DNA of 64,000 bases. Source: a bacterium (GTDB taxonomy: Bacteria > Patescibacteriota > Minisyncoccia > JACQLN01). The translations under genes were made by a program, and so were the position numbers. Below the pieces are notes generated by a model. The model made no database searches. It saw nothing but the letters and a program-made list of their open reading frames with translations, and had not been told where the DNA came from. This document shows, piece after piece, positions 1 to 64,000 of this stretch (its first letter is position 1; every line of letters starts with the position of its first letter). The stretch is from positions 211,334-275,333 of the forward strand of contig JAUYOV010000004.1 in assembly GCA_030697795.1 (NCBI GenBank), in the 5' to 3' direction.

Positions 1-1
1 C

Positions 2-703
2 AGTCTGTGGCGAAAATTACAGAAATACGATTTTGATTTAGAAAGAATGTACGACCTGGTGGCTCTTAGGGTTATAGTACCCGACATTGTTTCCTGCTAC
101 GAAACACTAGGAATACTTCATAAATATTGGCAACCGCTACCAAATAGAATTAAGGATTTCATTGCCTTGCCCAAACCCAATGGTTATCAATCGCTCCACA
201 CCACAGTTTTTTGCGAAGAAGGAAAAATAACAGAGTTTCAAATAAGAACCGACGAGATGAGTAAAAATGCTGATTATGGTATTGCAGCCCATTGGAGTTA
301 TAAAGAATCAAAAAGCCCGCTGGCTAAAAAATATTCTTGGTTAAAGCAACTGGCCGAATGGCAACAACAAAATTTAACCAGCGAAGATTTTTGGGAAAAT
401 GCCAAAATAGACTTCTTTAAAGACCGTATATTTTTATATACGCCCAAAGGCGATGTTATAGAACTACCCGAAGAAGCCACGCCCCTAGATTTTGCTTATG
501 CGGTGCACAGTGATATTGGCGACAAATGTATTCAAGCTAAAGTAAACGGAAAAATTATGGCTATAACTCATTCGTTAAATGATGGCGATATTGTAGAAAT
601 TGTAACCGCAAAAAACCAGCGCCCTTCGCGCGACTGGTTAAAGTTTATAAAAACTTCAAAGGCGAGAACAAAGATAAAGGAAAGGTTACGATTAGTTAGT
701 TAA
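2..703 (+). CDS. RelA/SpoT-family (p)ppGpp synthetase, C-terminal part, truncated at the 5-prime end by the window edge; synthetase core (YQSLHTTV..GIAAHW) plus TGS domain
   Basis: Reading frame is open from position 2. Motifs YQSLHTTVF, EFQIRT and GIAAHWSYKE match the RelA/SpoT synthetase domain. The TGS-like segment IFLYTPKGDVIELPEEATPLDFAY follows. The gene stops soon after TGS, so the usual C-terminal regulatory domains are absent. Confidence 0.8.
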   Translation, partial: SLWRKLQKYDFDLERMYDLVALRVIVPDIVSCYETLGILHKYWQPLPNRIKDFIALPKPNGYQSLHTTVFCEEGKITEFQIRTDEMSKNADYGIAAHWSYKESKSPLAKKYSWLKQLAEWQQQNLTSEDFWENAKIDFFKDRIFLYTPKGDVIELPEEATPLDFAYAVHSDIGDKCIQAKVNGKIMAITHSLNDGDIVEIVTAKNQRPSRDWLKFIKTSKARTKIKERLRLVS

Positions 704-949
704 TCAATCAGAATGTTTTAAAATGTTCAAAACCAGATAAACATCTTTTTGGATCTGAAAAAAGAACCTATAGTTATCGTCTACTCTTGCCTGCCAAACG
801 TCCCCTAATTCTTCTCGCTTTTTAGATCGTAATGACGGATATCTTATATCTCTAAGAAGGAAAGATAACTGTTTTTTGAATTTTCTTTTTATCTCTGGAG
901 GTAACTTCTCTAAATTTTTATCAAATTGCTCAGCAAACCGAACCTTCAT
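704..949 (-). CDS. RelE/ParE-family type II toxin
   Basis: 81 aa basic protein with a RelE/ParE-like C-terminal pattern. Its start overlaps the stop of the upstream RHH gene by 4 nt, a typical antitoxin-toxin coupling. Confidence 0.5.
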   Translation of the reverse strand: MKVRFAEQFDKNLEKLPPEIKRKFKKQLSFLLRDIRYPSLRSKKREELGDVWQARVDDNYRFFFQIQKDVYLVLNILKHSD

Positions 950-1203
950 AAGCGGCTAAGATATTTCATCGCCTCTCTACTATTAGTAAAAGCTTTTGAA
1001 ACTCGCCCTTCTTTGATATCTTTTAATCCCTCGGCTACGGCCTTTTTTTCTCGTTTTAAAAGTAGTTCTTCTTTAAGTAAATTTTTTCTAACAAGATCGC
1101 GAAAATACTCCGATTTAGAAGCATAACGACCGCTTTTTACCTTTTTCTCTATTTCTAAATTAAGTTCTCTTGGTAACGATATAGAGACAATTACTCTAGG
1201 CAT
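946..1203 (-). CDS. Ribbon-helix-helix (CopG/ParD-like) antitoxin
   Basis: 85 aa. The N-terminus MPRVIVSISLPRELNLEIEKKVKSGRYASKSEYFRDLVR has an RHH-like beta-strand/helix pattern. Translationally coupled to the downstream toxin. Confidence 0.5.
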   Translation of the reverse strand: MPRVIVSISLPRELNLEIEKKVKSGRYASKSEYFRDLVRKNLLKEELLLKREKKAVAEGLKDIKEGRVSKAFTNSREAMKYLSRL

Positions 1204-1275
1204 ATTTTTATAAATTTATCTGTATTACATTGTAATACAGATAGCGTATACCGAGCACATATTAAAATCAACGGG

Positions 1276-2199
1276 TTATAACTGGTTAGTTAATTTTTTA
1301 ATTAGCCTGTCTAGATCCTCTTGAGAATAAAAACTAATAGCGAGCTTGCCCTTTTCGCGGCTACCCGAAAAAGAAACGGGCGTGCCTAAGGTATCTTGGA
1401 TTGTTTTTTTATAATTTTCTAGTTCAGGGTCACTGACTCTTGCGGTTTTGGCTTTATAAGATTCATCTTGGCGAACAATATCTTCTAATTCGCGCACCGA
1501 TAAAGTTTTTTTAATAATTTCGTCGGTTAAAAATATCTGGCGTTCAGAATTTTTAATAGCGAGCAGTACTTTAGCGTGGCCTTCGCTTATTTTCCCATCG
1601 GAAATGCTTCGCTGAACTTCGTAGGGTAAATCTAAAAGCCTAACTCTGTTGGCTATAACCTCGCGGCTTTTGCCAACTTTTTGCGCTACTTGCATTTGAG
1701 TTAACTTAAATTCGGTCATCAAACGTTCGTAAGCCAAAGCTTCTTCTATGGCGTTTAGGTTTTGACGCTGAACATTTTCTATTAAAGCTATTTCTAACCT
1801 TGTAGCATTGTCGGGATTTTTAATGATTACCGGAACTTGTCGAAGCCCCGCAATACCCGCAGCCCTTAAGCGGCGTTCGCCTGCTATTAACTGATATTCC
1901 ACCCTAGTGCCGCTAGAAACAGCCAGCTCAACTTTAGAAACCAGAAGCGGCTGAAGCATGCCGTATTGCTTCATAGAATCGGCCAGGCTGTTAAGTTCGG
2001 TTTCGTTAAATTCTTTTCTGGGCTGGTAAGGATTTGGTTTTATTTTTTCGAGTTCAATATAAAAAACACTTTCTTGCCTGGCGGTGGTGACCACGCTTTT
2101 TGCTGGAACAGAAAAATTAGTTTGTTCTTTGGGAGAAGAAACTTCTTCACCATTCTTTTTTTGAGGAATCAATGATTCCAAGCCTCTACCTAGGGCCAT
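1276..2199 (-). CDS. parB: ParB/Spo0J partition protein
   Basis: ParB box LIAGERRLRAA, HTH region and C-terminal dimerisation region. Adjacent to parA. Confidence 0.85.
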   Translation of the reverse strand: MALGRGLESLIPQKKNGEEVSSPKEQTNFSVPAKSVVTTARQESVFYIELEKIKPNPYQPRKEFNETELNSLADSMKQYGMLQPLLVSKVELAVSSGTRVEYQLIAGERRLRAAGIAGLRQVPVIIKNPDNATRLEIALIENVQRQNLNAIEEALAYERLMTEFKLTQMQVAQKVGKSREVIANRVRLLDLPYEVQRSISDGKISEGHAKVLLAIKNSERQIFLTDEIIKKTLSVRELEDIVRQDESYKAKTARVSDPELENYKKTIQDTLGTPVSFSGSREKGKLAISFYSQEDLDRLIKKLTNQL

Positions 2200-2210
2200 A
2201 TTTTTTTAAA

Positions 2211-3200
2211 TTAAATTTGATTAGTATTTTCTTCTAAAGAAACTTCTGAACTATTTTCTATATTCACTGAAGCTAACGTAGTAACAATTTCTGTATCAAC
2301 AAACTCGTTACTTGCTATAGTCGCCACGACACCACTTTCTGGTTCTAAATTATTAATACTTTCTGTATTTGATATATTTTCTTCAATAGCAGTTTCAGCA
2401 ACGGCTTCTGTGGCAACAGATACTTCTGGCGCACCAACATTCTCTAAACCTAATATTTCTTCGGCTAACTGTCTATATGCTTTGCCCCCTTTGGAATAAA
2501 GATCATATTGTAAAATTGTTTTGCCAAAAGAAGGCGCTTCGGCCAAAGACACACAACGCGGTATAACAGAATTAAAAACTCGCCCCGGAAAATTTCTGTT
2601 CATTTCTTTGACCACATCACGGTTTAACCTGTTGCGCTTATCGTACATGGTTAAGACCGCACCCAACACATTAATATTATGCCCCAGATTATCGCGAATT
2701 AATTCTATAGTTTTTAAAAGATGCCCAATGCCTTCCAAAGCGTAATATTCGCATTGTACAGGAATAACAACGTAATCGGAAGCAACTAAACCATTTATGG
2801 TAAGTAGGCCAAGTGATGGTGGTGAATCAATTAAAACATAATCGTAATTTGTGGAAACTCGGCCTAAGGCTTCGCGCAAACGAAACTCTCTGTTAGGTTG
2901 AGTTACTAATTCTATGCCCGCGCCGGCTAAATTTGTATTGGACGGCAAAAGATCCAAACCCATTACACCGGTTTTTCTTATGGCTTCTTCGGGTAATAAG
3001 CCATTAGTTAAAACATGATACAAATTCCATTCTATTTGATATGGATCCACGCCCAGACCAGAAGTTGTATTAGCTTGTGGGTCTAAATCCACCACCAAAA
3101 CAGACTTGCCATGCGCTGCCAAAAAAGCGCCTACGTTTATAACGCTGGTTGATTTCCCTACACCGCCTTTTTGGTTAACAAAAGAAATGGTTCTAGACAC
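2211..3200 (-). CDS. parA: ParA/Soj partition ATPase with acidic low-complexity C-terminal tail
   Basis: Deviant Walker A KGGVGKST at the N-terminus. ParA-family length plus an extension of about 70 aa. Confidence 0.85.
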   Translation of the reverse strand: MSRTISFVNQKGGVGKSTSVINVGAFLAAHGKSVLVVDLDPQANTTSGLGVDPYQIEWNLYHVLTNGLLPEEAIRKTGVMGLDLLPSNTNLAGAGIELVTQPNREFRLREALGRVSTNYDYVLIDSPPSLGLLTINGLVASDYVVIPVQCEYYALEGIGHLLKTIELIRDNLGHNINVLGAVLTMYDKRNRLNRDVVKEMNRNFPGRVFNSVIPRCVSLAEAPSFGKTILQYDLYSKGGKAYRQLAEEILGLENVGAPEVSVATEAVAETAIEENISNTESINNLEPESGVVATIASNEFVDTEIVTTLASVNIENSSEVSLEENTNQI

Positions 3201-3367
3201 AAAATTACTTAGTTACTTAATTAGGTATTACTTATTTTACCTTAAGAAATCTTCATTGACAATGAAGCGTTTTTACTAGAAAATACCTAAATATTGGGCG
3301 ACCCGCCAAAGGCGGGTAAAGTGGCAGATTTAGTCGCCTTTGGCGACCGCACAAGACTCAAAATCAA

Positions 3368-3604
3368 ATGATATCTGTTTATGTAATTAGAAGTAAAAAT
3401 AAAAACTTTCGATATGTTGGCATAACAAATAACATAAATGAGAGATTGGAAAGACATAATACAGGCAAAAACAAATCGACAAGAAATTATGCTCCTTTTG
3501 TACTGACCTATTCAGAAAAATATAAAGACTATAAAGAAGCAAGGATGAGAGAAAAATTTTTAAAAAGCGGAGTTGGAAGAAAATTTTTAGATAGTTTACA
3601 ATAA
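3368..3604 (+). CDS. GIY-YIG domain protein (UPF0213-like small nuclease)
   Basis: ISVYVIRSKN..FRYVGITNNINERLERHN matches the GIY-YIG signature. 78 aa. Ends 8 nt before the tRNA-Leu gene. Confidence 0.6.
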   Translation: MISVYVIRSKNKNFRYVGITNNINERLERHNTGKNKSTRNYAPFVLTYSEKYKDYKEARMREKFLKSGVGRKFLDSLQ

Positions 3605-3612
3605 ATAACCAT

Positions 3613-3699
3613 GCCCAGGTGGCGGAATTGGCAGACGCACAGGACTCAAAATCCTGCGATGGCAACATCATGAGGGTTCGACCCCCTTCCTGGGCACCA
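3613..3699 (+). tRNA. tRNA-Leu (anticodon CAA)
   Basis: Cloverleaf: 7-bp acceptor stem GCCCAGG/CCTGGGC; anticodon stem CAGGA/TCCTG with loop CTCAAAA, giving anticodon CAA; long variable arm typical of tRNA-Leu; T-loop TTCGACC; discriminator A; CCA is encoded. Confidence 0.85.
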
Positions 3700-3747
3700 C
3701 ATAAAAACAGGCGTCTAACTTGTCTGTTTTTAATTTTAATAAAATCT

Positions 3748-4137
3748 CTAATTAAACTTTATAGAAAAACCATACATCCCCATAGCGCAAGTTCCGTTTA
3801 TAACCGAACCGATCTTTTGGGGTGGCACTTCAATTTCGGTTGTACCCGATGGAGCTAAATTGGCTCTGTAGTTTAAACTTGGAATAACTAAAGCCGAAGT
3901 GCAATCAAAAGTGCCTTGTGTTTTTACTTTAATAACCGTGGGTATATCGGCTTTAGCTAAAATTTTTCGAGGCGTATAACCGCCCTTGGCTTTGATTGCT
4001 ATAATCTGTTTGCCGTCTATAATTTCTGAAACAGCTACGCTATCCACCGCACCGCTAGAATTTCTATTATTGGCAAAAAATATGGTGGCAAAAATAATAC
4101 CGGTCGAAACCACGATGGAAATAATTGTTAACTTCAT
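3748..4137 (-). CDS. Small secreted or membrane-anchored protein, putative metal-binding (CAMGM Cys/Met motif), co-operonic with cop genes
   Basis: N-terminal hydrophobic anchor and beta-rich sequence. Lies directly downstream of the HMA/CopA genes. Family is not recognised with confidence. Confidence 0.3.
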   Translation of the reverse strand: MKLTIISIVVSTGIIFATIFFANNRNSSGAVDSVAVSEIIDGKQIIAIKAKGGYTPRKILAKADIPTVIKVKTQGTFDCTSALVIPSLNYRANLAPSGTTEIEVPPQKIGSVINGTCAMGMYGFSIKFN

Positions 4138-4148
4138 AATCTTTGTTT

Positions 4149-5168
4149 CTAAAAATTAAATACTGGATTTAATAACCCTACTGCGACCAAACTATTAATT
4201 AAATTAAAAATTCCAAAAAATATTACCACCAAACCCGCCGCTTTAAAAAATATTCCTGATTGCGCTTTTTTGTGGATGCCGAGCGAACTAAAACTTAAAA
4301 GCAAAAGCACGGGCAATGTGCCAAGCGCAAACACACCCATAATTAGCGAACCTGCTAAAAAATTTCCGGTAGTTAGTGTATAAATCTGCATAGATTGAGT
4401 GAAACCGCACGGCAAGAAAAAGGTGGCAACGCCTACCAAAAGAGGCGTAAGCGTATGGTTTACACTTTTGAGGCCATGCACCCGCTTCCCAATAAAATTA
4501 GGTATAGTTGGTTGTAATTTTTTGGCCCAAGGGAACACATCCAGAAGATTAATGCCGAGCACAAGAAGCACTAAAGCCACTATAAAACTAAGAACGAATG
4601 TGACGGTTGATCCAAGCTGAAAAGCCGAGCCAAGCAGGCCGATAGCACCACCCAGAATAAAAAACGATACTAACCGTCCTATATGAAACAACACCTGCGG
4701 ACGAATCTTATCTCCTTCTTTGGCAAAGTTTGCGGACATAGAAAGAACTAGTCCACCGACAACTGCCATACACGTAGAAACAGAGGCTATCAGACCAATA
4801 ATAAAAGCCGTGCCCAAGCCAACTTCCGAACTGTTAACCAAATTTACTAAGCCAATCTTTTGTAAAAAAATAAAAAGCAAAATAAAACCTAAAGCTATTG
4901 GACCCGCCATTAAAAAATCTTTCCATTTAACTGAATGTTTTTGTTTTTCCAGAGAAAGTATATAACCGTGCGGTTTTAAGACTTCGTTTAAATCTCTCGC
5001 GATGTGTTCGGGTTCTTTATCACCAAAATCACCAGTCACTTCTATAGTATGATTTGTAAGCGATGACTTTGCTTTTGACACCTCGGTCATATTAGCAAGT
5101 TCGCTTTCTGTGAGCGCCACGCAGGCGTTGCAGTGCATACCGTTAACGTGAAATATGTATGTTTTCAT
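4149..5168 (-). CDS. HMA-domain (GMHCNAC) fused to a DsbD_2/CcdA-like polytopic membrane protein
   Basis: The N-terminal heavy-metal-associated motif GMHCNAC is followed by about 6 TM helices. These carry two membrane-embedded Cys residues (STCMA and FLPCGF), typical of the DsbD_2 family. Confidence 0.5.
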   Translation of the reverse strand: MKTYIFHVNGMHCNACVALTESELANMTEVSKAKSSLTNHTIEVTGDFGDKEPEHIARDLNEVLKPHGYILSLEKQKHSVKWKDFLMAGPIALGFILLFIFLQKIGLVNLVNSSEVGLGTAFIIGLIASVSTCMAVVGGLVLSMSANFAKEGDKIRPQVLFHIGRLVSFFILGGAIGLLGSAFQLGSTVTFVLSFIVALVLLVLGINLLDVFPWAKKLQPTIPNFIGKRVHGLKSVNHTLTPLLVGVATFFLPCGFTQSMQIYTLTTGNFLAGSLIMGVFALGTLPVLLLLSFSSLGIHKKAQSGIFFKAAGLVVIFFGIFNLINSLVAVGLLNPVFNF

Positions 5169-5215
5169 ATTACTTGTAGTGAGTCTGTTGAACTATTTAT
5201 AGTGAGCCCGTCGAA

Positions 5216-7513
5216 CTATAATTTCTTTGTTTTAATCCTCAAAGAATTTGCTACCACCGAAACACTAGAAGCCGCCATAGCAAAACCAGCAAACACTGGG
5301 CTTAAAAGCCAACCCAAAAATGGATAAAATGCGCCCGCCGCCAGAGGTATGCCAACAATGTTATAAATAAACGCCCAGAAAAGATTCTGCTTAATACCGC
5401 GCATTGTTGTTTTAGAGAGCGTTATCGCTTTAACCAGTTTTGAAATATCTCCGTGCAGTAAAGTTATACCAGCCGATTCTATAGCTACATCTGTACCCGT
5501 AGCCATAGCTATACCAATATCGGCTTGAGCCAAAGCTGGAGCATCATTTACACCATCGCCCGCCATAACAACAATCTTACCTTGCGATTGAAGTTCTTTA
5601 ATCTTTTTAAGTTTATCTTCGGGCATAACTTCGGCCACAACTTCATCTATACCAACTTCTTTAGCAATATACAAAGCAGTCTGTTTATTATCGCCTGTTA
5701 GCATAACCACTTTAATACCTAATTTATGCAAACGTTTAACGGCTTCGGCTGATTCTGGTTTTACCGCATCGGCTATCATAACCACACCTAAAACTTTTTC
5801 TTTGGCTGCAATTATTACAGGAGTTTTGCCGTTAGCCGTATCTTTTTCCATCAAGCTAGAATCAAATTGAATATTTAGATCGCGCATAAGTTTAATGTTG
5901 CCAGCATAATATTCTGTATTATTTATTAAACCTTTAACACCTTTACCTTTTATAGCTTCGAAATTATTTATTTGAGCAAAAGAAATATTTTTTTCTTTAG
6001 CATAATTAATAACTGCGTAAGCTATGGGATGCTCGGAATTTTTTTCTAGCGAGGCCAAAATAGAAATTAATTCTTCGTCTTTTTTTTCTGAAAAATTTTT
6101 AACAGAAACTAGCTCCGGCTTGCCTTTGGTTAGAGTTCCCGTTTTATCTACCACCACCACATTAGCTTTATGTAACTTTTCTAGCGTAGCCGCATCTTTT
6201 ACCAAAATACCTTCTTTGGCGCCCTTACCCACGCCGACTATAATCGCGGTGGGCGTAGCCAAACCAAGCGCGCAAGGGCAAGCAATAACCAAAATACCCA
6301 CAAAAGAAACCAGGCCAAATGAAAGCGCTTGCGAAAAATCCATATAACGAGCGCCGACTATAAGCCATAAACCTAAAACCACGAACGATAAAACTAAAAC
6401 CACCGGCACAAAAACAGCAGAAATTTTATCGGCTAAAGCCTGTATCGGCGCTTTACTGCCTTGAGCCTCCTCAACCATTTTAATTATATGCGCCAACATA
6501 GTCTCGGAACCTACTTTAGTGGCCTTAAAAGTAAAAGCACCGCTAGTGTTTATAGTTCCGGCCACAACATTTTCTCCAACGTCTTTTTTAACCGGAATAG
6601 GTTCGCCCGTAATCATAGATTCATCCACGTAAGAAGCTCCTTCGGTTATTACCCCATCAACTGGAATTTTGCCGGCGGGTTTAATCAAAATTAAATCGCC
6701 GTGAATAACTTCGCTTATTGGAATTTCTTGTTCGTGGCCATTTCGAACAACTAAGGCGGTTTTCGCCTGCATATTAATAAGTTTTTCTATGGCATCACCT
6801 GTTTTTATTTTAGAACGCGCTTCTAAATATTTTCCCAGAGTGATAAAAGTGATAACGACTATTGTAACATCATAATATGTATCTTCTGTGTTTATGAAAG
6901 TAGCCAAAACATCTTTAAAAATAGTAATGATTAAGCTATAGGCAAAGGCCACAAAAGTACCGATACCAATAAGCGTATCCATATTAGCTTTGCCATAGCG
7001 CAGAAAACGATAAAAACCCATTAAATAGGGTTGGCCGATATAAAACAAAGTATAGGCCGCTATTAAAGGCAGTAAATTTTGAAAAACATTTTCTACTGCA
7101 TTAGGAATTTCGGAAGCTACACCTAACTTAGAAAAAATTCCCCAAACCATAAAAATAGCGCTAACAATAGCCAAAGGAACTGCTGTTATTAACTTTTTTT
7201 TCATATTAGACAGTTCAGCTAGTTTTTCTTTTTTGCTTTGGTTCAAACCTAGATGTTCAGCGTGTTCGCTTTCCGACATATTCATTTCTTTAGCTGTTGG
7301 CTGAGGTAATGCCAAAGAATAACCTAATGGTTCTATTTTTTTAGAAATGGTTTCTAGGTTTGTTTTAGATTCATCAAAAGAAACTTTGGCCGTTTCTGTT
7401 CCATAGTTAACCTCTACCGATTCCACGCCCTCAACTTTTTTAAATATTTTTTCTATAATGGCCGCGCAGGAAGCACAATGCATCCCCTTGATTCTAGATG
7501 TTTTGGTTATCAT
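5216..7513 (-). CDS. copA: Cu(I)-translocating P1B-type ATPase
   Basis: N-terminal HMA GMHCASC; TM CPC motif CPCALGLATP; phosphorylation site DKTGTLT; hinge GDGVNDAPAL. Confidence 0.9.
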   Translation of the reverse strand: MITKTSRIKGMHCASCAAIIEKIFKKVEGVESVEVNYGTETAKVSFDESKTNLETISKKIEPLGYSLALPQPTAKEMNMSESEHAEHLGLNQSKKEKLAELSNMKKKLITAVPLAIVSAIFMVWGIFSKLGVASEIPNAVENVFQNLLPLIAAYTLFYIGQPYLMGFYRFLRYGKANMDTLIGIGTFVAFAYSLIITIFKDVLATFINTEDTYYDVTIVVITFITLGKYLEARSKIKTGDAIEKLINMQAKTALVVRNGHEQEIPISEVIHGDLILIKPAGKIPVDGVITEGASYVDESMITGEPIPVKKDVGENVVAGTINTSGAFTFKATKVGSETMLAHIIKMVEEAQGSKAPIQALADKISAVFVPVVLVLSFVVLGLWLIVGARYMDFSQALSFGLVSFVGILVIACPCALGLATPTAIIVGVGKGAKEGILVKDAATLEKLHKANVVVVDKTGTLTKGKPELVSVKNFSEKKDEELISILASLEKNSEHPIAYAVINYAKEKNISFAQINNFEAIKGKGVKGLINNTEYYAGNIKLMRDLNIQFDSSLMEKDTANGKTPVIIAAKEKVLGVVMIADAVKPESAEAVKRLHKLGIKVVMLTGDNKQTALYIAKEVGIDEVVAEVMPEDKLKKIKELQSQGKIVVMAGDGVNDAPALAQADIGIAMATGTDVAIESAGITLLHGDISKLVKAITLSKTTMRGIKQNLFWAFIYNIVGIPLAAGAFYPFLGWLLSPVFAGFAMAASSVSVVANSLRIKTKKL

Positions 7514-7514
7514 T

Positions 7515-7778
7515 TTATTTTCGCTTAAGCTTATAAACTTTCAATATCTCCTTTTTGGCTTTATTGTTTTCGCCGGAAGATACCTGTTTTAATACACAGC
7601 TATCCAAATGATTTTCCAAAAGAAGATCTTCGGCATTAGATAGCCCTTGTTTAACGGCCGAAGTTTGAGTAATAACATCTATGCAATAAACATCCTTTTT
7701 AACCATTTCTTGTAAACCTCTAACTTGCCCTTCTATTATTTTTAAGCGATGAATTATTTTATTCTTTGTTGGACTCAT
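7515..7778 (-). CDS. csoR: CsoR/RcnR-family copper-sensing repressor
   Basis: 87 aa four-helix protein with the C...H...C ligand pattern (YCIDV ... HLDSC). Overlaps the copA start. Confidence 0.8.
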   Translation of the reverse strand: MSPTKNKIIHRLKIIEGQVRGLQEMVKKDVYCIDVITQTSAVKQGLSNAEDLLLENHLDSCVLKQVSSGENNKAKKEILKVYKLKRK

Positions 7779-7793
7779 AATGTTTTTAAGTAT

Positions 7794-7810
7794 ATACCCC
7801 TAGGGGGTAT
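7794..7810. promoter_or_regulatory. Putative CsoR operator: GC-rich palindrome ATACCCCTAGGGGGTAT upstream of csoR-copA
   Basis: Perfect 17-bp palindrome 16 bp upstream of the csoR start. Recalled from memory, not checked here: the known CsoR site has the form TACCC-N-GGGTA. Confidence 0.5.
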
Positions 7811-7900
7811 TGGTCAACCCTTCAGTTAAAAATCTCCCCGATATCAATCAAGGAGATTTGTTTTTATCCCGCACCTTTTTTGTTAAAAAGGTGCGGGATT

Positions 7901-8500
7901 TTATTTTTGCGAGGGGAAAAATCTTTCTACATAACCCCATAAACTCAAGAAAGCAAGAACAGCGGAGCTAAACAGAAAAAAGAGAAACATATAATCAAAA
8001 AATGTTTTGCCTAAAACTGGCACAAAGTAACTATCGACAAAAAATAAACCGGCTACAAAAAAATACAAACACATTTTTCTCTTGCCCCAAACGTGAGCGC
8101 TTACATCCAAGTTTCTGCTTACACCAAAAATCCAAGTGCTTATTAAACCCGCTTCAAATACAAGTATGGCTATCAAAAAAGCCGAAGCCCAAACCGAAAC
8201 CGTACCTGACTCATTTATAAGTTGATTTAATTTAAACCCAAAAAGCGTGCAGGCAAAAAGTTTATCCCTAGCCCTATCTAGAGATTTTCCTAGTGTAGAA
8301 ACAATTTTAAAGCTCCGGGCTATTTTACCATCTAGCAAATCCGAAATGCCTATAAACACAACCATAAAAATCATGATCCCGCCTGAATAACCCTTAAACA
8401 AGAGCGTGATAAAAAGTATTACAGCAATTACGCCGATCCCTGTTACCATGTTGGCCAAATTATTCTTCATTTCTCTCCCCCTTTGTGATGAGTTAATCAC
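7901..8500 (-). CDS. CDP-alcohol phosphatidyltransferase family membrane protein
   Basis: Signature DLLDGKIARSFKIVSTLGKSLDRARD (D-G-x2-A-R...G-x3-D-x3-D) in a polytopic membrane protein. Confidence 0.65.
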   Translation of the reverse strand: MINSSQRGREMKNNLANMVTGIGVIAVILFITLLFKGYSGGIMIFMVVFIGISDLLDGKIARSFKIVSTLGKSLDRARDKLFACTLFGFKLNQLINESGTVSVWASAFLIAILVFEAGLISTWIFGVSRNLDVSAHVWGKRKMCLYFFVAGLFFVDSYFVPVLGKTFFDYMFLFFLFSSAVLAFLSLWGYVERFFPSQK

Positions 8501-8623
8501 ACCATCTTTTTAAAGAACGGAAAAGCCAACATATAGTAATACATTGGCTTAAAATAGGCAAAGGCAAGCGCAAGCTAATGGTCACAAATTTATGCTATAG
8601 CATTTTTTAGTGACTATAAAATA

Positions 8624-9169
8624 TTATTTACCAAACCTATTTTTAGTAAGTTCAAAAATAATATAACTTACAACAGCACCTACTGCCCAACCAGCAACAA
8701 TATCGCTCGGCCAGTGAACCCCGGCTGCTACTCTAGCCACACCTATTAAAATAGCCGAAATAAAAAGAAACAAACTAAGTTTGGGTTGCTTAACTAAGAA
8801 AAAATAAACAGCCAGCGCCATAAAAAAAGTGGCGTGGCCCGAAGGAAAAGAAGCTTCTAATGGGTTTTGATTTATAAGAGCATCCAAACCGCCAAAGACA
8901 AACGGCCTTTCACGTGGATAAAAATAACGGATTAGCGAGGTTACACCGAATCTAGCGACTAAAGCCGAAAAAAGAGCAATGCCGGTATGAACTGCTCTAA
9001 TTTTTAAATCGGATTTTCTAAACTTGGGAGTCCACAAATAAAAAAGCAAAACCGCCACCACCACAAACTCCCAATAGGCCGCAAAAAGAATTATGAGCGT
9101 ATCGGTCCAAACATCCTTAAAAGATAAATTATAAATTGAAGCGAAAAAAATATTATCCATTAAAAACAA
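8624..9169 (-). CDS. PAP2-family phosphatase (undecaprenyl-diphosphatase / PgpB-like)
   Basis: PAP2 motifs PSGHA and GVHWPSD within a 6-TM protein. Confidence 0.7.
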   Translation of the reverse strand: MFLMDNIFFASIYNLSFKDVWTDTLIILFAAYWEFVVVAVLLFYLWTPKFRKSDLKIRAVHTGIALFSALVARFGVTSLIRYFYPRERPFVFGGLDALINQNPLEASFPSGHATFFMALAVYFFLVKQPKLSLFLFISAILIGVARVAAGVHWPSDIVAGWAVGAVVSYIIFELTKNRFGK

Positions 9170-10406
9170 ATTTACTAGCTAAACTTTTAACCTCTTCTCT
9201 TATTTTACCTAAATCTTCTTTATTTTGTAAGGTTTTGTGTATAAGTTCAGCTATTTTTTTCATTTCTTCTTCTTTCATACCCCTCGTAGTTACCGCAGGC
9301 ATACCAATTCTTATGCCCGAAGGATCCCACGGCTTACGCGGATCAAATGGAATCATATTTTTATTAACTACAATGCCCACTTCTTCTAGTTTTTTTCCAG
9401 CCTCGTCACCGGTTAATTTTAAAGGCGTAACATCTACCAACATTAAATGATTATCTGTTCCGCCAGATACCACAGAAAAACCTAGATTAGTTAATTCTGA
9501 AGCTAATGCTTTTGAATTTTTAACAACTTGTTCTGCATATTCTTTGAAATTAGATTGACTAGCTTCTTCTAAAGAAATTCCGATAGCTGCGATCGTATGT
9601 AATTGTGGTCCGCCTTGCAAGCCCGGAAAAACTGCCTTGTCTATATTTTCCGATAATTCTTGTTTAGAAATAATTATGGCACCCCTTGGACCGCGCAAAG
9701 TTTTATGTGTAGTTGTAGTAACAATATCGGCATAAGGCAGTGGCGATGGATGCGCGCCGCCAATAACTAAGCCAGCAATGTGTGATAAATCCACCATCAA
9801 CTTTGCACCAACTGCATCGGCAATTTCTTTAAACTTTTTAAAATCTATTATTCTAGGATATGCTGTGGCGCCCGCCACAATTAGTTTAGGCTTAAATTTT
9901 TTAGCCTGATCCAAAATTAGTTCATAATCCAACAAACCATCTTTGCCTACGCCGTAATGTTCAAATTTAAATAATTTTCCGGTAAAGCTTACTTTATGCC
10001 CATGGGTTAAATGTCCGCCATGTTCTAAAGACATAGCCAAAACCTTATCTCCTAGCTCTAAAACCCCTAAATAGGCGGCCAAATTAGCAATGCTACCCGA
10101 ATAAGGTTGAACATTTACACCCCAGTCATTATTGGATATTCCAAAAACTTTATAAACCAAACTTTTTGTTTCATCTTCTATTTTATCTACAATTTTGTTG
10201 CCAAAATAATAACGCTGGTGCGATTTACCCTCGGCATATTTATTAGTTAAAACTGAACCTAAGGCTAATAAAACATTTTTTGAAACTAAATTTTCCGAAG
10301 GGATTAAATTTATAGTTTCATTTTGACGCTGTTCTTCTTCTTTTAAGAATTTGGCTATATTTGAATCCATCTTATGTAAAAATTTGATACTTCTGAGCGA
10401 CTTCAA
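9153..10406 (-). CDS. glyA: Serine hydroxymethyltransferase
   Basis: 417 aa, SHMT-like along its length, including the PLP-lysine region TTTTHKTLRGPRG. Confidence 0.9.
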   Translation of the reverse strand: MKSLRSIKFLHKMDSNIAKFLKEEEQRQNETINLIPSENLVSKNVLLALGSVLTNKYAEGKSHQRYYFGNKIVDKIEDETKSLVYKVFGISNNDWGVNVQPYSGSIANLAAYLGVLELGDKVLAMSLEHGGHLTHGHKVSFTGKLFKFEHYGVGKDGLLDYELILDQAKKFKPKLIVAGATAYPRIIDFKKFKEIADAVGAKLMVDLSHIAGLVIGGAHPSPLPYADIVTTTTHKTLRGPRGAIIISKQELSENIDKAVFPGLQGGPQLHTIAAIGISLEEASQSNFKEYAEQVVKNSKALASELTNLGFSVVSGGTDNHLMLVDVTPLKLTGDEAGKKLEEVGIVVNKNMIPFDPRKPWDPSGIRIGMPAVTTRGMKEEEMKKIAELIHKTLQNKEDLGKIREEVKSLASKFVFNG

Positions 10407-10429
10407 GGAGGTTCAACTTCTTAAAATAG

Positions 10430-10470
10430 GGAGGATGAAGGTGCTCCTCCTTGCCAGGAGCGAAGAAGTA
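10430..10470. repeat. Small palindromic repeat family, intergenic copy (glyA/tsaC intergenic) with hairpin GGAGGATGAAGGTGCTCCTCC
   Basis: Contains ...CCAGGAGCGAAGAAG. Confidence 0.5.
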
Positions 10471-10483
10471 TTAAATTTTGGAG

Positions 10484-11134
10484 TTATTTAATTTGTATTG
10501 TTTTTAAAATATTTAAAAAATTTTCCTTGTTGGTTGGGTTAATTCGAACGATTCTGGCATTATCCGTGGTTAAATCAATTATGGTGGAAGGATCGGATTC
10601 TGGCAAAACCCCGCCATCAATCACTAAATCCGGTTGCGAATTTTCTCGGCTAAAACGCTCTATAATCTCTTGCGGATCTTGAGACGGCTCTTCGCCCGAA
10701 ATATTGGCGGAAGTTGCAGTAATTGGTCCTTCAAAATCTGTTATAACGCTTTGGCAAAAATAATTATCGGGCATTCTCAAGGCTATAGAACTTCTGCCGG
10801 CGGTAAGCAAAAAAGAAATACTAGGTTTTTTCTTTAATATAAAAGTAAACGGGCCTGGCCAAAAGTTTTTTAATATTTTTTCTCTGGGCTTATCTATAAC
10901 CGCCAGGGCTTTAGCCATACTGATGGAATTTACCATAACCGGCAATGGTTTTTTATCGGAACGTTTTTTAATGGCAAAAATTTTTCTAATGGCATCGTTA
11001 TCAAAAGCATTAACTCCCATACCATAAAGTGTATCCGTGGGATAAACTACTACCCGCCCTTTTAACAACGCTAGCGCAGCTTCTTTAGAGGCCAGTTCCG
11101 GAGAAAAATTGTTTCGAATATCTAAAATTTTCAC
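10484..11134 (-). CDS. tsaC: L-threonylcarbamoyladenylate synthase (YrdC/Sua5 family)
   Basis: YrdC-domain motifs VVVYPTDTLYGMGVNAFD. 216 aa. Confidence 0.8.
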   Translation of the reverse strand: MKILDIRNNFSPELASKEAALALLKGRVVVYPTDTLYGMGVNAFDNDAIRKIFAIKKRSDKKPLPVMVNSISMAKALAVIDKPREKILKNFWPGPFTFILKKKPSISFLLTAGRSSIALRMPDNYFCQSVITDFEGPITATSANISGEEPSQDPQEIIERFSRENSQPDLVIDGGVLPESDPSTIIDLTTDNARIVRINPTNKENFLNILKTIQIK

Positions 11135-11145
11135 GTAATACTAAT

Positions 11146-11243
11146 TTACGAATTTATGCGAATGATACGAATACTATATGCGAATATTTTTATTCGTGCA
11201 TCTATTTGTATAATTCGTATGCATTCGTATATTGGCATTGCAC
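11146..11243 (+). repeat. About 95-bp repeat Y, copy 1 (TACGAAT heptamer array; between the leuS stop and the tsaC start)
   Basis: Homologous to 16283-16367. Four ACGAAT/GCGAAT direct repeats at about 10-bp spacing, then inverted ATTCGTAT copies. Confidence 0.8.
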
Positions 11244-13729
11244 TATACCACGAAGTTAATAAACCTGTCTTTAATAAAAATAACTTTTTTTACGGGGGAG
11301 ACAAGATACTTAGAAATATTTTTGTTGTTTTTAGCCGCCGTTTCAACCTCTTTTTGAGAAGAATCTGCTGGCATTTTAATAACCGCGCGCATTCTGGCAT
11401 TAACCTGCACTACTATGTCTACCTCCTTGTCTTTGACCAGTTTAACGTCAAACTTTGGCCAAGGCGCTATATGAATAGATTTTTTATTCTTTAAAATTTC
11501 TCTAAATATTTCCTCGCTCATATGTGGTGCAAAAGGCGCTAAAATCTTAGCAAAAATTTCTAGTTCGCTTTTGCCAACAGATTCTATATTGGCTTCAAAT
11601 TCATTTAACAAAACCATTAAAGCCGAGACCGAAGTATTGTAATTTAAATTTTCTAAATCTTCTGTAACTTTTTTGATTGTCTTGTGTATCTTTGTTTGTA
11701 TATTGGAATTTGCTTGCCCTTCCGAAGCTCTGAAAGAGCGAAGGAGGGTGATTTGTTTAGAAATTAGAAATTGGGAATTAGAAATTTTCCAGATTCTTTC
11801 CAAGAATCTGATTATCCCTTTTATACCACCATCTCTAAAATCACCACCTTGATCGAACGGACCCAAAAACATTAAGTACATTCTTAAAACATCGGCGCCG
11901 TAATTTTTAATATATTCGTCGGGATTAACCACATTCCCCTTGGATTTTGACATTTTAGCGCCATCTTTTATTAACAAACCGTGGGCACGGAATTTTTTAA
12001 ATGGTTCGTCAAAATTAGTTAAACGCAGGTCCTTGAATACCATTGCTAAAAAACGCACATACAATAAATGCAAAACAGAATGCTCCGCGCCACCAATATA
12101 CATATCTACCGGGCACCATTTTTTAGTTACAGATTGATCCCAAGCGTATTTCTTTTCTTTAACAGAAGCATAACGCAAATAATACCAAGCCGAATCTAAG
12201 AAAGTATCGGAAACATCGGTCTCGCGTCTCGCCATACCTTCGCATTTAGGGCATTTAACTTTATAAAATTTTTCATCGGCCGCTAAAGGCGACTGGCTCG
12301 TACCAGTTGGCCTAAAGTTTTTTATGTAAGGCAATCTAACCGGTAAATCTTTTTCGGGCACCACAACCCAACCTGGATTTTCCAACTCTCCCAAATTAAA
12401 TTCTCCCTTATTTTTGAGATTTGATTTTTGAGATTTGATTTTTTCTGCGCAGTTTTCACAGAAAACAAGCGGTATAGGCGCACCCCAATAACGCTGTCTG
12501 GAAATTAGCCAGTCACGAAGCCGGAATTGAATTGTTTTTTTACCTCCACTCTTTTTTATTCCTTCTTCAATAGAGACTAAAGGTGCGCTACTCACTGGTA
12601 ATTTGAATTTTTGGGCAAATTCTAAATCACGCTCATCGTGCGCTGGAACACCCATAACTGCGCCTGTGCCGTAACCTGCTAAAACATAATCCGAAATCCA
12701 AACCGGAACTTTTTCGTTGTTGGCTGGGTTAATGGCCGAGATACCAGAAAAAACTCCTGTTTTTTCTGGACCCCGACCCTCATGAGGCGTCGGGGTTATA
12801 TTATTTTTTATATACTCCCTGACCTCATTCGGCGCTTGCCAGCCGATATCTAACCAAGACTTTGCTTTCTCGGGCGAAATTGCAATAAACGTTACACCAA
12901 AAACTGTATCTGGGCGTGTAGTAAAAACTTCCAAATACGCCGATTCACGCTGATCTGACGCAGATTTACGCAGAAAAATTCCGCGTTGATCCGCGTTAAT
13001 TTCCGCGTTGATCCGCGTAAGGGGAAATTTTATAGAAGCACCTTCCGATTTACCTATCCAATTTTTTTGAGCTATTTTTACTTTTTCGCTCCAATCTATT
13101 TTATCTAAACCTTTTAAAAGTTTATCGGCGTATTTAGTTATTCTAAAAAACCATTGCTCTAATTCTTTTTTAATAACTTTAGTATTACATCTTTCACATT
13201 CACCACTTATTACTTGTTCATCGGCTAAAACTGTTAAACACGAAGGGCACCAATTAACCGCCGATTTTTTGCGGTAAGCCAAACCATTTTTATATAACTG
13301 AATAAAAATCCATTGAGTCCATTTATAATATTCAGGGTCGTAAGTTTCTAGTTTTTCGTGCCAAGCAAAACCATTGCCTATCATTTGCAGTTGGCGATAA
13401 AAATTTTTCTCGGAAACTCTGGCTTGATCCATCGGGTGTTCGCCAATTTTTAAAGCGTAGTTTTCGGAATGTATGCCAAAACCATCTAAACCAATCGGCT
13501 CAAAAACGTTATAGCCCTGCATTCTTTTAAATCGCCCGTAAATATCGCTCCCCACAAAAGCGTACACATTACCCACGTGTAAGCCTTCAGCTGAAGGATA
13601 TGGAAACATCATTAGGTTATAGAAAGGATTCTTAGCGTTTTTAAGATCCGGTTCGTAAACCTTCTCGGCCAGCCATTTTTTGCGCCATTTAGATTCTACT
13701 CTCTTGTGGTTGTATTTAGCCATTTGCAT
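11243..13729 (-). CDS. leuS: Leucyl-tRNA synthetase, carrying several low-complexity or repeat-derived in-frame insertions
   Basis: HIGH-type motif HVGNVYAF; KMSKS; editing-domain TTRPDT. Inserts at about 11717-11750, 12410-12450 and 12979-13023. Confidence 0.9.
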   Translation of the reverse strand: MQMAKYNHKRVESKWRKKWLAEKVYEPDLKNAKNPFYNLMMFPYPSAEGLHVGNVYAFVGSDIYGRFKRMQGYNVFEPIGLDGFGIHSENYALKIGEHPMDQARVSEKNFYRQLQMIGNGFAWHEKLETYDPEYYKWTQWIFIQLYKNGLAYRKKSAVNWCPSCLTVLADEQVISGECERCNTKVIKKELEQWFFRITKYADKLLKGLDKIDWSEKVKIAQKNWIGKSEGASIKFPLTRINAEINADQRGIFLRKSASDQRESAYLEVFTTRPDTVFGVTFIAISPEKAKSWLDIGWQAPNEVREYIKNNITPTPHEGRGPEKTGVFSGISAINPANNEKVPVWISDYVLAGYGTGAVMGVPAHDERDLEFAQKFKLPVSSAPLVSIEEGIKKSGGKKTIQFRLRDWLISRQRYWGAPIPLVFCENCAEKIKSQKSNLKNKGEFNLGELENPGWVVVPEKDLPVRLPYIKNFRPTGTSQSPLAADEKFYKVKCPKCEGMARRETDVSDTFLDSAWYYLRYASVKEKKYAWDQSVTKKWCPVDMYIGGAEHSVLHLLYVRFLAMVFKDLRLTNFDEPFKKFRAHGLLIKDGAKMSKSKGNVVNPDEYIKNYGADVLRMYLMFLGPFDQGGDFRDGGIKGIIRFLERIWKISNSQFLISKQITLLRSFRASEGQANSNIQTKIHKTIKKVTEDLENLNYNTSVSALMVLLNEFEANIESVGKSELEIFAKILAPFAPHMSEEIFREILKNKKSIHIAPWPKFDVKLVKDKEVDIVVQVNARMRAVIKMPADSSQKEVETAAKNNKNISKYLVSPVKKVIFIKDRFINFVV
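11717..11750. repeat. Small palindromic repeat family (core CGAAGCTYTRAGCGAAGGAGG), copy in frame inside leuS
   Basis: Shares the core with copies at 10430-10470, 14263-14293, 35714-35770, 41711-41776 and 53781-53812. Confidence 0.7.
12979..13023. repeat. ATCCGCG-unit GC-rich repeat (TTCCGCGTTGATCCGCGTTAATTTCCGCGTTGATCCGCG) in frame inside leuS
   Basis: Related copies lie in ileS (34941-35009) and polX (48637-48676). All three are in minus-strand genes. Confidence 0.7.
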
Positions 13730-13793
13730 CTACTTAAAATAGCGAAAAAGAAGGTTTAAAGCAAGAAAACCTGCTTAAAAAGCATGCGGCAAA

Positions 13794-14690
13794 TTAAATC
13801 CCAAAAATAGCGCGGGTGTTTTCAACAGTATGATGAGAAACTTCTTCAAAATCAATGCCTTTTATTTCGCCGATTTTTTTGGCTACTTCTATAACATAGG
13901 CGGGCTCGTTGCGTTGCCCGCGATAAGGCGCGGGCGTGACATAAGGCGCATCGGTTTCTAATAAAATTCTATTTACCGGAACTGTTTTTATAATTTCATC
14001 GTAATCGCGAGTAAAGGTTACTACACCGCCAAACGTAAAATAAAAACCCATATCCAAAAGCATGGTCGCTTGTTTTATGTTGCCACTAAAGAAATGGATA
14101 ATACCGGGGATAATTTGTAGCTTGGAGCTATTAGCTTTTAAGGTATCTATCAAATCATCAAAAGCTTCGCGGCAATGAATCATTAAAGGCTTTTTGACTT
14201 CGTGAGCTAATTCTATATGCTTTATAAAAGTTAGTTTTTGTTTTTCCTGGCGTAGCTCAACTGATCCGCCTTCGCTAAAAGCTTCGGCGGATGCTCGATT
14301 TTGCAATCTCTCACTCCGTTCGCGAGCAAAATCGGCATAATAATCTAAACCACATTCACCAATCGCCACAACTTTTGGATGTAAAGCTAATTTTTTATAT
14401 TCTTCGTAATCAAAAACTTCGCCTCTACTAGTAAATTCCATTCCTCCTTCACCAAGCTCAGCTTGGTCGTGGAAAGATTTATCGGTATGCACCGGATGCA
14501 AACCGACCGTGGCATAAACACCTTCGTTATATTTTTCGGCAAGTTTGATTGCTTCAAGAGAAGTATCTAGCTGTGTGCCAACATTTACCAGCCAAATTCC
14601 AGCATCTAAAGATCTTTTAATAACTTCGTCTCTATCGTCTTTATAGGCTGCAAATTGAATATGGGTATGTGCGTCTATTAGTTTTGGCAT
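13794..14690 (-). CDS. tatD: TatD-family metal-dependent hydrolase/DNase, with an in-frame repeat insertion
   Basis: N-terminus IDAHTHIQF and conserved TatD His/Asp/Glu ligands. Insert of about 45 aa (SERLQNRASAEAFSEGG...) contains a copy of the small palindromic repeat. Confidence 0.8.
   Translation of the reverse strand: MPKLIDAHTHIQFAAYKDDRDEVIKRSLDAGIWLVNVGTQLDTSLEAIKLAEKYNEGVYATVGLHPVHTDKSFHDQAELGEGGMEFTSRGEVFDYEEYKKLALHPKVVAIGECGLDYYADFARERSERLQNRASAEAFSEGGSVELRQEKQKLTFIKHIELAHEVKKPLMIHCREAFDDLIDTLKANSSKLQIIPGIIHFFSGNIKQATMLLDMGFYFTFGGVVTFTRDYDEIIKTVPVNRILLETDAPYVTPAPYRGQRNEPAYVIEVAKKIGEIKGIDFEEVSHHTVENTRAIFGI
14263..14293. repeat. Small palindromic repeat family, copy in frame inside tatD (reverse orientation CTTCGCTAAAAGCTTCGG)
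   Basis: Reverse complement of the CGAAGCTTTAGCGAAG core. Confidence 0.6.
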
Positions 14691-14707
14691 GTTTTTGAGA
14701 AAAAAAT

Positions 14708-14785
14708 ATCATTCCGAACAGCATTATGGAGAAGACTAATTTATAAATAAAGAGGCTCCATATCGTCTGTGAGGAATGATATTTT
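14708..14785 (+). repeat. About 78-bp structured repeat X, copy 1 (upstream of tatD)
   Basis: About 90% identical to 29077-29157. Nested inverted repeats (TCATTCC/GGAATGA; ATGGAG/CTCCAT). Confidence 0.8.
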
Positions 14786-14787
14786 TA

Positions 14788-16269
14788 CTAGTTTAATCTA
14801 GGAAACAAATTCTCGCCTTTCTTAAAGTTTATTGCGGATTCTGTAAACCAGATTTGTTTTCTAATTTTTTCGCCTGTTTCTGGTAAAAATGGTTCAACCA
14901 AATTTAGTATAACACCTAGCAAGTAGCCAGAATTAGCCATAACTTTCCTAAGATTTTCAGTTGAAACCACGTTTGACGTGGCGTCTTTAATTTCCCAAGG
15001 TTTTTTATCGTTAATATATTTATCGGCAAAAGAAACCAAACCCCAAACATTTATTAAAGCTTCGTGTAATTTAATTTCGTCTAAAGAAGATTCATATGCT
15101 TTATAAAAATCGTTGCAAGCTTTTTTAACTTCTGGTTCTATATCCGTAGCAAAATCAAACTTTACCGGGTTTATTTTTTCGCCCAAAGTAACTGTGCGCG
15201 CTACCAAATTTCCTAAACCATTAGCTAAGTCTGCGGAATATCTATCTTCAAACTTTCTTAAACTAAAATCTCCGTCATCGTAAGAAGGAATTTCTCGTAA
15301 AAGATAGTAACGTAACGCATCTGTGCCATATTTTTGAACCAGTGGCACAGGATCCACAATATTACCCAAACTTTTAGACATCTTTTGCCCTTCCACCGAA
15401 ATAAAACCATGAACAAAAATAGCTTGGGGTAATGGCAAACTAGCCGATAAAAGTATACCCGGCCAAATAGCCGCATGAAAACGTAAAATATCTTTGCCTA
15501 CAACTTGAAGATCGGCTGGCCAAAGTTTTTTAAATTGCTCGGTTTCATCGCCATAGCCAATAGCTGTAATGTAATTAGCTAAAGCATCACACCAGACGTA
15601 TATAACTTGGTCGGGATCGCCAGGCACCGGTACGCCCCACGGCAAATCTTTTTTAGGCCTAGAAAAGCTAACATCCTCTAAACCAGATTCTATAAAAGAT
15701 AAAATTTCATTTTTACGAGATTCGGGAATTATTTTTAATTCGTCATTTTTAATTTTAGAAGCAATCTGGCTTTGATATTTTGAAAGCCTAAAAAACCAGT
15801 TTTCTTGTTCTACTGTTTCTGGTGCTTTTTGGTGATCGGGGCATTTACCATCCACCAAATCTTTTTCTGTTTTAAAAGATTCGCAACCCACGCAATAAAG
15901 CCCGTTGTATTTTTTCTTATAGATATCACCGGCTTCCGAAAGTTCCTGCCATAATTTTTGAACACCTGGCCAATGAACTTCTTGATCGGTTGTTCTAATA
16001 AACCCATCCCAAGAAAGATTTAAAACATTTTTTAACTGTTTAAAATATTCTGCGTTTTCGTTTACAAATTCCTGTGCATTTTTATTCTCTCTTTCGGCTG
16101 CGCGAAAAATCTTAACACCGTGTTCGTCGGTACCCGTTAAAAAGAAAACTTCATCACCTTTTATTCTGTGATAACGCGCCAAAACATCCGCTTGAATCTT
16201 TTCTAAAGCGTGTCCAATGTGCGGTTTCGCATTAACATAATCAATGGCGGTTGTAATATAAAACTTCAT
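14788..16269 (-). CDS. metG: Methionyl-tRNA synthetase (short form, no C-terminal tRNA-binding domain)
   Basis: HIGH motif PHIGHALE and KMSKS; Met-RS catalytic core. 493 aa. Confidence 0.9.
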   Translation of the reverse strand: MKFYITTAIDYVNAKPHIGHALEKIQADVLARYHRIKGDEVFFLTGTDEHGVKIFRAAERENKNAQEFVNENAEYFKQLKNVLNLSWDGFIRTTDQEVHWPGVQKLWQELSEAGDIYKKKYNGLYCVGCESFKTEKDLVDGKCPDHQKAPETVEQENWFFRLSKYQSQIASKIKNDELKIIPESRKNEILSFIESGLEDVSFSRPKKDLPWGVPVPGDPDQVIYVWCDALANYITAIGYGDETEQFKKLWPADLQVVGKDILRFHAAIWPGILLSASLPLPQAIFVHGFISVEGQKMSKSLGNIVDPVPLVQKYGTDALRYYLLREIPSYDDGDFSLRKFEDRYSADLANGLGNLVARTVTLGEKINPVKFDFATDIEPEVKKACNDFYKAYESSLDEIKLHEALINVWGLVSFADKYINDKKPWEIKDATSNVVSTENLRKVMANSGYLLGVILNLVEPFLPETGEKIRKQIWFTESAINFKKGENLFPRLN

Positions 16270-16282
16270 AAGTATACTAATC

Positions 16283-16367
16283 TACGAATCTATGCGAATT
16301 ATACGAATGGATTTAACGAATATTTGTAACTTATTTGTATCATTCGTATCCATTTGTATATTGGCAT
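16283..16367 (+). repeat. About 85-bp repeat Y, copy 2 (immediately upstream of the metG start)
   Basis: See copy 1. Confidence 0.8.
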
Positions 16368-16369
16368 AT

Positions 16370-17410
16370 TTAATTTTCTTCGTGATGATGTCCAAAATCT
16401 TTTATAATTTCCACTAAAACTACAGCTACCGGCACCGCAAGAATTATGCCCGGTATGCCAAAAAGTTCACCACCCACCAGCAAAGAAATTATAACGATAA
16501 CCGGGTTAAGACCGATAACTCGGTTCATTATATTAGGCACAAAAACATGATTTTCTAACTGGTGCACAATAGTGTAAACAAGAAGCACCCAAAGGGCTAC
16601 TATGGGCGATTTTAATAAACCCAAAATTACAGCAGGCACCGCGGCCAGTACCGGCCCAAATATTGGAATAATTTCCATAATACCTGCCACCAAAGCCAAG
16701 AGAACTCTGTGATTAATTCCAAAAATCAAAAGCCCAATATAAATTAAAACGCCAACTATTAAACTAAGCACCAACTGCGCTTGCAACCAACGGCCCAGTT
16801 TGTATTGAGCGCGAGACCATAAACCCAAAACATAGGGCTGTTTTTCTTTGGGTGTAACCGCACGCAAAAACATACTAATACCGTGTTCTTGGGCCGCTAA
16901 ATAAAAAGAAATAACAATAACAAAACCTGCAGAAATAAATCCGCCAAAAATTCCGCTGGTAGCTCCAAAAATATTTCCAGAAACATGCGCCAGATCGTTA
17001 CTGATAGCCACCAGATTATCTTGGACCTTGTTTAACAATTGTTCATACTGTGGCGCAGAATCTCTTATGACCTTAAAAAAACCATTCACCTTATCAAAGT
17101 AAACCGGCACAGTTAAAGAAAGATTGCCTAATTCGTCCGACAAAGGAGAAATTATAAAATAAAGTATTGTGCCCAGTACCAAGAATGCTAAAAGGTAAAT
17201 AACAAAAACACCCAAGGTTCTGGGAATGCCTTTGCCCTGAAAATAATTAGCCAGAGGTGTCACCGCCGCCGCAATTATTATAGAAAACAAAAGCACCGCT
17301 ATGACGTCGCGGATTAAATAAACTAAGGCTAAACCCAGCACAATAGCAAAACCACGGAGTAGGGTTTCCGTGTTTATGCTGATATCGGTATGAGCTAACG
17401 GAGATTTCAA
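16370..17410 (-). CDS. AI-2E family (UPF0118/PerM-like) transporter
   Basis: 346 aa, about 8 TM helices. Topology and length fit the AI-2E family. Confidence 0.6.
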   Translation of the reverse strand: MKSPLAHTDISINTETLLRGFAIVLGLALVYLIRDVIAVLLFSIIIAAAVTPLANYFQGKGIPRTLGVFVIYLLAFLVLGTILYFIISPLSDELGNLSLTVPVYFDKVNGFFKVIRDSAPQYEQLLNKVQDNLVAISNDLAHVSGNIFGATSGIFGGFISAGFVIVISFYLAAQEHGISMFLRAVTPKEKQPYVLGLWSRAQYKLGRWLQAQLVLSLIVGVLIYIGLLIFGINHRVLLALVAGIMEIIPIFGPVLAAVPAVILGLLKSPIVALWVLLVYTIVHQLENHVFVPNIMNRVIGLNPVIVIISLLVGGELFGIPGIILAVPVAVVLVEIIKDFGHHHEEN

Positions 17411-18678
17411 AATTTTAATATCCCTTCAAAGCCTGTCTTGTCCTTAAGCGGGCCAATTACGGCCAAGTTGAGATTCTTGTTTTGGAAGATATCTTCGGCG
17501 ACATTTTTTACATCAGCCAAAGTAACCTTGTCCATCATACTGAACTTTTGTTCAACTGTCAATATATCGTTGGTTAGTACCTCCTGAAGGCCGAAAAATG
17601 AGGCTAAATCATCGGAAGCTTCTAGCCCCAACAAAGTTCCGCCTCTTATAAAATCCTTAGCCTTTTGGAGCTCTTTTTCTTCTACTCCATTGGCTTTTAC
17701 CTTTTTAAGTTCGGCCATTATGGCTTCTACAGCTTCGTATACTCTAGTCGTATCAACTCCAGAACTTACTTCGAAGTAACCATGATCCAAAGAAAGTGTG
17801 GACGAGGCGCGAATGTAATAACCCAAACCAAGTTCGTCGCGAATTCTAATAAATAATCTAGAAGACATGCCTCCGCCCAAAATTGTAGCGAGCAACCCCA
17901 AAGCCCAACGGCGCGGATCAAACATATTATAAGCCCGCACGCCTAAAATCAAATGGCATTGATCGGTGTCCTTATAAAAAACTTTTATTTGGGGCGCATC
18001 TTGAGATTCCACGCAGGGCAATGGTTTGGGCACATCGCCTTCTTTTACCGCACTAAAATATTTTTGCACTTTGGTTTTGGCGTCTTCCGCGGTAATGTTA
18101 CCTGCCACCACCACGACCACGCCTTTGGAACGATAATGCTTAGCCATATAATCTATAAAGTGCTGGCGGTTAATGGAACGAATAACTTCTTTTCGGCCGG
18201 CAATATCCCAACCCGCCGGCTGATCGCCATATAATAATTCTTCAAATAAGTCACCGACTTTACGCGTCGGCGTATCCTCGTACATATCTATTTCGCCAAT
18301 AATTACACCTCGTTCTTTTTCTATTTCTTCTTGCGGAATTTTAGAATTTAAAAATATATCGCTTACCACATCAAAGGCGAGATCGGAATGTTTTGAATCA
18401 ACTTTGACCCAGTAACCCGTTAATTCTTTATCTGTAAAAGCATTGTAAGCCGCGCCCACCGCATCCAGTTCGTGCGCAATATCCGATTTGCCCGGACGCT
18501 TGGTCGTGCCTTTAAAAAACATATGTTCTAAAAAGTGCGAGATGCCGTTTATATCTTTAGTTTCGTACCTAGAACCTGTGCCGGCTAAAACCAGCAAGGT
18601 TAAAGTTTGCGTGCCTTGCATTGGCACATAAATCGCTCTTAAGCCATTCGGCCAAACATCTTTTATAAAGTTATGCAT
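17407..18678 (-). CDS. M16-family (pitrilysin-like) zinc peptidase
   Basis: Inverted zinc motif HFLEH...E in GISHFLEHMFFKGT. Confidence 0.8.
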   Translation of the reverse strand: MHNFIKDVWPNGLRAIYVPMQGTQTLTLLVLAGTGSRYETKDINGISHFLEHMFFKGTTKRPGKSDIAHELDAVGAAYNAFTDKELTGYWVKVDSKHSDLAFDVVSDIFLNSKIPQEEIEKERGVIIGEIDMYEDTPTRKVGDLFEELLYGDQPAGWDIAGRKEVIRSINRQHFIDYMAKHYRSKGVVVVVAGNITAEDAKTKVQKYFSAVKEGDVPKPLPCVESQDAPQIKVFYKDTDQCHLILGVRAYNMFDPRRWALGLLATILGGGMSSRLFIRIRDELGLGYYIRASSTLSLDHGYFEVSSGVDTTRVYEAVEAIMAELKKVKANGVEEKELQKAKDFIRGGTLLGLEASDDLASFFGLQEVLTNDILTVEQKFSMMDKVTLADVKNVAEDIFQNKNLNLAVIGPLKDKTGFEGILKF

Positions 18679-18712
18679 AATTTGTTTTTTAAAATTATAT
18701 TTAAACTATATC

Positions 18713-19621
18713 TTAAAAATAGAATAGCAGTTTTTGTTTTATATTAAAACCCTTACAATGCCTCAAAACTCCCAAATACGAATCTACATTTTTCTCATTA
18801 ATCTTTCTTAACATCCTTCTTTTTGTTTTAGTCCTCAAAACCCTATGGTTAGGCAAAACCACATAACCCAGAAAATCTATACCCTGCCTGTATTTACGAA
18901 TAATTATTTTGTCTGGATGCAAAAATAGCTTTAGATTCTCAAAAAGAAAAGTATTAATTTTGTAAGACAGATTTAATAAATAATATTTATTACTTCCTAA
19001 AATAACAAAATCATCGCAGTAACGAATATAATACTTTTCTTTTAAGTTATGTTTAACAAATTGGTCTAATTCGTTTAAATAAATATTGGCAAATAACTGG
19101 CTGGTTACATTGCCTAAGGGTAACCCTTTGTTAAAACTACCTATTATTTTCTCAACCAACCATACAGCATTATCGTCTTTGATCTTTAGTTGAATCAATT
19201 TAATTAGAGCATCTTGATCTATGGAATCAAAAAACTTTTTAATATCACACTTTAAAGCAAAAATAGTTTGGCTATTGTTTTGGCTTAACTTACGACAAAA
19301 AGTTTCTAGTCTTGTTACTGCTTTGTGTGTTCCTTTGCCTATTCGGCAAGAATAAGAATCAAACATAAAATGTCTATCGAATATTGGATATAAAACTCTA
19401 AAAACAGCTTGATGTAAAACCCTGTCGCGTACACAAGCTTTATGGATATGACGCAATTTTGGGTCGGTAACATAAAAAGGAATATACTGGCTGTGTTTAT
19501 ATGTTTTATTTTTTAATTCGCTATGCAGTTGAAACAGATTATCTTCTAGGTTAAAATCAAATTCTTGAACATCCAACCTTTTTCTTTTGCCTTTTTTAAA
19601 TTCGCGCCAAGCTAAAAACAA
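18713..19621 (-). CDS. DGR reverse transcriptase (RT1)
   Basis: Matches DGR RTs along its length. N-terminal LAWREFKKGKR. Motif 4 is LGNVTSQLFANIYL, the I/LGxxxSQ DGR hallmark. YxDD motif is YCDD. Confidence 0.85.
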   Translation of the reverse strand: MFLAWREFKKGKRKRLDVQEFDFNLEDNLFQLHSELKNKTYKHSQYIPFYVTDPKLRHIHKACVRDRVLHQAVFRVLYPIFDRHFMFDSYSCRIGKGTHKAVTRLETFCRKLSQNNSQTIFALKCDIKKFFDSIDQDALIKLIQLKIKDDNAVWLVEKIIGSFNKGLPLGNVTSQLFANIYLNELDQFVKHNLKEKYYIRYCDDFVILGSNKYYLLNLSYKINTFLFENLKLFLHPDKIIIRKYRQGIDFLGYVVLPNHRVLRTKTKRRMLRKINEKNVDSYLGVLRHCKGFNIKQKLLFYF

Positions 19622-20024
19622 GTTTTCTAAGCTAATAATTTTTTTAAAAATATTATGGAAAATTTCTCCATTAAAGCCCCCCCCCTACGGAGTTGAAATA
19701 TCGCTGGTGCATAAAATTTGTGAATTGTATAAATTATTCCACGAATGTTTGAAAATATTTCCCAAGACGGAACGATTTACTTTGGGCCAAAAAATTGAGA
19801 ACACCATTCTAGAAATTTTAGAACTAATCCTTTCAGCCAGTTACCAATCAAAATATGGAAAAAGTGAAACCTTAATAAGAGGTAGCGATAAAAATGACCT
19901 TCTAAAGTATCTTATCCGTCTTGCTCACGATACCAAATCAATCAATATAAAAAAATATCTATTAGTTGAGGAAAAGGTTTTAGAAATAGGTCGTATGTTA
20001 GGTGGCTGGATAAAATCCAACTAA
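19587..20024 (+). CDS. avd: Avd-like accessory variability determinant (four-helix-bundle family); true start probably near 19709-19718
   Basis: Paralogous to the two other Avd-like ORFs and shares the C-terminal IGRMLGGWI motif. Alignment to those paralogs places the N-terminus near VHKICELYK. Confidence 0.7.
   Translation: MPFLNSRQAKNKFSKLIIFLKILWKISPLKPPPYGVEISLVHKICELYKLFHECLKIFPKTERFTLGQKIENTILEILELILSASYQSKYGKSETLIRGSDKNDLLKYLIRLAHDTKSINIKKYLLVEEKVLEIGRMLGGWIKSN
19677..19686. repeat. Homopolymer C10 in the divergent RT1/avd1 promoter region
   Basis: 10 consecutive C, 56 bp upstream of the RT1 start codon and about 25-30 bp upstream of the likely avd1 start. Confidence 0.9.
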
Positions 20025-20055
20025 ACTTTGCAAAGAGCGCCTAAAAAATAAGGCG
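20024..20055 (+). terminator. Intrinsic terminator after avd1 (AGAGCGCC-loop-GGCGCTCT followed by a T-run)
   Basis: 9-bp GC stem and U-tract. Lies between avd1 and TR1. Confidence 0.5.
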
Positions 20056-20180
20056 CTCTTTTGTTTGGAAACTACCAGAGGACGACCAGCTATGTTGTCG
20101 TTGCGATTGCTAGACCAATTGTAGTTGACGTTGGCTAGACCACCGTTCTCACGGTTACCACCGTAAAGCCGGCTGGAGTC
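20054..20180 (-). repeat. DGR template repeat TR1 (AAC-rich on the minus strand)
   Basis: About 127 nt, nearly identical to 20491-20618. All 8 differences are A in TR1 versus C/T/G in VR1. TR1 encodes GGNRENGGLANVNYNWSSNRNDNIAGRPLV. Confidence 0.85.
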
Positions 20181-20431
20181 CTCAAATTTTTGCTTTAAAC
20201 CGTCCATAATCACCGAAAATCTAAATATAAATTTTCTGAAATCCGCATCCCACGGATAGTTTTTTACTCGGCAACTCTTAAATAATCTAAGAATACCCGA
20301 TCTAGTTTAAAGCAAGGAGTTTCGTTATTTCCTGTTTTAAACAGGAGAGTAAATGCGAGAATAAACCTTAGTCTATTCTTCATTAGCTTTACTCAAGGAA
20401 AATTTTACCAAATTTGTGAAAATAAAAAAAT

Positions 20432-20451
20432 CCCCCAACTTACGTTGGGGG
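20432..20451 (-). promoter_or_regulatory. GC-rich hairpin (CCCCCAAC-GTAA-GTTGGGGG) about 40 bp downstream of VR1
   Basis: 8-bp stem with a GNRA-type loop on the target strand. Confidence 0.4.
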
Positions 20452-20486
20452 AAAATCCAAGGGCCAAAGCCCAAGGGGAAAAGAAC

Positions 20487-21320
20487 CTACTTTGCGAAAC
20501 TCACCAGAGGACGACCAGCTATGCTGCCGCTGCGATTGCTAGACCAATCGTAGTTGACGTAGGCTAGACCACCGTACTCACGGTGACCACCGTAAAGCCG
20601 GCTGGAGTCCTCAAACTTATCGTCGAACCACTCCCACATATTGAATCGGCCGCGATTGCTGTCGTAGAGATTGCCAATGGCATTGGACTCTACAGCCCGC
20701 TCCAACCGAACCTGTTCGGGTTTGAAACCGAATGCTTCGGCGATAGCAGGACAAACCACATCTCGCCATTCATCGTTGGTAATGGCAAAACGAGAGCCCG
20801 AAGGAGTATTATCGTGTTTGCCGATTTTTCCTTCTTCGCGCAATTTACTGATGATTAGCGCGAGAGGGTCATTGGAAAATACTTGCGTGCCGTCGGTGTA
20901 ATTCACACCGACGGTGAAATCAGCTAGATACCAACCTCTGTAGAGTTTGGCACTGTCGGGGGCGAGCTTGCCTTCCCCGATTTTCTGGTAGAACCATTTT
21001 TCAGGTTTTACCCAATTCTTGAGCTTGCAATTCTCGCCAATTCCTTCCATCGGCAGATATACCGGCCTGAAGTCGAACCCAGCCCACTTGGCCAAGTTCT
21101 CTTCGGTGAATTCGGGAGGCAGAGGATCAACATCCACACGGAAGAACTTTTGAAGCTTCTTCTGTGTTGCCTCCACTAAAGCTACCAGCAAAGACACTAT
21201 GCGATGTTCGTTGAAAGCTTTAACACTTTCCAAAGTGTGACTGCCGTCATCTATCTGACGGAAAAAATCTTTGAGCACGCCGGACCACGCCGACATCTCA
21301 CCGACTGGGGCATTAGCCAT
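20487..21320 (-). CDS. DGR target protein 1 (FGE/C-type-lectin-like C-terminal variable domain); GC-rich
   Basis: VR1 lies at the C-terminus. The pattern WEWFDD...RLYGG...GRPLV resembles FGE-type CLec folds. Strong SD AGGAGA upstream. Confidence 0.75.
   Translation of the reverse strand: MANAPVGEMSAWSGVLKDFFRQIDDGSHTLESVKAFNEHRIVSLLVALVEATQKKLQKFFRVDVDPLPPEFTEENLAKWAGFDFRPVYLPMEGIGENCKLKNWVKPEKWFYQKIGEGKLAPDSAKLYRGWYLADFTVGVNYTDGTQVFSNDPLALIISKLREEGKIGKHDNTPSGSRFAITNDEWRDVVCPAIAEAFGFKPEQVRLERAVESNAIGNLYDSNRGRFNMWEWFDDKFEDSSRLYGGHREYGGLAYVNYDWSSNRSGSIAGRPLVSFAK
20491..20618 (-). repeat. DGR variable repeat VR1 (3-prime end of target 1)
   Basis: Encodes GGHREYGGLAYVNYDWSSNRSGSIAGRPLV at the C-terminus of the 277-aa ORF. 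Confidence 0.85.
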
Positions 21321-21478
21321 AGCCAGTTTCTCCTGTGATTAAAAGGTTTTAAGAGTACAATTTAGGCTCTATTTGAGCTTGATAACATAATAGCAGTTAT
21401 TGTATCTTGTGTCAAATTGACTTGGTTGTAAACAAACTAAGAATATACTACTATTCAGTTACTAGTCCTTAGGGTTCC

Positions 21479-21511
21479 GAGATCCCGCTCCGTTATGGAG
21501 CGGGATCGAGT
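21479..21511 (-). terminator. Hairpin terminator downstream of glyQS (GATCCCGCTCC-loop-GGAGCGGGATC)
   Basis: 11-bp GC stem 20 bp after the glyQS stop. Confidence 0.5.
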
Positions 21512-21530
21512 CTTTTGTGCGAGATTGTTT

Positions 21531-22931
21531 TTAACTATAAATTTTGTCTGAAAGATAATTTTGTAATTCCGAAATTTTTATTCTTTCTTGTGTAGTGGTA
21601 TCCCTATCCCGAACCGTTACTGTTTCATCTTCCAAAGTTTGAAAATCTACAGTTATACAGTAAGGTGTACCAATTTCATCTTGGCTGTAATAACGTTTAC
21701 CAACATTACCGCGATCATCCCAAGCTACCACAAATTCTTTTTTCAAACCCACATAAACTTTTCTAGCCGCCTCCACAAGTTCTGGTTTATTTTTCATTAA
21801 AGGAAACACCGCAACTTTGTAAGGCGCTATTTTTGGGCTTAATTTTAAAACAGTGCGAGATGAATCAGTATCGTCGTAAGCGCTACATAGAATAGCAAGT
21901 AACGATCTATCTACTCCCCACGTTGGCTCTATAACATGTGGCCAATATTCTTCGCCGCTAGATGTACCATCTCCTTGTTCACGATATTTTAAATTTTGCC
22001 CAGAGCCTTTTTCATGATTTTTTAAATCAAAATCGGTGCGGTAAGCCAAACCATAAAGTTCTTTTCGGCCAAAAGGGAAATCAAATTCAAAATCTATGGT
22101 GCGTTTAGAATAATGAGCCCTGTCTTCGGCTGGAATTTCTATTTCGTGCACGTGTTTTAAATCTATGCCGACATCTTCCATCCAACCTAGCATTTCTTTC
22201 CGCCAATGTTCAAAATTTTCTTGCCAAGTATCTTTTTTAATAAAATATTCAATTTCCATTTGTTCAAATTCGCGCGTTCTAAAAATAAAGTTCCCTGGTG
22301 TAATTTCATTTCTAAAAGCTTTACCAATTTGAGCAATACCAAACGGAATTGTTTTACGGGTTGTATCTAAAACATTTTTAAAGTTAACGAACATGGCTTG
22401 CGCCGTTTCGGGCCGAAAGTAAACCGTATTAGAGCTATCTTCGGCTGGACCAAGAAAAGTTTTTAACATCAAATTAAATTGCTTAGGTTCAGCAAGATTT
22501 CCTCCACAGTTTGAACATTTATTTTTGTTTTGTAATTTGGTATTTGTTTCGGATTTCGAATTTCGTGCTTCGGATTTATCATGTTCATCTACCCTAAACC
22601 TTGAGTGACACTTAACACATTCTGCTAATGGATCGTTAAAATTTGAAAGATGCCCACTAGCCTCCCAAACTTTCGGATTCATTATTAAAGCAGCATCTAA
22701 ACCAACCATATCGTCGCGACCATGCACAAATTTTTTCCACCACAACTGTTTTATATTATTTTTTAATTCCACGCCTAAAGGCCCGTAATCCCAGCTATTA
22801 GCCAAACCACCATAAATTTCGCTCCCAGGATAAACAAATCCTCGGCGCTTACATAAAGATACAATTTTATCTATAGAATCTACCATAAGAATACTATAAC
22901 AATTTGATAGCTTGTGAGCAAAAAAAATCAC
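21531..22931 (-). CDS. glyQS: Glycyl-tRNA synthetase (dimeric GlyQS type) with Cys-rich insertion
   Basis: Class II motifs and the GlyRS N-terminus GFVYPGSEIYGGLANSWDYGPLG. Insertion containing CVKCH...CSNCGG. Confidence 0.9.
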   Translation of the reverse strand: MIFFAHKLSNCYSILMVDSIDKIVSLCKRRGFVYPGSEIYGGLANSWDYGPLGVELKNNIKQLWWKKFVHGRDDMVGLDAALIMNPKVWEASGHLSNFNDPLAECVKCHSRFRVDEHDKSEARNSKSETNTKLQNKNKCSNCGGNLAEPKQFNLMLKTFLGPAEDSSNTVYFRPETAQAMFVNFKNVLDTTRKTIPFGIAQIGKAFRNEITPGNFIFRTREFEQMEIEYFIKKDTWQENFEHWRKEMLGWMEDVGIDLKHVHEIEIPAEDRAHYSKRTIDFEFDFPFGRKELYGLAYRTDFDLKNHEKGSGQNLKYREQGDGTSSGEEYWPHVIEPTWGVDRSLLAILCSAYDDTDSSRTVLKLSPKIAPYKVAVFPLMKNKPELVEAARKVYVGLKKEFVVAWDDRGNVGKRYYSQDEIGTPYCITVDFQTLEDETVTVRDRDTTTQERIKISELQNYLSDKIYS

Positions 22932-22953
22932 CCGATATTCTTTCGGGTGATAG

Positions 22954-23418
22954 CTATATAGTCGATACTTCTACTATTTGGCTTTCTAAAACTATGTTTA
23001 TATCCTTAAAAAGAACATGCCCTTTAAATTTCTTACCTTCTAAAAATATAGGAAACCATAACTTATCGGCAGGCCACATAGATTCAAATGGAATTTTATT
23101 TATATTAAACCATTCTGGCTTCATCTCATCACTTTCAACCATTTCCCCGCTAAAATCTTTTACACAGAAAATATGAACCTCGAGAGTTTCTGGATTACCT
23201 TCGAATTCAAAATCCATAATACCAACTTTTTCCAAGGCACCAACAACAATTCCCGATTCTTCTTGCATTTCTCTTTGAGCTGCAACTTCGATAGTTTCTC
23301 CTTCCTTAACCTTTCCACCAAACCCATTCCATCTGCCAGCACCAAAACCTCGCTTTTTCATGCCGAGTAAAACCTGCTGATTTTTATAAGGAACACATAA
23401 AGTATAAATCTTCTTCAT
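22954..23418 (-). CDS. NUDIX hydrolase (MutT-like)
   Basis: Nudix box GGKVKEGETIEVAAQREMQEESGI. Confidence 0.75.
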   Translation of the reverse strand: MKKIYTLCVPYKNQQVLLGMKKRGFGAGRWNGFGGKVKEGETIEVAAQREMQEESGIVVGALEKVGIMDFEFEGNPETLEVHIFCVKDFSGEMVESDEMKPEWFNINKIPFESMWPADKLWFPIFLEGKKFKGHVLFKDINIVLESQIVEVSTI

Positions 23419-23458
23419 ATTTCACTCTCCTCTATAAAAAGTACACCGTATAAATTTT

Positions 23459-23911
23459 TTATCCCAAAAACAAACCATCGATAACTTTACTTCCCCGCTT
23501 TACTTCTATAAAAGCGGACCTATGCTTAGATTCATCAAACACTACACCAAAGCGCGGAAAAATACCTTCTCTGCCCAGGATCCTAGGGATGGCGGGGTTA
23601 TCCATTACAATCGCTGGCGCCTTGAATAATAAATTGTCAATCTTAAATTTAATATAGCAACGGTGACCCATAAGTGTCTCGTCTCCGATTCCTCTAACCA
23701 TAATCCTTTCACTATCGCTCAAATCCAAGCCTAGCGCGGCGGCGTCGCCAGAAGGGATAACAGTTGTAGTAGCTCCAGAATCAATATAAAAAATAGCGCG
23801 TAGGCACATTGTCCCAGACCCGCAAATTGAAAGTTCCACCGCAGGAAATGCCTCAATTCGCCCATTCTCGCGGAAACGAACCCCATAAGGAAAGACATGC
23901 AGAGATTTCAT
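23459..23911 (-). CDS. Retropepsin-like (clan AA) aspartic protease
   Basis: Active-site motif IDSGATTTVIP (D-S-G-A). 150 aa. Confidence 0.55.
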   Translation of the reverse strand: MKSLHVFPYGVRFRENGRIEAFPAVELSICGSGTMCLRAIFYIDSGATTTVIPSGDAAALGLDLSDSERIMVRGIGDETLMGHRCYIKFKIDNLLFKAPAIVMDNPAIPRILGREGIFPRFGVVFDESKHRSAFIEVKRGSKVIDGLFLG

Positions 23912-24114
23912 AAGCGATACACCACCATCAAACTTTTGGGTACACTGACAAGAAGAATGTCCTGAATACGAACCTTAGGCAATTGCTGTCTAGCCTTTTC
24001 TATAACCTCACTTGTATTGATACCGGAGGCAACTATTTTACCTCCAAAAATAGCCACTTGCTGTCCGCCATATTTTTTAATATCTATAACAGGCAATTTT
24101 GTCGATTTTCTCAT
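23908..24114 (-). CDS. Small hypothetical protein coupled to the aspartic protease gene
   Basis: 68 aa, 4-nt overlap with the downstream gene. No recognised family. Confidence 0.3.
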   Translation of the reverse strand: MRKSTKLPVIDIKKYGGQQVAIFGGKIVASGINTSEVIEKARQQLPKVRIQDILLVSVPKSLMVVYRL

Positions 24115-24156
24115 AAGTTTTATTATTGCTTATTATTGCATAGATATGATAAAAAA

Positions 24157-25542
24157 TCAATCTCCACCTTTAGTCTCTAAGATCAAACTTTGACTAGAAA
24201 ATATTCTGTCAACCGCCAGGCCTTCGGGTTTAGTAGTAGATTCTATAGTAACCGTGACTGGTAACTTAGCGCCACTAGACACACTATCTTTTACTTTAAT
24301 TTTTAGCGTTATTTCTTTTTTTTCCAGGGGCTCTAGGCCAAAAAGATTGGAAGTGTTATCGCGGTTTAAAATTACGGTTTTAGAAGCAGAATCTAAACCA
24401 GTGCTTGGTTGCACCGAAGTTAAATTAAAACTATCACTATCAAACTTAACTTTTAAGGTTAAATTAGCCAGTGGAATATCTAAATTATTTTGATAACCAA
24501 TTTTATATGTAATCGTCTCACTCGCGCGCGCTGAAGTTATGCCGTCGGGGCTAGTATTTATAAACAAAGCCAAAGGCGCCATAATAAGTTTAACTGTGCC
24601 GCTGGCTTCTTTATATGTTTTCCAACTTGTGCCCTCCGCGCCTTCAACCAAAGCCCTAAAAACCTTGCCTTCACCTTCTAAACCCGTAACCACGCCTTTA
24701 ATAGTTAGGGTTTTTTCTTCTTGAGGCAAAACAGAATCTAGTCTCCAAACATTATTAAATTCAGAAAGTTTTTCCGAAGATTCTATTAGCCTAAAACCGG
24801 CTGGTGACTCCAAACGCAGTCTTAAGTTATTAAAAGCAACTTCGCCTTCGTTTTTTAATTTAAATTTAACCTCTACGTTTTCGCCCGAAATGGTCTCGGC
24901 GGAGGATTCCACGTTTAAACTTACTGGAAAAGAAGAAATTTTTATAGAGGCCGTAGCCATAGATTGAAAAACAATGGTGCCGGCCGAAGGCTTAAAATTA
25001 AAAACTGCCTGTGCCTTTCTTTCAAAATTATCACCGCCAAAAACAACTGCTTTGAACTCTCTTTCATAAAGACCGCTGGGCTTAAGTTCGGGAATATTGA
25101 TAGTTTGCTTTAAAATACTTTGTTTAAATTGATCAGCTTCAGCGGTAGAAATTACCGGCTGCGAAAAATCTGGAAACTGAAAAGTTAAAATACCATCTTT
25201 TAATTCGGTTTCGTTTTTATTAACCAATCGCAATTTCCAAGTAACAGTTTCGCCCGCACTAACTTCGGCCGGTGCATTTATTTTAATTTCTATACGATCT
25301 TTTCTAAAAGCATAAAAACCACGAAAGAAAACATAAACTGCCACAGTTACTGCCAGCAAAAAGAAAACACCCGCGCCTAGAAATATTTTTTTCCAAATAG
25401 CCGGCGAAGGAGTTGTATCTTCTACTGTTGGCGGAGGCACAATAGGCTCTTCTATAGGAATAGCGATATTTTCAACCGGTGGTAAAGTCGGTTTTTCTTC
25501 GGTATAAAGCTTTTTTTGTAGTTCTTCTAAATTATCTGCCAT
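24157..25542 (-). CDS. Single-pass membrane-anchored protein with extracytoplasmic beta-sandwich (DUF11/CARDB-like) repeats
   Basis: Pro-rich N-terminus, one TM (IFLGAGVFFLLAVTVAVYVFF), then about 380 aa of beta-rich repeats. Confidence 0.4.
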   Translation of the reverse strand: MADNLEELQKKLYTEEKPTLPPVENIAIPIEEPIVPPPTVEDTTPSPAIWKKIFLGAGVFFLLAVTVAVYVFFRGFYAFRKDRIEIKINAPAEVSAGETVTWKLRLVNKNETELKDGILTFQFPDFSQPVISTAEADQFKQSILKQTINIPELKPSGLYEREFKAVVFGGDNFERKAQAVFNFKPSAGTIVFQSMATASIKISSFPVSLNVESSAETISGENVEVKFKLKNEGEVAFNNLRLRLESPAGFRLIESSEKLSEFNNVWRLDSVLPQEEKTLTIKGVVTGLEGEGKVFRALVEGAEGTSWKTYKEASGTVKLIMAPLALFINTSPDGITSARASETITYKIGYQNNLDIPLANLTLKVKFDSDSFNLTSVQPSTGLDSASKTVILNRDNTSNLFGLEPLEKKEITLKIKVKDSVSSGAKLPVTVTIESTTKPEGLAVDRIFSSQSLILETKGGD

Positions 25543-25870
25543 ATAGATGAATTGTATCGTAACAAGAGAAAAATATCACGCTAAAGGAATGTTATAATAT
25601 TCATATCCTGCTAATGCAGTTTGAACCATGGTTCAAACTCGCGGGATATCTCATTTTTGCCTTTCCGCCAAAGCTTTACGGGCGGTAAAAGAATCGCCAG
25701 AGTATTAAACCTTACGGGGTTTAATAGCGTGCGAACTAAAATGGAGATGGAACTTCTTGCTTGTTTTTGGTGGAGATTCCGCCAAAGGCGGATGCTCCCA
25801 AGTAAAATTCAGGAAAGAAGAAACATAAATTTCATACTTTCCGGTGATATTGGATGGAAACAAGCAAAAT

Positions 25871-25992
25871 CTTGACTCCGATGGCAACCGCGTTAGCGTC
25901 GGCAACTTCGATCAGAACGGCCTCAACATCAACAACAACTGGGACGATAACCGCAACGACAATCTTGGCCTGGCCTCCTCTCGAACTTCCAT
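25871..25992 (+). repeat. DGR template repeat TR2 (AAC-rich on the plus strand, non-coding location)
   Basis: Matches the reverse complement of 27629-27749. Encodes VGNFDQNGLNINNNWDDNRNDNLGLASSR, versus VR2 VGDFDRFGLYFDYDHDDNRYDSLGLASSR. Confidence 0.75.
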
Positions 25993-26002
25993 CTGCAACC
26001 AT

Positions 26003-26026
26003 AAAACCCTCCTTTAGGAGGGTTTT
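26003..26026. terminator. Bidirectional hairpin AAAACCCTCC-TTTA-GGAGGGTTTT between TR2 and the avd2 stop
   Basis: 10-bp stem flanked by A/T runs on both sides. Confidence 0.5.
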
Positions 26027-26037
26027 ATGGTTTTGCA

Positions 26038-26388
26038 TCAATGAGTTTTTGACGAGCGGATCCAACCGCCTAACATCCGCCCTATCTCATTAACCATTTC
26101 CTGAATTAAAATATATTTTTTATTCTCTAAAACACCAATATCTTTAGCCAAGCGGACATAAACCCTAAAAAGATTGAGCTTAACACTAACTCTTTCTAAG
26201 TATGTTACTCTTTTGAGCTTATCCAAACTGCTTATTTCCAACAAATAGCCCAATATCTCAATCAAAATCAAATTGCATTTCTCGCCTAAAGAATACTTGT
26301 CTTGCTTGGGAAAACCTTTCAAACAAGCATAAAATTCTTTATATAAATCGTAGGTTTTTTTAAATAGCGGAATATCAAAACTATCCAT
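26038..26388 (-). CDS. avd: Avd-like accessory variability determinant (avd2)
   Basis: 116 aa. C-terminus EIGRMLGGWIRS. Paralog of avd1 and avd3. Start diverges from RT2 with a 2-nt overlap. Confidence 0.75.
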   Translation of the reverse strand: MDSFDIPLFKKTYDLYKEFYACLKGFPKQDKYSLGEKCNLILIEILGYLLEISSLDKLKRVTYLERVSVKLNLFRVYVRLAKDIGVLENKKYILIQEMVNEIGRMLGGWIRSSKTH

Positions 26389-27382
26389 GAAAATTTATCA
26401 AAATATATACGAACAAATAATCTCTGCCGAAAATTTGTTTCTAGCTTGGGCAGAATTCAAAAAAGATAAACAAAAAAGAAAAGACGTTATGCAATTTGAA
26501 TACAGGCTGGAAAAAAATATTTTAGGCTTGTGCCAAGAACTAAAAAATCAAACATATAAGCATAGTCCTTATAGTAATTTTTATATAACCGACCCCAAAC
26601 CCAGGCACATTCACAAAGCATTGGTTAGAGACAGAGTGGTGCACCATTCAGTTTTTAATATCCTTAATCCTGTTTTTGAAAAAACTTTTATCTTTAATTC
26701 TTATTCCTGCAGAAAAAACAAAGGCACTCACAAGGGCATAAACCAATTACACAAAATTTTAAGAAAAATAAGCCAAAACAATCATAAACCATGCTTTATA
26801 TTAAAATGCGATATTAAAAAATTCTTTCAATCAGTTAATCACGGTATTTTGTTAAATATTATTGATCGAAAAATATACGATGAAAAAGCATTGGCCTTAA
26901 TTAAAGAAATTGTAGAGAGTTTTAAACCCGGGTTGCCCATAGGCAACCTAACCAGCCAATTATTTGCCAATATTTATTTAAATAATCTGGACCAATATAT
27001 AAAGCACCATTTAAAAATTCCCTTTTATATAAGATATACCGATGATTTTGTGATTATTTATAACGATTTGGAAAAACTAAAACAGTGGCTTAGCCAGATT
27101 CAGGAATTTTTAAATGTAAACCTAAAACTACGTCTGCATCCCAATAAAGTTATTCTGCGCAAATATCATCAAGGAACTGATTTTTTGGGCTATGTGCAAT
27201 TTCCCCATTATTGTATTTTGCGCCCTAGAACCGAAAGAAGAATAATGAAAAGGATACAGCAGGGAGTTTCTGAACAATCGCTAAATTCATATCTAGGTGT
27301 GCTTTCTCATGCTAATAGTTATAAATTATCGGAAAAAATCAAAAACTTGTTTTGGTTTAATAAAAAAGAAAACCCGTCTTGA
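26387..27382 (+). CDS. DGR reverse transcriptase (RT2)
   Basis: IGNLTSQLFANIYLN (SQ motif); IRYTDDFV. Matches RT1 and RT3 along its length. Confidence 0.85.
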   Translation: MKIYQNIYEQIISAENLFLAWAEFKKDKQKRKDVMQFEYRLEKNILGLCQELKNQTYKHSPYSNFYITDPKPRHIHKALVRDRVVHHSVFNILNPVFEKTFIFNSYSCRKNKGTHKGINQLHKILRKISQNNHKPCFILKCDIKKFFQSVNHGILLNIIDRKIYDEKALALIKEIVESFKPGLPIGNLTSQLFANIYLNNLDQYIKHHLKIPFYIRYTDDFVIIYNDLEKLKQWLSQIQEFLNVNLKLRLHPNKVILRKYHQGTDFLGYVQFPHYCILRPRTERRIMKRIQQGVSEQSLNSYLGVLSHANSYKLSEKIKNLFWFNKKENPS

Positions 27383-27427
27383 TGGACGAGTTAAAAAATA
27401 ATTATAATTCCACAATTAAAAATTACG

Positions 27428-27463
27428 TTGGTTGGTTGGTTGGTTGGTTGGTTGGTTGGTTGG
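27428..27463. repeat. Microsatellite (TTGG)9
   Basis: Perfect tetranucleotide tandem repeat between the RT2 stop and the target 2 stop. Confidence 0.9.
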
Positions 27464-27567
27464 AATTGGAACTCTCTTTCATTATAAATTTAGTATAACA
27501 TAATTGGTTATAAAAAATTGAACCCTCGGATTTTCCGAAGGTTCAAGAAACAAAATTCAAAAGCCTG

Positions 27568-27597
27568 CCCCGCACCGAGCTACGCTCTGGTGCGGGG
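27568..27597 (-). promoter_or_regulatory. GC-rich hairpin (CCCCGCACC...GGTGCGGGG) about 30 bp downstream of VR2
   Basis: 9-bp perfect GC stem. Position is analogous to the hairpins after VR1 and VR3. Confidence 0.4.
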
Positions 27598-27622
27598 ATT
27601 CAATACTTCAAAACTCAACTCC

Positions 27623-28396
27623 CTATTTGGAACTTCGAGAGGAGGCCAGGCCAAGACTGTCGTAGCGGTTATCGTCATGGTCGTAGTCGAAGTAGAGGCC
27701 GAACCGATCGAAATCGCCGACGCCAACGCGGCTGCCATCGGAGTCAAGAGACGAAGTTCGGACATAGGTGTGTTCGAACAGTCGCTCACCAGTAGCCATG
27801 AAGTGGCCAATGATGGCGTAGACCACCACTTGCGCCTTCGGTGTTTCCTCGTCTTTGCCGAGTAGCTTCTGCTGATCATCCCAAGTCTTGGACGTGGAAT
27901 CCATAACCGGAGTTTTGCGGACGAGATGCCATCCGACTTCGCCCTTGTATTTGGCAAAAGTCTCCTTGTTGTACCAATCCTGTTCATAAAACAGGCGCTG
28001 ACCGTTGTTAGCGACCTTGCCTCGGATGTCCAGGATTGAGAGAGGAAAAATGGCGACAAGGGTATGCGTGTCTCTTGCCTCGGTAAGCTCGGCTTCAGTG
28101 AACGGAACTTCGGCCAAAGCCGAGATCTGCGCTCGCGTGGGCTTTACACCGAGATACTGAATCGCTTCCTCTACCCCAAACATGTTGCGCCCCATTATCT
28201 GATGGGCCGTTTTCTGCGAAGTGGTGGCTTCATAGCCGCCGTTGCTGATAAGCCTAACCACTTTCGTGGCAAGGTCATTGCCCTTGGAGCCTATGACTCT
28301 CTGGGCAAGTTCATCGTTGAGGCCAGCGGCCTCAAGTTTTAGGAGCACTTCATGCTCTTTGTGCACCGACAGAGTACGGCTCACGATGGTTTCCAT
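27623..28396 (-). CDS. DGR target protein 2 (C-terminal variable domain); GC-rich
   Basis: 257 aa. VR2 at the C-terminus. Strong SD GGAGGT upstream. Confidence 0.75.
   Translation of the reverse strand: METIVSRTLSVHKEHEVLLKLEAAGLNDELAQRVIGSKGNDLATKVVRLISNGGYEATTSQKTAHQIMGRNMFGVEEAIQYLGVKPTRAQISALAEVPFTEAELTEARDTHTLVAIFPLSILDIRGKVANNGQRLFYEQDWYNKETFAKYKGEVGWHLVRKTPVMDSTSKTWDDQQKLLGKDEETPKAQVVVYAIIGHFMATGERLFEHTYVRTSSLDSDGSRVGVGDFDRFGLYFDYDHDDNRYDSLGLASSRSSK
27629..27749 (-). repeat. DGR variable repeat VR2 (3-prime end of target 2)
   Basis: See TR2. About 13 mismatches at TR adenines. In addition, one codon differs at all three positions (TGG in TR, CAT in VR) and there is one C/T difference. 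Confidence 0.75.
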
Positions 28397-28492
28397 CGCG
28401 TACCTCCTATAGGAATGAGTTATCCCGAAATCGTCGGGACCGCGGTTTTTACTAACTTTTAAGTACTAATAACCATACTATCATATTGACAA

Positions 28493-29038
28493 CTATAAGT
28501 CAATAGTAACCCCAAAATTATTTAAAAACATATCTTTTATCTTTGTTCTAAGAATAGTGGAATCAGCTAATTTAAAATCTGGTGCTCTGGGGTTTAAGCC
28601 ATTGGAATCTAAAATATGATAACACCATAAATAAGCCGACTCCTTTAAGCCTTCTCTAGTAGCATATTTATTATTTAAAATAGAAAAGAAGTTTGCGGTT
28701 TGTTGCCAAATTTTTTCTTCGCCCATACCTGGTTCAAAGATTCTAAATATAATTTGCGTAGCAAAATGCGCCAACTTTAGGCAGTATAAATCATTCTTTA
28801 AAATTAAATGCGAATCCTTAATTTTAAAATCTGTAATTATCGGTATATGTTTTGATGGCACAAAAAAAACTTCGGCATGATTAAACATATCTAGGCCATG
28901 CCTAAGTTTGCCGGTATATTTGCGCACACTTTTAGCCTGCAGTTCCATTAAGCCAAACTCTTTGGTATAAAGTGTAAAAACCGCATCAGCTTCACGGCGA
29001 GGTGTGTTTTTTAAAATAATGCCTTCTATAGATTTCAT
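28493..29038 (-). CDS. RecO-like recombination mediator (short, N-terminal OB-fold type)
   Basis: N-terminus IEGIILKNTPRREADAVFTLYTKEFGLMELQAKSVRK resembles the RecO N-domain. No C-terminal zinc finger. Confidence 0.45.
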   Translation of the reverse strand: MKSIEGIILKNTPRREADAVFTLYTKEFGLMELQAKSVRKYTGKLRHGLDMFNHAEVFFVPSKHIPIITDFKIKDSHLILKNDLYCLKLAHFATQIIFRIFEPGMGEEKIWQQTANFFSILNNKYATREGLKESAYLWCYHILDSNGLNPRAPDFKLADSTILRTKIKDMFLNNFGVTIDL

Positions 29039-29076
29039 AAACGGTAAAAGTATAACATGTATCCTAAATTAAAATT

Positions 29077-29157
29077 ATCATCCCGAACAGCATTATGGAG
29101 AAGACTATCTTATATAAATAAAGAGGCTCCATATCGTCTGTGAGGGGTGATAATTTT
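29077..29157 (+). repeat. About 80-bp structured repeat X, copy 2 (upstream of recO-like, divergent from the GT39 gene)
   Basis: See copy 1. The outer stem shows a compensatory change (TT/AA to CC/GG). Confidence 0.8.
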
Positions 29158-29211
29158 TCTTAAAAACTTGCTGGCGAGCGAAAGAGCAATTTTTAAGCTA
29201 AACTATTAAAC

Positions 29212-30906
29212 ATGAGTAGGAATAGTAAAATTTTAATAGCAATTATGGCTCTGGCGGGTATTTTGCGCTTATGGGGTTTGGGTTCGGCCGAACTCCTTTT
29301 TGATGAATCTTTTTATTCTTTTAGATCCATCGGCTGGCTGGACTACCTAGAAAGCCCATACCAAACCACGCCGGTACAGTGGTTTATCCCGAGCGAAGTC
29401 GAGGGACTCATGGATGGCGAGAGTAACCGAACCATGAGTGGTACAAATATGCCATGGTGGCTTAAACTATCTTTCCACGACCACCCGCCTTTATTCTTTT
29501 TAATTCAAAAAGTATTTTTTAATTTATTCGGTGATTCACTTTTTATCTCACGCTTACCCTCGGCAATTTTCGGCTTGGGTTTTGTTTATTTAATTTATTT
29601 AATTGGCAAAAAACTTTTTAAAAAAGAATCGGCCGGTTTAATTTCCGCTTTTATTGCCGCCATAAGTTTTGCCCATATTTCGCTTTCGCGACTCGCCATG
29701 CTGGAATCTGTTTTGTTCTTTTTTATACTTTTAAATATTTATTACTTTTTAAAACTGCTTGAGATGGATTCGGCAAGCTCACCGCAAGCTAAAAAATATT
29801 GGTGGCAGTTTGGCTTAACGTTTGGCATGGCTATGTTAACCAAATATATCGCCGTTTTTTTGATTCCAACTTACCTTGTCTTTCTTGTCATTAAGAAGGT
29901 TCAACCTTCCTGGAAGGTTGAACCTTCTAGGATTTCCTGGCGATCTATCTGCCTAGCTATCGTTTTGGCTATAATAATTTTCTCGCCGGTTATTGTTTAT
30001 AACATTTATTCTTACAAAACCTTTGGGCATTTTGATCTGCAGTTGGCTTATCTTCTAAAACAAGATACCCCTTGGCCCATTGAAGCTTTCGGTGGCAAAA
30101 CCCAGGATCCTTTTTCTAAAATTGGCGAAAATTTGCCCGCAGTGTTTTCTATGCCATTCCTAGTAATAGTCTTGATTAGTTTAGTTTTCGCCACCATAAA
30201 ACAAAGAAAAGAATTGTCTTTAGTGTTAATTTCTTTTGTTTTTATAATTTTACTTTTAACCCAAACTGGTTCAGCCATTCGTTTTGTTTCTTTACTTGTA
30301 ATTCCTGCCATATTTTTTATAACTGCGTTTATTTTATTTTTATGGCAAAAACCGTATAGATTCTTAAGTGTTGGTTTAATATTTACTGCCATAATTTGCA
30401 GCGAACTTTACTTTTTTGCTTTTTCTAAACCCGATTACGGCGTAGTAAAACTAGATAAATATTTCGATTCTGTTTTTAACGGTAACAGACCCGAGAATTT
30501 ACCTACACATCTCAATCCTTATTTAAATAAAGTTATACAAGATTATTCACAAAAATACCCCGCCACACTGGCGCCAACCGGCATAATTTACGACGACAAT
30601 ATTGCTTTGCAAGCTCAACTTTGGCTTTTTTCGCGAAGGCAATATTACCACGGTATACCTGTTATGACGGCGAGTAACTTTGAAAATATTATAGAAAAAA
30701 ACGGCGTCTCGGCTTTTAAAGACTTTACACTTTACTTTGTAAAGGCCGAAGAAGCTTCACCTTTAAAACCAACCATCTCAACAGAATATGCCAAAAATAT
30801 TGAAGCCCTGTTACAAAAAAACAACCAAAAACCGGTTATAACAATAACCGGCTATGGAACGAACGCTATTCCTGCTTTTAAAGTTTATAAATTCTCGCTT
30901 AACTAA
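29212..30906 (+). CDS. Glycosyltransferase family 39 / ArnT-PMT-like integral membrane glycosyltransferase
   Basis: N-terminus LRLWGLG...DESFY and a 564-aa polytopic architecture typical of the PMT_2/ArnT family. Confidence 0.7.
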   Translation: MSRNSKILIAIMALAGILRLWGLGSAELLFDESFYSFRSIGWLDYLESPYQTTPVQWFIPSEVEGLMDGESNRTMSGTNMPWWLKLSFHDHPPLFFLIQKVFFNLFGDSLFISRLPSAIFGLGFVYLIYLIGKKLFKKESAGLISAFIAAISFAHISLSRLAMLESVLFFFILLNIYYFLKLLEMDSASSPQAKKYWWQFGLTFGMAMLTKYIAVFLIPTYLVFLVIKKVQPSWKVEPSRISWRSICLAIVLAIIIFSPVIVYNIYSYKTFGHFDLQLAYLLKQDTPWPIEAFGGKTQDPFSKIGENLPAVFSMPFLVIVLISLVFATIKQRKELSLVLISFVFIILLLTQTGSAIRFVSLLVIPAIFFITAFILFLWQKPYRFLSVGLIFTAIICSELYFFAFSKPDYGVVKLDKYFDSVFNGNRPENLPTHLNPYLNKVIQDYSQKYPATLAPTGIIYDDNIALQAQLWLFSRRQYYHGIPVMTASNFENIIEKNGVSAFKDFTLYFVKAEEASPLKPTISTEYAKNIEALLQKNNQKPVITITGYGTNAIPAFKVYKFSLN

Positions 30907-31175
30907 TCTCGGCCGTGCCCTTTGTTCCAAATGAAAGCAAAAACAAAACCTATTACATAACCCATTACGGCCGTAAATACAATCAATTTTACAGCGTTAA
31001 CCATCATAAACGCCGAAACAGTATGGGGATTGTTTAAGAAGTGAAGTCCATAAACCATGTCTAAAAACCTTTGGGCAAAATCAGCAGAAACCAAAAGTGA
31101 CCAAACCGCATGCCATAAACCCATAAACAAACCCACCGCCAAACCCGTCTTATTTTTATTTAATTTAATTGCCAT
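30903..31175 (-). CDS. Small membrane protein (hypothetical)
   Basis: 90 aa, 2-3 TM helices. Confidence 0.3.
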   Translation of the reverse strand: MAIKLNKNKTGLAVGLFMGLWHAVWSLLVSADFAQRFLDMVYGLHFLNNPHTVSAFMMVNAVKLIVFTAVMGYVIGFVFAFIWNKGHGRD

Positions 31176-31243
31176 AGTATTAATTTTAATTACTATTTTC
31201 GACTTTTATTAAAGTTATATTTTAATTTTAACACTGAAGCGTC

Positions 31244-31813
31244 CTAATAAAAAGCAATACCGCCGTGTTTTAGTTCTTTTCTTATAGACAAATAATCTGG
31301 AATTGTTTTGGCCACTAAATTCCAAAAATTATGCGAATGATTAAATTCGCCCAAGTGGCAAAGTTCGTGAACAATAATATAGTCGGCAAAACTTGGCGAC
31401 AAAAGCGCAATTTTGTAGTTAAAATTTAAATTACCCTTTTTAGAACAACTGCCCCAGCGAGTTTTCTGGTTTCTTATATTAATTTTATTAAATTTAAAAT
31501 TATACAACTTATTAAAATATTCTACCCTGCTTTGAGCCAACGCCAATGCTTGGGTTTTGTGTTTAATAAATTCTTTTCTGGTATTTTTTACAGGCACCCT
31601 TGGAACAAAAGGCTTAAAACCTTCTAACTTTTTTAAAATCCAGTTTTTGTTTTTATTAACAAACTGGTTTATAAAATTCTGGTTAGCCGAATGAGGCGCG
31701 GTTAACACCACCGCGCCGTCGCAATAAATAGCCAGCCTTAATCTTCTGGCTTTCTTACTTATTTTTAGAGTGTATTTAATTTTTTCCATTTTAGAACATA
31801 CCAACATTCTCAA
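31244..31813 (-). CDS. M48/DUF45 (YgjP-like) metal-dependent hydrolase; likely real start at about 31789
   Basis: HEXXH motif in IIVHELCHLGEFNHSH. Layout matches the DUF45 family. Confidence 0.6.
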   Translation of the reverse strand: MRMLVCSKMEKIKYTLKISKKARRLRLAIYCDGAVVLTAPHSANQNFINQFVNKNKNWILKKLEGFKPFVPRVPVKNTRKEFIKHKTQALALAQSRVEYFNKLYNFKFNKINIRNQKTRWGSCSKKGNLNFNYKIALLSPSFADYIIVHELCHLGEFNHSHNFWNLVAKTIPDYLSIRKELKHGGIAFY

Positions 31814-31823
31814 GTATGTTGGG
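31801..31823. promoter_or_regulatory. Palindrome CCAACAT-N7-ATGTTGG, copy 1
   Basis: Near-identical inverted copy at 32244-32267. Both sit 12-15 bp upstream of minus-strand gene starts. Confidence 0.4.
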
Positions 31824-31968
31824 TTGTCGTTTGTGCCAATTTATGATATTTAAAAATCTTCTCCCCACATTTGCATTCAACGGTCACAGATGTAATTCGC
31901 GGCATAAAATTATCACATTCTGGCAAGGATGGTCCTTGCTAGTTGGTAGGGGTCATTGGATAAGAGTC

Positions 31969-32229
31969 TTATATGAAAAAACCCACTCTATCTCCATCAT
32001 TAAGAAGTTCGTGCTCTGATGGTCGTTGACCATTTAGCGTCATTATTAGTTTGCCCGGCGGGTACCGTCTTTGGATTTCAGGATAAGAAGCAAAAATACT
32101 ATGCAAGAGAAAAATAAATGGTGCGTCATGACTCATAATAATTTTCATTTCTGTCTGACCAGTAATTGCTTCCATAACTGGATCAAATTTAACAAATACA
32201 TTAATTGATTTTAATACTTCTTTACTCAT
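31969..32229 (-). CDS. MoaD/ThiS-like beta-grasp small protein lacking C-terminal Gly-Gly
   Basis: C-terminal LLNDGDRVGFFI resembles the MoaD/ThiS LKDGDEVAI segment. No GG terminus. Confidence 0.3.
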   Translation of the reverse strand: MSKEVLKSINVFVKFDPVMEAITGQTEMKIIMSHDAPFIFLLHSIFASYPEIQRRYPPGKLIMTLNGQRPSEHELLNDGDRVGFFI

Positions 32230-32243
32230 CTTATTTACAACAT

Positions 32244-32267
32244 CCCAACATACTTGAGAATGTCAGG
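32244..32267. promoter_or_regulatory. Palindrome CCCAACAT-N7-ATGTCAGG, copy 2
   Basis: See copy 1. Confidence 0.4.
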
Positions 32268-32447
32268 CTGTTATTAGCCGATTCTTATTAGTTTAATCCG
32301 TTCTTGATTTAATTTTACCGCAACTTTCCCACTCCTGTAAAATATTTTTATAACCTTATAGAAACATGAAATTATCTGCACTTGAATTATATCGGTTGTG
32401 GATAACTTTCGGTTAATTTTCGGTATTGAAAATAGTATAATTAAGTT

Positions 32448-33794
32448 ATGAATAATCTAACTCCTAGGCAAAAACAAATCCTTGATTTTGTAACTAAATA
32501 TAGCAATAAGAAAGGCTATGCTCCTTCCCATAAAGAAATCGGGAAATATTTTAAACTTACTTCCTCTGCCACCATTAATGAGCACCTAGATGCCATTGCA
32601 AGTAAGGGTTATATAAATAAAGAAAAACATCAAAAAAGAAATATAGAAATTAAATCTTTAGAAACATTGGTTTCCGTACCCCTTGTTGGAACCATCACGG
32701 CTGGTGAACCAATAGAAACATATGAAATCCCAGAAAAAATATCAGTACCAAAAAACCTTTTATCTCAACAGGGTGAACACTTTGCTTTAACAGTTAATGG
32801 TAATAGTATGATTGGCGAAGGAATTTTTAGTGGAGATACAGTGATTGTTCGTAAGCAAGATACTGCAAAAGACGGAGATAGTATAGTTGCACTTATAAAT
32901 GGAAGTGAAACAACATTAAAAAAGATATATAAAGAAAAAAATGGCTTTAGGCTTCAACCAGCTAATCCAGAACTCAAACCAATATTTGTAAAACAACTTG
33001 AAATACAAGGCAGGGTTATAAGTGTCATTCGTAATCTAGAAACCTTAGTAAATAAAATTAACTGTGGCGATGTTTTGGAAACAATTAAAAAAATACCAGA
33101 AAGTTCAGTACACCTAGCAATAACTTCCCCGCCATATAACGTTGGAAAAAGCTATGATAATCATAACGATAAAATGGAGTATTCTGACTATCTTGATTGG
33201 TTGTATAAAGTTTGGCAGGAAACAAAAAGAGTTTTAGTTCCTGGTGGAAGATTTGCTATAAATATTGCTCCAACTGGTATAAAAGATTTTGTACCAATAC
33301 ATCACGATTTTATAGCTCAACTCAGGAAACTCGGAATGAAATTTCGAACAGAAATTATATGGTACAAACAAACAATGCTAAAACGAACTGCGTGGGGAAG
33401 TTTTAAAAGCCCAGCCAACCCACATATTGTTCCGTCTTGGGAATATGTTTTGATTTTCTCTAAAGATCAAGATCGTTTAGATGGAGATAGTAAAATGGCT
33501 GATATTACCAAAGATGAGTTTATGAAATTTTCCGATGGATTTTGGCAGATTTGGCCAGAAAGACAAAGAAAAGGACATCCAGCTCCATTTCCCGAAGATT
33601 TAATATATAGATTAGTAAAATTCTATTCCTATAAAGATAGTACTATTTTGGATATGTTTGGAGGAACAGGCACAGTAGCAACTGTAGCCGCCAAAACTGG
33701 TAGAAATTTTATACACATAGATGTTTCTCCTCAATACTGTAAAATCGCTAAAGACAGACTAGAAAAAGAAATTAACCAAGGAAAGTTAGTTTAA
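32448..33794 (+). CDS. Fusion protein: LexA-like repressor (wHTH plus S24 self-cleaving peptidase) fused to a beta-class amino (N4/N6) DNA methyltransferase
   Basis: Residues 1-200 match LexA (HTH; Ser in VNGNSM; catalytic Lys in TLKKI; C-terminal QGRVISVIR). Residues 200-448 carry MTase motif IV SPPY (LAITSPPYNVGKSYD) and an AdoMet motif (DMFGGTGT). Confidence 0.7.
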   Translation: MNNLTPRQKQILDFVTKYSNKKGYAPSHKEIGKYFKLTSSATINEHLDAIASKGYINKEKHQKRNIEIKSLETLVSVPLVGTITAGEPIETYEIPEKISVPKNLLSQQGEHFALTVNGNSMIGEGIFSGDTVIVRKQDTAKDGDSIVALINGSETTLKKIYKEKNGFRLQPANPELKPIFVKQLEIQGRVISVIRNLETLVNKINCGDVLETIKKIPESSVHLAITSPPYNVGKSYDNHNDKMEYSDYLDWLYKVWQETKRVLVPGGRFAINIAPTGIKDFVPIHHDFIAQLRKLGMKFRTEIIWYKQTMLKRTAWGSFKSPANPHIVPSWEYVLIFSKDQDRLDGDSKMADITKDEFMKFSDGFWQIWPERQRKGHPAPFPEDLIYRLVKFYSYKDSTILDMFGGTGTVATVAAKTGRNFIHIDVSPQYCKIAKDRLEKEINQGKLV

Positions 33795-34364
33795 TTTGTT
33801 TGAATACCAATTAACAAGGTCTTTGGCTAAACTACTTAATGCTTTTAACTTGCCTCCTAATTTAGTTTTGTTGTTTTCAATATATATTCCGTCTGTATAA
33901 TGGGAACCTAGTTGTCTATCTTTTGTTGGACTTTCTTCACTACCCCATTCTGACTGCCAAGACCGCCCACTTTGCTGTCTTCCTTTGTCAGGAGTAGAGA
34001 AAACAAATTTTAAACTTGGAATCATATCTTTTAAAACAACAGCATAAAATAATGATTCTGAAAGTCTTCCGTGTAAACTAGTTTTACAACTTATAATTGC
34101 AACGGGATTGTTGTTTCCATCAACTACAACAAGATCTATATCGCCCCAAATTCTTTGATTAGAATTAATTTTGCCAACGGGAATACTAAGTTTTTTCCAT
34201 AAACTACTATCATTTCTAGCATCATCACCTCTTATGACTTTTAATTTAGATTTAAGAGAAATCAAATCTTGATTTACTTTATCTCTGACAAAATGCTCCC
34301 AAGCTCTACCGCTTTTTTGGACATATCTTTGTCTTTGACTATTTGTTTCGTAGTTATTAGGCAT
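33786..34364 (-). CDS. Putative PD-(D/E)xK restriction endonuclease, convergent with and overlapping the methyltransferase by 9 nt
   Basis: Core GDIDLVVVDGNNNPVAIISCKTS fits the D...(D/E)xK pattern. 192 aa. Confidence 0.4.
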   Translation of the reverse strand: MPNNYETNSQRQRYVQKSGRAWEHFVRDKVNQDLISLKSKLKVIRGDDARNDSSLWKKLSIPVGKINSNQRIWGDIDLVVVDGNNNPVAIISCKTSLHGRLSESLFYAVVLKDMIPSLKFVFSTPDKGRQQSGRSWQSEWGSEESPTKDRQLGSHYTDGIYIENNKTKLGGKLKALSSLAKDLVNWYSNKLN

Positions 34365-34370
34365 ATTATT

Positions 34371-37300
34371 TTAAATATTTTTAATCCCCACCCCGATTTC
34401 AAATCCTTCATAATTCCAAACTTTGTGGACCAAGAAATTTTCGTGTTCGGTTATGCCAAAGTTAATTTGTGTAGAACGAGTTTCGGCTTTTATAACTTGT
34501 TCCCAACGAGTTAATAATTCTTTAAAGTTGGCGTTTTGGTTAAGTTCGTAATGTAAAATTATTTTATCTTCTGGTGTTAATTTGGCTTCTTTTCGCATTT
34601 CGTTTATATTGCGAATCATTTCACGAACCATTCCTTCTTCCTTAAGCTCCGCCGTAAGTTCGGTATCCAAATTAACGTTGTTCTTTTCTATTTTTCTATC
34701 ACTTAAAACTTTTTTAACATTGAGTTCTTCGGCAACTATATATAGAACATCGCCAATTAAATTGTAATCAGCCGGTGAAACATATAAAGCATTTAAGGGC
34801 TGGCGTACGCGCAAACCCGCTTGAGCGCGCTCGGCAAGCCCCAGCGCCACAATTTCGCGGGCTCTATCCATGACTTTCGTAATATCGGAAGCCTTAACAG
34901 TTTTGGTATTTGGCCATTTTTCCAAATGAACCGACTCCCCAAACGCCGATAAACGCCGATTTTTATCCGCGCTGATCCGCGCTGATCCTTGCGTTAATCC
35001 GCGTAATTCTTGATAGAGCCATTCCGATATAAACGGCGCAAATGGCCCCATAACAACAGATACGCGTTTTAAAACTTCGGTTAAAGTATTTTGAGCCGAT
35101 AGTTTTTCGGCATCTATATTTTGCTTTTGGAACTTACGGCGGCTACGGCGTATATACCAATTAGAAAGTTCGTCTATAAAAGCTTCTATAGCACGCGAAG
35201 CGGAAGTAATGTCGTAGCTTTCTAAAAATTTATTTACTTCGAACTCCAACATTTCTGTTTTAATCAAAACCCATTTATCTAAAATATCTGTTTTGGCTAG
35301 TAAAGATTTCGGAGCTTCGGTGTAATAAGTTTCTAAAAACAAAAACGAATTAATTAAAGTATCGGCGAATCTACGTTTTTTAGATTCTATATCGCGCAAA
35401 CTAAAAAGTTTATTATCGCCCGGCGCGTTTACAGTGTAAAAATACCAACGCATCATATCGAACCCAACTTTCTCACCCACCAGCCAAGGGTCTACAATGT
35501 TCCCTTTAGACTTCGACATCTTCTCGCCCTTTTCATCTAGAACATGGTTTAAACTAATTACATTCTTATACGGATTACCTTCGCCTAAAGCGGTAGATAC
35601 CGCCATTAAAGTATAAAACCAGCCCCGGGTTTGATCGATCGCTTCGCAAATATAATCTGCTGGAAAATGGTCTTTCGGTAAATTTTTATTTTTTATATTT
35701 AAATTTTTCTTGTCCTTCGAAGCCTTGCTGTGCCACTCCGTAGCTTTGAGCGAAGGGTGGGCGTAGGAGGAAACTTGAGACGCCCACGGCATTGCACCCG
35801 AATCAAACCAAACATCGGCCAAGTCTTTTATACGTTCCATCTTCGAGGAACACATAGAACACTTAAGGAACACGCTATCGGCATAGGGGCGATGCAGGTT
35901 TAAATTGCCTTCTTCATCGTGGGGCCAGTTATTTGTTTCTACAAAAGTAAATTCGGCAGGGGACAAAGCTAGTTTAGAATCTTTAACTGCGTTTTGATAC
36001 AAAAGTTTTGTTTCGTCTTCGCCATAAATTCCATTAGATAATTGCATTAAAAATAAGGGGTCCATATGGCTTACCACAACCACCTTCTTGCCAGCGTGTT
36101 CTCTAGAAACATCCATCATAAATTCGCGCACCCGTTTGGCCACATCCAACCACGATTCGCCTGCCGGCGCGGGGCGAATAAATTTATCTTTAAAAGAATT
36201 AAAATATTTTTCATATTCCAAAAATGGCCCGCCATTAAACTCGCCAGTGTTTATTTCGCGTAAGCGTTCATCAAAAATTACTTCTTTTATTTTAAGTTCG
36301 TCCGCCAATATTTGAGCCGTCTCTCTGGCTCTTAATAGATCCGATGAATATATGGCCGATACCTTATTAGCCGCCAAAAGTTTTTTTATATTTTGGGCGG
36401 ATGCCTCTGCTTGTTTTCTACCCTTTTCGGTTAGGGGGTTTAAAATCTTTTCAGGGTAAGCACTGCAAATACCTTTAGCGTTAGATTCTGCTTCGCCATG
36501 GCGCATTAAAATTAAAGTGGTTGGAGAATCTAGGCGGTGTTCGTTAAGCTCGGCTAAAGAACCAATAACAGTTTTGTGTTCGCATTTGGTGCATGCCCAA
36601 ATTGGCAAGGGTGTTCCCCAATAGCGTTCGCGGCTTATAGCCCAGTCTTTAACCTCGCGTAACCATTCGCCAAACCGGCCATCTTTAATGTGTTCGGGCA
36701 CCCAATTAACTTTTTCGTTATTTTTAATTAGATCGTTTCTTAACGCCGACATTTTTATAAACCAACTTTCTTGGGCGTAATATAGTAAGGGCGATTTACA
36801 CCTCCAGCAAAAAGGATATTCGTGCTTATAGCTTGACTCATTAAACAGCAAATTTTGTTTTTTTAAGTAAAACAAAATCGTTTTTTCGGTTATGGGGTCT
36901 TTTTTGTTTTCACTAACAACAGCAAGCCCGCCTACTATAGGAACAGATTTTACAAAAACTCCTTCACGATTAACCGTGTGGAATTTAGGCAAATTTAATT
37001 TGGAACCGAGTTCAAAATCGTCGACGCCATACATTACGGCTGTATGCACAATGCCCGTACCATCTGCGGTAGTTACAAAATCGGCTTCGTAAACTCTGTA
37101 CGAATTTTCGGATTCCAACTCTTTAACAGCAAAAAGTGGTTCGTAAGAAAGTCTAGTAAGCTCGCTAGAAGTTAGTTCTTTATTTATTTTGTATTCTACT
37201 TTAGCCTCGCCAAAAACTTTAGGCGCTAAATCGCGAGCCAAAATATATTTTTCACCATTAGCTTCGACTTCTACATAGGTAACTTTCGGGCCAACAGCTA

Positions 37301-38003
37301 ACGCAACATTTCCCGGTAACGTCCAAGGCGTCGTGGTCCAAGCCAAAAGAAAAGTGTTTTCTCCGCCAGCTGGCGGATTTTTAACTTTAAATTTTATTAT
37401 GACCGACTTATCTGTAACTGTTTCGTAACCCTGCGCCACTTCGTGGCTGGAGATGGGCGTACCACACCTAACACAAAAAGGCACAACTTTATAATCTTTA
37501 ACTAAAAGTTTTTTATCGTAAATTCTTTTTATAATATTCCACAAACTTTCTATGTATTGCGGTTCGTAGGTTATGTATGGGTTTTTAAGGTCGAGCCAGT
37601 AACCCATGCGGCGCGTTAGCTTTTCCCATTCATCTTTATACTGCCAGACTGATATTTGGCATTCTTTATTAAATTGAGCGATGCCGTATTTTTCTACTTC
37701 GCGCTTATTTTTTAAACCTAATTTTTTTTCGACTTCAATTTCTACCGGCAAACCGTGTGTATCCCAACCAGCCCGACGCAAAACATAGCGCCCTTTCATT
37801 GTTTGAAAACGGCAAACAATATCTTTAAACGATCTAGCTAAAACATGATGGAGCCCTGGTTTACCGTTGGCCGTAGGCGGGCCTTCGTAAAATACGAAAG
37901 GTTTACCATCTTTAGTGGCTTTTAAAGTCTTTTCAAAAACATCGTTATCGTGCCAATGTTTTAAAACTTTTTCTTCTTCTTGGGGTAAATCAACGTGACG
38001 CAT
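34371..38003 (-). CDS. ileS: Isoleucyl-tRNA synthetase with an inserted histidine-phosphatase (PGAM-like) domain and repeat-derived in-frame inserts
   Basis: HIGH-type motif PPTANGKPGLHHV; KMSKS; editing domain. The insert LILMRHGEAESN...VVVSHMD (RHG and second His motifs) sits between WACTKCEH and LHRPYAD. Confidence 0.9.
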   Translation of the reverse strand: MRHVDLPQEEEKVLKHWHDNDVFEKTLKATKDGKPFVFYEGPPTANGKPGLHHVLARSFKDIVCRFQTMKGRYVLRRAGWDTHGLPVEIEVEKKLGLKNKREVEKYGIAQFNKECQISVWQYKDEWEKLTRRMGYWLDLKNPYITYEPQYIESLWNIIKRIYDKKLLVKDYKVVPFCVRCGTPISSHEVAQGYETVTDKSVIIKFKVKNPPAGGENTFLLAWTTTPWTLPGNVALAVGPKVTYVEVEANGEKYILARDLAPKVFGEAKVEYKINKELTSSELTRLSYEPLFAVKELESENSYRVYEADFVTTADGTGIVHTAVMYGVDDFELGSKLNLPKFHTVNREGVFVKSVPIVGGLAVVSENKKDPITEKTILFYLKKQNLLFNESSYKHEYPFCWRCKSPLLYYAQESWFIKMSALRNDLIKNNEKVNWVPEHIKDGRFGEWLREVKDWAISRERYWGTPLPIWACTKCEHKTVIGSLAELNEHRLDSPTTLILMRHGEAESNAKGICSAYPEKILNPLTEKGRKQAEASAQNIKKLLAANKVSAIYSSDLLRARETAQILADELKIKEVIFDERLREINTGEFNGGPFLEYEKYFNSFKDKFIRPAPAGESWLDVAKRVREFMMDVSREHAGKKVVVVSHMDPLFLMQLSNGIYGEDETKLLYQNAVKDSKLALSPAEFTFVETNNWPHDEEGNLNLHRPYADSVFLKCSMCSSKMERIKDLADVWFDSGAMPWASQVSSYAHPSLKATEWHSKASKDKKNLNIKNKNLPKDHFPADYICEAIDQTRGWFYTLMAVSTALGEGNPYKNVISLNHVLDEKGEKMSKSKGNIVDPWLVGEKVGFDMMRWYFYTVNAPGDNKLFSLRDIESKKRRFADTLINSFLFLETYYTEAPKSLLAKTDILDKWVLIKTEMLEFEVNKFLESYDITSASRAIEAFIDELSNWYIRRSRRKFQKQNIDAEKLSAQNTLTEVLKRVSVVMGPFAPFISEWLYQELRGLTQGSARISADKNRRLSAFGESVHLEKWPNTKTVKASDITKVMDRAREIVALGLAERAQAGLRVRQPLNALYVSPADYNLIGDVLYIVAEELNVKKVLSDRKIEKNNVNLDTELTAELKEEGMVREMIRNINEMRKEAKLTPEDKIILHYELNQNANFKELLTRWEQVIKAETRSTQINFGITEHENFLVHKVWNYEGFEIGVGIKNI
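34941..35009. repeat. ATCCGCG-unit repeat in frame inside ileS
   Basis: AAACGCCGATAAACGCCGAT...ATCCGCGCTGATCCGCGCTGATCC..TAATCCGCG. Confidence 0.7.
35714..35770. repeat. Small palindromic repeat family, copy in frame inside ileS
   Basis: CCTTCGAAGCC...CCGTAGCTTTGAGCGAAGGGTGGGCGTAGGAGG. Confidence 0.7.
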
Positions 38004-38022
38004 AGTGATTTAAATATATCAT

Positions 38023-39018
38023 TTAAGCTAGCGGAAAATAAGACATTAGTAAAATATCGGTAATTCCATAAGTATTCCCATGCTTCAACAACCCCAAATA
38101 AGAACTTACCGTTTCTGGCTCTGGGTTCTCTCCAATTCTTTTCATCATCCGTTTTTTAGTAACTGTTCTTAAAACTTTATGATCTGTAAAATGAACCCAA
38201 CCCAAAAAATCCGCACCCGAAGCTAGAGTTTTGATAAAAACTTTGTCGGGGTGGAGTGTGAGTTTGAGATTTTTAATTAAAAATTCTTGAATCTTTGGGA
38301 TTAAGTTCTCTAACCATTCTTTGTCTTGCGATAAAACCACAAAATCATCGGGGTATCTAATGTAATACTTAACTTTTAATTTATGTTTAACAAACTGGTC
38401 AAACTTGTTCATATAGATATTCACCAAAAGCTGGGAGGTTAAATTGCCCAAGGGCAAACCAATATTGGGTTTTGTTTTAAAACTGGACACAACATTATTG
38501 AGTAACCAAATAATATTTTTGTCTGGTATATATTCAGTTAGTATCTCTAGCAAAACTTTGTGATGAATACTGGAAAAGAATTTTTTAATGTCGCATTTTA
38601 AGACCCAGCAAGTTTTAGTGTTATTTTGACCAACTTTGTAAGCAAAAGACTGAAAACGATTCAGGGCTTTATGCGTGCCTTTGTTCTTTCGGCAAGAAAA
38701 AGAATCGGCTATGAATGTTTTATCAAAGAAAGGGTAAAGAATATGATAAATTGCGTGGTGAAGTAGCCTATCCCGAACTGTGGCTTTATGTATGTTTCGG
38801 GGTTTGGGGTCGGAAATATTGAAAGCTTGGTAAATGCCATGCCGATAAGTGAAATTGACCAAGTCTTGGTTAAGTTGAAAAATATTATCCATTAAATTAA
38901 AGCCAAATTCCTGCACATCTTTTCTTTTTCTCTTGCCTTTGATAAACTCCTGCCAAGCCAATAACAAATTATCAACGCTAATAACATCTTCAAAACTATG
39001 GATCAATTGAGTTTTCAT
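38023..39018 (-). CDS. DGR reverse transcriptase (RT3)
   Basis: LGNLTSQLLVNIYMN (SQ motif); IRYPDDFV. Paralog of RT1 and RT2. Confidence 0.85.
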   Translation of the reverse strand: MKTQLIHSFEDVISVDNLLLAWQEFIKGKRKRKDVQEFGFNLMDNIFQLNQDLVNFTYRHGIYQAFNISDPKPRNIHKATVRDRLLHHAIYHILYPFFDKTFIADSFSCRKNKGTHKALNRFQSFAYKVGQNNTKTCWVLKCDIKKFFSSIHHKVLLEILTEYIPDKNIIWLLNNVVSSFKTKPNIGLPLGNLTSQLLVNIYMNKFDQFVKHKLKVKYYIRYPDDFVVLSQDKEWLENLIPKIQEFLIKNLKLTLHPDKVFIKTLASGADFLGWVHFTDHKVLRTVTKKRMMKRIGENPEPETVSSYLGLLKHGNTYGITDILLMSYFPLA

Positions 39019-39035
39019 AATTCTACATTAAGTAA

Positions 39036-39046
39036 CCCCCCCCCCC
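39036..39046. repeat. Homopolymer C11 in the 53-bp divergent RT3/avd3 intergenic region
   Basis: 11 consecutive C. A similar C10 tract at 19677-19686 sits between RT1 and avd1. Confidence 0.9.
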
Positions 39047-39071
39047 GAGACTTCCACCGCTGATTGATAAA

Positions 39072-39443
39072 ATGAAAAATCTCTATTTTATCTGGTTTCA
39101 ATACTACCAGATTTTACCCAAAGCGCATCGCTACACGCTTGGCCGCAGAATTGACTCTATGTTTATTGAAATAGTTGAAGCGATAGTTACAGCGTCTTTT
39201 CTAACGCAAGAAAAGAAGCTCCCGTTTGTTCAGCACGCCCTTCGCAAAACAGACACGCTTAAAATCCTATTACAAGTATTATGGGAAACTAAATCTTTAG
39301 ATGATAAAAAATATATAGCCGTATCAAAACCTTTAGAAGAAATCGGCAAAATGCTGGGTGGCTGGAATGGCCAGCTTCAAAAACCCCTCGACATAGCTCG
39401 GGATAAAGAAAACTCTCCCCACAAAAAGCAGAGAGAGAAATAA
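39072..39443 (+). CDS. avd: Avd-like accessory variability determinant (avd3)
   Basis: 123 aa. C-terminal EEIGKMLGGW motif. Confidence 0.75.
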   Translation: MKNLYFIWFQYYQILPKAHRYTLGRRIDSMFIEIVEAIVTASFLTQEKKLPFVQHALRKTDTLKILLQVLWETKSLDDKKYIAVSKPLEEIGKMLGGWNGQLQKPLDIARDKENSPHKKQREK

Positions 39444-39447
39444 AGAA

Positions 39448-39573
39448 AGTTGCGAGCACGGCCGAAGGATTGTTGGCATTCCAGTCGTTCTCAAGCCAGT
39501 TGTAGTTCCAGTCCCACTCACCATCGTTCCAGTAGAGATAAAGAACGTTGCGGTTGCCATTCGGACTGCGAAT
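39448..39573 (-). repeat. DGR template repeat TR3
   Basis: Encodes RSPNGNRNVLYLYWNDGEWDWNYNWLENDWNANNPSAVLA. Begins 5 nt after the avd3 stop. Confidence 0.85.
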
Positions 39574-39824
39574 ATATTGTATAAAGCGCCACCTATGCCA
39601 CCACCCCTTGAATACTCTTAGGGTTGTATCGTATTTGGTATCTAAAATACCCTAGCGCTATATACCGAGTATCTTCATTTTTTTAAGCTTCCATAAACCA
39701 CCCTATTCCCAACCGTAATCGGGAATACTCTCGATTTATGGTTACTGGCTTCGGTAGCAGGCAACCTTAATCGCCCGCGTATTCACCTAATACCATTTGC
39801 ATAATAACATTTTGCAAAAGAAAA

Positions 39825-39851
39825 TTCCCTACGACATTACGTCGTAGGGAA
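39825..39851 (-). promoter_or_regulatory. Hairpin TTCCCTACGAC-loop-GTCGTAGGGAA about 54 bp downstream of VR3
   Basis: 11-bp stem. Confidence 0.4.
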
Positions 39852-39902
39852 TTTAGAGTACAAAGTCCAAAGGATCTAAAAGTTCTAGAATTCTAAGGAC
39901 TA

Positions 39903-40547
39903 TTAACTCGCGAGCACGGCCGAAGGATCGTAGGCACTCCAGCCGCCCTCAAGCCAGCGGCAGTACCAGCCCCACCCACCACCGCCCCAGCAGAGACAAA
40001 GAACGTAGCGGCGGCCAAGCGGACCGCGAAGGGTGGTGCCGTCAAAGGAAATGAAGGTGGTATTGCTGTTCGTTTTTTCTTTCCAACTTTCGGGAATAAG
40101 ACTCTTGTTTTCCCAGAGAGTTTGGAAGATTTTGGCATCTAGGCGGACGTAATTTTTGGCTTTGAGGCGCTTCAGTTTCTCTTCACCTTTGATGACACTC
40201 TCGTCTTCTTTGAGGCAAGTGACTAACTGGATGTTGGAGAGGTCTAGCTCGGTGAGGTTGAGAGAGCGCTCATCCTGTTCTTCCTCGCCCGAGAGACCAT
40301 CGCCATCTGCTGGACCTTTCCAGATGCTCCAACCTTCGCCCAAAAACTGGGCGGGGTTGAAGGGTTGGGTGCGGTTGATTTTTAAGACCGTATCTCCAAA
40401 ACGCCCCTCCACCGCATTCTGCAAATAGCGTTGGAGTTTTGCCGGATCGTAGGGATAACCCTTGGGCTGACGAAGCTGTCGGCCAATTTCAAAAAGCTGG
40501 CCAGTGATGCTTTCGTACAGTTCGCCTGCGACACTAGGATGTGCCAT
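39903..40547 (-). CDS. DGR target protein 3 (C-terminal variable domain); GC-rich
   Basis: 214 aa. VR3 at the C-terminus. Confidence 0.8.
   Translation of the reverse strand: MAHPSVAGELYESITGQLFEIGRQLRQPKGYPYDPAKLQRYLQNAVEGRFGDTVLKINRTQPFNPAQFLGEGWSIWKGPADGDGLSGEEEQDERSLNLTELDLSNIQLVTCLKEDESVIKGEEKLKRLKAKNYVRLDAKIFQTLWENKSLIPESWKEKTNSNTTFISFDGTTLRGPLGRRYVLCLCWGGGGWGWYCRWLEGGWSAYDPSAVLAS
39905..40030 (-). repeat. DGR variable repeat VR3 (3-prime end of target 3)
   Basis: Encodes RGPLGRRYVLCLCWGGGGWGWYCRWLEGGWSAYDPSAVLA. 24 substitutions relative to TR3, all at TR adenines. Confidence 0.85.
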
Positions 40548-40754
40548 GACGATAATCCTTTCTTTATTTGGCTATCTAAGATGCCGGACATCTGCCGGAG
40601 CCCCAGATAAACCAGTTATTAAGGTACAATACAAGTGTAGCAGATAGTCAAATGGAAGTCAAGAGTGCACTATTGGAAGGATTCGTGAGCATTTTTTCAG
40701 CTTAATTTTAAATACAAATAATACCCAACGGTAACCTGTGTTAAACTAAAATCA

Positions 40755-41195
40755 ATGGAGGCCAAAACAAACAAAAAGGCGTTTTTTAATTACGAAATCC
40801 TAGAAAAGTTCGAGGCGGGTTTGGTGTTGCTTGGAGGCGAAGTTAAATCTATAAGAAATAATCATTACAGTTTACAAGGCGCATACATAACAGTAGAAGA
40901 TGAAGAGGCTTGGTTAGTGAAAGCCATGATCGCCCCTTACCAGCCTAAAAATATGAGCGGGCAGTATAACCCCGAACGCAAGCGCAAACTTTTACTTAAC
41001 AAAAAAGAACTCCAGTATTTACAAGGAAAAACAAAGGAAAAAGGCTTGACTATTGTGCCTCTAAAAGTTTACAATAAGCACGGTCAAATCAAGTTAGAAA
41101 TTGCTTTAGCCAAAGGTAAAAGCAAGGGCGATAAGAGAGAAGTTCTTAAAAAACGTATCGCCGACCGAGATATCGCCAGAGAACTTAAATCTTGA
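40755..41195 (+). CDS. smpB: SsrA-binding protein
   Basis: Matches SmpB along its length (FFNYEILEKFEAGLVLLGGEVKSIR...). Confidence 0.9.
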   Translation: MEAKTNKKAFFNYEILEKFEAGLVLLGGEVKSIRNNHYSLQGAYITVEDEEAWLVKAMIAPYQPKNMSGQYNPERKRKLLLNKKELQYLQGKTKEKGLTIVPLKVYNKHGQIKLEIALAKGKSKGDKREVLKKRIADRDIARELKS

Positions 41196-41260
41196 AACTT
41201 GTAACCTGAAACTTCAGAAAAAAGATACGAGCTACAAGTTGCGAGTTACAAGATTAACAT

Positions 41261-41620
41261 CGGGGATGACATGAATCGACAAGGAACGTATCGATAAGAA
41301 TTCGAAGCTGAGGTAGACCACAAACTCATAAAACTGGTTACAAATAGTAAGTGCAAACTTATTTAGCGCTAATAAACCAGCGTTTGCTGTAGCTTAAAAT
41401 CTATCAGCCATCGCCCTGTTTTCGCCCGAGTAAACAGTGTGCGGTGCCAACCTTTCGGGCCGCTCTTTCAGGCCAGGCGAACTTGAAAGCTAAGACAACG
41501 CCAAAAGTTTAATTTTTTTCACCATTCTTTAAGGGTTAAACTTAAATTAAGAATGGTTAGGCTTCGTACTAGTTCAATCGAGAAATTTTTTGTACGCGGG
41601 TTCAATTCCCGCCATCTCCA
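41261..41620 (+). ncRNA. ssrA: tmRNA (ssrA)
   Basis: 5-prime end GGGGATGACATGAATCGACAAGG matches the canonical GGGGnTGAnnnnGAnTCGACnGG. 3-prime tRNA-like end GTACGCGGGTTCAATTCCCGCCATCTCCA has a T-arm and a 7-bp acceptor stem pairing with the 5-prime end. Immediately downstream of smpB. Tag ORF ends ...PAFAVA-stop. Confidence 0.8.
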
Positions 41621-41710
41621 CTGCTACGCCAAGGCTACGCAGTGCACGCACCAATCTAAACAAGACATGCTATATTAATTGAACGATCTTGTTAGATTAG
41701 AATAGTAGCA

Positions 41711-41776
41711 GTGTCCTTCGTAGCTTTACCGTGTCCTCCGTAGTCTTTGACGAAGGAGGAGCGAAGTAGGACAACC
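41711..41776. repeat. Small palindromic repeat family, intergenic copy (between tmRNA and the GIY-YIG gene)
   Basis: CCTTCGTAGCTTTACCG...GACGAAGGAGGAGCGAAGTAGG. Confidence 0.7.
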
Positions 41777-42019
41777 TTTATGTATTACGTATATGTCTTA
41801 AAAAGTTTAAGAGATAACAGTTTTTATAAAGGTGTTACTGCTGATTTAAAAAAGAGAATCTTGGAGCATAATTCTGGATTAGCTAAATATTCTTCTTTTA
41901 AAAAACCTTTTAAACTAGTCTGGTACTCTGCGTTTTCAAACAAAGAAAAGGCTTATAAATTTGAAAAGTATATAAAATCTGGATCTGGTTTCGCTTTCGT
42001 TAACAAACACCTAATTTGA
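41747..42019 (+). CDS. GIY-YIG domain protein (paralog of 3368-3604); probable start at 41780
   Basis: YYVYVLKSLRDNSFYKGVTADLKKRILEHN matches the GIY-YIG signature. Overlaps the infC start by 4 nt. Confidence 0.55.
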   Translation: MTKEERSRTTFMYYVYVLKSLRDNSFYKGVTADLKKRILEHNSGLAKYSSFKKPFKLVWYSAFSNKEKAYKFEKYIKSGSGFAFVNKHLI

Positions 42020-42507
42020 AAATAAACAACCAAATACGTTCCGAAAAGTTAGTAGTTATAGATGAAACCGGCAAAAACTTGGGCGTTTTAACTTTGCAGG
42101 AAGCTTTAAAAATGGCCAAAGAAAAAGGCCTAGATTTAGCCGAAGTTAACCCTACTGCTACCCCGCCAGTTGCCAAAATCATAGATTATGGTAAATTTGA
42201 ATACCGCCAAAGGAAAGCCGAACAGAAAATGAAAGCCTCCAACAAGAGGCAGGAGCTTAAAACGGTACGTATTGGGCTTAAAACATCTGTGCACGATACC
42301 GAGGTAAAAGCTGGTTTAGCTGATAAATTCTTAAAAAAGGGTGATCAAGTTAGGTTAGAAATATTCCTAAGAGGCAGAGAAAAAGCCTTCAGAGACTTAG
42401 CTAGAACCAAGCTTATAGCTTTTGAGAAGATGATTGCCGAGACTCACAAAACAGATGGTTCGCCTACTAGCTCGCCTTCCGGTTGGTCTATAACTATACA
42501 TAAATAA
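42016..42507 (+). CDS. infC: Translation initiation factor IF-3
   Basis: Conserved IF-3 N and C domains (VRLIDE-like VVIDETGKNLGV; LEIFLRGRE). Confidence 0.85.
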   Translation: MKINNQIRSEKLVVIDETGKNLGVLTLQEALKMAKEKGLDLAEVNPTATPPVAKIIDYGKFEYRQRKAEQKMKASNKRQELKTVRIGLKTSVHDTEVKAGLADKFLKKGDQVRLEIFLRGREKAFRDLARTKLIAFEKMIAETHKTDGSPTSSPSGWSITIHK

Positions 42508-42527
42508 ATATTGATTCATAGAAAAAT

Positions 42528-42731
42528 ATGGGTGCAAAAACAAACAAATCGATGGCGAAAAGATTCCGTGTAACCAAGAACGGAAAGCTTATGCACAGAA
42601 CCCCAAACCAGAATCACTTTAGAGCTAAAAAATCTAGTAATAGAAAAAGAAACATAGGAAAAGGTTCAGCTATGGCTAAACCCGAAGTTAAAAATATTTT
42701 AGAAAGAATGCCGTTTGCAAGATTAAGTTAA
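42528..42731 (+). CDS. rpmI: 50S ribosomal protein L35
   Basis: 67 aa, basic. Position between infC and rplT, and KRFRVTKNGK match L35. Confidence 0.8.
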   Translation: MGAKTNKSMAKRFRVTKNGKLMHRTPNQNHFRAKKSSNRKRNIGKGSAMAKPEVKNILERMPFARLS

Positions 42732-42737
42732 AAAAAT

Positions 42738-43088
42738 ATGGCACGCGTAAAAAGAGGAACAATTGCGTCTAAACGCAGAAAAAATTTATTAAAATATACC
42801 AAAGGCTTTAAGTGGTCACGTAATACGCATTACCGAGCGGCTAAAGAAGCTTTGTTGCATGCCTGGAGCAAAGCTTATCACGATCGCAAAAAGAAAAAGG
42901 GTGACTTTAGAACTTTTTGGCAGATTAAAGTTGGTGCCGCGGCTAAACAAAATGGAATTTCTTACAGCCGTTTTATAAACGCCCTTAAAAAAGCCAACGT
43001 GGAGTTAGACCGAAAAATTTTGGCCGACATCGCCGAAAACAATCCCGAGGTTTTTGCTAAAATTGTAGAAAAAGTAAAAGTTAAATAA
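42738..43088 (+). CDS. rplT: 50S ribosomal protein L20
   Basis: MARVKRGTIASKRRKNLLKYTKGF matches the L20 N-terminus. Confidence 0.9.
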   Translation: MARVKRGTIASKRRKNLLKYTKGFKWSRNTHYRAAKEALLHAWSKAYHDRKKKKGDFRTFWQIKVGAAAKQNGISYSRFINALKKANVELDRKILADIAENNPEVFAKIVEKVKVK

Positions 43089-43104
43089 TATAACTTAAAT
43101 AAAA

Positions 43105-43133
43105 ATACCCCCAAGCTTGGGGGTATTTTTATT
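43105..43133. terminator. Bidirectional intrinsic terminator ATACCCCC-AAGCTT-GGGGGTAT plus T-run
   Basis: 8-bp GC stem with flanking A- and T-runs, between the rplT and racemase 3-prime ends. Confidence 0.6.
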
Positions 43134-43830
43134 TGTAGCTAAGCCTAACCACTTCTTTAGCTAATACTTCTAAGGGGTCAACGATTGGAATCTTAACAAA
43201 TTTTCTTACCTTTTCGGCGTACAAAGAAAATTCCGTACAAGCAAAAATAACAGCTTCGGAATTTTCATCAAATTTTTTTATTACGCTAACAATATTTTCT
43301 AAAATATTTTTCTCGCATCCAGCTTTTATGCTGTAAATAATCTTAGAGACTTTCTGCTGCGTTCTTTTATCCGGACAGATCCAGTTGATTTTATTAGAAT
43401 CATTTTTTGATTGATAAATCTTTTCTCTTACAGTAGCCTCGGTGGCTAAAATAAGCACACTGCCAAAATTACTGGCGACATTATTTACCGTAAGATCGAT
43501 CATATCTAATATCGGTAGTGAAGTATTTTTTTGTATTTCTTTAAGTTTGGCATGGGCAGTATTACAAGTGATAGCCACTAAACTTGCACCGGATTTAGCA
43601 AGAACATTAAGCGATTTACAAACCTCTTTTACATAATTTTTACCACCATCTTGAGTCAAAGATATTGTTCTATCTGGAATTTTAGGGTTGGTAAAACAGA
43701 TCACTTGAATATGGTCTTGATCTTTTTTGGCTGGCGTTGAGTCTATTATAAGTTTTTGAAACCAGATACCCGCCATTGGCCCCATACCACCTAGAACACC
43801 CAAACGAAATAACTTTTTCTTTTTATCCAT
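43129..43830 (-). CDS. Asp/Glu/hydantoin racemase family protein (aspartate racemase-like)
   Basis: Motifs LGGMGPMAG and the two active-site Cys regions (CFTNP... and ITCNTAH). Confidence 0.7.
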   Translation of the reverse strand: MDKKKKLFRLGVLGGMGPMAGIWFQKLIIDSTPAKKDQDHIQVICFTNPKIPDRTISLTQDGGKNYVKEVCKSLNVLAKSGASLVAITCNTAHAKLKEIQKNTSLPILDMIDLTVNNVASNFGSVLILATEATVREKIYQSKNDSNKINWICPDKRTQQKVSKIIYSIKAGCEKNILENIVSVIKKFDENSEAVIFACTEFSLYAEKVRKFVKIPIVDPLEVLAKEVVRLSYK

Positions 43831-44893
43831 TTTTATTTTTTATTATTTCAATAACTTGGTCTTTAGGGATAGATTTTAAAGTATTACCTCCTCGACCAGT
43901 AGTGGTTTTGGCAGCAAATAAAGCATCGTAAACACTCTCTTCCACCGCCTCAACGGCTCCCAAGAAAAACTGCGTTAAATCTGCATCGAGCAAACATTTA
44001 GACAAATCTCCTTCGCCCTCTATACCATTTCTGTTAGTACTAAAAGCTATAATATAATCTCCGCTACCATGCGCCATCACAGAACCTGTTTTAGCCAAAC
44101 CCAATACCGCTCTTTTAGCTATTCTTTTTAGCTGGCGAGCTGAAAATGGAGCGTCCGTTGCTAAAACAACCACACAAGATCCATCGCCTGTTTTAATAAA
44201 ATTATCAAAATCGGTTTCGCCTAGAATTTTTCCTATGGGTAATCCTAAAATATTTAATGCTCCACCAAAATTTGTTTGAACCAAAGCACCCAATGTATAT
44301 TTTTTATTTCCAATTTTTATTAAACGCGAAGACGAGCCAATACCACCCTTCCAAGAAAATACTCGCGTGCCAACACCTGCTCCCACACAACCCGCCCCTG
44401 TATTAGTCGATAAATTTTTAAAAGCCTTAAACACATCGTCTGCACCGATTGAATTTTTATGAATGTTATTTAACCAACCATCGTTAGTTTCGCCAACTAC
44501 AGTATTTATAGTTTCTATTGGTTTAATATCTGGTGAATTTTTTATAACCCAATCTACTACACCGCGCATTACCGGCCCCACCGCCAAAGTATTGGTTAGG
44601 GCAATTGGTGTTTCCAAAGTACCTAATTCTTCTACTTGAGTTATGCCAGTCAACTTTCCAAAACCGTTACCCACATAAATTGCCGCCGGAATTTTTTTTC
44701 TAAATAAATTTTTTATTCCAGGATCAATTATAGTTATTCCAGTTCTAATATCGCGACCAGATATTTTATTAAAGTGACCAACTCTTACACCTAAAACATC
44801 GGCTATAGAATTTTTTTTGCCGCATGGCAAAAAACCGACTTTAAAGCCATAATCTTTGAATCTTTTTATTAATATATTTTCTTTGTTTTTCAT
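43823..44893 (-). CDS. P1/S58 family (DmpA-like) aminopeptidase / D-aminopeptidase
   Basis: Motifs FSWKGGIGSSSR, VQTNFG and VVLATDAPFSARQLKRIAKRAVLGLAKTGS...HGSGDYIIAFST match the DmpA family. Confidence 0.6.
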   Translation of the reverse strand: MKNKENILIKRFKDYGFKVGFLPCGKKNSIADVLGVRVGHFNKISGRDIRTGITIIDPGIKNLFRKKIPAAIYVGNGFGKLTGITQVEELGTLETPIALTNTLAVGPVMRGVVDWVIKNSPDIKPIETINTVVGETNDGWLNNIHKNSIGADDVFKAFKNLSTNTGAGCVGAGVGTRVFSWKGGIGSSSRLIKIGNKKYTLGALVQTNFGGALNILGLPIGKILGETDFDNFIKTGDGSCVVVLATDAPFSARQLKRIAKRAVLGLAKTGSVMAHGSGDYIIAFSTNRNGIEGEGDLSKCLLDADLTQFFLGAVEAVEESVYDALFAAKTTTGRGGNTLKSIPKDQVIEIIKNKNG

Positions 44894-44948
44894 TTATTAA
44901 AATTGGCGCGTGCTTGAAGTTTTATTCCACCTCAAGCCCGCGCACTTT

Positions 44949-46718
44949 TTATCCAAACACTACCGGAGCAACCGCCATATCTACCATGCCGTGAACCCTA
45001 AAAGTATTTGAGGGTACAGCACAAGCAGAAACAGAGACGAGCTCCCCACCAACCATCCACGGACGCAACAAAATGCGACAACTAAAGGCTTCGCCACAAT
45101 TTCGGCGAGTATTCATAACCGGTATACGCACAACGCCGCTCTCCAAACGACGCTGAACTATAAATGGCTGGTTTAAACCCAAGCGCTCTTTGATCCAGTC
45201 TGACCAAGTATCGCTAGTTAAACCATGACCAATCAAAACACCATAGGATCTGGCCGATAGAGTATTCGCTCCACAGACCTTAAGCACCAATCGGTTTCTC
45301 TCCTCTTCCTCTAAATGTATAAGCTGGAGAATACCTACAATGTGTAATCCAGCCACAGAACACGGAAAAGATTTATGAACACTGTGAGGACGAACCAAGT
45401 GAGAATCTGGCAGAATCGTATCTAGAACAGAAAAAGATTCTAGAGAAAGTTCACGACGGAAAAAATCTGCTCGGCTCCTAAAAATAGAAAACCAAGCTTT
45501 GTTTCCGAAATGAGCAAACTCTGGCACCATACGCACAAAACCGTCTCTGGCCGCACAAACCAAATCACCTAACTTGTTACCTTCGGTTTCAAAGATTGGG
45601 AATTGTCGCCAAATAGTACCGATCTTTTTCTCACCCAAATAAACTCCATGAGAATTAATAGTGAGACAATCTAGGTGTTCGGTAGAAAGAAAAAAAGCTG
45701 GGTAACCGCGTCTCCGTAAGTCTTCTACCAACCACTTAATTTCGGGCATGTAGCATAGACTCCACTTATGCGACACAAGAAAAAGTATTGGCCCAGATTC
45801 TACTAACCAATCAAAACATCTTCTCCACCTATCCTGATTAACTCCGTAGGCTTGATCCAAATGAACCAGCTCCGCAAAACCACCTGGCATCTCGTCATTT
45901 TCTGAAGCGAATACACCATCGCCTGTAAAATGTAAATCGGGACGACGCACCGAAAATGTTTTTTTGGTAGGAAAAAGATAAATATCCTTAAGCGCTCCAT
46001 TAAGATCAACACCGGAAAAAAGCATTTCAGGAACACTGCTATCAAGAGAGGTTAATTTACAACTCGATTCTTCAAACTCATCAAATGCCATCATTATCTG
46101 TTTTAAGCTAGTTTCATCACAAACCAGAGGTTCGGGAGGAATTCTTATCCAGCTTATTTTAGAATCCTTGGGTAATTCTAAAACCTTTTCTTGATCAGCT
46201 ATGGCTTGGGCGAAATCCGGACCACTGTTTAGCCTACCAATTACTTTAGATACATCGCCTAAATTTACACTCATCGGAGGTTTTTCATTGAGACGAGGCT
46301 TGCCCCATGGATAATAACCAATACCAATACGATCTTGGAAATTGCGAACAAAATCGGCACGCAATTGGCGAGCGCAGCCCTCAATTCTTCTACAACTTCT
46401 ACCAACTCTAACGCACCATTGCGCACCATATGCCCAACTAGGAATATTTGAAGATTCACCGGGACGAAGTTGTGTCGTTGGGCTAAACTGCTTAATCATA
46501 CCGCTGTCAAAAAGAACCACCGCTGAATCTGGCGAAATTCCGCTTTCAAACATAGCCTTAACTTCATTGGCGTCTGTGAAAACAATGCACTCCTGTTCAC
46601 TGCCAAGCATCGATTTAAGTTCACCAATAACCTGCTCGCTTACCGAATTACCCTTTAAGGTAAAAAACAATCTCGGCGTATTAAAGAGCGCCTGAAAAGT
46701 ATTGTTAATGCGTAACAT
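44949..46718 (-). CDS. Hypothetical 589-aa protein; compositionally atypical (about 48-50% GC; Cys/Trp/Arg-rich); possibly ATP-grasp-like
   Basis: Long ORF with a strong SD (AAGGAGGA). The fold is not confidently recognised. GC is clearly above the flanking genes. Confidence 0.3.
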   Translation of the reverse strand: MLRINNTFQALFNTPRLFFTLKGNSVSEQVIGELKSMLGSEQECIVFTDANEVKAMFESGISPDSAVVLFDSGMIKQFSPTTQLRPGESSNIPSWAYGAQWCVRVGRSCRRIEGCARQLRADFVRNFQDRIGIGYYPWGKPRLNEKPPMSVNLGDVSKVIGRLNSGPDFAQAIADQEKVLELPKDSKISWIRIPPEPLVCDETSLKQIMMAFDEFEESSCKLTSLDSSVPEMLFSGVDLNGALKDIYLFPTKKTFSVRRPDLHFTGDGVFASENDEMPGGFAELVHLDQAYGVNQDRWRRCFDWLVESGPILFLVSHKWSLCYMPEIKWLVEDLRRRGYPAFFLSTEHLDCLTINSHGVYLGEKKIGTIWRQFPIFETEGNKLGDLVCAARDGFVRMVPEFAHFGNKAWFSIFRSRADFFRRELSLESFSVLDTILPDSHLVRPHSVHKSFPCSVAGLHIVGILQLIHLEEEERNRLVLKVCGANTLSARSYGVLIGHGLTSDTWSDWIKERLGLNQPFIVQRRLESGVVRIPVMNTRRNCGEAFSCRILLRPWMVGGELVSVSACAVPSNTFRVHGMVDMAVAPVVFG

Positions 46719-46837
46719 ATTATCCTCCTTAGGATAAAAGTAGTGTTAGGATTTTAAGGAACTTCCAGTGGCCTAAATTTTAGGACACTGGTTTGAACAT
46801 CCAGTTTAGATGCTCAAACCAATTTCCAAAACTTAAA

Positions 46838-46857
46838 AAACCTCCGGAAGGAGGTTT
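46838..46857 (-). terminator. Hairpin AAACCTCC-GGAA-GGAGGTTT downstream of the MGMT-NUDIX-PolX cluster
   Basis: 8-bp stem plus a T-run on the minus strand. Confidence 0.5.
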
Positions 46858-47073
46858 TGATGATTATCTTTATAAAATATATCGGATTAGACCATGTAGA
46901 CTGCTATATTTTTATCAAAACCTCCTTGGTTTCTAACTTTAAGTAAGCGCAAAGTAAACCAGTTAATTGTTCTGGTCTTTGGCATATATGTATAATGCGT
47001 GGCTTTGATAAAACTCATAGTATATGAGTATACTATATTAACTATATTCTTAAGTCAACTAGGCTGAGCTTGG

Positions 47074-47361
47074 TCAAATAGTATGCAGTAAGTCAACTTT
47101 ACCGTTTTTTACGCCAACTCCTTCTACTTGAAGGAGTTTTGCTTTTTGGGCTGGGCCGCCGCGGTTATAACCGCCCAAAGAACCATCAGATCTAACCACG
47201 CGATGGCAGGGAATTTTAGGATCAAAATTTTTAGATAGCACCACCGCAACCCCTCGACTAGCTCGAGGCGAACCAATAGAAATCGCAACCGATTTGTAAG
47301 TGGCTATTTTCCCTTTTGGAATTTTTTGTGTAAATTTATAAACTTTATCCTTAAAATTCAT
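47074..47361 (-). CDS. MGMT-family protein (methylated-DNA-protein-cysteine methyltransferase DNA-binding/active-site domain)
   Basis: Active-site PCHRVV motif. 95-aa single-domain form. Confidence 0.75.
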   Translation of the reverse strand: MNFKDKVYKFTQKIPKGKIATYKSVAISIGSPRASRGVAVVLSKNFDPKIPCHRVVRSDGSLGGYNRGGPAQKAKLLQVEGVGVKNGKVDLLHTI

Positions 47362-47773
47362 TTATATTTTTTAAGAAAAATTCTTTATCCTTATAGTGAG
47401 TCAATAAATTAGCGACTTCATTTTTAGATACCCATCTCGCCTCTGGGTTATCTGGATCTACAGGTTTTAAATCCTTTTCTATAGTTTTAAACAAAAACAT
47501 GTAAATTGTTTTAAGTTCAGAAATATCATCTTCTCCATCGGCGTTAATTCTATGGCGCTTATAACTACCTAGATCTCTGATCAATTCCAAACTAGATACT
47601 CCGGACTCTTCATTAATCTCCCTTTTTGCCGCAGTCAAACCATCTTCCCCTGTTTCAATGTGGCCTTTTGGCAAAGACCAAGATTGATTTAGGTCGGGCC
47701 TTTTTTGACTTACAACCAAAACCTCACCTTTTTCGTTTATCACAATACCGCCAGCGCTTTCTGTGTGTTTCAT
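47351..47773 (-). CDS. NUDIX hydrolase (start taken at the internal Met to avoid a 70-nt overlap with polX)
   Basis: Nudix box GHIETGEDGLTAAKREINEESGV. Confidence 0.75.
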   Translation of the reverse strand: MKHTESAGGIVINEKGEVLVVSQKRPDLNQSWSLPKGHIETGEDGLTAAKREINEESGVSSLELIRDLGSYKRHRINADGEDDISELKTIYMFLFKTIEKDLKPVDPDNPEARWVSKNEVANLLTHYKDKEFFLKNINEF

Positions 47774-49536
47774 TTTTTTAAAAATCCCAACATCTTCTCT
47801 AATGGCCAAGCATTCACGATGTCCGACTTCGTGGTCCAAGCACGCCTGGCTTGCGCAATGCCAAGTTCTAAATATTTAAAGTGATCCGTATGATGCGCAT
47901 CAGAATCTATAGACAATTTTACCCCTTCTGCTAAAGCCATTCTTATATGCTCATCTTTTAAATCCAGCCTATCGGCAAAAGCGTCTATTTCTAAAACTGT
48001 GCCCGTTCTTTTAGCGGCCTTGACGATCTCCACCATATCAACTTCGTAAGCTGGGCGTTTATTAATAATTCGGCCTGTTGGATGAAAAAGAATATCTACA
48101 TTTGGGTTTTCCATCGCCTTAATTATTCTTTTGGTTTGCTCGGCTTTTGGTAGGTTAAATAACGAATGCACCGCCACACCAACAATATCTAACTTGGCTA
48201 AAGTTTTGTCGTCTATATCCAGCGAACCGTCTTTTAATATATTAACCTCTGCTCCCTTTAGAACTCGTAGCTTACGACTTTTAGCTTTTAGCTTATAGTT
48301 AATTTCGTCAATCGCAGACATTTGCTTTTCTAATTTTTTCTCGTCTGATCCGCCTGTCATAGCAAGGGATTTTGTATGATCGGTTATTAAAATATATTCT
48401 AAACCCATCTTCATAGCCGCTTCTGCCATTTCTTCTATTGTGTTTTCGCCATCGGTCCAAGTAGTTTGAATCTGCAAGTCTCCCTTCAAGTCATTGTACC
48501 CAATGAGTTTTGGTAATATATGATTTTGAGCGGCTTCAATCTCGCCTGATAATGTTCGGAGTTCAGGTTCAATATAATCCAAGCCAAGTTTATTATATAT
48601 TTCCTCCTCGGTTTTACCAGCAATCATAACCTCTTTCCGCGTAAATCCGCGTTTTGATCCGCGCCTTTCCGCGACCTTAAAGAGGCCGTATTCGTTTAAT
48701 TTATATCCTTTATCTATAGCAATCTTTCGCAATTCAACATTATGGTTTTTGTCTCCGGTAAAATACTGGGCGGCCGCCCCAAAACTTTCGGGGACCACCA
48801 CGCGTAAATCCATTTCTAAACCATTTCTTAATTTAACCACACTTTTAGTTTCGCCTTTCGCCACCACTCGCCCAACTTCGGGCATTTTAATAAAAAGATC
48901 CATAACTTCTTTTGGTTTTTTAGAAGTTATTAAAATATCTATATCGCCCACAGTTTCCTGCATTCGGCGGGCCGAACCGCATAATAAAACTTTTTCTGTA
49001 TATTGGCTTTTTTCTAAGCGTGAAATTATTTCCCTAATTTCCGGCAAAACAAAACCCAAAACATAGCGGTAGATATGTTTTTTAACAAATTCTAAACCTT
49101 TTAAAATTTTCTCTTCGGACTTTTCGCCAAACCCCTCTAGACTTTTTATTAAACCCGCCTTCGCCGCCTTCTCTAAATCGCCTAATGTCCTAATTCCTAG
49201 CTTCTTATATAGCTTATAAACTCCTTTCGGCCCAACACCCTCCACACTGGTTAAACCTTCTATATCTACCGGAATTTTCTTTTTTAAAGCTAAGTGTTCC
49301 TTTATTTTTTTTGTTTTTATATATTCCTCTATCATTTCCGACATGCTTTTGCCTACACCCTGAATTTCTTCTAAAGCTTTGGTTCCGCCTCTTTTGTATA
49401 TATCTTTTAAGTCTTCGCCTAGGTTTTCTATATTCGTGGCCGCGCGTTCAAAAGCCTGTGGCTTAAAAGCCACCTCTTGCATAGCAAACAATATAGAGAT
49501 TTCTTTAAATATCTTGGCGATTTCTTGGTTTATCAT
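47770..49536 (-). CDS. polX: DNA polymerase X family protein with C-terminal PHP phosphoesterase domain
   Basis: HhH N-terminus; Pol-beta nucleotidyltransferase motif LCGSARR...GDIDILI; PHP His/Asp motifs (HTDHT, HH). Confidence 0.85.
   Translation of the reverse strand: MINQEIAKIFKEISILFAMQEVAFKPQAFERAATNIENLGEDLKDIYKRGGTKALEEIQGVGKSMSEMIEEYIKTKKIKEHLALKKKIPVDIEGLTSVEGVGPKGVYKLYKKLGIRTLGDLEKAAKAGLIKSLEGFGEKSEEKILKGLEFVKKHIYRYVLGFVLPEIREIISRLEKSQYTEKVLLCGSARRMQETVGDIDILITSKKPKEVMDLFIKMPEVGRVVAKGETKSVVKLRNGLEMDLRVVVPESFGAAAQYFTGDKNHNVELRKIAIDKGYKLNEYGLFKVAERRGSKRGFTRKEVMIAGKTEEEIYNKLGLDYIEPELRTLSGEIEAAQNHILPKLIGYNDLKGDLQIQTTWTDGENTIEEMAEAAMKMGLEYILITDHTKSLAMTGGSDEKKLEKQMSAIDEINYKLKAKSRKLRVLKGAEVNILKDGSLDIDDKTLAKLDIVGVAVHSLFNLPKAEQTKRIIKAMENPNVDILFHPTGRIINKRPAYEVDMVEIVKAAKRTGTVLEIDAFADRLDLKDEHIRMALAEGVKLSIDSDAHHTDHFKYLELGIAQARRAWTTKSDIVNAWPLEKMLGFLKK
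48637..48676. repeat. ATCCGCG-unit repeat in frame inside polX
   Basis: CCGCGTAAATCCGCGTTTTGATCCGCGCCTTTCCGCG. Confidence 0.7.
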
Positions 49537-49668
49537 CTTTTATATCTTAGCAAGCCCACCTAAATTTTGCTAAGCAAAACTTTGGCGGGCAAGTCGCGTA
49601 ACAAATATAAAACGGCTCAACATCATTGAGCCGTTTGGCAGTTCCAAAAGGACCGCCCTTTTTGAAGT

Positions 49669-49950
49669 TTAAAGATGAACGAACCTACGCCATCGCGATA
49701 GTGGCCGCGTAACTTCTTCTGGTTTTGGATCATCTGGCAAAAGCATTTCCCAGCTACCTTCGTCATGTGGCATTGTTGGAACAACTTCAGAGCCAAGTTC
49801 AGGGCAGTATTCTTCCATATCTTTGGCGATTTGTTCGTCGGGAGTCTCGGAAAAATATTCGTCTAAAATCTGGAAAGATTTTTCTTTTGAAGCGGCCATG
49901 GAAACCTCCTTTTTTAAAAGAACTATGGCGTAAAGCCATGTGATGGCCAC
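49669..49950 (-). CDS. Hypothetical acidic protein
   Basis: ORF only. Confidence 0.25.
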   Translation of the reverse strand: MAITWLYAIVLLKKEVSMAASKEKSFQILDEYFSETPDEQIAKDMEEYCPELGSEVVPTMPHDEGSWEMLLPDDPKPEEVTRPLSRWRRFVHL

Positions 49951-49956
49951 GCCATT

Positions 49957-50169
49957 TTACATGGCTAGAGCATTTTTAAGCTCTTTTATATCCAATTCCA
50001 ATTTCTCTATTCGGCGTTTGTGATCAATCAAGATAATATTTTCTACCTTATCAAAACGTCTGTTCATTTCCAAACGCAAATCACCGAGATCTTTCTTAGT
50101 AGCGGTTTCTTCAAATCCTTTAGCCACCATTCTAGCTAGATCTTCAATTGTAGTTTTCTTCTTTGGCAT
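49957..50169 (-). CDS. Hypothetical coiled-coil small protein
   Basis: ORF only. 70 aa. Confidence 0.25.
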   Translation of the reverse strand: MPKKKTTIEDLARMVAKGFEETATKKDLGDLRLEMNRRFDKVENIILIDHKRRIEKLELDIKELKNALAM

Positions 50170-50276
50170 ATCTTAAAAATATACCTTATCAGATTGTCCG
50201 TCAAATAAAAAGCCCGATGGATTTTCCATCAGGCCTGTGGTTTCGGAAGGATTGACCTTTTTGGATTGTTACAAGA

Positions 50277-50501
50277 TTATGTTTTTGCCTTTGGCCCTCC
50301 AGAAAACAACTTACCTAAAAACTTTAAAACGAAGATCAAAACGTCAATAAACAAAAGAACTGGCCATATTACCAAACACACCAAAAAAAATATACCTCGC
50401 GGAACAAAGTATCCTTTCCTGTATTCGGACGGTGTCTTCTCTTTTACATAAAACCAGCTATACACTGAACCAACCACCAAATACAGTAAAACTTCAGACA
50501 T
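50277..50501 (-). CDS. Small membrane protein (hypothetical)
   Basis: ORF with 2 TM helices. Confidence 0.2.
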   Translation of the reverse strand: MSEVLLYLVVGSVYSWFYVKEKTPSEYRKGYFVPRGIFFLVCLVIWPVLLFIDVLIFVLKFLGKLFSGGPKAKT

Positions 50502-50686
50502 GACCCACCTCCTTTTTGGTTTGCGGAAGGACTGCCCTTCCTGGATTTATTTCCTAAGGTATCCCAATTTTACGATCGGGCGGATCCAGTTTAGAGCATA
50601 ACCACGAATCAAACCCCAGCCCAAACAAAGAACAAGACCGACCAGTACGGCAACCAGCTCGCCGATGCTTTTTAAAATTCTCATAA

Positions 50687-50944
50687 CTACACCACCTTTC
50701 TTAGGCAGGCCAACATTTTTGTTATAGCTTCTTCGCCTTCCCAAAAACTCCCCGAGGGAGAAACTAACCTAGTCACTTTACAATCCAGAGAAATTTCGTG
50801 GTCAACTACATTAATTTTATTTCGCAATTCTTTGTGTAATTCAACAGGAATATCCCTATTACTTGTGACGATTTTCCATTTTCCGTGAAAAAGTTTGAAT
50901 TTACGTGCAATTCCTTTCCTTTTAGGTAACTTCATAAACACCAT
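50687..50944 (-). CDS. Hypothetical basic small protein
   Basis: ORF only. 85 aa. Confidence 0.2.
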   Translation of the reverse strand: MVFMKLPKRKGIARKFKLFHGKWKIVTSNRDIPVELHKELRNKINVVDHEISLDCKVTRLVSPSGSFWEGEEAITKMLACLRKVV

Positions 50945-51008
50945 CCTTTTTTAAAAGAACATTAAACCTTCATATACGCCAAAATCTACCAAATATACAA
51001 AAATAAGT

Positions 51009-51647
51009 CTACTGAACTATACGGCGGTGGCGTTCGGGTATGATTCTATCTTGGTAGCGTTTTTTAGGGCTAAGATGGCTAAGCAAACCAAGCAAAAGCA
51101 ATGAAGCCAAAAGAGATATGGCGCTAGCCGAAAGGAAAAGCGTAACAAAGCCATATTTATCGGCCACATAACCACCTACTGCTGTAGCCACCGAGGCGGC
51201 CAGCCCAACTGAAAACACGCTATCCAAACTCCATTCAAAACTTATGCGCCATTTATCTACATGGCGCGTAAAAATGGAATACCAAGCCGGTACCGCCCAC
51301 GCCATTATAAAACCATAAAAACCTTGCACAATATATAAGTGCATCGGCGTTGTAACAAAAATATAAGCTATGGGAATAAGTGAGCTCAAAAAATAACCCA
51401 AAAATAACGCCCAAAAATCATCGCGTTCGCCATCGGTTTTATCTAAAAAACGCGCGATGGGCAGTTGGAAAATAGATTTTACTATCCAAAAAATTGAAGC
51501 GGCAAAACCAGCCACCTTAGCCGAACCGCCTTCAATTTGATTTGTTAAAAAAATTGCGAACACCGGACCAAAAGAAGCAAAAGCCGAATTATAAAAAAAG
51601 TCGGCTGCCACTATTACTTTTATAATGCGATTTACGCCAGTGAACAT
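51009..51647 (-). CDS. 6-TM membrane protein resembling the C-terminal half of an MFS transporter
   Basis: Hydrophobicity pattern. 212 aa. Confidence 0.35.
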   Translation of the reverse strand: MFTGVNRIIKVIVAADFFYNSAFASFGPVFAIFLTNQIEGGSAKVAGFAASIFWIVKSIFQLPIARFLDKTDGERDDFWALFLGYFLSSLIPIAYIFVTTPMHLYIVQGFYGFIMAWAVPAWYSIFTRHVDKWRISFEWSLDSVFSVGLAASVATAVGGYVADKYGFVTLFLSASAISLLASLLLLGLLSHLSPKKRYQDRIIPERHRRIVQ

Positions 51648-51718
51648 TCTTATAGTATAACAAAAAATCCCGCTAAATAGTCGGGATAAGTTTACGCCTT
51701 AGTTTTTTATTTTACTTT

Positions 51719-53026
51719 TTAGGGTAATAAAAACACAGGAGGAGTTTCTACCTTGCTTCTTGGTAAAACAATTACCCCAAAGCCCGTGGCATTATCATCG
51801 CCTATTAAACCAACGTCGCGGCTCAATTCTTCTAAATTAGTCATTGTGTTCGTAGCCGAACCATTCCATATTTTAGCCGCAAGACCAGAAACAAAAGCCG
51901 CAGACATAGAAGTACCAGAAAGAAACCTATAACCACCATCAACCCAAGTTGATTCTATATTTACACCAGGGGCAATAAAAGAAACTTCTCTCTCCTCTTT
52001 TATATAGTCCCCATCGTTTACGCCCCGGCTAGACCAAGTAGCTGTTATCTTATCTTCAGTTAAAGCACCCACGGCCACAGAATTTTTATAAGCGGCTGGC
52101 CAATCTATAGAAGCTTTATCCGGACCATCGTTACCAGCGCCCGTAATAATTAAAATATTTTTATTCCAAGCCGAATTTATAGAATTTTTTAAAACAGAAC
52201 TTTCACTATTTCCACCCAAACCCATAAAGGCAATATCGGCCTTACCTATGTTGGCTGCGTAATCTAGGGCTGAAGCCACATCGTCCGCCCAACAGGTGCC
52301 GTCGTTGCGGCAAACTTTGTAGACCAATAAATTAGCCTCGCTCGCCACGCCCCAAATACCTTTAGCATCAAAACCGCCATCGCCCGCGATTATTCCAGCC
52401 ACATGCGTACCGTGACCATTTTTATCTTCACAGGCAGAACGAGGGACTGATCCGCGCGTAAAATCTTTACAGTCTTTTATGTCGCTAACTAAATCTGGAT
52501 GAGAAACATTAACACCTGTATCCAAAACAGCAACATTAACTCCTTTACCGCCAGAAGTAGAAGTTACAAAATCGTCGTTGTATACAGTAGCCACCCCCCA
52601 AGAAATTCCAGCTGTAGGCAAAATATCTCTATCTTTTATTTTTTGAGCGTCTTTTTGCAAAGAAGCTACAGTCTCAGAAACAACACCGTCCACATTGGCC
52701 GAAACAGTATCAACCACCTCTATACTATTTATTTTATACAAAGGCACAGGCACAACATTAATTTTAAATATTTTTTCTAGTGTCCAAACTTCGCCCGAAG
52801 TTAGGTCGGCCGTAAAACCAGAATCAAATTCGTGCTGAACGCCAAAAAGAGACTTTATAAAGTAGCTTTTAGTTGAAATTAAATATCGGCCGTTTTCTAA
52901 ATTGGAGTTTTTAGAAACAGCCAAGGCTATATTTGAGGAAACCAGAAAAACAGCTAAAAAAGCTGTTAAAACAAGAAAAAACCTAAGTTGTGGTTTTTTA
53001 TACATTAAAAGCAGATTGTTCGTCAA
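51719..53026 (-). CDS. Subtilisin-like (S8) serine protease, secreted or membrane-anchored
   Basis: Catalytic triad motifs VAVLDTGV (Asp), HGTHVAGIIAG (His) and GTSMSAAFVSG (Ser). N-terminal signal anchor. Confidence 0.85.
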   Translation of the reverse strand: MTNNLLLMYKKPQLRFFLVLTAFLAVFLVSSNIALAVSKNSNLENGRYLISTKSYFIKSLFGVQHEFDSGFTADLTSGEVWTLEKIFKINVVPVPLYKINSIEVVDTVSANVDGVVSETVASLQKDAQKIKDRDILPTAGISWGVATVYNDDFVTSTSGGKGVNVAVLDTGVNVSHPDLVSDIKDCKDFTRGSVPRSACEDKNGHGTHVAGIIAGDGGFDAKGIWGVASEANLLVYKVCRNDGTCWADDVASALDYAANIGKADIAFMGLGGNSESSVLKNSINSAWNKNILIITGAGNDGPDKASIDWPAAYKNSVAVGALTEDKITATWSSRGVNDGDYIKEEREVSFIAPGVNIESTWVDGGYRFLSGTSMSAAFVSGLAAKIWNGSATNTMTNLEELSRDVGLIGDDNATGFGVIVLPRSKVETPPVFLLP

Positions 53027-53134
53027 TTGTACCCTTTTGGGGTGACAGAAGTCAAGCCTACAGCCCTATGCAAAAACAGGCATAAAATGGGCTTATTTTC
53101 GGTGTAAAAACCATATTTTCCACAGAGCTTACTA

Positions 53135-53698
53135 CTAAAGTAGAGACTCGCACTTTTTGAGTATCTTGGGGATTCTTTTAAAAGCTGCCTTTAAAGCCTC
53201 CATATTTTGCGTAGATCTAAGAGCGGCCGCCGGATGAAAAACTGGGGCTATAAACCTACTGTCCAACTTAAAAACCTTGCCTTGATCTCGGCTAATTTTT
53301 GCTGTAGGTAAAAAATAGTTCATAGAAAAACGCCCTAGAGTTACGATGAGTTTTGGATTTATAATTTCTATCTGACGAGTCAGATATGGTTTATAAGCTT
53401 CTATCTCTTGGGGTAGTGGATCACGATTTTCCGGTGGTCTTCTTTTTACAATATTAGTTATATAAACTTCTGCCCTCTGCCAACCCACGCCTTCTATCAA
53501 AGTATTTAAAAGTTGGCCGGCTCTGCCCACAAAAGGTCGGCGCTGTTCGTTTTCGTTAAAGCCCGGCGCTTCACCTATAAACATAACTTTGCAATTTATA
53601 TCACCTTCACCAAAAACCAAATTGGATTCACGCAGAGGCAACAAACTGTTTTCTTCTAATTCTTCTTTGAGTTTTTGTAGTTCTAACTTTTTATCCAC
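53135..53698 (-). CDS. Uracil-DNA glycosylase, family 4
   Basis: Motif A GEAPG in FIGEAPGFNEN, and the family-4 C-terminal motif HPAAALR. Confidence 0.8.
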   Translation of the reverse strand: MDKKLELQKLKEELEENSLLPLRESNLVFGEGDINCKVMFIGEAPGFNENEQRRPFVGRAGQLLNTLIEGVGWQRAEVYITNIVKRRPPENRDPLPQEIEAYKPYLTRQIEIINPKLIVTLGRFSMNYFLPTAKISRDQGKVFKLDSRFIAPVFHPAAALRSTQNMEALKAAFKRIPKILKKCESLL

Positions 53699-53780
53699 GG
53701 TTTTAATGACTAATGACTAAACTTTTTTATCATTTTGATTTAGACATTAGGTTTTGATTAGAAATTAGGCATTAGATATT

Positions 53781-53812
53781 GCTCGCCCTGCGAAGCTTTA
53801 GCGAAGTAGGGG
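53781..53812. repeat. Small palindromic repeat family, intergenic copy (between the UDG and permease genes)
   Basis: GCTCGCCCTGCGAAGCTTTAGCGAAGTAGGGG. Confidence 0.7.
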
Positions 53813-53817
53813 AAATT

Positions 53818-54963
53818 TTAAAGTGTATATATAATTTCGTAGGCAACGCCTAATGCAAACATTAGCGCTAAAAGAAAAACAAGACCAGTTTTTAAAGATA
53901 AAGAATATTCTGGCGATTGATTACCTTTTTTTCTGGCTCTCGTCCAAAGCAGAATTATAAGCAAAGCTTCTAGCCCGCCCATAACACCCCCAGCCAAAGA
54001 AATTAGTTTAATAAAATCGGAAAAACCAGAGAAAAACAAATACATAGGCACACCTACAGTTAAAACAAAGCTTGCCAAGACGGGCAGTTTAAAATCTAAC
54101 TGAAAAGAATTTTTTAAATTTAAACCTATAGTAAAAAAAGAAGTTATGACAGCCAAAAACCCAACTAGAGCGCCATATTTTACAAAACCTTTACCCAGAA
54201 AATCGCTTAAACCAGCTATAGCCTCTCTGGATGTAGAAACACCGCTTATACTTACCACTGCCACTGTAAAAACCGCGTAAACTAAAATAGGAATAACTGT
54301 GCCCCAAACAATGGCTCGGCCATAGTTTTTGGCGTTTGATTTAAAAAAAGATCTAATTTCTGGTATGGCCGAACCTCCAGCCAAAGCAAAAAGAACTATG
54401 CCATAAGGAAAAAACAGTGAATCAACAGTAGAAAAATTTATTAAATTTTCTGGCCGAGCCATATCAAAAGCGTAAAAAACAAACCCCCCAATTAATAAAA
54501 TCATCGCCCCCACCAGAAAAAAATCTGTCCAGCCAGCTAAGCGCATGCCCTTAAAAACAACTGTAAAACCGATAATAGCTAAGGCGATAGAACCAGCTTG
54601 CGAAGAAAAATTTAAAAAACCAGAAAAAATAATCCTTAAAAATTCTCCGCCTACCACCAAATAGGCTAAAAGAGCTAAGTATAAATTTATAAAAAATATA
54701 ATGCTGGCAATTGTTTTCCCTGATGAACCAAAGTAAACCTCGGCGTAACCCGCCAACCTATGTTTGGTAGATGTTCTTAAAACAACTTCGCCATACATTA
54801 AATGAAGCAAGATGACTAAAATACCCAAAATAAATAAATAAAATAACACTGGTCCAATCCCAGAAATGGCGGCCGTGTAAGGCAAACCAAACATACCCAC
54901 GCCAATTATGGTTCCGACCAGAGTGGAAACTGCTAAAGTAAAATTGCTTAATGTTTTTAGCAC
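53818..54963 (-). CDS. Amino-acid permease-like polytopic membrane transporter (APC superfamily-like)
   Basis: 381 aa, about 11 TM helices. N-terminus resembles Trp/Tyr permease-type transporters. Confidence 0.45.
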   Translation of the reverse strand: MLKTLSNFTLAVSTLVGTIIGVGMFGLPYTAAISGIGPVLFYLFILGILVILLHLMYGEVVLRTSTKHRLAGYAEVYFGSSGKTIASIIFFINLYLALLAYLVVGGEFLRIIFSGFLNFSSQAGSIALAIIGFTVVFKGMRLAGWTDFFLVGAMILLIGGFVFYAFDMARPENLINFSTVDSLFFPYGIVLFALAGGSAIPEIRSFFKSNAKNYGRAIVWGTVIPILVYAVFTVAVVSISGVSTSREAIAGLSDFLGKGFVKYGALVGFLAVITSFFTIGLNLKNSFQLDFKLPVLASFVLTVGVPMYLFFSGFSDFIKLISLAGGVMGGLEALLIILLWTRARKKGNQSPEYSLSLKTGLVFLLALMFALGVAYEIIYTL

Positions 54964-54967
54964 AATT

Positions 54968-55204
54968 CTATATAGTGCTTACCGGTAAATATTTAGAAGT
55001 TAGCCAAAAAGCTATCGCGCCCCAAATTGCAGCGAGAGGCAAAATAATACGACCGTATTTTTTTAAACCCGGTTCGGTTGTGTATAAAGCACCCAAAATT
55101 ACACCCGAAAAAATTGGGTTAAGCGCAGTGATGATTAAACCAGCCCACAGCCATTTTTTAGACCTGAGCCCGTCGATAGGTTTTGAAAAATTTTGTTCAA
55201 TCAT
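54968..55204 (-). CDS. Small membrane protein (hypothetical)
   Basis: ORF with 2 TM helices. Confidence 0.2.
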   Translation of the reverse strand: MIEQNFSKPIDGLRSKKWLWAGLIITALNPIFSGVILGALYTTEPGLKKYGRIILPLAAIWGAIAFWLTSKYLPVSTI

Positions 55205-55209
55205 TACAC

Positions 55210-55632
55210 TTAATAGTGACTTTCTCTTATCGCAACAACATAAAAAACCCTATCAATAAGAAAAAAGAAAAGACGGCCTTTGTCATAATCAATTTTTGCT
55301 TCTTTTATTTCAGCATCGGGTAAATCAAACAACCCTTTATATAATTTCCTGTAGTTTCCACTATTATTAATAGGGGTAATTTCTAATTTTGGTAAACATT
55401 TTTTAAAATCATCTTCGGCTTTTATATTCACCCCTACATCACGCACTACACGAAGTGCTTTTTTTGCCATTTTAGGATTCATTCCATCAAGTTGGCACTC
55501 GCCACGATTATAGCGTTCAAATGAAATGAGTAGAGGTTTTGCCTCCGGAGCTTCTTCTGGTTGAGGAATTTCAGTTACCCTCTGGGGTATTGAACTTATC
55601 GATTGTTCTTCTTCGGGTTTTGGAATTGTCAT
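55210..55632 (-). CDS. Putative toxin partner of the Panacea-domain protein; RelE/ParE-like C-terminus with Pro/Glu-rich N-terminal extension
   Basis: C-terminal GRLFFFLIDRVFYVVAIRESHY resembles the RelE/ParE C-terminus. Immediately downstream of the DUF4065 gene. Confidence 0.35.
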   Translation of the reverse strand: MTIPKPEEEQSISSIPQRVTEIPQPEEAPEAKPLLISFERYNRGECQLDGMNPKMAKKALRVVRDVGVNIKAEDDFKKCLPKLEITPINNSGNYRKLYKGLFDLPDAEIKEAKIDYDKGRLFFFLIDRVFYVVAIRESHY

Positions 55633-55647
55633 AGCTCAAAAACATTT

Positions 55648-56118
55648 TTATTGCTTGAGCTTAGCGGCATAAAACTCTTTCATGTCTTTGAGTGAAATCT
55701 CGTTTTCTGAACCAACGCTTGATTCAATTCCCTCGCGTGCTTTTTGCCACGGTATCTCAGAATGAGAAAGATACTCTAAGTAAGCTGCGTCTTTTTTACC
55801 ATACACTGACCACACTTGATCTAGAAAGTTCTTTATCTCCTGTGAAATCATCGCAATATCCTCACTACTCACGTTTTTAACAATTGGTCCAAAGCCAAAA
55901 TTTTTATATTCAAAATATACATCACGCACAGCAGGGCCGTGTACCCACGCCTCAATTTTTTCATTAAAAAGTTTTTTGTCACGCAAGACAAGAGACCACG
56001 CCTGTGCATAGTAAAGTAGTTTTTGCAGTTTCTTATTTGTAATTGCCTTTTTTTCATTACTTGCTTTCCAGAGAAAATAGTCAGCAATTTTTTGTGCCCT
56101 CAAAATTCCGCGAATCAT
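55648..56118 (-). CDS. Panacea-domain (DUF4065, SocA/PanA-like) antitoxin-type protein
   Basis: Signature KLQKLLYYAQAWSLVL...WVHGPAVRDVY, typical of DUF4065. Confidence 0.6.
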   Translation of the reverse strand: MIRGILRAQKIADYFLWKASNEKKAITNKKLQKLLYYAQAWSLVLRDKKLFNEKIEAWVHGPAVRDVYFEYKNFGFGPIVKNVSSEDIAMISQEIKNFLDQVWSVYGKKDAAYLEYLSHSEIPWQKAREGIESSVGSENEISLKDMKEFYAAKLKQ

Positions 56119-56229
56119 AATAAATTAAGTATAGCAAACAGCAAGCGGGTGGCAAAGCTATCGCCCGATATTACACTAAATTTACTCAACCTACTTTTGG
56201 ACGGACGGATTTTGCGGCGGAACTAAATT

Positions 56230-59200
56230 TTAATAAGATCGTGTTCCTTTACAATAAGGAAATTTTGAACAACCATAAAATTTACCGCGTCTACCATTTC
56301 TTAAAATCATTTTTGCTCCGCATCGTGGGCAGATTTTATTGCTCGTTACCGTTGTAACTCTTTTTGTCGTTCCCATAACCCTGTACGATGAACTATGTCC
56401 CTTACAATACTTACAGAACCTACCATATTTGGTAAGCAATGAGGAATCCCTGAAATCATTGGCAGTTCTTATCTCTTTGCATTTGGAGCACTCTTTCATA
56501 TCCCCATTTTGCAAGCCCTCAATCGTCTCATGAATATGATTTATTCTGCTATGTCTGCTCACTCCGTTTTTGATCAGATTTCCAATTCTCTCATTGAGCG
56601 TTGCAACGGGATCATCACCGACATTGAATTTATTGATTCGTAAAAACTTATAACCGTAACTTTCTAGAACCTTTTCTCGATAAACATGAGCTTCGGTGTG
56701 ATAATCCTCATAATTAAACTCATTTATCTCGTCAATGTTTGTAAAGTGTTCCCTAAATCCGTCATATTCAATGATTATTTTGTGTTCTTTATGGCCTTCA
56801 TCTTTATAAACTAGAAGGAAATCAACTATGTAGTTTGGGTGGTTATAAGTTTTTTCTAACTGCTTCAAGTACTTCCCTAATTCAAATTGGGGGATAAATT
56901 CAATGTCGTCTTTGTGCTTCTTCCAAAAGTCGGTTTTGTAAAACCAATCCATGACTTTTGGCTCCATCTTTGATTTCACATCGGTTTCGCTGATACTCCG
57001 TTCTTTCCTCGCTTCGGCAAGCACAAAGTAGTAATGTCGCAACGCTTCTCCGATTGAGCCATTATATTTTTCAATTGGCTTGCTCAACACAAAGTACATA
57101 CACTCTTTAGCGCGACTCAACCCAACATTTAATCTTTGGGCTTTTATTTTTCCATCCTCTTCAATATCAACATTGCTCAAATCTTTAATAAACACGCCCC
57201 AAAGATGGTCGTCTTCTTCAGTGGCAACCAACGAGTAATAAATAATGTCTCTTTCCTCGCCCTGACAAGTGTCAAAAGTCATTATTTTCAGATTCAATTT
57301 GTCGTAGAAATAATCCTTTTCGAGTAACTTGCTAATCATCTCTACAAGAAGTTTCTGCTGATTGGTGTGCGGGGTGATTATTCCAACGCTTGAATTACTA
57401 TCAGCCTTTTTTAGCCTTTGTAATTCCGAGATAATAAATTCCGCTTCAAGAGAATTGGTATTTTGGGTTAATTCTTTTTTACCATCATGCTTGATAAAGG
57501 AGAAACGCAAAACTTCATCAATTGCTTTTCCTCTTATTTTCATCACCTGCAAGCTGTCTTGATAAAAGTACTTATTTGAATAGGAGATAATCTCTTTATA
57601 ACCCCTGAAGTGTTTGAGGAGTTGAGTATTGTAGTTAGTGATGAAAGAGCAAAACTCAAGAATAGATGTTTTGATGTTGAATTTACCAAGCTTAACCATA
57701 TTGGTTTCCTCATCAGAAACACACTCAAGGAAAGTAGCTTTAAGATCGTTAAGATATTCTCTATTTGTTTCAGTGCGCGCCTGTGCCGACTTGACGTTGC
57801 TGAACTGTTTCTTATCACCAAGAATGAGAACTTTCTTGGCCCGTAATAATGCCGGAAATGCCTGAGCGATGCTAACCTGCGACGCCTCATCAATGATTAC
57901 CAAATCAAATATCTCCGGCTCTAGCGGGATGTACTCTGCATAATCCCGTATACCAGCTAAAATACACGGAAATGCCTCTTTCAGTTTTAGAAATTTATCT
58001 CTCGGAAATCTTCGTTTTTGTCTGATAATGTCTCGCAACGCTGTGGCCGTTGTGCGGTTATTATCGTAGAAGTCAATCAACCTGTTATCCAAAAGATGGG
58101 TCATTTGAGCCGTTACTAACTCCTCTATACTTCGTTTTTGTCCCGCATAATTTAGTGGTGGAATATCTGCAAAATTCTTTTTTATTTTGTGTTGAAGTCC
58201 CAAGTATCTAATAAGTTTTGAGTATTCGAGATCGCCTACCTTCAAAAGCTCATTATCAATAAATGTGCTGATATTCGTTTCATCTATTTTTGTTTGCTTA
58301 GAAAATTTTGGATAACGATTGAGTAGAGAAACAATATAGGTTAAGTCTTCAAAACTGTCCGTAATAATCTCCAAGAAACTAGAGTATTCTTTCAAAGATT
58401 CTATTTCCGCTAAGAAATTATCGTCGTTTAGAAATTTCTCTATACCATCAACGCTTGTCTTATAGTTTTTGTTGCTAATCGCTTTATATTTGGTGAAAAC
58501 AGAAACGGCACTCCCTGCGATCTCAAGCTTCCTTAGTTCCTCAATATCTTTTGGAGCGAATGATTTATACCAATCAGTTTTTTGAAGTTGAGCGATTGCA
58601 GATTGATATTTATTTGTCGAAGTAAATAAGGCCTTGAATTTTTCTTGAAGCTCGCTGTCTTTGATAAGAGTGGTAAGGGATTCGATCAAATCAATCGTTC
58701 TGATAGTTGTGGGAAGGTCTTTTTTATAGTCAAAAATTTGTTCGGCAACCAGTTTAATCTCTTTCAATTTCTCGGTTAGTTTTTGAGGGGCGTTCAATTC
58801 TTCCGCTTTGAATGTCTTTTTAAATTTTGCGTTTAGTTCCTCAACCTGCTTGCCACGGAACAGATAGCCAAGGATAGGGAGTTTTAAACTCTCGTATTGT
58901 TCTATGAACCATTGAATTTGCTTGTAATTAAAATCAGAAAAAGTTGCTGATATTGATAATTCTGACAATCTCGGTCCAAAAGTTGAATTGAGATTTTCTA
59001 TACAATTTTTTATGAAAAACAAAACTTTCAACAAACTATCTACGTCTGCGAATTGTCTCGGCTTTTCAGTGCCGAGTAAGTTATATATAGTATCGTGTGA
59101 AGAAAGTTCGTTTCTGTAATTTTCAATTTCTAAAAACGACTCACCGCTCAAAGTGAAATCGGTTTTATCTTTATGTAAGCGAGTCGCTTTGTCCCGAATA

Positions 59201-61272
59201 TCAGCAACTTGAAAATATTTATCATAGTCGGTTTGAAATTTTTTCAAGAGAGATAATGCCGACTTTATGTTATTAATAAGTAACTCTGACGGTTTTGCTT
59301 TGGGGTCAAAATCATAATCATAATCTTTCAATTTTACTTTCAAATCTACAAGAATAGATCGTAGTTCTTCTAACTCGCCTGCTGATTCCGGATTCTTTAT
59401 CGCCTCATCAATATCAAGCGGAAACCCCTTTTCTTCAAAATAAGTTTCGAGGTCAATCAACTCGTGAATTTCTTTAAGATCAATTTCTCCGTAGGCCAAA
59501 ATCTCCGCTTGTAAATCTTCTTTAAGAGTATTTCCAACTTTTTCAATATCTGACTCAAGCGCGTCATGATTTTTCTTTACTGCCCGCAGATTGGTTCTGA
59601 TATTCTCAATTGCTGTTGTTGCCAAAATTTTACTGTAAGTACTCCCTGTTTTGCCAAGCCGTAAAATTGGATTTTGGAAATTCTTATCATACCGTACTGT
59701 GTTTAGTGTTTCGGTTATCTTATCCTCAACAACATCAAGAGCTTCTTTTTTATCAGAAAGAACCAAGACGGATTGATCCTTCAAAATATGATCAAAGGCA
59801 ATCGCGGTAATTGTATGACTTTTTCCTGTCCCCGGAGGTCCCTCTACGATGATATATTTACAATCGTCTTTTTTGATGGCTGACAAAATTTGACGTTGCT
59901 CACTATTGAGCGGAATTGGACTGTTGAAAACAAGGCGTTCGCTTGTTTCGGTTTCGTCCCACTCATCGTCTATAACTTTTTTGAAGGACTTGGGCTCGCT
60001 ATAAATGAAATCATCAATGAGTTGATTAAATGCTCCCGCCAAAATACTATCTCCAGAGGCAAGAAGTTTTAGAATTTCTTCATAGTCATTAACCAACGCC
60101 TCGTCCGACTTATCAAACAGGGCAATATAGCGGGCGTTTGACGCTCTCACCCAAAGACTTTTTGCAATTTGGTGCTCTGTGTCTGTTATGCTAATTTTCT
60201 TATCAAGTTTAAAAAAGTTGGTAATCTCATTCATTATCTCGCCAACCAATTCTCCAAAATTTTCTTTATATTGGGCAAGATAAATTATTCGATCCGTTAT
60301 GCTTTGTAGATTTCCGTGATGATTAGTTTCTTTGTTATATTCTTGTGTAATATATTCAAGTGCTTTCTTGTTTATATAAACTTGCGAATCAAATTCGACG
60401 GTCAGTGCGTCGCTCTGTTTGCTGACAGAAAACGGGATATAGAAAATTGGGTATTTAGCATTGTTGAAAGTTATATCGCAAAAGTAAAGATAAAATTCTT
60501 GCTTATCTAAAATCGTCCTATTTCTTTCCATCTCGTATATTTCGGCAAATAGATCGCCGACTTGGAAATTCTCGAAGAAAGAAACAATACTTGATTTAAC
60601 ATCTTTGACTTCAAAAACTTCTTTTACTTGCTTTGCAACATCAACTTCTGTCTTCGCCAAAATCAGTTTTACAATTTCAGAAATTTTGTTTTCTAATGGC
60701 GCTACAAGAACAGCGGTTAGTTCTTCTTCCATGAGATAGATACTGTTTTCATCGCCTAAATTCAAATTTTCCAGCGACTTTTCAAGGTTGCTGATAAACG
60801 GCAATACGAGTTCGGCTTTGATTACTTTTTCTGTTACTTCAAGAGAGGTCGTAAGAGCTTGATCATATTCTTTTAGGTGAGGTGCAGTCGATTTTTCTAT
60901 TTCCTCGGCTAACTTATCAATTATTTCCGAAATTTGCTTGGGCTTGATTTTGCCTAATTGTAGCCCAATAAGACCAAGGAGATTTTTAGGGATATTTGTT
61001 CTATAAACTCCCGCTTGAATGGTATTCAAAACATTAAAATCGAAGCCGCGAGTAACGGCTTTCCATGCGAGCGTATTGAAAGATGGGTATTTGTTAAGAT
61101 TAAGACCAATGAGCAAATTTGAACTATTGCGTAATTGGATGCTTCTTTTTGGGTTCCGCCGTTTATGGAAATCTGTTTCCAAGAAATCCATAAAATACTT
61201 GGCAACTTCTTTGATAAAAGCCAAGCCGTTATTTTGATTTTGTTCCGTTTTGTTACCTATTTTGTTTGCCAT
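56230..61272 (-). CDS. Giant (1680 aa) Upf1-like SF1 helicase with C-terminal DUF559/Vsr-like endonuclease fold and topoisomerase-type C4 zinc ribbons
   Basis: Walker A IIVEGPPGTGKSHTI with an AAA_11/AAA_12-like core. C-terminal IIIEYDGFREHF resembles DUF559. Final CPRCGAKMILRNGRRGKFYGCSKFPYCKGTR matches a Topo-type zinc ribbon. Confidence 0.75.
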   Translation of the reverse strand: MANKIGNKTEQNQNNGLAFIKEVAKYFMDFLETDFHKRRNPKRSIQLRNSSNLLIGLNLNKYPSFNTLAWKAVTRGFDFNVLNTIQAGVYRTNIPKNLLGLIGLQLGKIKPKQISEIIDKLAEEIEKSTAPHLKEYDQALTTSLEVTEKVIKAELVLPFISNLEKSLENLNLGDENSIYLMEEELTAVLVAPLENKISEIVKLILAKTEVDVAKQVKEVFEVKDVKSSIVSFFENFQVGDLFAEIYEMERNRTILDKQEFYLYFCDITFNNAKYPIFYIPFSVSKQSDALTVEFDSQVYINKKALEYITQEYNKETNHHGNLQSITDRIIYLAQYKENFGELVGEIMNEITNFFKLDKKISITDTEHQIAKSLWVRASNARYIALFDKSDEALVNDYEEILKLLASGDSILAGAFNQLIDDFIYSEPKSFKKVIDDEWDETETSERLVFNSPIPLNSEQRQILSAIKKDDCKYIIVEGPPGTGKSHTITAIAFDHILKDQSVLVLSDKKEALDVVEDKITETLNTVRYDKNFQNPILRLGKTGSTYSKILATTAIENIRTNLRAVKKNHDALESDIEKVGNTLKEDLQAEILAYGEIDLKEIHELIDLETYFEEKGFPLDIDEAIKNPESAGELEELRSILVDLKVKLKDYDYDFDPKAKPSELLINNIKSALSLLKKFQTDYDKYFQVADIRDKATRLHKDKTDFTLSGESFLEIENYRNELSSHDTIYNLLGTEKPRQFADVDSLLKVLFFIKNCIENLNSTFGPRLSELSISATFSDFNYKQIQWFIEQYESLKLPILGYLFRGKQVEELNAKFKKTFKAEELNAPQKLTEKLKEIKLVAEQIFDYKKDLPTTIRTIDLIESLTTLIKDSELQEKFKALFTSTNKYQSAIAQLQKTDWYKSFAPKDIEELRKLEIAGSAVSVFTKYKAISNKNYKTSVDGIEKFLNDDNFLAEIESLKEYSSFLEIITDSFEDLTYIVSLLNRYPKFSKQTKIDETNISTFIDNELLKVGDLEYSKLIRYLGLQHKIKKNFADIPPLNYAGQKRSIEELVTAQMTHLLDNRLIDFYDNNRTTATALRDIIRQKRRFPRDKFLKLKEAFPCILAGIRDYAEYIPLEPEIFDLVIIDEASQVSIAQAFPALLRAKKVLILGDKKQFSNVKSAQARTETNREYLNDLKATFLECVSDEETNMVKLGKFNIKTSILEFCSFITNYNTQLLKHFRGYKEIISYSNKYFYQDSLQVMKIRGKAIDEVLRFSFIKHDGKKELTQNTNSLEAEFIISELQRLKKADSNSSVGIITPHTNQQKLLVEMISKLLEKDYFYDKLNLKIMTFDTCQGEERDIIYYSLVATEEDDHLWGVFIKDLSNVDIEEDGKIKAQRLNVGLSRAKECMYFVLSKPIEKYNGSIGEALRHYYFVLAEARKERSISETDVKSKMEPKVMDWFYKTDFWKKHKDDIEFIPQFELGKYLKQLEKTYNHPNYIVDFLLVYKDEGHKEHKIIIEYDGFREHFTNIDEINEFNYEDYHTEAHVYREKVLESYGYKFLRINKFNVGDDPVATLNERIGNLIKNGVSRHSRINHIHETIEGLQNGDMKECSKCKEIRTANDFRDSSLLTKYGRFCKYCKGHSSSYRVMGTTKRVTTVTSNKICPRCGAKMILRNGRRGKFYGCSKFPYCKGTRSY

Positions 61273-61306
61273 ATAGCTACTTTATTAATCATCAATATTA
61301 GCACTA

Positions 61307-62692
61307 TTATGTCAAATCATGAATCTGACCTACTTGAGGAACCATTGCTTCCACCCCTAGATCGTTTTTGATTTTACCAGCTAGCACTGAAGCCGGGCCT
61401 TCTTCGCCTTGGACCACAAAAACTTTTTTAACACCTTTAATAGCACTTACCCATTTTAAAAGACCAATTTGGTCGGCGTGGGCCGAGTAACCGCCGATAG
61501 CTTTAACTTCGGCGCGCACTGGAATAACCTCGCCAAACATTTTTACTTCTTGCGCACCATCCAAAAGGCGCCGACCCAAGGTATTTTGAGTTTGATAACC
61601 GATTATCAAAAGTGTGGATTTGGGATCGGGTAAATATCGGCGTTCGTGATGCAATATTCGCCCGCCTTCCGACATACCCGAACCCGCTATTACAATTTTT
61701 GGCGGCAAAACTTCGTTTATGGCTTTAGAAGACTCTGTGGTTAAAGAAAACTGTAAGCCCGGGAAATTAAAAAGATCATCGCCCGACTTTATTAAATAAC
61801 CAGCCTCTTTATTAAAATAATCCGGATATTTTTGATATATGGCCGTGGCTTTTATAGCTAAGGGGCTGTCTATAAAAATCGGCATTCTTTTTATTCGGCC
61901 GGATTCCACTAGATCATTTAATTCAAAAAGCAATTCCTGCGTTCTTTCTAAAGCAAAGGCTGGAATCATTAACGTGCCGCCATTTTTTACTACAGATTCA
62001 ATTATAGCTTTTAATTTTTCTTTTCTGCGCGAACGATCTTCATGAGTTCTATCGCCATAGGCCGATTCCACTAAAACATAATCGGCTTCGGTTATAATTT
62101 CTGTGTTTTTTAAAAGCGGGGTGGGCGAATTGCCTAAGTCGCCCGAAAAAACAATTTTAGTTTTTCGGGACGTCCCGAGCGTAGTCGAGGGATTACTTTC
62201 ATTTAGATAAAATTCTATTATAGATGAGCCTAAAATGTGGCCGGCGTCTCTAAAAAAAGCTTTAATATTTTTATTTACCTTAACCTCTTCGCCGTAAGAA
62301 CGCCCATGCGTTAATTTCCAAATTTCTATAAGATCATTTTCGTCAAATAATGGTTCTAAACCAGTTTCTTCGGCTTCTCTTTTTAACAAATGCAGGGAAT
62401 CGTCCAAGTTAACGCGGGCCAAATCCAAGGTGGCATGCGTAGCAAAAATTTTCCCCCTAAAACCTTCTTTGTAAAGTTTGGGTATGCGCCCCACATGATC
62501 TAAATGCGCGTGGGTTATAAAAACAGCATCTATGGTTGAAGGATCGTAAGCAAATTTTTCGTAGTTTTCTTTTTCAGCCATTCGGCCGCCTTGCTGTAAA
62601 CCGCAGTCAATTAAAACTCTGGTGTCGCCACATTCCAATAAATAATTTGCGCCAGTAACCACACCGGCCCCGCCGTAGAAATATAATTTCAT
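61307..62692 (-). CDS. MBL-fold beta-CASP ribonuclease (RNase J / CPSF-like)
   Basis: HAHLDHVGRIP (HxHxDH) plus downstream beta-CASP motifs. 461 aa. Contains an in-frame GC palindrome insert at about 62163-62192. Confidence 0.7.
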   Translation of the reverse strand: MKLYFYGGAGVVTGANYLLECGDTRVLIDCGLQQGGRMAEKENYEKFAYDPSTIDAVFITHAHLDHVGRIPKLYKEGFRGKIFATHATLDLARVNLDDSLHLLKREAEETGLEPLFDENDLIEIWKLTHGRSYGEEVKVNKNIKAFFRDAGHILGSSIIEFYLNESNPSTTLGTSRKTKIVFSGDLGNSPTPLLKNTEIITEADYVLVESAYGDRTHEDRSRRKEKLKAIIESVVKNGGTLMIPAFALERTQELLFELNDLVESGRIKRMPIFIDSPLAIKATAIYQKYPDYFNKEAGYLIKSGDDLFNFPGLQFSLTTESSKAINEVLPPKIVIAGSGMSEGGRILHHERRYLPDPKSTLLIIGYQTQNTLGRRLLDGAQEVKMFGEVIPVRAEVKAIGGYSAHADQIGLLKWVSAIKGVKKVFVVQGEEGPASVLAGKIKNDLGVEAMVPQVGQIHDLT

Positions 62693-62801
62693 GAAATTTC
62701 TAATTACTAATACCTAATTTCTAATCAAATCCTAATAACCAATGACAAAATTATTTAGACATTCAGACATTAGAAATTAATTAGATATTAGTAATTGGAT
62801 A

Positions 62802-63443
62802 TTAGATATTTTCTAAAGTTGCCCACTTCTTCCTCACTATATTCGGCCACTCCGCATGTGATTTCTGCCAATCCTTAAGCCATTTTATTGTTACAGGATC
62901 CGAAGGATAGCCCGAACCAAAATCACCATACGTCTTTTTTAAAATTTTAACATATTTTTCACGTTCCGACTTAGCCAAAATAGAAGCCGCCGCTACGGCA
63001 ATATTAGAGCTATCCATTTTATTAGCGCCGATTATTTTATGATCTTGATTCAAACAGAGCGAGCTAATATTTTTGCAATAGTTTTTAATACCAGTTCCAG
63101 ACACAGGCGCGTCCAGATAAACCCTGTGGGGCAAAAAATGATTTATGAGTTTAGCCGAAAATTTAATTTCTAAGTCATTTATGGAATATTTATCTATATC
63201 GGCTGGGCTAATTTTAATAACTTTATAACCGTGGGCTATTTTTTTAATTTCTTTTGCTATCTCTTCCCTTTTTTTAGCCACCAGTAATTTTGAGTCTGTA
63301 ACGCCAAGATCGTTTAATTTATCTATTAAATGATCTTCTTCGGAAATTAAAAAACCGCCCAAAAAAAGCGGACCAATAACACAACCCTTACCAGCTTCGT
63401 CTATGCCTAAAACTAAATCGTGCATGAATGGATTATAGCGCAA
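62802..63443 (-). CDS. rnhB: Ribonuclease HII
   Basis: LGIDEAGKGCVIGPL and downstream RNase HII motifs. Confidence 0.85.
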   Translation of the reverse strand: MRYNPFMHDLVLGIDEAGKGCVIGPLFLGGFLISEEDHLIDKLNDLGVTDSKLLVAKKREEIAKEIKKIAHGYKVIKISPADIDKYSINDLEIKFSAKLINHFLPHRVYLDAPVSGTGIKNYCKNISSLCLNQDHKIIGANKMDSSNIAVAAASILAKSEREKYVKILKKTYGDFGSGYPSDPVTIKWLKDWQKSHAEWPNIVRKKWATLENI

Positions 63444-63494
63444 AGAATTAAATCAGCCCCGACGATGTTACGTCGGGGCTGAAAGGTGTTGATA

Positions 63495-63671
63495 TTAGTG
63501 CTGGGTTTCGCCTAGCCGATAGTCGGGTAGAAGACCAATACGCCTCATGGCGTAGTGCATCTCCCGATCGCTGGCATCGCGAATCGTGTGACCCGCCACC
63601 GAGTGACGGATATCTTCGCCGTCTCTGCGAATGGCTTCCATGACTCTGACTTGAATCTGATCGCCTTCCAT
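63495..63671 (-). CDS. Possible small ORF (58 aa, Arg-rich) in a GC-rich segment; below the ORF-track size cutoff
   Basis: Open frame MEGDQIQVRVMEAIRRDGEDIRHSVAGHTIRDASDREMHYAMRRIGLLPDYRLGETQH, followed by hairpin 63458-63486. No homology recognised. Confidence 0.15.
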   Translation of the reverse strand: MEGDQIQVRVMEAIRRDGEDIRHSVAGHTIRDASDREMHYAMRRIGLLPDYRLGETQH

Positions 63672-63747
63672 ATGCCCCTCCGCATATGAAATGTTTGGAA
63701 TCCTTTCCGTAGGATTTATAAGAGCCTCCCGCTCTTATGGTTTTGAT

Positions 63748-64000
63748 CTAGTTGGTAATATACGCAACGGTCACAATCACCACCCATGAGAGAATGGATC
63801 CGATGCCGACCCCTCTAAAAATGGGGCCGGGTTTTTCTGGGTATTCGGCGCTTCCGCCATCGTATCCCATGAAAAGGCCCATCTTTGTGAATAACGGGGT
63901 CAAATAGGCCTTTCCCGATTCTTCTCGCAGATAAAACGAGATGATCAGGATAGAAACCAACATCACCCCAGCACCAATCAAAGTCGGTGCAATGAAGGGC
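63748..64000 (-). CDS. Membrane protein, 3-prime part (ORF stays open to the window edge)
   Basis: Reading frame continues upstream of 63981 (PFIAPTLIGAGVM...). Hydrophobic. Confidence 0.3.
   Translation of the reverse strand, partial: PFIAPTLIGAGVMLVSILIISFYLREESGKAYLTPLFTKMGLFMGYDGGSAEYPEKPGPIFRGVGIGSILSWVVIVTVAYITN

Follow-up and report, generated by a model that had tools for sequence, protein, structure and literature searches.

The window analyzed here, a stretch of 64,000 nucleotides, comes from a small uncultivated bacterium of the CPR/Patescibacteria. Within 22 kb, it contains three cassettes that each consist of a reverse transcriptase (RT) gene, a divergent avd gene, a template repeat (TR) of 116 to 126 nt, and a single variable repeat (VR) at the 3' end of a target gene, and each cassette serves one target, its own (Table 1). 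The TRs are intergenic and adjoin avd or the RT gene, and a search within the window returned exactly one VR per TR. The genes lying between the cassettes code for GlyRS, a Nudix protein, an Asp protease, a DUF11 protein, RecO, a glycosyltransferase, a restriction-modification (R-M) pair, and IleRS; with MetRS also identified, the neighbors include the aminoacyl-tRNA synthetase genes that had been reported for this region. Diversity-generating retroelements (DGRs), as which these cassettes had been interpreted in a first-pass annotation, are reportedly the subject of work by Paul et al. (2017) in CPR/Patescibacteria.

Table 1. Features of the three cassettes (positions refer to the window)
Feature	Position	Strand	Details
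RT1, DGR1 reverse transcriptase	18713..19621	-	RVT_1 E 2e-20; LGNVTSQ + YCDD; 8ub7_A E 2.8e-45
Avd1	19707..20024	+	DivGenRetAVD 82.5 bits (cutoff 80); Pfam bAvd 75.6
Stem-loop 12 nt past TR1 3' end	20032..20061	-	11-bp stem
TR1, template repeat	20074..20189	-	116 nt, 30 adenines
Conserved structured RNA element 5' of TR1	20182..20278	-	CM R1 35.9 bits, E 5e-5 (CM R1 training set included the TR1 leader sequence)
Terminator-like hairpin past target 1	20431..20452	-
Target 1	20487..21320	-	277 aa; CPR-only orphan family, 202 homologues, no Pfam match
VR1, variable repeat	20503..20618	-	116 nt; differs from TR1 at 8 sites, each a TR adenine
Conserved structured RNA element 5' of TR2	25791..25875	+	CM R1 57.2 bits; P1 helix covariation
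TR2, template repeat	25870..25991	+	122 nt, 32 adenines; conserved in relative L002
Stem-loop 5 nt past TR2 3' end	25997..26032	+	16-bp stem; region z-score -7.9
Avd2	26038..26388	-	NCBIfam DivGenRetAVD 85.7 bits (cutoff 80)
RT2, DGR2 reverse transcriptase	26387..27382	+	IGNLTSQ + YTDD; 8ub7_A E 6.8e-48
Two hairpins downstream of VR2	27518..27597	-	GC-rich, 27568-27597; terminator-like, 27518-27546
Target 2	27623..28396	-	257 aa; highly conserved CPR-only orphan family, 762 homologues, no Pfam match
VR2, variable repeat	27628..27749	-	122 nt; 18 mismatches to TR2: 13 A, 5 non-A
RT3, DGR3 reverse transcriptase	38023..39018	-	LGNLTSQ + YPDD; 8ub7_A E 2.2e-37
Avd3	39072..39443	+	Pfam bAvd 43.5 bits (cutoff 40)
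Stem-loop + U-run, 9 nt past TR3 3' end	39413..39437	-
TR3, template repeat	39447..39572	-	126 nt, 31 adenines
Conserved structured RNA element 5' of TR3	39571..39645	-	CM R1 60.1 bits
Terminator-like hairpin past target 3	39822..39854	-
Target 3	39903..40547	-	214 aa; CPR-only orphan family, 609 homologues, no Pfam match
VR3, variable repeat	39905..40030	-	126 nt; 25 mismatches to TR3, 24 at TR adenines

All three RTs match Pfam RVT_1 and carry the motif-4 signature [I/L]GxxxSQ together with a YxDD motif; the longer motif pairs quoted for them previously, LGNVTSQLFANIY/YCDD in RT1, IGNLTSQLFANIY/YTDD in RT2, and LGNLTSQLLVNIY/YPDD in RT3, were found as described. Their best solved relative is PDB entry 8ub7_A, the BPP-1 DGR RT (bRT), the sequence of which we confirmed to be 100% identical to BPP-1 brt. 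The homology spans the full length of the proteins, including the N-terminal extension (E 1e-37 to 1e-48), and reaches 132 to 167 bits, compared to 66 to 79 bits (1e-17 to 1e-21) for the group II intron RTs that come next. It is nevertheless worth considering whether these RTs belong to a different class (group II intron, retron, or DRT) and whether the repeats are incidental duplications of gene fragments, since among the NCBIfam models TIGR04416, for group II intron RTs/maturases, scores highest (145 to 149 bits), weak matches are seen to the models for Drt3a (62 to 80 bits), retron St85 (58 to 62 bits), and AbiA, and PADLOC holds many RT models. However, these scores lie far under the curated cutoffs (300, 200, 235, and 250), as do the 44 to 60 bits obtained with the Drt2 model (cutoff 390); the Drt2 and Drt3a defense RTs in the PDB score below 35 bits; bRT leads the solved relatives by about 60 to 90 bits; and Avd is present in three of three cassettes. 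In addition, Rfam returned no group II intron at the gathering score or at E <= 5 and identified no other RNA family, and plain duplication would not be expected to leave repeats that differ so preferentially at adenines (p down to 1.5e-18). We therefore regard a different RT class as extremely improbable. Group II intron RTs are the nearest non-DGR relatives, with a common N-terminal extension and common palm and fingers motifs, but the RTs described here come without intron RNA and without maturase X or endonuclease domains and are accompanied by Avd and TR/VR pairs. A group II intron identity was rejected on the TIGR04416 score and the absent Rfam intron match, and a retron, DRT, or AbiA identity was rejected on family scores under the cutoffs and on neighbors that are instead Avd and TR/VR. 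By their sequences, the three RTs are thus assigned to the DGR RT lineage. Their closest relatives are from CPR metagenome-assembled genomes (MAGs) throughout, and since they are only 51 to 54% identical to each other, they either diverged long ago as paralogues or were acquired separately within one clade.

An avd gene lies beside every RT gene on the opposite strand, and all three products score above the Pfam bAvd cutoff, in agreement with the earlier assignment. The NCBIfam DivGenRetAVD score of Avd3 (61.8 bits) is under the cutoff of 80. The C-terminal sequence IGRMLGGW ascribed to all Avd proteins does not hold for Avd3, which reads IGKMLGGW followed by 25 more residues. The avd1 reading frame is open from position 19587, and an alignment with Avd2 suggests GTG 19707 as the probable start; the start codons of avd2 and RT2 overlap (CATG). 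Like the DGRs of other CPR bacteria, all three cassettes have the arrangement TR-(avd)-RT, in which avd is reversed. This is architecture B3, to which Wu et al. 2018 (PMC5758913) assign 90% of the DGRs in their CPR set. Among 83 related RTs from CPR MAGs, 77 have avd upstream on the opposite strand.

The first-pass annotation had stated that each VR differs from its TR almost only at template adenines, and the counts bear this out, with adenine to nonadenine mismatches of 8 to 0 in DGR1, 13 to 5 in DGR2, and 24 to 1 in DGR3 (Fisher p 9e-6, 1e-5, and 1.5e-18, respectively). The VRs end 2 to 16 nt from the stop codons of their genes, as expected from the earlier placement at the 3' ends of the targets. 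In a survey of 67 cassettes (64 related ones and the three from the window), the TR was found at the same position throughout, and 1,224 of 1,332 mismatches fell on TR adenines. The VR was located upstream on the same strand in 61 cassettes and downstream in convergent orientation in 6; VR2, on the strand opposite to TR2 and RT2, is of the latter type. Because all eight differences of VR1 are at adenines and none of the 86 nonadenine template positions is changed, recent homing can be argued for DGR1, which looks recently active going by its repeats; DGR3 looks recently active as well.

DGR2 seems to have drifted after it last homed. The five nonadenine differences of VR2 include three adjacent ones (TGG to CAT), while in L002, the closest relative, both repeats retain TGG. 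Full homing would have erased such changes. In light of this, it is possible, if on balance doubtful, that DGR2 and perhaps DGR1 are decaying or inactive relics and that only DGR3 is fully functional. In keeping with such decay, VR2 was reproduced cleanly and at 100% identity in an independent Logan contig (L082) of the source run SRR13727529, in which the exact proteins of targets 1 and 3 were not recorded. Furthermore, the RT1 reading frame begins at TTG 19621, but the homology to DGR RT N termini extends 17 codons further upstream, to about position 19672; no in-frame ATG, GTG, or TTG was found across this homologous stretch, and an ATG at about position 19668 is out of frame. On the other hand, both RT2 and Avd2 are intact and retain every motif, the repeats of DGR1 speak for recent homing, and translation of RT1 could begin either at TTG 19621 or, with a -1 shift on U_UUA_AAA, at the ATG upstream of it. 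A few nonadenine mismatches are also seen in several relatives with intact cassettes. Thus, of the earlier description as three complete DGRs, the three DGRs stand, but their completeness is overstated, given the compromised start of RT1 and changes in VR2 that go beyond mutagenic homing.

Each TR is preceded by a conserved structured RNA element that is absent from Rfam. Covariation supports the helix of this 5' leader, with 86.8% paired compared to 50% in shuffles and none of 500 shuffles reaching as high a value. A stem-loop follows the TR in 59 of the 67 cassettes, compared to 17.7 in shuffles, and agrees with the stem-loop that Handa et al. (bioRxiv 10.1101/2023.10.23.563531) predicted to bind Avd. 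In DGR1, it sits between the convergent TR1 and avd1, and in DGR3, it is antisense within the 3' coding tail of avd3. Further hairpins are found 35 to 60 nt downstream of the VR in all three cassettes. The 3' end of each TR and VR is GC rich and free of adenines over 17 to 20 nt; in DGR2 and DGR3, as also in L002, this is followed by ACTT in the TR versus AGTT in the VR, and in DGR1, an indel marks the boundary instead. Based on sequence, these ends are putative IMH-like boundaries.

Since promoter scans performed no better than chance, we infer the TR transcript, which would be made up of the conserved 5' structured leader, the TR, and the 3' stem-loop. By homology to the Bordetella bRT-Avd complex, the RT bound to Avd would reverse transcribe the TR and misincorporate opposite template adenines, and the resulting cDNA would replace the cognate VR at the 3' end of the target gene in the same cassette. 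The adenine-free GC-rich end and the TR/VR-specific difference behind it may direct this replacement to the VR. These cassettes resemble the prototype BPP-1 DGR (mtd-avd-TR-brt) in the IGxxxSQ motif, in Avd, in the mutagenesis of adenines, and in the IMH-like end rich in GC. A stem-loop past the TR, described as Avd binding in cryo-electron microscopy work, is common to both, and BPP-1 requires RNA on both flanks of its TR. However, avd of BPP-1 precedes the TR on the same strand and provides the upstream RNA element with its 3' codons. In the window, avd instead follows the TR in inverted orientation, a noncoding structured leader serves as the upstream element, and the stretch past the TR runs antisense to avd. 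Mtd, the target in BPP-1, is a C-type lectin protein of the phage tail fiber, while the targets in the window are chromosomal orphans.

Taken together, these data leave us with very little doubt that the interval holds three separate DGRs of the CPR/Patescibacteria type with architecture B3. Of the outcomes that the first-pass annotation had named as refuting, substitutions without adenine bias and RTs nearer to group II introns or retrons, the repeat counts and the RT scores both speak for DGRs instead. The locus provides further examples of a published kind that is well described for CPR bacteria, as DGR enrichment in the CPR, the TR-(avd)-RT architecture, and domain-less targets have all been reported previously (PMC5758913, PMC8144416), and CPR DGRs constitute DGR clade 2 of Roux et al. 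2021 (PMC8144416). The small genome, the chromosomal location, and the adenine-biased TR/VR pairs also fit this group. Nothing sets the locus apart categorically, but three cassettes in 22 kb are uncommon, and no two of them share an orphan target family. Only 2 of 80 related loci had another RT within about 10 kb, and more than one DGR is present in about 10% of DGR-bearing complete genomes, with a maximum of five (Wu et al., PMC5758913).

The same 22 kb had been suggested to form a hypervariation island, and a mobile or phage-derived, horizontally acquired element might be considered given the closeness of the three cassettes, the R-M pair inside the interval, and the GC content of the target genes, which are, as noted previously, GC rich (0.50 to 0.535 compared to 0.38 for the window). 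This idea was not borne out, and we think it very unlikely. No integrase, transposase, or phage genes and no border tRNA were found, and the genes interleaved with the cassettes are core housekeeping genes. The positions of DGR1 to DGR3 are also occupied by DGRs in related genomes: a single DGR was found at one or another of the same syntenic positions, and L002, L036, L052, L057, and L025 are syntenic in their housekeeping genes and bear a DGR at the matching positions. Moreover, only the targets are GC rich.

The locus adds three well-formed members to the CPR DGR clade and leaves the general picture of DGRs unchanged. Its value is that of a natural test case, in which three RT-Avd-TR sets and three unrelated targets occur in one cell. 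Because the three sets, with RTs 51 to 54% identical, coexist, cassette orthogonality is directly testable, that is, which RNA elements hold each RT to its own TR and VR. The 5' element, the 3' stem-loop, and the GC content of the targets provide leads on the inverted-avd architecture and on the role of CPR DGR targets, the function of which is unresolved according to Roux et al. 2021 (PMC8144416).

The targets belong to three small, mutually unrelated families. No signal peptide or transmembrane segment was predicted in any of them, and like other CPR DGR targets, they are small and have no transmembrane segment or recognizable domain; the FGE-sulfatase and DUF1566 Pfam models gave no matches to members of the three families. 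About 19 to 21 codons are variable at the C terminus of each target, which corresponds to 10^16 to 10^18 theoretical protein variants. Within homologue clusters of at least 90% identity, variability is concentrated in the final 45 residues in all three families (16 of 16, 23 of 31, and 21 of 24 variable columns in example clusters), and in such clusters of target 1 homologues, variation is confined to this region. The protein collection contained no variants of the three targets from this genome itself (cluster size 1 each). The AF2 model of target 3 has a pLDDT of 87.6 but returned no significant match among solved structures (Foldseek E at least 1.4); C-type lectin domains turned up sporadically, at TM 0.34 to 0.39. 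The model of target 2 is poor in the VR, with a pLDDT below 35 there. Neither model confirmed a C-type lectin or FGE fold, as had been expected for the targets. A speculative proposal, to which we assign a low probability, is that the targets and their hundreds of CPR homologues each are intracellular hypervariable binders with VR scaffolds not recognizable as C-type lectin folds and that their GC enrichment is a footprint of homing. The enrichment may, for example, reflect GC-biased repair around repeatedly replaced VRs rather than horizontal transfer. Across the clade, GC richness spans the whole length of the target genes and is confined to them, while the RT and avd genes are as AT rich as the genome or beyond.

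The three cassettes, here referred to as DGR1 to DGR3, each encode a reverse transcriptase (RT1 to RT3), an accessory variability determinant (Avd1 to Avd3) and a target protein (T1 to T3). The first-pass annotation had called them diversity-generating retroelements (DGRs), and this call is correct, as RTs, Avds and adenine-biased pairs of template repeat (TR) and variable repeat (VR) were found in all three; the RT motifs that it quoted were likewise present in each RT. RT1 to RT3 all match the Pfam family RVT_1, and the top solved structure for each was 8ub7_A (132-167 bits; E values of 2e-37, 7e-48 and 3e-45), a chain that tblastn matched with 100% identity to the brt gene product of Bordetella phage BPP-1. 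Among solved structures, group II intron RTs ranked next (66-79 bits) and the Drt2/Drt3a defence RTs scored <35 bits. Hence, a closer relationship to group II intron or retron RTs than to DGR RTs, which would have spoken against the call, was not found, with the Bordetella RT being the best match in all three cases. NCBIfam holds no DGR RT model, and group II, retron, Drt and AbiA identities were rejected, with NCBIfam scores far under the cutoffs. Avd1 and Avd2 scored above the NCBIfam DGR-Avd equivalog cutoff, and Avd3 exceeded the cutoff only in the Pfam bAvd model and not in the NCBIfam equivalog model.

Features of the three DGR cassettes (window positions) and RNA elements in related loci
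Feature	Position	Strand	Basis or remark
DGR1 target	20487-21320	-	ORF listing
DGR1 VR1	20503-20618		repeat finding
DGR1 TR1	20074-20189	sense -	repeat finding
DGR1 Avd1	19707-20024	+	ORF open from 19587
DGR1 RT1	18713-19621	-	ORF listing
DGR2 target	27623-28396	-	ORF listing; convergent with RT2
DGR2 VR2	27628-27749		repeat finding
DGR2 TR2	25870-25991	sense +	repeat finding
DGR2 Avd2	26038-26388	-	ORF listing
DGR2 RT2	26387-27382	+	ORF listing
DGR3 target	39903-40547	-	ORF listing
DGR3 VR3	39905-40030		repeat finding
DGR3 TR3	39447-39572	sense -	repeat finding
DGR3 Avd3	39072-39443	+	ORF listing
DGR3 RT3	38023-39018	-	ORF listing
Stem-loop 3' of TR1	20032-20061
Stem-loop 3' of TR2	25997-26032
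Stem-loop 3' of TR3	39413-39437		inside avd3 3' coding tail
Structured RNA element 5' of TR1	20182-20278	-
Structured RNA element 5' of TR2	25791-25875	+
Structured RNA element 5' of TR3	39571-39645	-
Structured RNA element in related loci, e.g.	L075:185-259, L045:115-189, L037:341-416

When the entire window was scanned with changes at adenines tolerated, exactly one VR was assigned to each TR. In ungapped alignments, mismatches at TR adenines versus other TR bases numbered 8 versus 0 over 116 nt for DGR1 (Fisher p 9e-6), 13 versus 5 over 122 nt for DGR2 (p 1e-5) and 24 versus 1 over 126 nt for DGR3 (p 1.5e-18), bearing out the claim that the copies differ almost only where the template has A. 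Each TR contains 6-9 AAC codons and 19-21 codons with an adenine, and the theoretical repertoire is ~10^16-10^18 protein variants per target. Pairwise identity is 51-54% among the RTs and 29-44% among the Avds, which argues that the cassettes are not recent duplicates but either old paralogues or independent members of a single clade.

The RT alignment was used to scan the GTDB species genomes and revealed at least 514 RT relatives. The 80 RT loci that were retained all come from uncultivated genomes, nearly all of them MAGs, and are mostly labelled as CPR/Patescibacteria groups; a few carry other labels, such as "uncultured Gammaproteobacteria" or "uncultured archaeon", which we take to be automated mislabels. 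In these loci, 77 of 83 RT genes have avd directly upstream and on the opposite strand. A TR/VR survey of 64 related cassettes together with those in the window placed the TR just upstream of the antisense avd in all 67 and located 1224 of 1332 TR/VR mismatches at TR adenines. The VR position of DGR1 and DGR3, upstream on the same strand, is seen in 61 cassettes, and the downstream, convergent position of DGR2 in 6. The same layout was described as the B3 architecture, TR-(avd)-RT with avd on the reverse strand, by Wu et al. (2018, PMC5758913), and Roux et al. (2021, PMC8144416) reported one DGR clade restricted to Patescibacteria, with targets that typically lack transmembrane or conserved domains. 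The three DGRs are typical members of this published CPR clade and architecture.

The targets themselves, which are 100% identical to the NCBI MAG proteins Q8Q95_02295, Q8Q95_02340 and Q8Q95_02395 encoded on a 278-kb contig, have named homologues exclusively in Patescibacteria/CPR. Their families are mutually unrelated, the sole signal in profile comparisons being a weak C-terminal match between T1 and T2 (E 8.5e-4, probability 24%). No member of the three families had a meaningful Pfam match, profile searches found no sequence relatives in the PDB, and PADLOC returned no match for the targets. None of T1 to T3 contains a hydrophobic stretch that would fit a signal peptide or a transmembrane helix, the maximum 19-residue Kyte-Doolittle mean being <=1.11. 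In a protein collection that includes JGI data, each target forms a cluster with a single member, which makes it unlikely that variants from the same species would turn up. The structure model of T2 is too poor within the VR to be used.

We examined clusters of >=90% identical homologues of each target family, drawn from many metagenomes, for signs of activity. The variable columns that fell within the last 45 residues were 16/16 and 18/29 in two T1 clusters, 23/31 and 23/37 in T2 clusters, besides others, and 21/24 and 17/21 in two T3 clusters, with up to 8 residue types per variable column. This concentration argues that the three families diversify in nature. For the window itself, 24 of 31 TR adenines are changed in the VR of DGR3, and in DGR1 8 of 30 are changed, with 0 changes at the 86 non-adenine positions; these repeats look like products of recent homing. 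VR2 shows five non-adenine differences, one of them at the IMH-like boundary. Three adjacent non-adenine changes, CAT in VR2 (27680-27690) versus TGG in TR2 (25933-25935), replace Trp by His, a change that homing cannot produce; the nearest relative, locus L002, has kept TGG in both TR and VR. The Logan assembly of run SRR13727529, which is independent of the MAG, contains an identical VR2, with the exact T2 on a 1.1-kb Logan contig that matches the window at 100%. The differences therefore do not result from an artefact of the MAG, and they point to drift of VR2 since its last complete homing.

The 3' ends of all three TR/VR pairs consist of 17-20 nt of adenine-free, GC-rich sequence followed by a difference that is TR specific or VR specific, and thus these boundaries follow the IMH/IMH* logic of the Bordetella element. 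Terminator-like or GC-rich hairpins follow each of the three target genes. Directly 3' of each TR in the window is a stable stem-loop with a stem of 10-16 bp, and a perfect stem of >=7 bp follows the TR in 59 of the 67 cassettes versus 17.7 in shuffles, with a median start 12 nt past the TR. The stem-loop is located between the convergent TR and avd (in the avd tail for DGR3), and a U-run often comes next. Of 278 Avd-containing DGRs, among them those of CPR, Handa et al. (bioRxiv 10.1101/2023.10.23.563531) predicted 207 to have an Avd-binding stem-loop just downstream of the TR. The structure seen here probably corresponds to this stem-loop; in addition, it may serve as a bidirectional terminator.

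A second element, directly 5' of the TR, is conserved in the CPR DGR clade and comprises AAUAAAAUACAG, a 5-bp helix with a variable insert, YRGUG, GAUGG and GCAA. Pairing in the helix reaches 86.8% of cells versus 50.1% in shuffles (0/500 as high), and its covariation score is 0.91, compared with 0.27 for shuffles and 0.17-0.32 for slid controls. A covariance model of this element, with the TR1 copy in its training set, picked up no window sites other than the three TR-proximal ones, with the following match at 16 bits, and in 22 loci outside the training set it found six sites, all on the RT strand and ~550-650 nt upstream of the RT gene. The sites found, those in the six held-out loci included, all adjoin TRs. 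Rfam contains no family matching the element. As avd is inverted and downstream here, this dedicated non-coding leader plausibly takes over the role of the avd-derived upstream RNA element of BPP-1. For a "cPRT-stop"-like duplex between the sequences on either side of the TR, shuffles gave equally good RNAduplex energies (mean z -0.15), and inspection revealed no convincing covariation of the anchored motifs with the antisense of the Avd GGW codons. Around each of the three cassettes, promoter scans did not rise above chance.

The RT1 frame contains no ATG, GTG or TTG over the 17 codons that align to residues 4-20 of the Bordetella RT (19621-19672, - strand), and the upstream ATG, preceded by a G-run, is out of frame, with an apparent GA duplication. 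A U_UUA_AAA heptamer lies 20 nt downstream of this ATG, and a -1 shift there could restore the frame; otherwise, RT1 starts at the TTG at 19621. The start codons of avd2 (-) and RT2 (+) overlap in the tetranucleotide CATG (26386-26389), and therefore each of the two promoters has to be located within the opposite gene or at some distance upstream of it. This overlap is consistent with the RT being translated from a long transcript that runs from the TR through the antisense avd to the RT gene.

The target genes had also been described as GC rich, and this was confirmed along their whole length, with a GC content of 0.50-0.535 versus 0.38 for the genome and 0.30-0.39 for the RT and Avd genes. 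Outside the VR, GC3 is 0.55-0.62 in the targets and 0.26-0.37 in neighbour genes and RTs. Across 57 cassettes, mean GC3 was 0.58 in the target body versus 0.35 in the RT gene, the target being higher in 54, and in related cassettes the excess stops at about the gene boundary. Simple horizontal transfer of the cassettes was considered as a cause; however, three unrelated target families are GC rich and the RT and Avd genes of the same cassettes are not, and hence it does not explain the excess.

The first-pass annotation further proposed a dedicated hypervariation island. The tight clustering is indeed uncommon: the window genome has three DGRs, compared with one per ~20 kb in relatives, a second RT was found in the fetched flanks of only 2 of 80 related loci, and Wu et al. 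(PMC5758913) reported several DGRs, five at most, in ~10% of DGR-bearing complete genomes. However, housekeeping genes are interspersed, synteny is conserved in relatives, and no integrase or phage gene is present among the genes around and between the cassettes. These genes encode MetRS, an AI-2E transporter, an M16 peptidase, GlyRS, a Nudix protein, an aspartyl protease, a DUF11 protein, RecO, a PMT-type glycosyltransferase, a YgjP-like peptidase, a LexA-methylase fusion with a BsaWI-like endonuclease, IleRS, SmpB, tmRNA, IF3 and L20. The order GlyRS-DUF11-(avd)-RT-T2-RecO-PMT makes L002 an orthologue of the DGR2 locus, and L057 has (avd)-RT-IleRS, like DGR3. In L052, the DGR adjoins GlyRS-M16-AI2E-MetRS with IleRS and SmpB close by, and in L036 it sits between IleRS and SmpB. 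L001, a low-coverage relative of the T1 locus, is broken by frameshifts and was left out. Judged by gene order, the cassettes have long resided in a conserved housekeeping neighbourhood. Three clustered DGRs with three unrelated orphan targets are thus uncommon, yet not a new kind of system. A T3 paralogue with 77% identity (P0003; NCBI Q8Q95_00765), encoded elsewhere in the MAG on a 56-kb contig, has a one-residue insertion in its VR region relative to T3 and suggests that this genome has a minimum of four DGR targets or cassettes.

Several neighbouring genes have features of their own. IleRS (34371-38003, - strand, 1210 aa) contains a PGM-like histidine-phosphatase domain (His_Phos_1, E 5e-35, with an RHG motif) inserted at residues 497-650. 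The LexA-methylase fusion (32448-33794, + strand) joins a LexA-like protein, with a DNA-binding domain and an S24 peptidase, to an N6/N4 DNA methylase and adjoins the BsaWI-like restriction endonuclease (33786-34364, - strand). An unrelated CPR contig has a comparable S24-methylase fusion next to fragments of MvaI/BcnI-like nucleases (L001:1547-2212 with L001:3001-3818), which suggests a recurrent restriction-modification arrangement that is possibly SOS linked. Finally, a stand-alone GIY-YIG nuclease-domain ORF of 90 aa (41747-42019, + strand) is located between the tmRNA gene (41262-41623) and infC.

Follow-up and report, generated by a model that had tools for sequence, protein, structure and literature searches.

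The 64-kb stretch of DNA analysed here (the window) contains three DGRs, at 18.7–21.3, 25.6–28.4 and 38.0–40.5 kb (DGR-I, DGR-II and DGR-III), in which the TR appears, from comparison of related loci, to be a transcription unit of its own. We consider it probable that all three are chromosomal DGRs of the CPR/Patescibacteria type with the B3 layout and separate transcription units, including a free-standing TR RNA. The layout itself is already known: it is the standard CPR architecture and adds nothing by itself. CPR DGRs were reportedly first surveyed by Paul et al. in 2017. What is new relative to the published layout is a set of predicted elements, namely the leader and promoter-like box of the TR RNA, a long-range helix and a hairpin past the TR, together with a conserved G/C tract at the avd/RT junction.

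Gene order and orientation of the three cassettes

Each cassette pairs a DGR-type RT with a gene of the bAvd family, encoded on the other strand, and has its TR just past the avd 3' end. Read in the RT orientation, the order is TR, avd (reverse strand), RT, with no further accessory gene in any of the three cassettes, and the sense strand of the TR is always the RT strand. The initial annotation had proposed this common order, and gene identities, strands and TR/VR alignments all agree with it. Its strand calls also stand up to independent gene calling, as Pfam places the two domains on opposite strands each time: RVT_1 matched three times, at 18713–19621 (−), 26387–27382 (+) and 38023–39018 (−), with E-values of 1e-20 to 1e-26, and bAvd (PF22296) matched above its gathering score at 19656–20024 (+), 26038–26388 (−) and 39072–39443 (+). 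The RTs carry GNxTSQ, of the motif-4 GxxxSQ type, and YxDD in the form of YCDD, YTDD or YPDD. The TR, which had been described as lying directly behind the avd 3' end on the other strand, indeed ends 39, 46 and 3 nt past the avd stop in DGR-I, DGR-II and DGR-III, respectively.

When TR and VR are aligned, each of the three cassettes shows fixed differences that, read on the RT-sense strand, are biased towards A. Each VR lies at the 3' end of its target gene, with its end no more than a few codons from the stop of that gene. The cassettes thus combine the features by which DGRs are recognised: a DGR-type RT, an adenine-biased TR/VR near-repeat, and a VR at the 3' end of a coding gene. No recognisable domain was found by Pfam in the three target proteins.

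Among related RT loci with enough upstream sequence, avd is upstream of the RT on the opposite strand in 76 of 76, with the TR 0–87 nt past the avd stop and A-biased mismatches in the RT sense. With every one of these relatives sharing the order, chance is not an issue for the layout. Every named source record among the 80 closest RT loci is a Patescibacteria/CPR MAG. The three RTs of the window are mutually 52–55% identical and are therefore paralogues or separate acquisitions, a relationship that would also suit a local rearrangement of this genome, copied among the cassettes by duplication. However, the 76 loci come from many different CPR MAGs, and the order is the dominant CPR architecture (Wu et al. 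2018, PMC5758913). A one-off rearrangement is therefore refuted, and we give it practically no weight.

Wu et al. (2018, NAR 46:11, PMC5758913) assigned 90% of their CPR set to Architecture B3, 'TR-(avd)-RT', and in CPR/DPANN B3 the TR, avd and RT are ordered and oriented exactly as in the window. The architecture had been annotated as unusual, which holds only relative to Bordetella phage BPP-1; among CPR DGRs, it is the norm in the literature. Further likenesses are the single target gene, usually upstream, target proteins in which Pfam recognises no domain, and the RT relatives, which are Patescibacteria MAGs including RIFCSP groundwater genomes; DGR-II differs from B3 in that its target is downstream and convergent rather than upstream. 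A DGR clade restricted to Patescibacteria has also been described (Roux et al. 2021).

Evidence for an independently transcribed TR RNA

From the gene order, the initial annotation had deduced that the TR must be transcribed either independently or through antisense avd. This inference is sound, and comparison of the relatives favours the independent route, with a conserved predicted promoter, a structured leader and a predicted TR-sense terminator. The spacer between VR and TR is 278–431 nt long in 50 of 52 loci. Of 53 loci, 39 have a TGnTAnnnT box at a distance of 185–300 nt upstream of the TR, which narrows to 219–238 nt in 28 of them. The strict box is absent from the remaining 14/53 loci, where -10-like variants align. 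For this uncultivated lineage, promoter and terminator are predicted from consensus-type features, and we infer the RNA ends from sequence.

Between the candidate promoter and the TR is a leader of ~190–265 nt with strong covariation. RNAalifold predicted 37 pairs from 35 leaders, 34 of them with compensatory changes, and model R1 matches 72 of 80 loci, always in the RT sense, once per locus and ending at the TR start. In the four helices that were tested, 93.3% of cells are paired, compared to 38–54% when the partner is slid. A helix of 7 bp is predicted to join the leader to sequence just past the TR. Here 90.5% of cells are paired (46–57% when slid), five pairs show compensatory changes, and 31 double-change cells were counted compared to 9.0 ± 2.4 in shuffles, none of which reached this number (0/500).

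No Rfam family (Rfam 15) was found in the leaders or in the avd/RT junctions, and the window has no match at E ≤ 1. Full-text searches of the accessible literature (DGR with homopolymer, phase variation or covariation) returned neither the leader nor the G/C tract, and promoters, leader RNA and homopolymer tracts are not mentioned by Wu et al. (2018, PMC5758913).

Features of the individual cassettes

DGR-II has its TR and RT on the plus strand. A candidate extended -10 box of the TR RNA (TGTTATAAT, 25590–25598) precedes the predicted structured leader (25605–25869) and the TR (25870–25991, from the TR/VR alignment). The leader was absent from the training set of model R1 and still matches it at 25706–25875 (+), with 37.2 bits and E ~1e-6. 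The long-range helix would pair 25741–25746 in the leader with 25987–25992. Past the TR is a 16-bp hairpin (25997–26032) with the inner stem CCCTCC/GGAGGG, followed by a T-rich run. The bAvd gene (26038–26388, minus strand) and the RT with its RVT_1 domain (26387–27382, plus strand) overlap by their ATG codons, in the sequence CATG at 26386–26389. The target gene (27623–28396, minus strand) is convergent with the RT and carries the VR (27628–27749), which is inverted relative to the TR and has 13 of its 18 mismatches to it at A.

DGR-III is read on the minus strand. Its target gene (39903–40547, VR at 39905–40030) is followed by a terminator-like hairpin with a T-run (39816–39851), then by the candidate extended -10 box of the TR RNA (TGTTATTAT, 39801–39809) and the predicted structured leader (39573–39794), in which 39672–39678 would form the leader strand of the long-range helix. 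The alignment with the VR places the TR at 39447–39572, with 24 of 25 mismatches at TR A. The putative post-TR helix strand, UCUUUAU (39440–39446), overlaps the stop codon of avd on the other strand. The next element is a terminator-like hairpin (39413–39437) with a U-run (39404–39412), so that the whole of 39404–39437 lies within the C-terminal tail of the avd ORF. The bAvd gene (39072–39443, plus strand) and the RT (38023–39018, minus strand, RVT_1) are separated by a head-to-head gap of 53 nt that holds a C11/G11 homopolymer (39036–39046).

In DGR-I, also read on the minus strand, the target gene is an ORF at 20487–21320 with a VR at its 3' end (20491–20634 as aligned, core 20503–20618), identified by repeat D3 and the TR/VR alignment. 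A terminator-like hairpin and T-run follow the gene (20431–20452), and a candidate extended -10 box (TGGTAAAAT, 20402–20410) lies 196 nt upstream of the TR. The TR RNA leader (20206–20395) would be a divergent copy of the conserved structured leader; it is included in the leader alignment, and its match to model R1 (20182–20363, minus strand) is weak, at 21.7 bits with filters off. The TR, placed by alignment at 20064–20205, has its sense strand on the RT strand, and TR adenines account for 11 of the 18 mismatches and, by our reading of the alignment, for all of those in the conserved core. A hairpin lies between the TR and the avd stop (20032–20061), with the T-run TTTTGTTT on the avd (plus) side.

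The avd ORF of DGR-I (bAvd, 19587–20024, plus strand) has in-frame starts at TTG 19587 and GTG 19707, and ATG 19655 is out of frame given the C9 tract as assembled (C9/G9, 19677–19685). The RT (18713–19672, minus strand) is an ORF from TTG 19621; homologous codons extend upstream to ~19669, and an ATG at 19672–19670 is out of frame. The head-to-head gap is ~34 nt when taken from this out-of-frame ATG to GTG 19707, the sole nearby in-frame avd start. It should be noted that DGR-I is atypical, as its leader scores weakly, its T-run is on the avd side and the in-frame ATG of its RT has been lost.

The hairpin past the TR and the end of the TR RNA

A strong hairpin terminator had been annotated between avd and the TR in DGR-I and DGR-II. 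The hairpins are real and present in three of three cassettes, but the T-run is mostly on the other side. By alignment and a tolerant scan of 53 loci, a hairpin with a T-run in the TR sense is found ~10–60 nt past the TR in 51 of 53 loci, compared to 6 of 53 with a T-run in the avd sense; a stricter scan (perfect stems, ending at the avd stop) gave 15/53, an underestimate. This orientation suggests that the hairpin is more likely the predicted end of the TR RNA, or a predicted Avd-binding stem-loop, than a terminator of avd. Every cassette has the hairpin at the avd 3' end and the T-run of DGR-I is on the avd-sense side, as expected for an intrinsic terminator of avd. However, in many loci, including DGR-III, the hairpin is inside the tail of the avd ORF, upstream of the stop codon, which is the wrong place for such a terminator, and together with the T-run counts this makes the original reading very unlikely.

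What lies beyond the hairpin and U-run is antisense avd, and the TR could instead be the 5' part of one long transcript that continues through it into the RT, which would then be translated from an RNA containing its own template. TR and RT share a strand in the window cassettes as well as in all relatives, two ordinary divergent promoters would not fit into the short avd/RT junction, no RT promoter could be defined, and the DGR-I hairpin lacks a T-run in the TR sense. All of this is consistent with read-through. However, nearly all loci have a GC hairpin and TR-sense T-run right past the TR, the long transcript would be fully complementary to avd mRNA, and the arrangement of G-tract, SD-like AAAGG and RT ATG fits a separate signal for RT expression. 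We therefore regard the single long transcript as unlikely.

With a separate TR RNA as the preferred reading, the target gene would end in the VR and then its own hairpin/T-run terminator, and a non-coding TR RNA of ~400 nt would start at the conserved extended -10 promoter. It would consist of the structured leader (~190–265 nt) and then the TR, which the 7-bp helix would close into a loop by pairing the leader with the immediate 3' flank of the TR. The RNA would end at the GC hairpin and U-run that abut or overlap the avd 3' end on the other strand, with avd and the TR RNA transcribed convergently. RT and avd would be transcribed divergently across a junction that ranges from a 2-nt overlap to ~50 nt and includes G7–G14 in most relatives. 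The TR RNA would then be reverse-transcribed by RT and Avd, with errors specific to adenines, to give a cDNA that would take the place of the VR.

Comparison with the BPP-1 DGR

The DGR of BPP-1 consists of mtd-VR, avd, TR and brt, and its RNA runs from the avd 3' end through the TR to a 140-nt spacer, Sp (Handa et al. 2024, bioRxiv 10.1101/2023.10.23.563531). Its parts recur in the window: a DGR RT, Avd, and a TR and VR that differ specifically at adenines. In BPP-1, however, avd, TR and RT are co-directional and the TR RNA starts in the avd 3' end, whereas avd is on the opposite strand in the window and relatives have a conserved -10 box ~225 nt upstream of the TR. A spacer like that of BPP-1, 100 nt or more in length and carrying the priming site and RT-binding elements 3' of the TR, appears to be absent here, as the RNA is predicted to end ~50 nt past the TR, and the large structured domain conserved among relatives lies on the 5' side. 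By analogy, the 5' leader may provide the RT/Avd-binding and priming functions that belong to the 3' spacer in BPP-1.

Both systems have a stem-loop directly 3' of the TR (here, in the window cassettes and in 51/53 loci). Avd binds there in BPP-1, and the post-TR stem-loop could be an Avd-binding element instead of a terminator, as in Handa et al. (2024). Furthermore, the predicted duplex joining the TR flanks is comparable to the 'cPRT Stop' duplex of BPP-1, although its upstream strand would be ~100–125 nt upstream of the TR rather than within ~40 nt. The RT-10 motif RNA of BPP-1-type DGRs (Weinberg et al. 2017, PMC5737381) is a structured element between TR and RT; it resembles the leader as a conserved structured RNA flanking a DGR TR, but on the opposite side.

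A single phage element, with its functional RNA 3' of the template, is the basis of current models of DGR reverse transcription, which invoke spacer self-priming, Avd and RT grapples and the cPRT Stop duplex; their extension to CPR elements relied on folding of short flanks. The most recent structural survey was limited to flanks of 40 nt on the upstream side of the TR and 100 nt on the downstream side. In the largest natural DGR group, the structured RNA appears to precede the template, and the transcript to end shortly beyond it. If so, the priming mechanism or the RNA topology differs in CPR DGRs. A more general proposal is that CPR B3 DGRs are rearranged around a free-standing, terminated RNA whose 5' structured domain is clamped to the TR 3' flank, with the G/C tract regulating the proteins; this is tentative, and as a whole we lean slightly away from it. 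For a reconstituted system, the conserved leader, long-range helix and G/C tract offer concrete targets for mutation.

A G/C homopolymer at the avd/RT junction

The initial annotation had avd and RT transcribed divergently from 50–90 bp. The divergent orientation holds; the spacing does not, ranging from a 2-nt overlap to 53 nt in the three cassettes. At this head-to-head junction, 69 of 76 loci have a homopolymer of G7–G14. Junction tracts make up nearly all of the 75 G/C runs of at least 7 nt in 524 kb of related loci, and the tracts of DGR-I and DGR-III are the sole runs of at least 8 nt in the window. Past the G-tract come an SD-like AAAGG and the RT ATG, the latter 13–20 nt from the end of the tract in most loci. 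A -10 box directly past the G-tract has a weak position profile, and the SD-like AAAGG fits at least as well.

Phase variation by homopolymers is known from poly-C and poly-G tracts in the promoters of Bordetella fim and Neisseria porA and opc, and in Haemophilus from TA repeats between the divergent hifA and hifB genes. The tract is similar to such phase-variable loci, being a G/C run of 7–14 nt at a gene 5' end or between divergent genes, and contingency loci are defined by a homopolymer of at least 7 nt in a promoter or 5' coding region, as found here. One possibility is a contingency switch, in which slipped-strand changes of the tract turn avd and/or RT expression on and off. In addition to its prevalence and its near-exclusive position, tract length differs in three of four locus pairs with flanks at least 80% identical, and avd has an open frame across the tract, read as PPP codons. 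However, phase-variable loci vary within a strain, and in one metagenome scan both of the strains compared, each assembled independently from two metagenomes, have equal tract lengths (G10/G10 and G8/G8). An exact-protein look-up of the window proteins for tract-length variants gave no match. Furthermore, an ATG upstream of the tract is in frame with avd through it in only 12 of 69 loci, below the one third expected by chance, which makes it unlikely that translation is simply switched on and off from that ATG. Overall, we consider a contingency switch possible but doubtful.

The low number of in-frame ATGs also means that translation of Avd from upstream of the tract, through poly-C as PPP, is not general, and many loci have a stop codon directly before the tract. 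As an alternative start, we considered the position of the Leu codon that precedes 'PVL', with TTG or ATG as the start codon. This start is partly supported, as one of the two codons is present there in 25 of 61 loci, compared to a background of 18% TTG among Leu codons.

Gene content and order of the three cassettes

The interval 19587-20180 holds a plus-strand ORF and, directly past its stop, one copy of a 116-142-nt repeat whose second copy is located at the 3' end of the gene at 20487-21320(-). Pfam identifies this ORF as bAvd (PF22296; 76 bits against a cut-off of 40) and the ORF divergent from it, 18713-19621(-), as RVT_1. Together these parts make up DGR-I (18.7-21.3 kb), and the same parts are found in DGR-II (25.6-28.4 kb; RT 26387-27382(+), avd 26038-26388(-)) and DGR-III (38.0-40.5 kb; RT 38023-39018(-), avd 39072-39443(+)). 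The DGR-type GNxTSQ motif and YxDD are present in each of the three RTs.

When the repeat pairs were aligned on the coding strand of each target gene, mismatches fell at adenines of the avd-adjacent copy (DGR-III, 24 of 25; DGR-II, 13 of 18; DGR-I, 11 of 18). Because the adenine bias sits on the avd-adjacent copy, that copy is the TR; in each cassette its sense strand is that of the RT. The avd stop and the TR end are separated by 39 nt in DGR-I, 46 nt in DGR-II and 3 nt in DGR-III. The target genes of DGR-I and DGR-III lie upstream of the RT on the same strand, and that of DGR-II lies downstream and is convergent with the RT.

The Pfam calls and TR/VR alignments confirm what the initial annotation had observed, an order of TR, avd on the reverse strand and RT when read in the RT orientation, for all three cassettes; one numerical detail was wrong. 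While avd and RT do diverge, the gap of 50-90 bp assigned to them does not hold: the start codons of DGR-II overlap on opposite strands (CATG, 26386-26389), leaving no intergenic region, and the two ATGs of DGR-III are 53 nt apart.

The TR-(avd)-RT order is fixed in this RT clade

The RT alignment was used to scan one genome per species, which gave 514 relatives; the best 80 of the 514 (61-84% identity) were kept. Every named source record among these 80 is a Patescibacteria/CPR MAG, many of them from the RIFCSP groundwater set. With RT and Avd called by HMMs built on the window proteins, avd was found directly upstream of the RT and on the opposite strand in 76 RT records; the remaining 6 are on contigs with no upstream sequence. 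When the 450 nt past the avd stop were aligned locally with the remainder of the locus, a repeat with A-biased mismatches in the RT sense was recovered for 53 records. The distance between the avd stop and the TR is 0-87 nt in these records. Except in DGR-II of the window, the same strand carries the VR further upstream, at about 450 nt in almost every record. The TR-(avd)-RT order is fixed throughout this RT clade and is not the one-off rearrangement that had been named as a possible refutation.

Wu et al. 2018 (PMC5758913) distinguish layouts B1 (avd-TR-RT), B2 (avd-RT-TR) and B3 (TR-(avd)-RT), where parentheses denote the reverse strand, and state that two or more transcription units are needed when components lie on different strands. 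A DGR clade confined to Patescibacteria has been described (Roux et al. 2021). Since B3 is published, the description of the architecture as unusual holds only relative to Bordetella phage BPP-1; in this host group the layout is the published norm. As a finding the architecture is ordinary and already known. The interpretation offered in the initial annotation is supported, although the arrangement was already published as the CPR standard.

Conserved elements flanking the TR

The spacer from VR end to TR start measures 278-431 nt in 50 of 52 loci. In the aligned spacers, the target gene is followed by a GC hairpin with a T-run and then by a conserved extended -10 box (TTTnTGnTAnAAT); the remaining stretch before the TR, about 215 nt, is conserved. 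In 39 of 53 loci a strict TGnTAnnnT match precedes the TR by 185-300 nt, and in 28 of those 39 by 219-238 nt. Predicted extended -10 boxes of this consensus type lie at 20402-20410(-) in DGR-I, 25590-25598(+) in DGR-II and 39801-39809(-) in DGR-III. As a separate observation, degenerate CTTnGG / CCTTTGA repeats stand right after the target stop and before the terminator hairpin in most loci (39852-39903 in the window; columns 1-190 of the spacer alignment, A3). These repeats might be linked to target-site (IMH-side) recognition.

A conserved, structured leader RNA occupies the stretch after the -10 box and directly 5' of the TR, at 20206-20395(-), 25605-25869(+) and 39573-39794(-). RNAalifold predicted 37 pairs across 35 leaders, with compensatory changes in 34 of them, and single pairs often take four to six of the standard pair types. 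A covariance model of the 3' half of the leader (R1; 143 positions, 22 pairs) matched 72 of the 80 loci, once per locus, on the RT-sense strand and each time ending at the TR start; judged from match positions, the eight loci with no match have the RT near a contig end. The model scored 137 bits on DGR-III, which belonged to its training set, 37 bits (E ~1e-6) on DGR-II, which did not, and only 21.7 bits on DGR-I with filters off. Rfam 15 has no family at the leaders or the avd/RT junctions.

After the TR, a near-universal pattern in the RT sense reads ..CTC-GCAACT-nnC-TTnAT-TTCTCTCCC(loop)GGGAGAG-TTTTGTTTT, after which comes antisense sequence of the conserved Avd C-terminus. By a tolerant scan, 51 of 53 loci have a hairpin with a T-run after the TR in the RT sense, and 6 of 53 have one in the avd sense. 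The hairpin reported between avd and TR in two of the cassettes does exist, but it is not limited to them, as all three have one (20032-20061 in DGR-I, 25997-26032 in DGR-II, 39413-39437 in DGR-III). In many loci, DGR-III among them, the hairpin falls inside the C-terminal tail of the avd ORF. The 20-residue tail of avd-III (39380-39443; ..DKENSPHKKQREK) is encoded by the antisense of the TR-RNA terminator hairpin, an overlap that recurs in many relatives.

A long-range helix and a predicted free-standing TR RNA

The segment between TR and hairpin (UCUUCAU) pairs with a leader segment (AUGAAGA) that closely precedes the modelled 3' domain, some 100-125 nt ahead of the TR. In a 33-sequence alignment this 7-bp helix is paired in 90.5%, compared to 46-57% when the partner is slid by 1-3 columns. 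The helix has 31 cells with changes on both sides, whereas shuffles give 9.0 +/- 2.4 (0 of 500) and slid partners no more than 7. By inspection, two-sided changes keep the helix in DGR-II (AUGGAG / UUCCAU) and DGR-I (GAAAC / GUUUC).

It had been asked whether the TR is transcribed alone or through antisense avd, a question to which the relatives give a better answer than the window by itself. Taken together, promoter, leader, helix and hairpin in the relatives point to a free-standing TR RNA. Such an RNA would be about 400 nt long, with its own promoter, a structured leader, the TR looped by the long-range helix, and a terminal hairpin with a U-run. The elements are conserved as sequence and structure; from them we infer the actual RNA ends.

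In BPP-1, cDNA synthesis depends on an RNA that runs from the avd 3' end through the TR into a 140-nt spacer; this spacer, located 3' of the TR, is wrapped around RT-Avd and provides the priming. A 2024 preprint by Handa et al. reports that a stem-loop bound by Avd directly follows the TR and that sequences on either side of the TR form a duplex. Its authors folded 40 nt of upstream and 100 nt of downstream flank, and on that basis propose conservation of both features in 207 of 278 DGRs, including CPR elements. The elements of this clade match two of these features, the post-TR stem-loop and the upstream/downstream duplex. However, beyond the stem-loop this clade has a U-run and then antisense avd, and its large conserved structure is 5' of the TR. 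The leader may supply functions that fall to the spacer in BPP-1, in an RNA whose parts would then be arranged differently from the paradigm.

Wu et al. 2018 (PMC5758913) make no mention of promoters, leader RNAs or homopolymer tracts. In a limited literature check, which did not include Paul et al. 2017, we did not find descriptions of the structured 5' leader with its long-range clamp, the TR-sense terminator or the conserved G/C tract considered below; if confirmed as new and functional, these would be of interest to DGR specialists.

A G/C tract at the avd/RT junction

The only two C/G runs of at least 8 in the 64-kb window, C9 at 19677-19685 and C11 at 39036-39046, are both exactly at an avd/RT junction. 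DGR-II has lost the tract completely. A run of 7-14 G on the RT strand is present at 69 of 76 related junctions; the related loci, 524 kb in total, contain 75 such runs, almost all of them at these junctions. With duplicates removed, tract length is 8-11 at 60 of 67 junctions. After the tract come a yTTAAAAGG-like sequence and then the RT ATG, in most loci 13-20 nt past the end of the tract.

The avd reading frame stays open across the tract, where it reads PPP, and the conserved Avd N-terminus (LPVLEK..Y.LW) begins 2-6 codons past it. An upstream ATG in frame with avd exists in only 12 of 69 loci, and the Leu position before PVL is TTG or ATG in 25 of 61 loci, against a background TTG share of 18% among Leu codons. 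Therefore, avd probably starts just after the tract in many loci. In many avd genes there is no ATG, GTG or TTG between tract and conserved N-terminus (related loci L002-L080; 19655-19710 and 39036-39075 in the window). Tract length differs in three of four close-relative pairs and is identical in two strains that were each assembled from two metagenomes. A role for the tract as a contingency switch is attractive but unproven.

DGR-I is the least typical cassette

Homologous codons of RT-I run past TTG 19621 to about 19669, adding 16 residues (EIFHNIFKKIISLEN compared to KIYQNIYEQIISAEN of RT-II), and this stretch offers no in-frame ATG, GTG or TTG upstream of TTG 19621. The ATG at 19672-19670 is out of frame with RT-I by 2 nt (ATG-GA-GAA). 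Canonical starts in the avd-I frame are limited to TTG 19587 or GTG 19707, ATG 19655 being out of frame given C9. The T-run of the DGR-I hairpin is on the avd side. DGR-I is the least typical of the three cassettes and may be decaying, yet inspection of the alignment shows that in the conserved core every TR/VR mismatch is still at an adenine.

Other elements in the window

In the window, Rfam matches that reach the gathering score are limited to a tmRNA gene (105 bits) at 41262-41623(+) and a tRNA at 3613-3696(+). An intergenic element of about 90 nt, with no Rfam match, occurs in two copies that are about 90% identical (14702-14789 and 29071-29160), just upstream of minus-strand genes (TatD-like and RecO-like); either strand of it folds into a long, imperfect hairpin (z -5.5 to -7). 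Three unrelated large ORFs, one of them an isoleucyl-tRNA synthetase-like gene, contain short tandem repeats of the TCCGCG(T/C)TGA type (12958-13020, 34966-35006 and 48636-48676).

Follow-up and report, generated by a model that had tools for sequence, protein, structure and literature searches.

A chromosomal diversity-generating retroelement of a Patescibacteria bacterium, with a covarying RNA domain upstream of its template repeat

To our knowledge, the RNA of the Bordetella phage element is the only RNA of a diversity-generating retroelement (DGR) that has been dissected. The variable proteins of DGRs typically have a C-type-lectin-type scaffold, and the accessory variability determinant (Avd) accompanies most DGRs, but it is not universal. 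At their 3' ends, the template repeat (TR) and the variable repeat (VR) share an identical GC-rich segment, which is followed by a short imperfect match that tells the donor from the recipient (IMH/IMH*). Small genomes from the CPR bacteria reportedly carry multiple DGRs each, as Paul and colleagues are said to have described in 2017. In retrons, a structured RNA (msr-msd) lies 5' of the template, and the template region's 3' end is in a duplex with a 5' segment. A nucleotide at the end of this duplex is the site of priming, the RNA is short, non-coding, and dedicated to this role, and the cDNA is kept as msDNA.

The DGR of Bordetella phage BPP-1 has the order mtd-avd-TR-brt, and the ribonucleoprotein of its reverse transcriptase (RT), Avd, and RNA is described by the PDB 8ub7 series (10.1101/2023.10.23.563531; PMC6182149). 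Along that RNA, the duplex Sp47-56:TR117-129 is followed by a 2-nt linker, by the duplex Sp59-70:avd369-379, and then by a stem-loop and adenosines (10.1101/2023.10.23.563531). A survey in the same study reports Bordetella-like elements downstream of the TRs in DGRs from CPR bacteria; the survey reached 40 nt upstream and 100 nt downstream of the TRs, and it is the basis for the claimed generality of the mechanism (10.1101/2023.10.23.563531). According to Wu et al. 2018 (PMC5758913), the B subtypes differ in how avd and the TR are ordered and oriented, and B3 makes up 90% of the CPR set.

We analyzed a 64-kb stretch of DNA (hereafter, the window) from a Patescibacteria (CPR) bacterium. In our view, the locus that we call DGR1 is very probably a complete chromosomal DGR. 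Its main parts are:

18713-19621, minus strand: RT1, the DGR reverse transcriptase (RVT_1); the listed open reading frame begins with TTG.
19587-20024, plus strand, opposite to the TR and the RT: avd1, accessory variability determinant; the HMM-supported part is 19701-20024.
20074-20189, minus strand: TR1, the template repeat, from the direct repeat alignment; with a 1-nt indel, the homology reaches 20068.
20503-20618, minus strand: VR1, the variable repeat, encoding residues 235-272 of the 277-aa target.
20487-21320, minus strand: the DGR1 target gene (277 aa), with N-terminal helices, then a C-type-lectin/FGE-like domain, and the VR at the C-terminus.

The initial annotation had paired a TR at 20054-20180 with a VR at 20491-20618. 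There is indeed a near-repeat, but those TR coordinates are off: the pairing implies an offset of 437-438, where the alignment is at chance level (47-48 of 186 positions identical). The correct pairing is 20074-20189 with 20503-20618, which is an ungapped direct repeat of 116 nt at offset 429, with 93% identity. At this offset there are exactly 8 mismatches (at 20095, 20098, 20101, 20120, 20132, 20147, 20156, and 20187 in TR1). In the TR copy, each of them reads T on the plus strand, which is A on the minus (coding) strand, so the original claim that all 8 lie at template adenines survives realignment. On the plus strand, the bases of the VR at these sites are, in order, C, C, C, C, A, A, G, and C, which agrees with the annotated C, A, or G. 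We found no ordinary (non-A) substitutions between TR1 and VR1. Since 30 of the 116 nucleotides of TR1 are A, the probability that all 8 mismatches would fall on A is 9.2e-6 (hypergeometric).

Seven of the 8 changes are non-synonymous, and these are at codon position 1 or 2 in every case. Six of the 7 affect Asn codons (AAC/AAT), which had been singled out as the diversified positions, and the remaining one affects an Asp codon (GAC). The eighth change is silent (AAA to AAG). The translations that had been quoted for the TR and for the C-terminus of the target are correct. On the coding strand, the homology starts at 20189/20618 and its ungapped part ends at CTGGT (20074/20503), followed by a 1-nt indel and then AGTTTC. 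Similarity is gone before the stop codon of the target, so it does not continue beyond the 3' end of the gene. As a sequence pattern, this resembles IMH/IMH*: GCTGGTCGTCCTCTGGT is identical in TR1 and VR1, and after it, AGTTTC in the TR faces GAGTTTC in the VR. TR1 repeats the last 38 codons of the target as a non-coding copy that is rich in adenine. The 71-aa open reading frame at 19998-20213 had been interpreted as the TR and not a gene, and we agree, as it has no family match and lies inside a non-coding structured RNA (described below).

The proteins fit this picture. RT1 matches RVT_1 from Pfam (E 2e-20), and its best match among solved structures is the RT of the Bordetella phage DGR (bRT, 8ub7, E 4e-42), while matches to group II intron and retron RTs are far weaker (E about 1e-17; for retron RTs, about 1e-17 to 1e-18). 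An alignment shows that RT1 has the motif LGNVTSQLFANIY, which is of the DGR type ((I/L)GxxxSQ), as well as the catalytic motif YxDD, in the form YCDD. Avd1 matches bAvd from Pfam (E 5e-21), and over residues 39-143 it passes the curated equivalog cutoff of DivGenRetAVD from NCBIfam (NF033474; 82.5 bits versus a cutoff of 80). A sequence search for a solved homolog of Avd1 found none. The start of avd1 is uncertain: it could be GTG at 19707 or else ATG at 19655, which would read through the homopolymer tract described below.

The target has no match in Pfam or NCBIfam, which includes no match to the FGE-sulfatase or DUF families of Pfam. Its predicted structure resembles TvpA, Mtd, TaqVP, and FGE-like proteins (2y3c, 1yu0, 5vf4), with just 13-15% sequence identity to these variable proteins and with low model confidence across the VR (pLDDT below 50 at residues 236-262). 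The N-terminal helical region of the target differs from that of TvpA of Treponema denticola and of other FGE/C-type-lectin DGR variable proteins. Across 79 homologs of the target, the mean column entropy within the VR is 2.66 bits at codons for which the TR has A in position 1 or 2, versus 0.48 bits elsewhere in the VR. With an RT, an Avd, a TR/VR pair, and a target of the C-type-lectin/FGE-like type all adjoining, the initial interpretation of this locus as a DGR holds up.

Two more features lie between the target's stop codon and the RNA:

20457-20476, minus strand: three YTTGG repeats, CCCTTGGGCTTTGGCCCTTGG, just past the stop codon of the target and on the VR side only; a candidate element for recognition of the target site.
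20431-20452, minus strand: intrinsic terminator of the target gene, with a 9-bp stem and then a T run; identified from its agreement with the consensus only.

Relatives carry a hairpin and a T run at the position of this terminator. Across 30 loci, there are 3.27 YTGG motifs per 45 nt after the target's stop codon, as compared to 0.27 in the rest of the spacer, and a YTTGG array also trails most of the target genes that are alone or remote. We had also considered that the sequence after the VR might form a hairpin, but we dropped this idea in favor of the direct repeats.

DGR1 has the order target, TR, avd (on the opposite strand), and RT, as do about 40 of the 97 related loci that we fetched, and this order appears to be the B3 architecture of CPR bacteria, as far as the text of Wu et al. 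2018 defines it. DGR1 shares with the B3 DGRs of CPR and DPANN, as this text presents them, a host from the Patescibacteria, a core of avd, TR, and RT whose order and orientation are not those of Bordetella, and a target without a recognizable domain. We found no description of a conserved 5' RNA domain, of the homopolymer, or of the YTTGG array in the accessible papers. Among 31 non-redundant related loci, 472 of 527 TR/VR mismatches (90%) are at A. One pair of loci (L025 and L087) has identical TRs and spacers, and their VRs differ at 18 sites, 13 of which are at TR adenines. Another locus (L013) is a remote second VR of the TR of L014. In a third pair (L049 and L051), the VRs are identical yet the TRs differ at 8 positions, which may reflect a chimeric assembly. 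The window also contains two further DGRs (DGR2 and DGR3). As a TR/VR pair, DGR1 is one more addition to the many DGRs that are already catalogued in CPR bacteria, and it is ordinary for the group.

DGR1 and BPP-1 have RTs of the same clade (E 4e-42), Avd, mismatches that are specific to adenines, and a VR at the C-terminus of a C-type-lectin-type protein. In contrast to BPP-1, avd1 is on the opposite strand and lies between the TR and the RT; VR1 is trailed by direct repeats (YTTGG) and not by an inverted repeat rich in GC; there is a poly-G:C tract at the junction of avd and the RT; and the element is chromosomal, not phage-borne.

The tract raises the alternative that survives best, which is that DGR1 is a real DGR but that this copy is switched off or decaying, with the RT and possibly Avd off frame and with the VR as a relic of past activity. 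The feature is:

19677-19685: C9 homopolymer (G9 on the RT-sense strand), at the point where avd and the RT diverge.

Within the window, just two runs of G/C have at least 7 nt, and both are at the avd/RT junctions of DGRs; by chance, we would expect about 0.23 runs of at least 8 nt. A poly-G:C tract of 8-12 nt is present at the avd/RT junction in 20 of 23 loci. In DGR1, the conserved frame of RT1 is open up to 19684, but the sole upstream ATG (19712-19710) is off frame by one base at G9, and no ATG, GTG, or TTG precedes the conserved N-terminal peptide in the conserved frame. The cassette may therefore be off at present. Furthermore, just 8 of the 30 adenines of TR1 are altered, while 12-22 is typical of relatives; this is the second-lowest count among the 31 non-redundant loci (L044 has 7).

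Several observations do not fit with decay. All 8 mismatches are cleanly of the adenine type with no ordinary substitutions in either repeat, the motifs of RT1 are intact, and the RNA element of DGR1 has the highest score of all matches to our covariance model. Also, the RT is equally out of frame in 16 of 21 relatives, which looks like a property of the family (a switch, slippage, or a non-canonical start) and not like decay. Overall, we consider it unlikely that this copy is decaying or switched off. As for a switch that acts on both genes, the frame offsets of the RT and Avd are coupled in 21 of 21 cases, but we rejected this as evidence: read from the opposite strand, each upstream ATG is a His codon in the frame of the other gene, so the coupling is arithmetically forced and is not independent evidence for a dual switch. 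We also looked among the related loci for otherwise identical contigs that differ in the length of the tract, and found no such pair.

We now return to DGR1 as a complete DGR, and to its RNA. The spacer between the VR and the TR is about 310 nt long, and it contains a structured RNA of about 200 nt with strong covariation. The features of the RNA are:

20402-20410, minus strand: putative promoter of the TR RNA, with TGGTAAAAT as an extended -10-like box and helix P1 about 7 nt downstream.
20200-20395, minus strand: structured RNA domain 5' of the TR (helices P1-P6), conserved and covarying, with an invariant CGAAACUCCUUG and an invariant GUAAAAA.
20316-20323, minus strand: GAAACUCC, partner of the TR's 3' edge in helix 4; a UU linker comes next, at 20314-20315.
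20305-20313, minus strand: GCUUUAAAC, the 5' strand of helix 5, which pairs with 20192-20200.
20192-20200, minus strand: GUUUAAAGC, the 3' strand of helix 5, which ends 3 nt ahead of the TR.
20068-20076, minus strand: GG-U-AGUUUC, the 3' edge of TR1 (IMH*-like end) and the template strand of helix 4; the VR differs by 1 nt (GGUGAGUUUC).
20032-20061: hairpin with a 10-bp stem (AAAGAGCGCC...GGCGCUCUUU), 6 nt (CAAACA, 20062-20067) 3' of the AGUUUC strand.

In the alignment of the RNA, 90.8% of cells are paired, versus 35-50% in slid controls, and compensatory changes are found in 52 of 70 pairs, versus 17-27 in the controls. None of 500 shuffles attained the observed values for pairing or covariation. 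The single-sequence MFE of the DGR1 RNA recovers all of its helices (z -8.9). G.U pairs outnumber A.C pairs in the alignment (93 vs. 36), which favors the TR-sense strand as the strand of the RNA. Our covariance model (R1) gives the element in DGR1 206.9 bits, and its matches are confined to loci that bear the cassette; it never matches lone homologs of the target that have no cassette. DGR3 was left out when the structure was derived, but the model finds it (E 1e-14), and it folds with the same bridging topology. DGR2 has no match to the model; by eye and by MFE it shows a hairpin that resembles P2 and has the same loop, along with a stop-like helix, which is the only one of the two bridging helices that MFE gives, and it has no demonstrable primer helix. 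Rfam has no family for this element: across the whole window, only tmRNA and one tRNA reached the gathering threshold, and a permissive scan of 19950-20650 gave sub-threshold noise alone. We are highly confident, given the covariation, that the fold is real. We also considered a pseudoknot between the loop of P2 (invariant CAAGG) and CCUUG, but on inspection, changes in L014, L052, and L065 are uncompensated and DGR3 lacks the loop motif, so we dropped it.

In this fold, the two ends of the TR pair with a single strand, GAAACUCC-UU-GCUUUAAAC. Helix 5 is 98.4% paired, with compensatory changes in 8 of its 9 pairs, and its upstream partner beats any downstream one in 26 of 27 loci. Helix 4 is the weakest element of the fold: it is 96.3% paired across 27 loci, but 5 of its 8 pairs are invariant, just 2 covary, and 7 loci carry one A.A mismatch each. 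Helix 4 is recovered by MFE in both DGR1 and DGR3. By energy, the TR's 3' edge does better with its upstream partner in 22 of 27 loci, and DGR1 is an exception (-8.6 kcal/mol upstream vs. -9.6 kcal/mol downstream). In 23 of 27 loci, the homology between TR and VR begins 3-7 nt past the 3' strand of helix 5, and in 22 of 27, its ungapped part ends 1-2 nt into the template strand of helix 4.

The ends of a TR transcript can also be proposed. A -10-like box (TAAAAT, TAGAAT, TAAGAT, or TATAAT) is found by inspection at the same distance from the GCTAATG anchor in most of 30 loci; scripted patterns caught it in about half of them, and the extended form (TGnTA) in 8 of 30. A generic two-hexamer promoter scan did not call the box at 20402-20410, so its function is only inferred. 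At the other end, one hairpin (20032-20061), and nothing more, lies between TR1 and the stop codon of the convergent avd. All 10 of its pairs covary and 93.6% of its cells are paired. Judging from its sequence, the hairpin is a putative terminator that would serve the convergent avd and probably also the TR RNA, and it looks bidirectional. It sits where the Avd-binding stem-loop of Bordetella lies (10.1101/2023.10.23.563531), which is a likeness by position.

If so, the TR would be transcribed on its own, as an RNA of about 370 nt with a -10 box at 20402-20410 and an end at the hairpin at 20032-20061, and its 5' domain would take over the functions of the 3' "Sp" segment of the Bordetella phage RNA. 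The GAAACUCC side of the bridging strand, which we propose to be the analogue of the Sp47-56 primer strand, would form the template:primer duplex with the 3' edge of the TR, and priming would be from the nucleotide at its end. Two nucleotides on, the same strand and the segment just 5' of the TR would form the stop duplex, and we propose helix 5 as the counterpart of the cPRT Stop duplex. With both duplexes on one strand, the TR would loop out, and with that strand 5' of the TR, the RNA would be a circular permutation of the characterized DGR RNA. As in the Bordetella phage paradigm, RT-Avd would reverse transcribe the TR RNA, with misincorporation opposite adenines, and the cDNA would replace the VR, so that about a dozen residues (mainly at Asn codons) would be re-randomized at the C-terminal surface of the protein.

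This proposed RNA would share with that of BPP-1 a putative duplex at the 3' end of the TR, a 2-nt linker, and a duplex with a segment upstream of the TR, and then a stem-loop with an A-rich stretch, further hairpins, and a stem-loop directly 3' of the TR. It differs from the RNA of BPP-1 in that the bridging strand and its associated hairpins are 5' of the TR (20200-20395) and not in a 3' Sp; also, it has an extra 5' domain (P1-P3) and appears to be its own transcription unit. The proposed overall layout is like that of retrons. However, RT1 is much closer to the RTs of DGRs, the locus has a VR, a target gene, and Avd, and the cDNA is presumably for retrohoming; the far weaker matches to retron RTs and the presence of VR, target, and Avd led us to reject DGR1 as a retron.

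Alternatively, the 5' domain might be a real but stabilizing or regulatory leader, with the elements for priming and RT binding located 3' of the TR, in a read-through RNA that is antisense to avd. In the TR sense, the U run of the 3' hairpin is short, which would allow read-through; in DGR1, a slightly better partner for the TR's 3' edge lies downstream; and Bordetella-like elements have been reported downstream of the TRs of CPR bacteria (10.1101/2023.10.23.563531), although that survey covered just 40 nt upstream. Against this, the 5' flank of the TR has its partner upstream, as shown by the covariation of 8 of 9 pairs and by the comparison of energies in 26 of 27 loci, and helix 5 occupies the strand that a downstream Sp would need. 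The 2-nt gap between the bridging helices, followed by a stem-loop and an A-run, mirrors the order in Bordetella, and the sequence downstream of the TR is constrained by coding for avd. We consider a mere leader to be quite improbable. On the basis of the pairing and the analogy to Bordetella, we lean towards a separate TR RNA whose 5' domain carries bridging primer and stop duplexes, in circular permutation, and performs the functions of the Sp.

It is highly improbable that the conserved spacer is instead a gene for a small protein or just a promoter region. The spacer does contain a 39-aa open reading frame (20264-20383, minus strand), but we rejected it because it is not conserved: across loci its length varies between 0 and 57 codons, 3 loci have no start codon, and 2 loci have a stop at codon 2. 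Conservation of the spacer instead tracks base-pairing with compensatory changes. Finally, the 116-nt direct repeat, with 93% identity and copies 429 nt apart, might suggest a plain duplication or a gene-conversion remnant of the 3' end of the gene, without any retroelement mechanism, but this is effectively refuted, as the mismatches are all at one base of one copy (P = 9e-6), an RT and Avd adjoin, the asymmetry is repeated in 31 loci, and the homology stops within the gene.

More broadly, and tentatively, this clade of CPR elements (perhaps B3 in general) might combine three features: a permuted, retron-like non-coding RNA of about 370 nt, transcribed separately, with the primer strand, the stop duplex, and RT-binding hairpins 5' of the template; a hypermutable poly-G:C tract within the head-to-head overlapping frames of avd and the RT, which would act as a single stochastic on/off switch for hypermutation; and YTTGG arrays that replace the GC hairpin as the mark of the VR. 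If the homopolymer is a switch, then it would give the cell a means to gate its own hypermutation. The covariation points to two bridging duplexes of the Bordetella type, for which the strand comes from the opposite side of the template. Should this strand prime, then it would account for how the dominant gene order of CPR bacteria, in which an inverted avd directly follows the TR, is able to function. It would also imply that the ribonucleoprotein tolerates permutation, and it would link the RNA layouts of DGRs and retrons. An RNA of about 370 nt and two small proteins would then be a compact set for engineering targeted hypermutation.

The two copies of the DGR1 repeat form a 116-nt direct repeat, 20074-20189 for the template repeat (TR1) and 20503-20618 for the variable repeat (VR1), which aligned without gaps at an offset of 429 when we read the region and aligned the two stretches. 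The initial annotation had paired 20054-20180 with 20491-20618. That pairing implies an offset of 437-438, which gives a chance-level alignment, and it places the TR wrongly by 9-20 nt; its high end for the VR, 20618, is correct at the true register. At offset 429, there are 8 substitutions, and as had been claimed, every one is at a template adenine (T on the plus strand of the lower copy, or A on the coding minus strand). Given 30 A in the 116 nt of TR1, the chance that all 8 mismatches would be on A is 9.2e-6. Seven of the 8 change the amino acid (N>H, N>Y, N>Y, N>D, N>S, D>G, and N>S), always through codon position 1 or 2, and the remaining one is silent (AAA>AAG). The peptides that had been quoted for TR1 and VR1 are also correct on retranslation.

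The homology is bounded at both sides. The 3' end that is common to both copies is GCTGGTCGTCCTCTGGT, and past it, TR1 has AGTTTC while VR1 has GAGTTTC; judging from the sequence, this is an IMH/IMH*-like pattern. A plain duplication of the gene end would extend equally beyond the 3' end of the gene, but similarity is lost before the stop codon, which speaks against this explanation. The reading of this locus as a DGR is right, and the finding is real.

On the minus strand, DGR1 consists of the target gene, a 313-nt spacer, the TR, a hairpin, an Avd-like gene on the opposite strand, and the reverse transcriptase. Its genes are:

20487-21320, minus strand: target gene, 277 aa, without a Pfam or NCBIfam match
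19587-20024, plus strand: bAvd-like gene (avd1), opposite in strand to the TR and the RT
18713-19621, minus strand: RVT_1 reverse transcriptase (RT1)

The best match for RT1 among solved structures is the DGR reverse transcriptase of Bordetella phage (8ub7 series, E = 4e-42), versus only about 1e-17 for the reverse transcriptases of group II introns and retrons, and the alignment carries LGNVTSQLFANIY and YCDD. The Avd-like protein scores 82.5 bits, which is above the curated NCBIfam cutoff for DivGenRetAVD (80 bits). In its parts and its gene order, DGR1 is a typical CPR DGR, that is, of a known type; judging by the portion of Wu et al. that treats the gene-order architectures of DGRs, this order is probably already catalogued. 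The locus is chromosomal, given that it is flanked by housekeeping genes (tRNA synthetases, an M16 peptidase, SmpB, and tmRNA).

The target protein is identical to one recorded from the MAG of an uncultured "bacterium." It has over 200 homologs, none of which has a family annotation, and the named ones are from MAGs of Patescibacteria/CPR. An AlphaFold2 model (built with 79 homologs as input) has a pTM of 0.73, and its only low-confidence parts are the N-terminus and residues 236-262, which correspond to the hypervariable stretch. In the family alignment, the mean column entropy is 2.66 bits for codons with a TR1 adenine at position 1 or 2, versus 0.48 bits for the other VR codons. At positions templated by Asn, the family has G, S, D, Y, H, R, N, and others, which are the residues that can be reached from AAC.

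We scanned genome and metagenome collections for related loci, which returned 97. About 40 of these share the layout of target, spacer of about 300 nt, TR, gap of about 45 nt, opposite-strand avd, and RT. Among 31 non-redundant loci, with an unbiased ungapped trim, TR adenines account for 472 of the 527 mismatches between TR and VR. For example, two loci with identical TRs and spacers (L025 and L087) have VRs that differ at 18 sites, and 13 of the 18 are opposite TR adenines. In another case, a lone target (L013) lies about 52 kb from a complete cassette (L014) on the same contig, and 12 of its 14 mismatches to the TR of that cassette are at A; remote targets thus exist for some of these DGRs. 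At the level of sequence, the mismatch pattern across relatives is evidence that the family has been active. We also noticed a pair of loci (L049 and L051) whose target, VR, and spacer are identical, whereas 8 of the 122 TR positions, some of them not adenines, differ between the two. A DGR should produce the reverse, and the pair may reflect a chimeric assembly.

Even between loci with target proteins that share only about 50% identity, the spacer retains a core of about 200 nt whose sequence is either almost unchanged or altered with compensation. Of the 25 pairs predicted by RNAalifold, 14 show compensatory changes. We then tested an explicit structure of 70 pairs in 27 loci, comprising helices P1-P3, two helices that bridge to the ends of the TR (helices 4 and 5), P4-P6, and the hairpin 3' of the TR. 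As controls, we slid the partners by 1-3 columns or shuffled the columns 500 times. In the structure as given, 90.8% of cells are paired and 52 of the 70 pairs have changes on both sides, versus 35-50% of cells and 17-27 pairs if the partners are slid; values this high did not arise in any of the 500 shuffles. There are 93 G.U pairs versus 36 A.C pairs, which favors the TR-sense strand. All of the helices also appear when the window sequence is folded by itself to its minimum free energy (z = -8.9). Overall, the fold is well supported. No Rfam family matches the element, and we rejected a coding explanation, as its 39-aa ORF is not conserved among loci.

A covariance model of the 5' domain matches loci that bear a cassette and has no matches at lone target homologs, so the element travels with the TR and not with the 3' end of the target. 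By inspection, most loci have a -10-like box about 7 nt upstream of P1, directly past the terminator of the target gene, and the hairpin 3' of TR1 abuts the stop codon of the convergent avd. These consensus signals suggest that the TR RNA is a separate transcript, putatively of about 370 nt.

In the proposed structure, one short segment bridges the two ends of TR1:

20323-20305, minus strand: bridging strand, GAAACUCC-UU-GCUUUAAAC, which pairs with both ends of TR1

In helix 4, the first 8 nt (GAAACUCC) pair with the 3' edge of TR1, GG-U-AGUUUC. In helix 5, the 9 nt past the 2-nt linker (GCUUUAAAC) pair with GUUUAAAGC, which ends 3 nt before TR1. Among the 27 loci, helix 5 is 98.4% paired and 8 of its 9 pairs covary; helix 4 is 96.3% paired and mostly invariant, with 2 covarying pairs and an A.A mismatch in 7 loci. 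Past the bridging strand are the stem-loop P4, an invariant GUAAAAA, two further hairpins, and a conserved single-stranded stretch. A covarying hairpin of 10 bp lies 6 nt (CAAACA, 20062-20067) 3' of the AGUUUC strand that closes TR1.

This arrangement can be compared to the RNA of the Bordetella phage RNP, in which the template:primer duplex consists of Sp47-56 and TR117-129, and 2 nt later, Sp59-70 is paired with a segment of avd that directly precedes the TR (the cPRT Stop), which leaves the TR looped out (10.1101/2023.10.23.563531). These are followed by a short stem-loop, A-minor adenosines, a single-stranded "thumb ring," and a stem-loop that binds RT, and another stem-loop, directly 3' of the TR, binds Avd (10.1101/2023.10.23.563531). 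The order of elements in the DGR1-type RNA is the same after a circular permutation: the phage has Sp47-140 3' of the TR, while the proposed equivalent in the DGR1-type RNA is 5' of it. A published survey across taxa was limited to the 40 nt before and the 100 nt after each TR (10.1101/2023.10.23.563531), so the 5' elements would have been invisible to it.

Homology between TR and VR begins 3-7 nt past helix 5 in 23 of the 27 loci, its other end is 1-2 nt inside helix 4 in 22 of the 27, and the sole non-adenine difference between TR1 and VR1 (a 1-nt indel) falls within helix 4. A cDNA that was initiated at the inner end of helix 4 and terminated at helix 5 would leave this pattern. We also compared partners for each end of the TR. 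In 26 of the 27 loci, no duplex partner within 200 nt downstream suits the 5' flank as well as the upstream one does. For the 3' edge, the upstream partner is better in 22 of the 27, and in DGR1 itself, the downstream partner is marginally better (-9.6 vs. -8.6 kcal/mol). Helix 5 is strongly supported. The role of helix 4 as the primer duplex, which we propose by analogy, is the weakest link of the model. Retron msr-msd RNAs also have the priming strand 5' of the template, and the proposed layout of the DGR1-type RNA resembles theirs; RT1, however, is clearly a DGR reverse transcriptase.

The covariance model has a second match in the window, at 25602-25857 on the plus strand (E ~ 1e-14), which belongs to DGR3. 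Since DGR3 was left out when the structure was derived, it is an independent test. Its features are:

about 25870-25990, plus strand: TR3, rich in Asn codons
25998-26033: hairpin past TR3
26038-26388, minus strand: avd3
26387-27382, plus strand: RT3
27629-27749, minus strand: VR3, found by an adenine-tolerant scan, within a convergent target gene of 257 aa (27623-28396)

TR3 and VR3 differ at 13 adenines and at 4 other positions (one C>T and one TGG>CAT triplet). In both the minimum-free-energy and the centroid folds, AGAUGGAA-C-UUC pairs with the 3' edge of TR3, and the adjacent UUGCUUGUUU pairs with the stretch directly before the 5' end of TR3 (z = -5.4 for the fold). At the helix-4 end, the one difference that is not at an A (C vs. 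G, 25984) falls within helix 4, as in DGR1.

DGR2, which spans 38023-40547, has a gene layout like that of DGR1:

38023-39018, minus strand: RT
39072-39443, plus strand: avd
39452-39572, minus strand: TR
39910-40030, minus strand: VR, in a 214-aa target without a family match

All 23 of its mismatches are at adenines, and 23 of the 29 TR adenines are changed. Its spacer contains a P2-like hairpin with an identical loop, GAUUAAGGUU. The covariance model, run on the window, did not match this spacer, and only a stop-like helix appears in the minimum-free-energy fold.

We also noted some other features of the window. SmpB (40755-41195, plus strand) is followed directly by tmRNA (41262-41623, plus strand), and both adjoin the DGR2 target gene. 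An isoleucyl-tRNA-synthetase-like ORF of 1210 aa (34371-38003, minus strand) has a histidine-phosphatase domain (His_Phos_1) inserted at residues 497-650, between the halves of the class I catalytic domain. A repeat scan found the unit ATCCGCG(T/C)T(G/A)A at three dispersed sites (12958-13020, 34966-35006, and 48636-48676; family D4), as well as two intergenic copies of a ~90-nt element (14702-14789 and 29071-29160; families D5 and D6) that are 85-92% identical and 14.4 kb apart. One of these copies is just downstream of a MetRS-like gene.

At the exact point of divergence between avd and RT is a poly-G:C tract: C9 in DGR1 (19677-19685) and C11 in DGR2 (39036-39046). No other G/C run in the 64-kb window reaches 7 nt, and about 0.23 runs of at least 8 nt are expected. 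Among relatives, the tract is 8-12 nt long, and it is present in 20 of 23 loci. The tract-free loci (DGR3 and the related loci L009 and L014) have ordinary ATG starts, and in DGR3 a palindromic CATG contains the overlapping start codons of avd3 and RT3. The tract of DGR1-type loci is within the head-to-head overlapping reading frames of avd and RT, while in DGR2 it is intergenic. Where a DGR1-type locus has the tract, the RT frame has a conserved N-terminus, usually without an in-frame start codon.

The tract may be a phase-variable switch that turns on or off by slipped-strand mispairing. Among 21 loci, 5 have an ATG beyond the tract that is in frame for RT; relative to their upstream ATGs, RT and Avd are both in frame in 5 of these loci and both out of frame in the other 16. 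In DGR1, G8 instead of G9 would open RT (ATG at 19712) and Avd (ATG at 19655) together. We do not count the coupling of the two offsets (21/21) as independent evidence for a switch, as it is arithmetically forced by the antisense arrangement of His codons. Another possible role is as a promoter spacer, which would fit the intergenic location in DGR2. The tract could also be a site of transcriptional slippage, the RT frame might use a non-canonical start, or the tract lengths might be homopolymer errors in the assemblies. We searched the literature for a link between DGRs and such homopolymer tracts and found none.

Directly past the stop codon of the target gene, about 30 loci have 3-5 direct repeats of YTTGG, spaced by about 8-10 nt (20457-20476 in DGR1). 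Their density is 3.27 per 45 nt past the stop codon versus 0.27 in the rest of the spacer, or about 12-fold higher. These arrays are also found past most lone targets and are absent beside TRs. In Bordetella phage, a GC-rich inverted repeat follows the IMH; here, the YTTGG repeats take its place. Separately, a perfect tetranucleotide repeat, (TTGG)n on the plus strand or (CCAA)x9 on the minus strand, lies between the RT3 stop codon and the 3' end of the DGR3 target (27428-27462). Its unit is as in the VR-side arrays of the DGR1 family, but it is on the other strand and about 160 nt from VR3.

Besides these two unexplained conserved features, the poly-G:C tract and the YTTGG repeats, the comparative analysis adds a specific and testable model, in which the template RNA of the DGR1 clade would be a permuted form of the one DGR RNA dissected to date.
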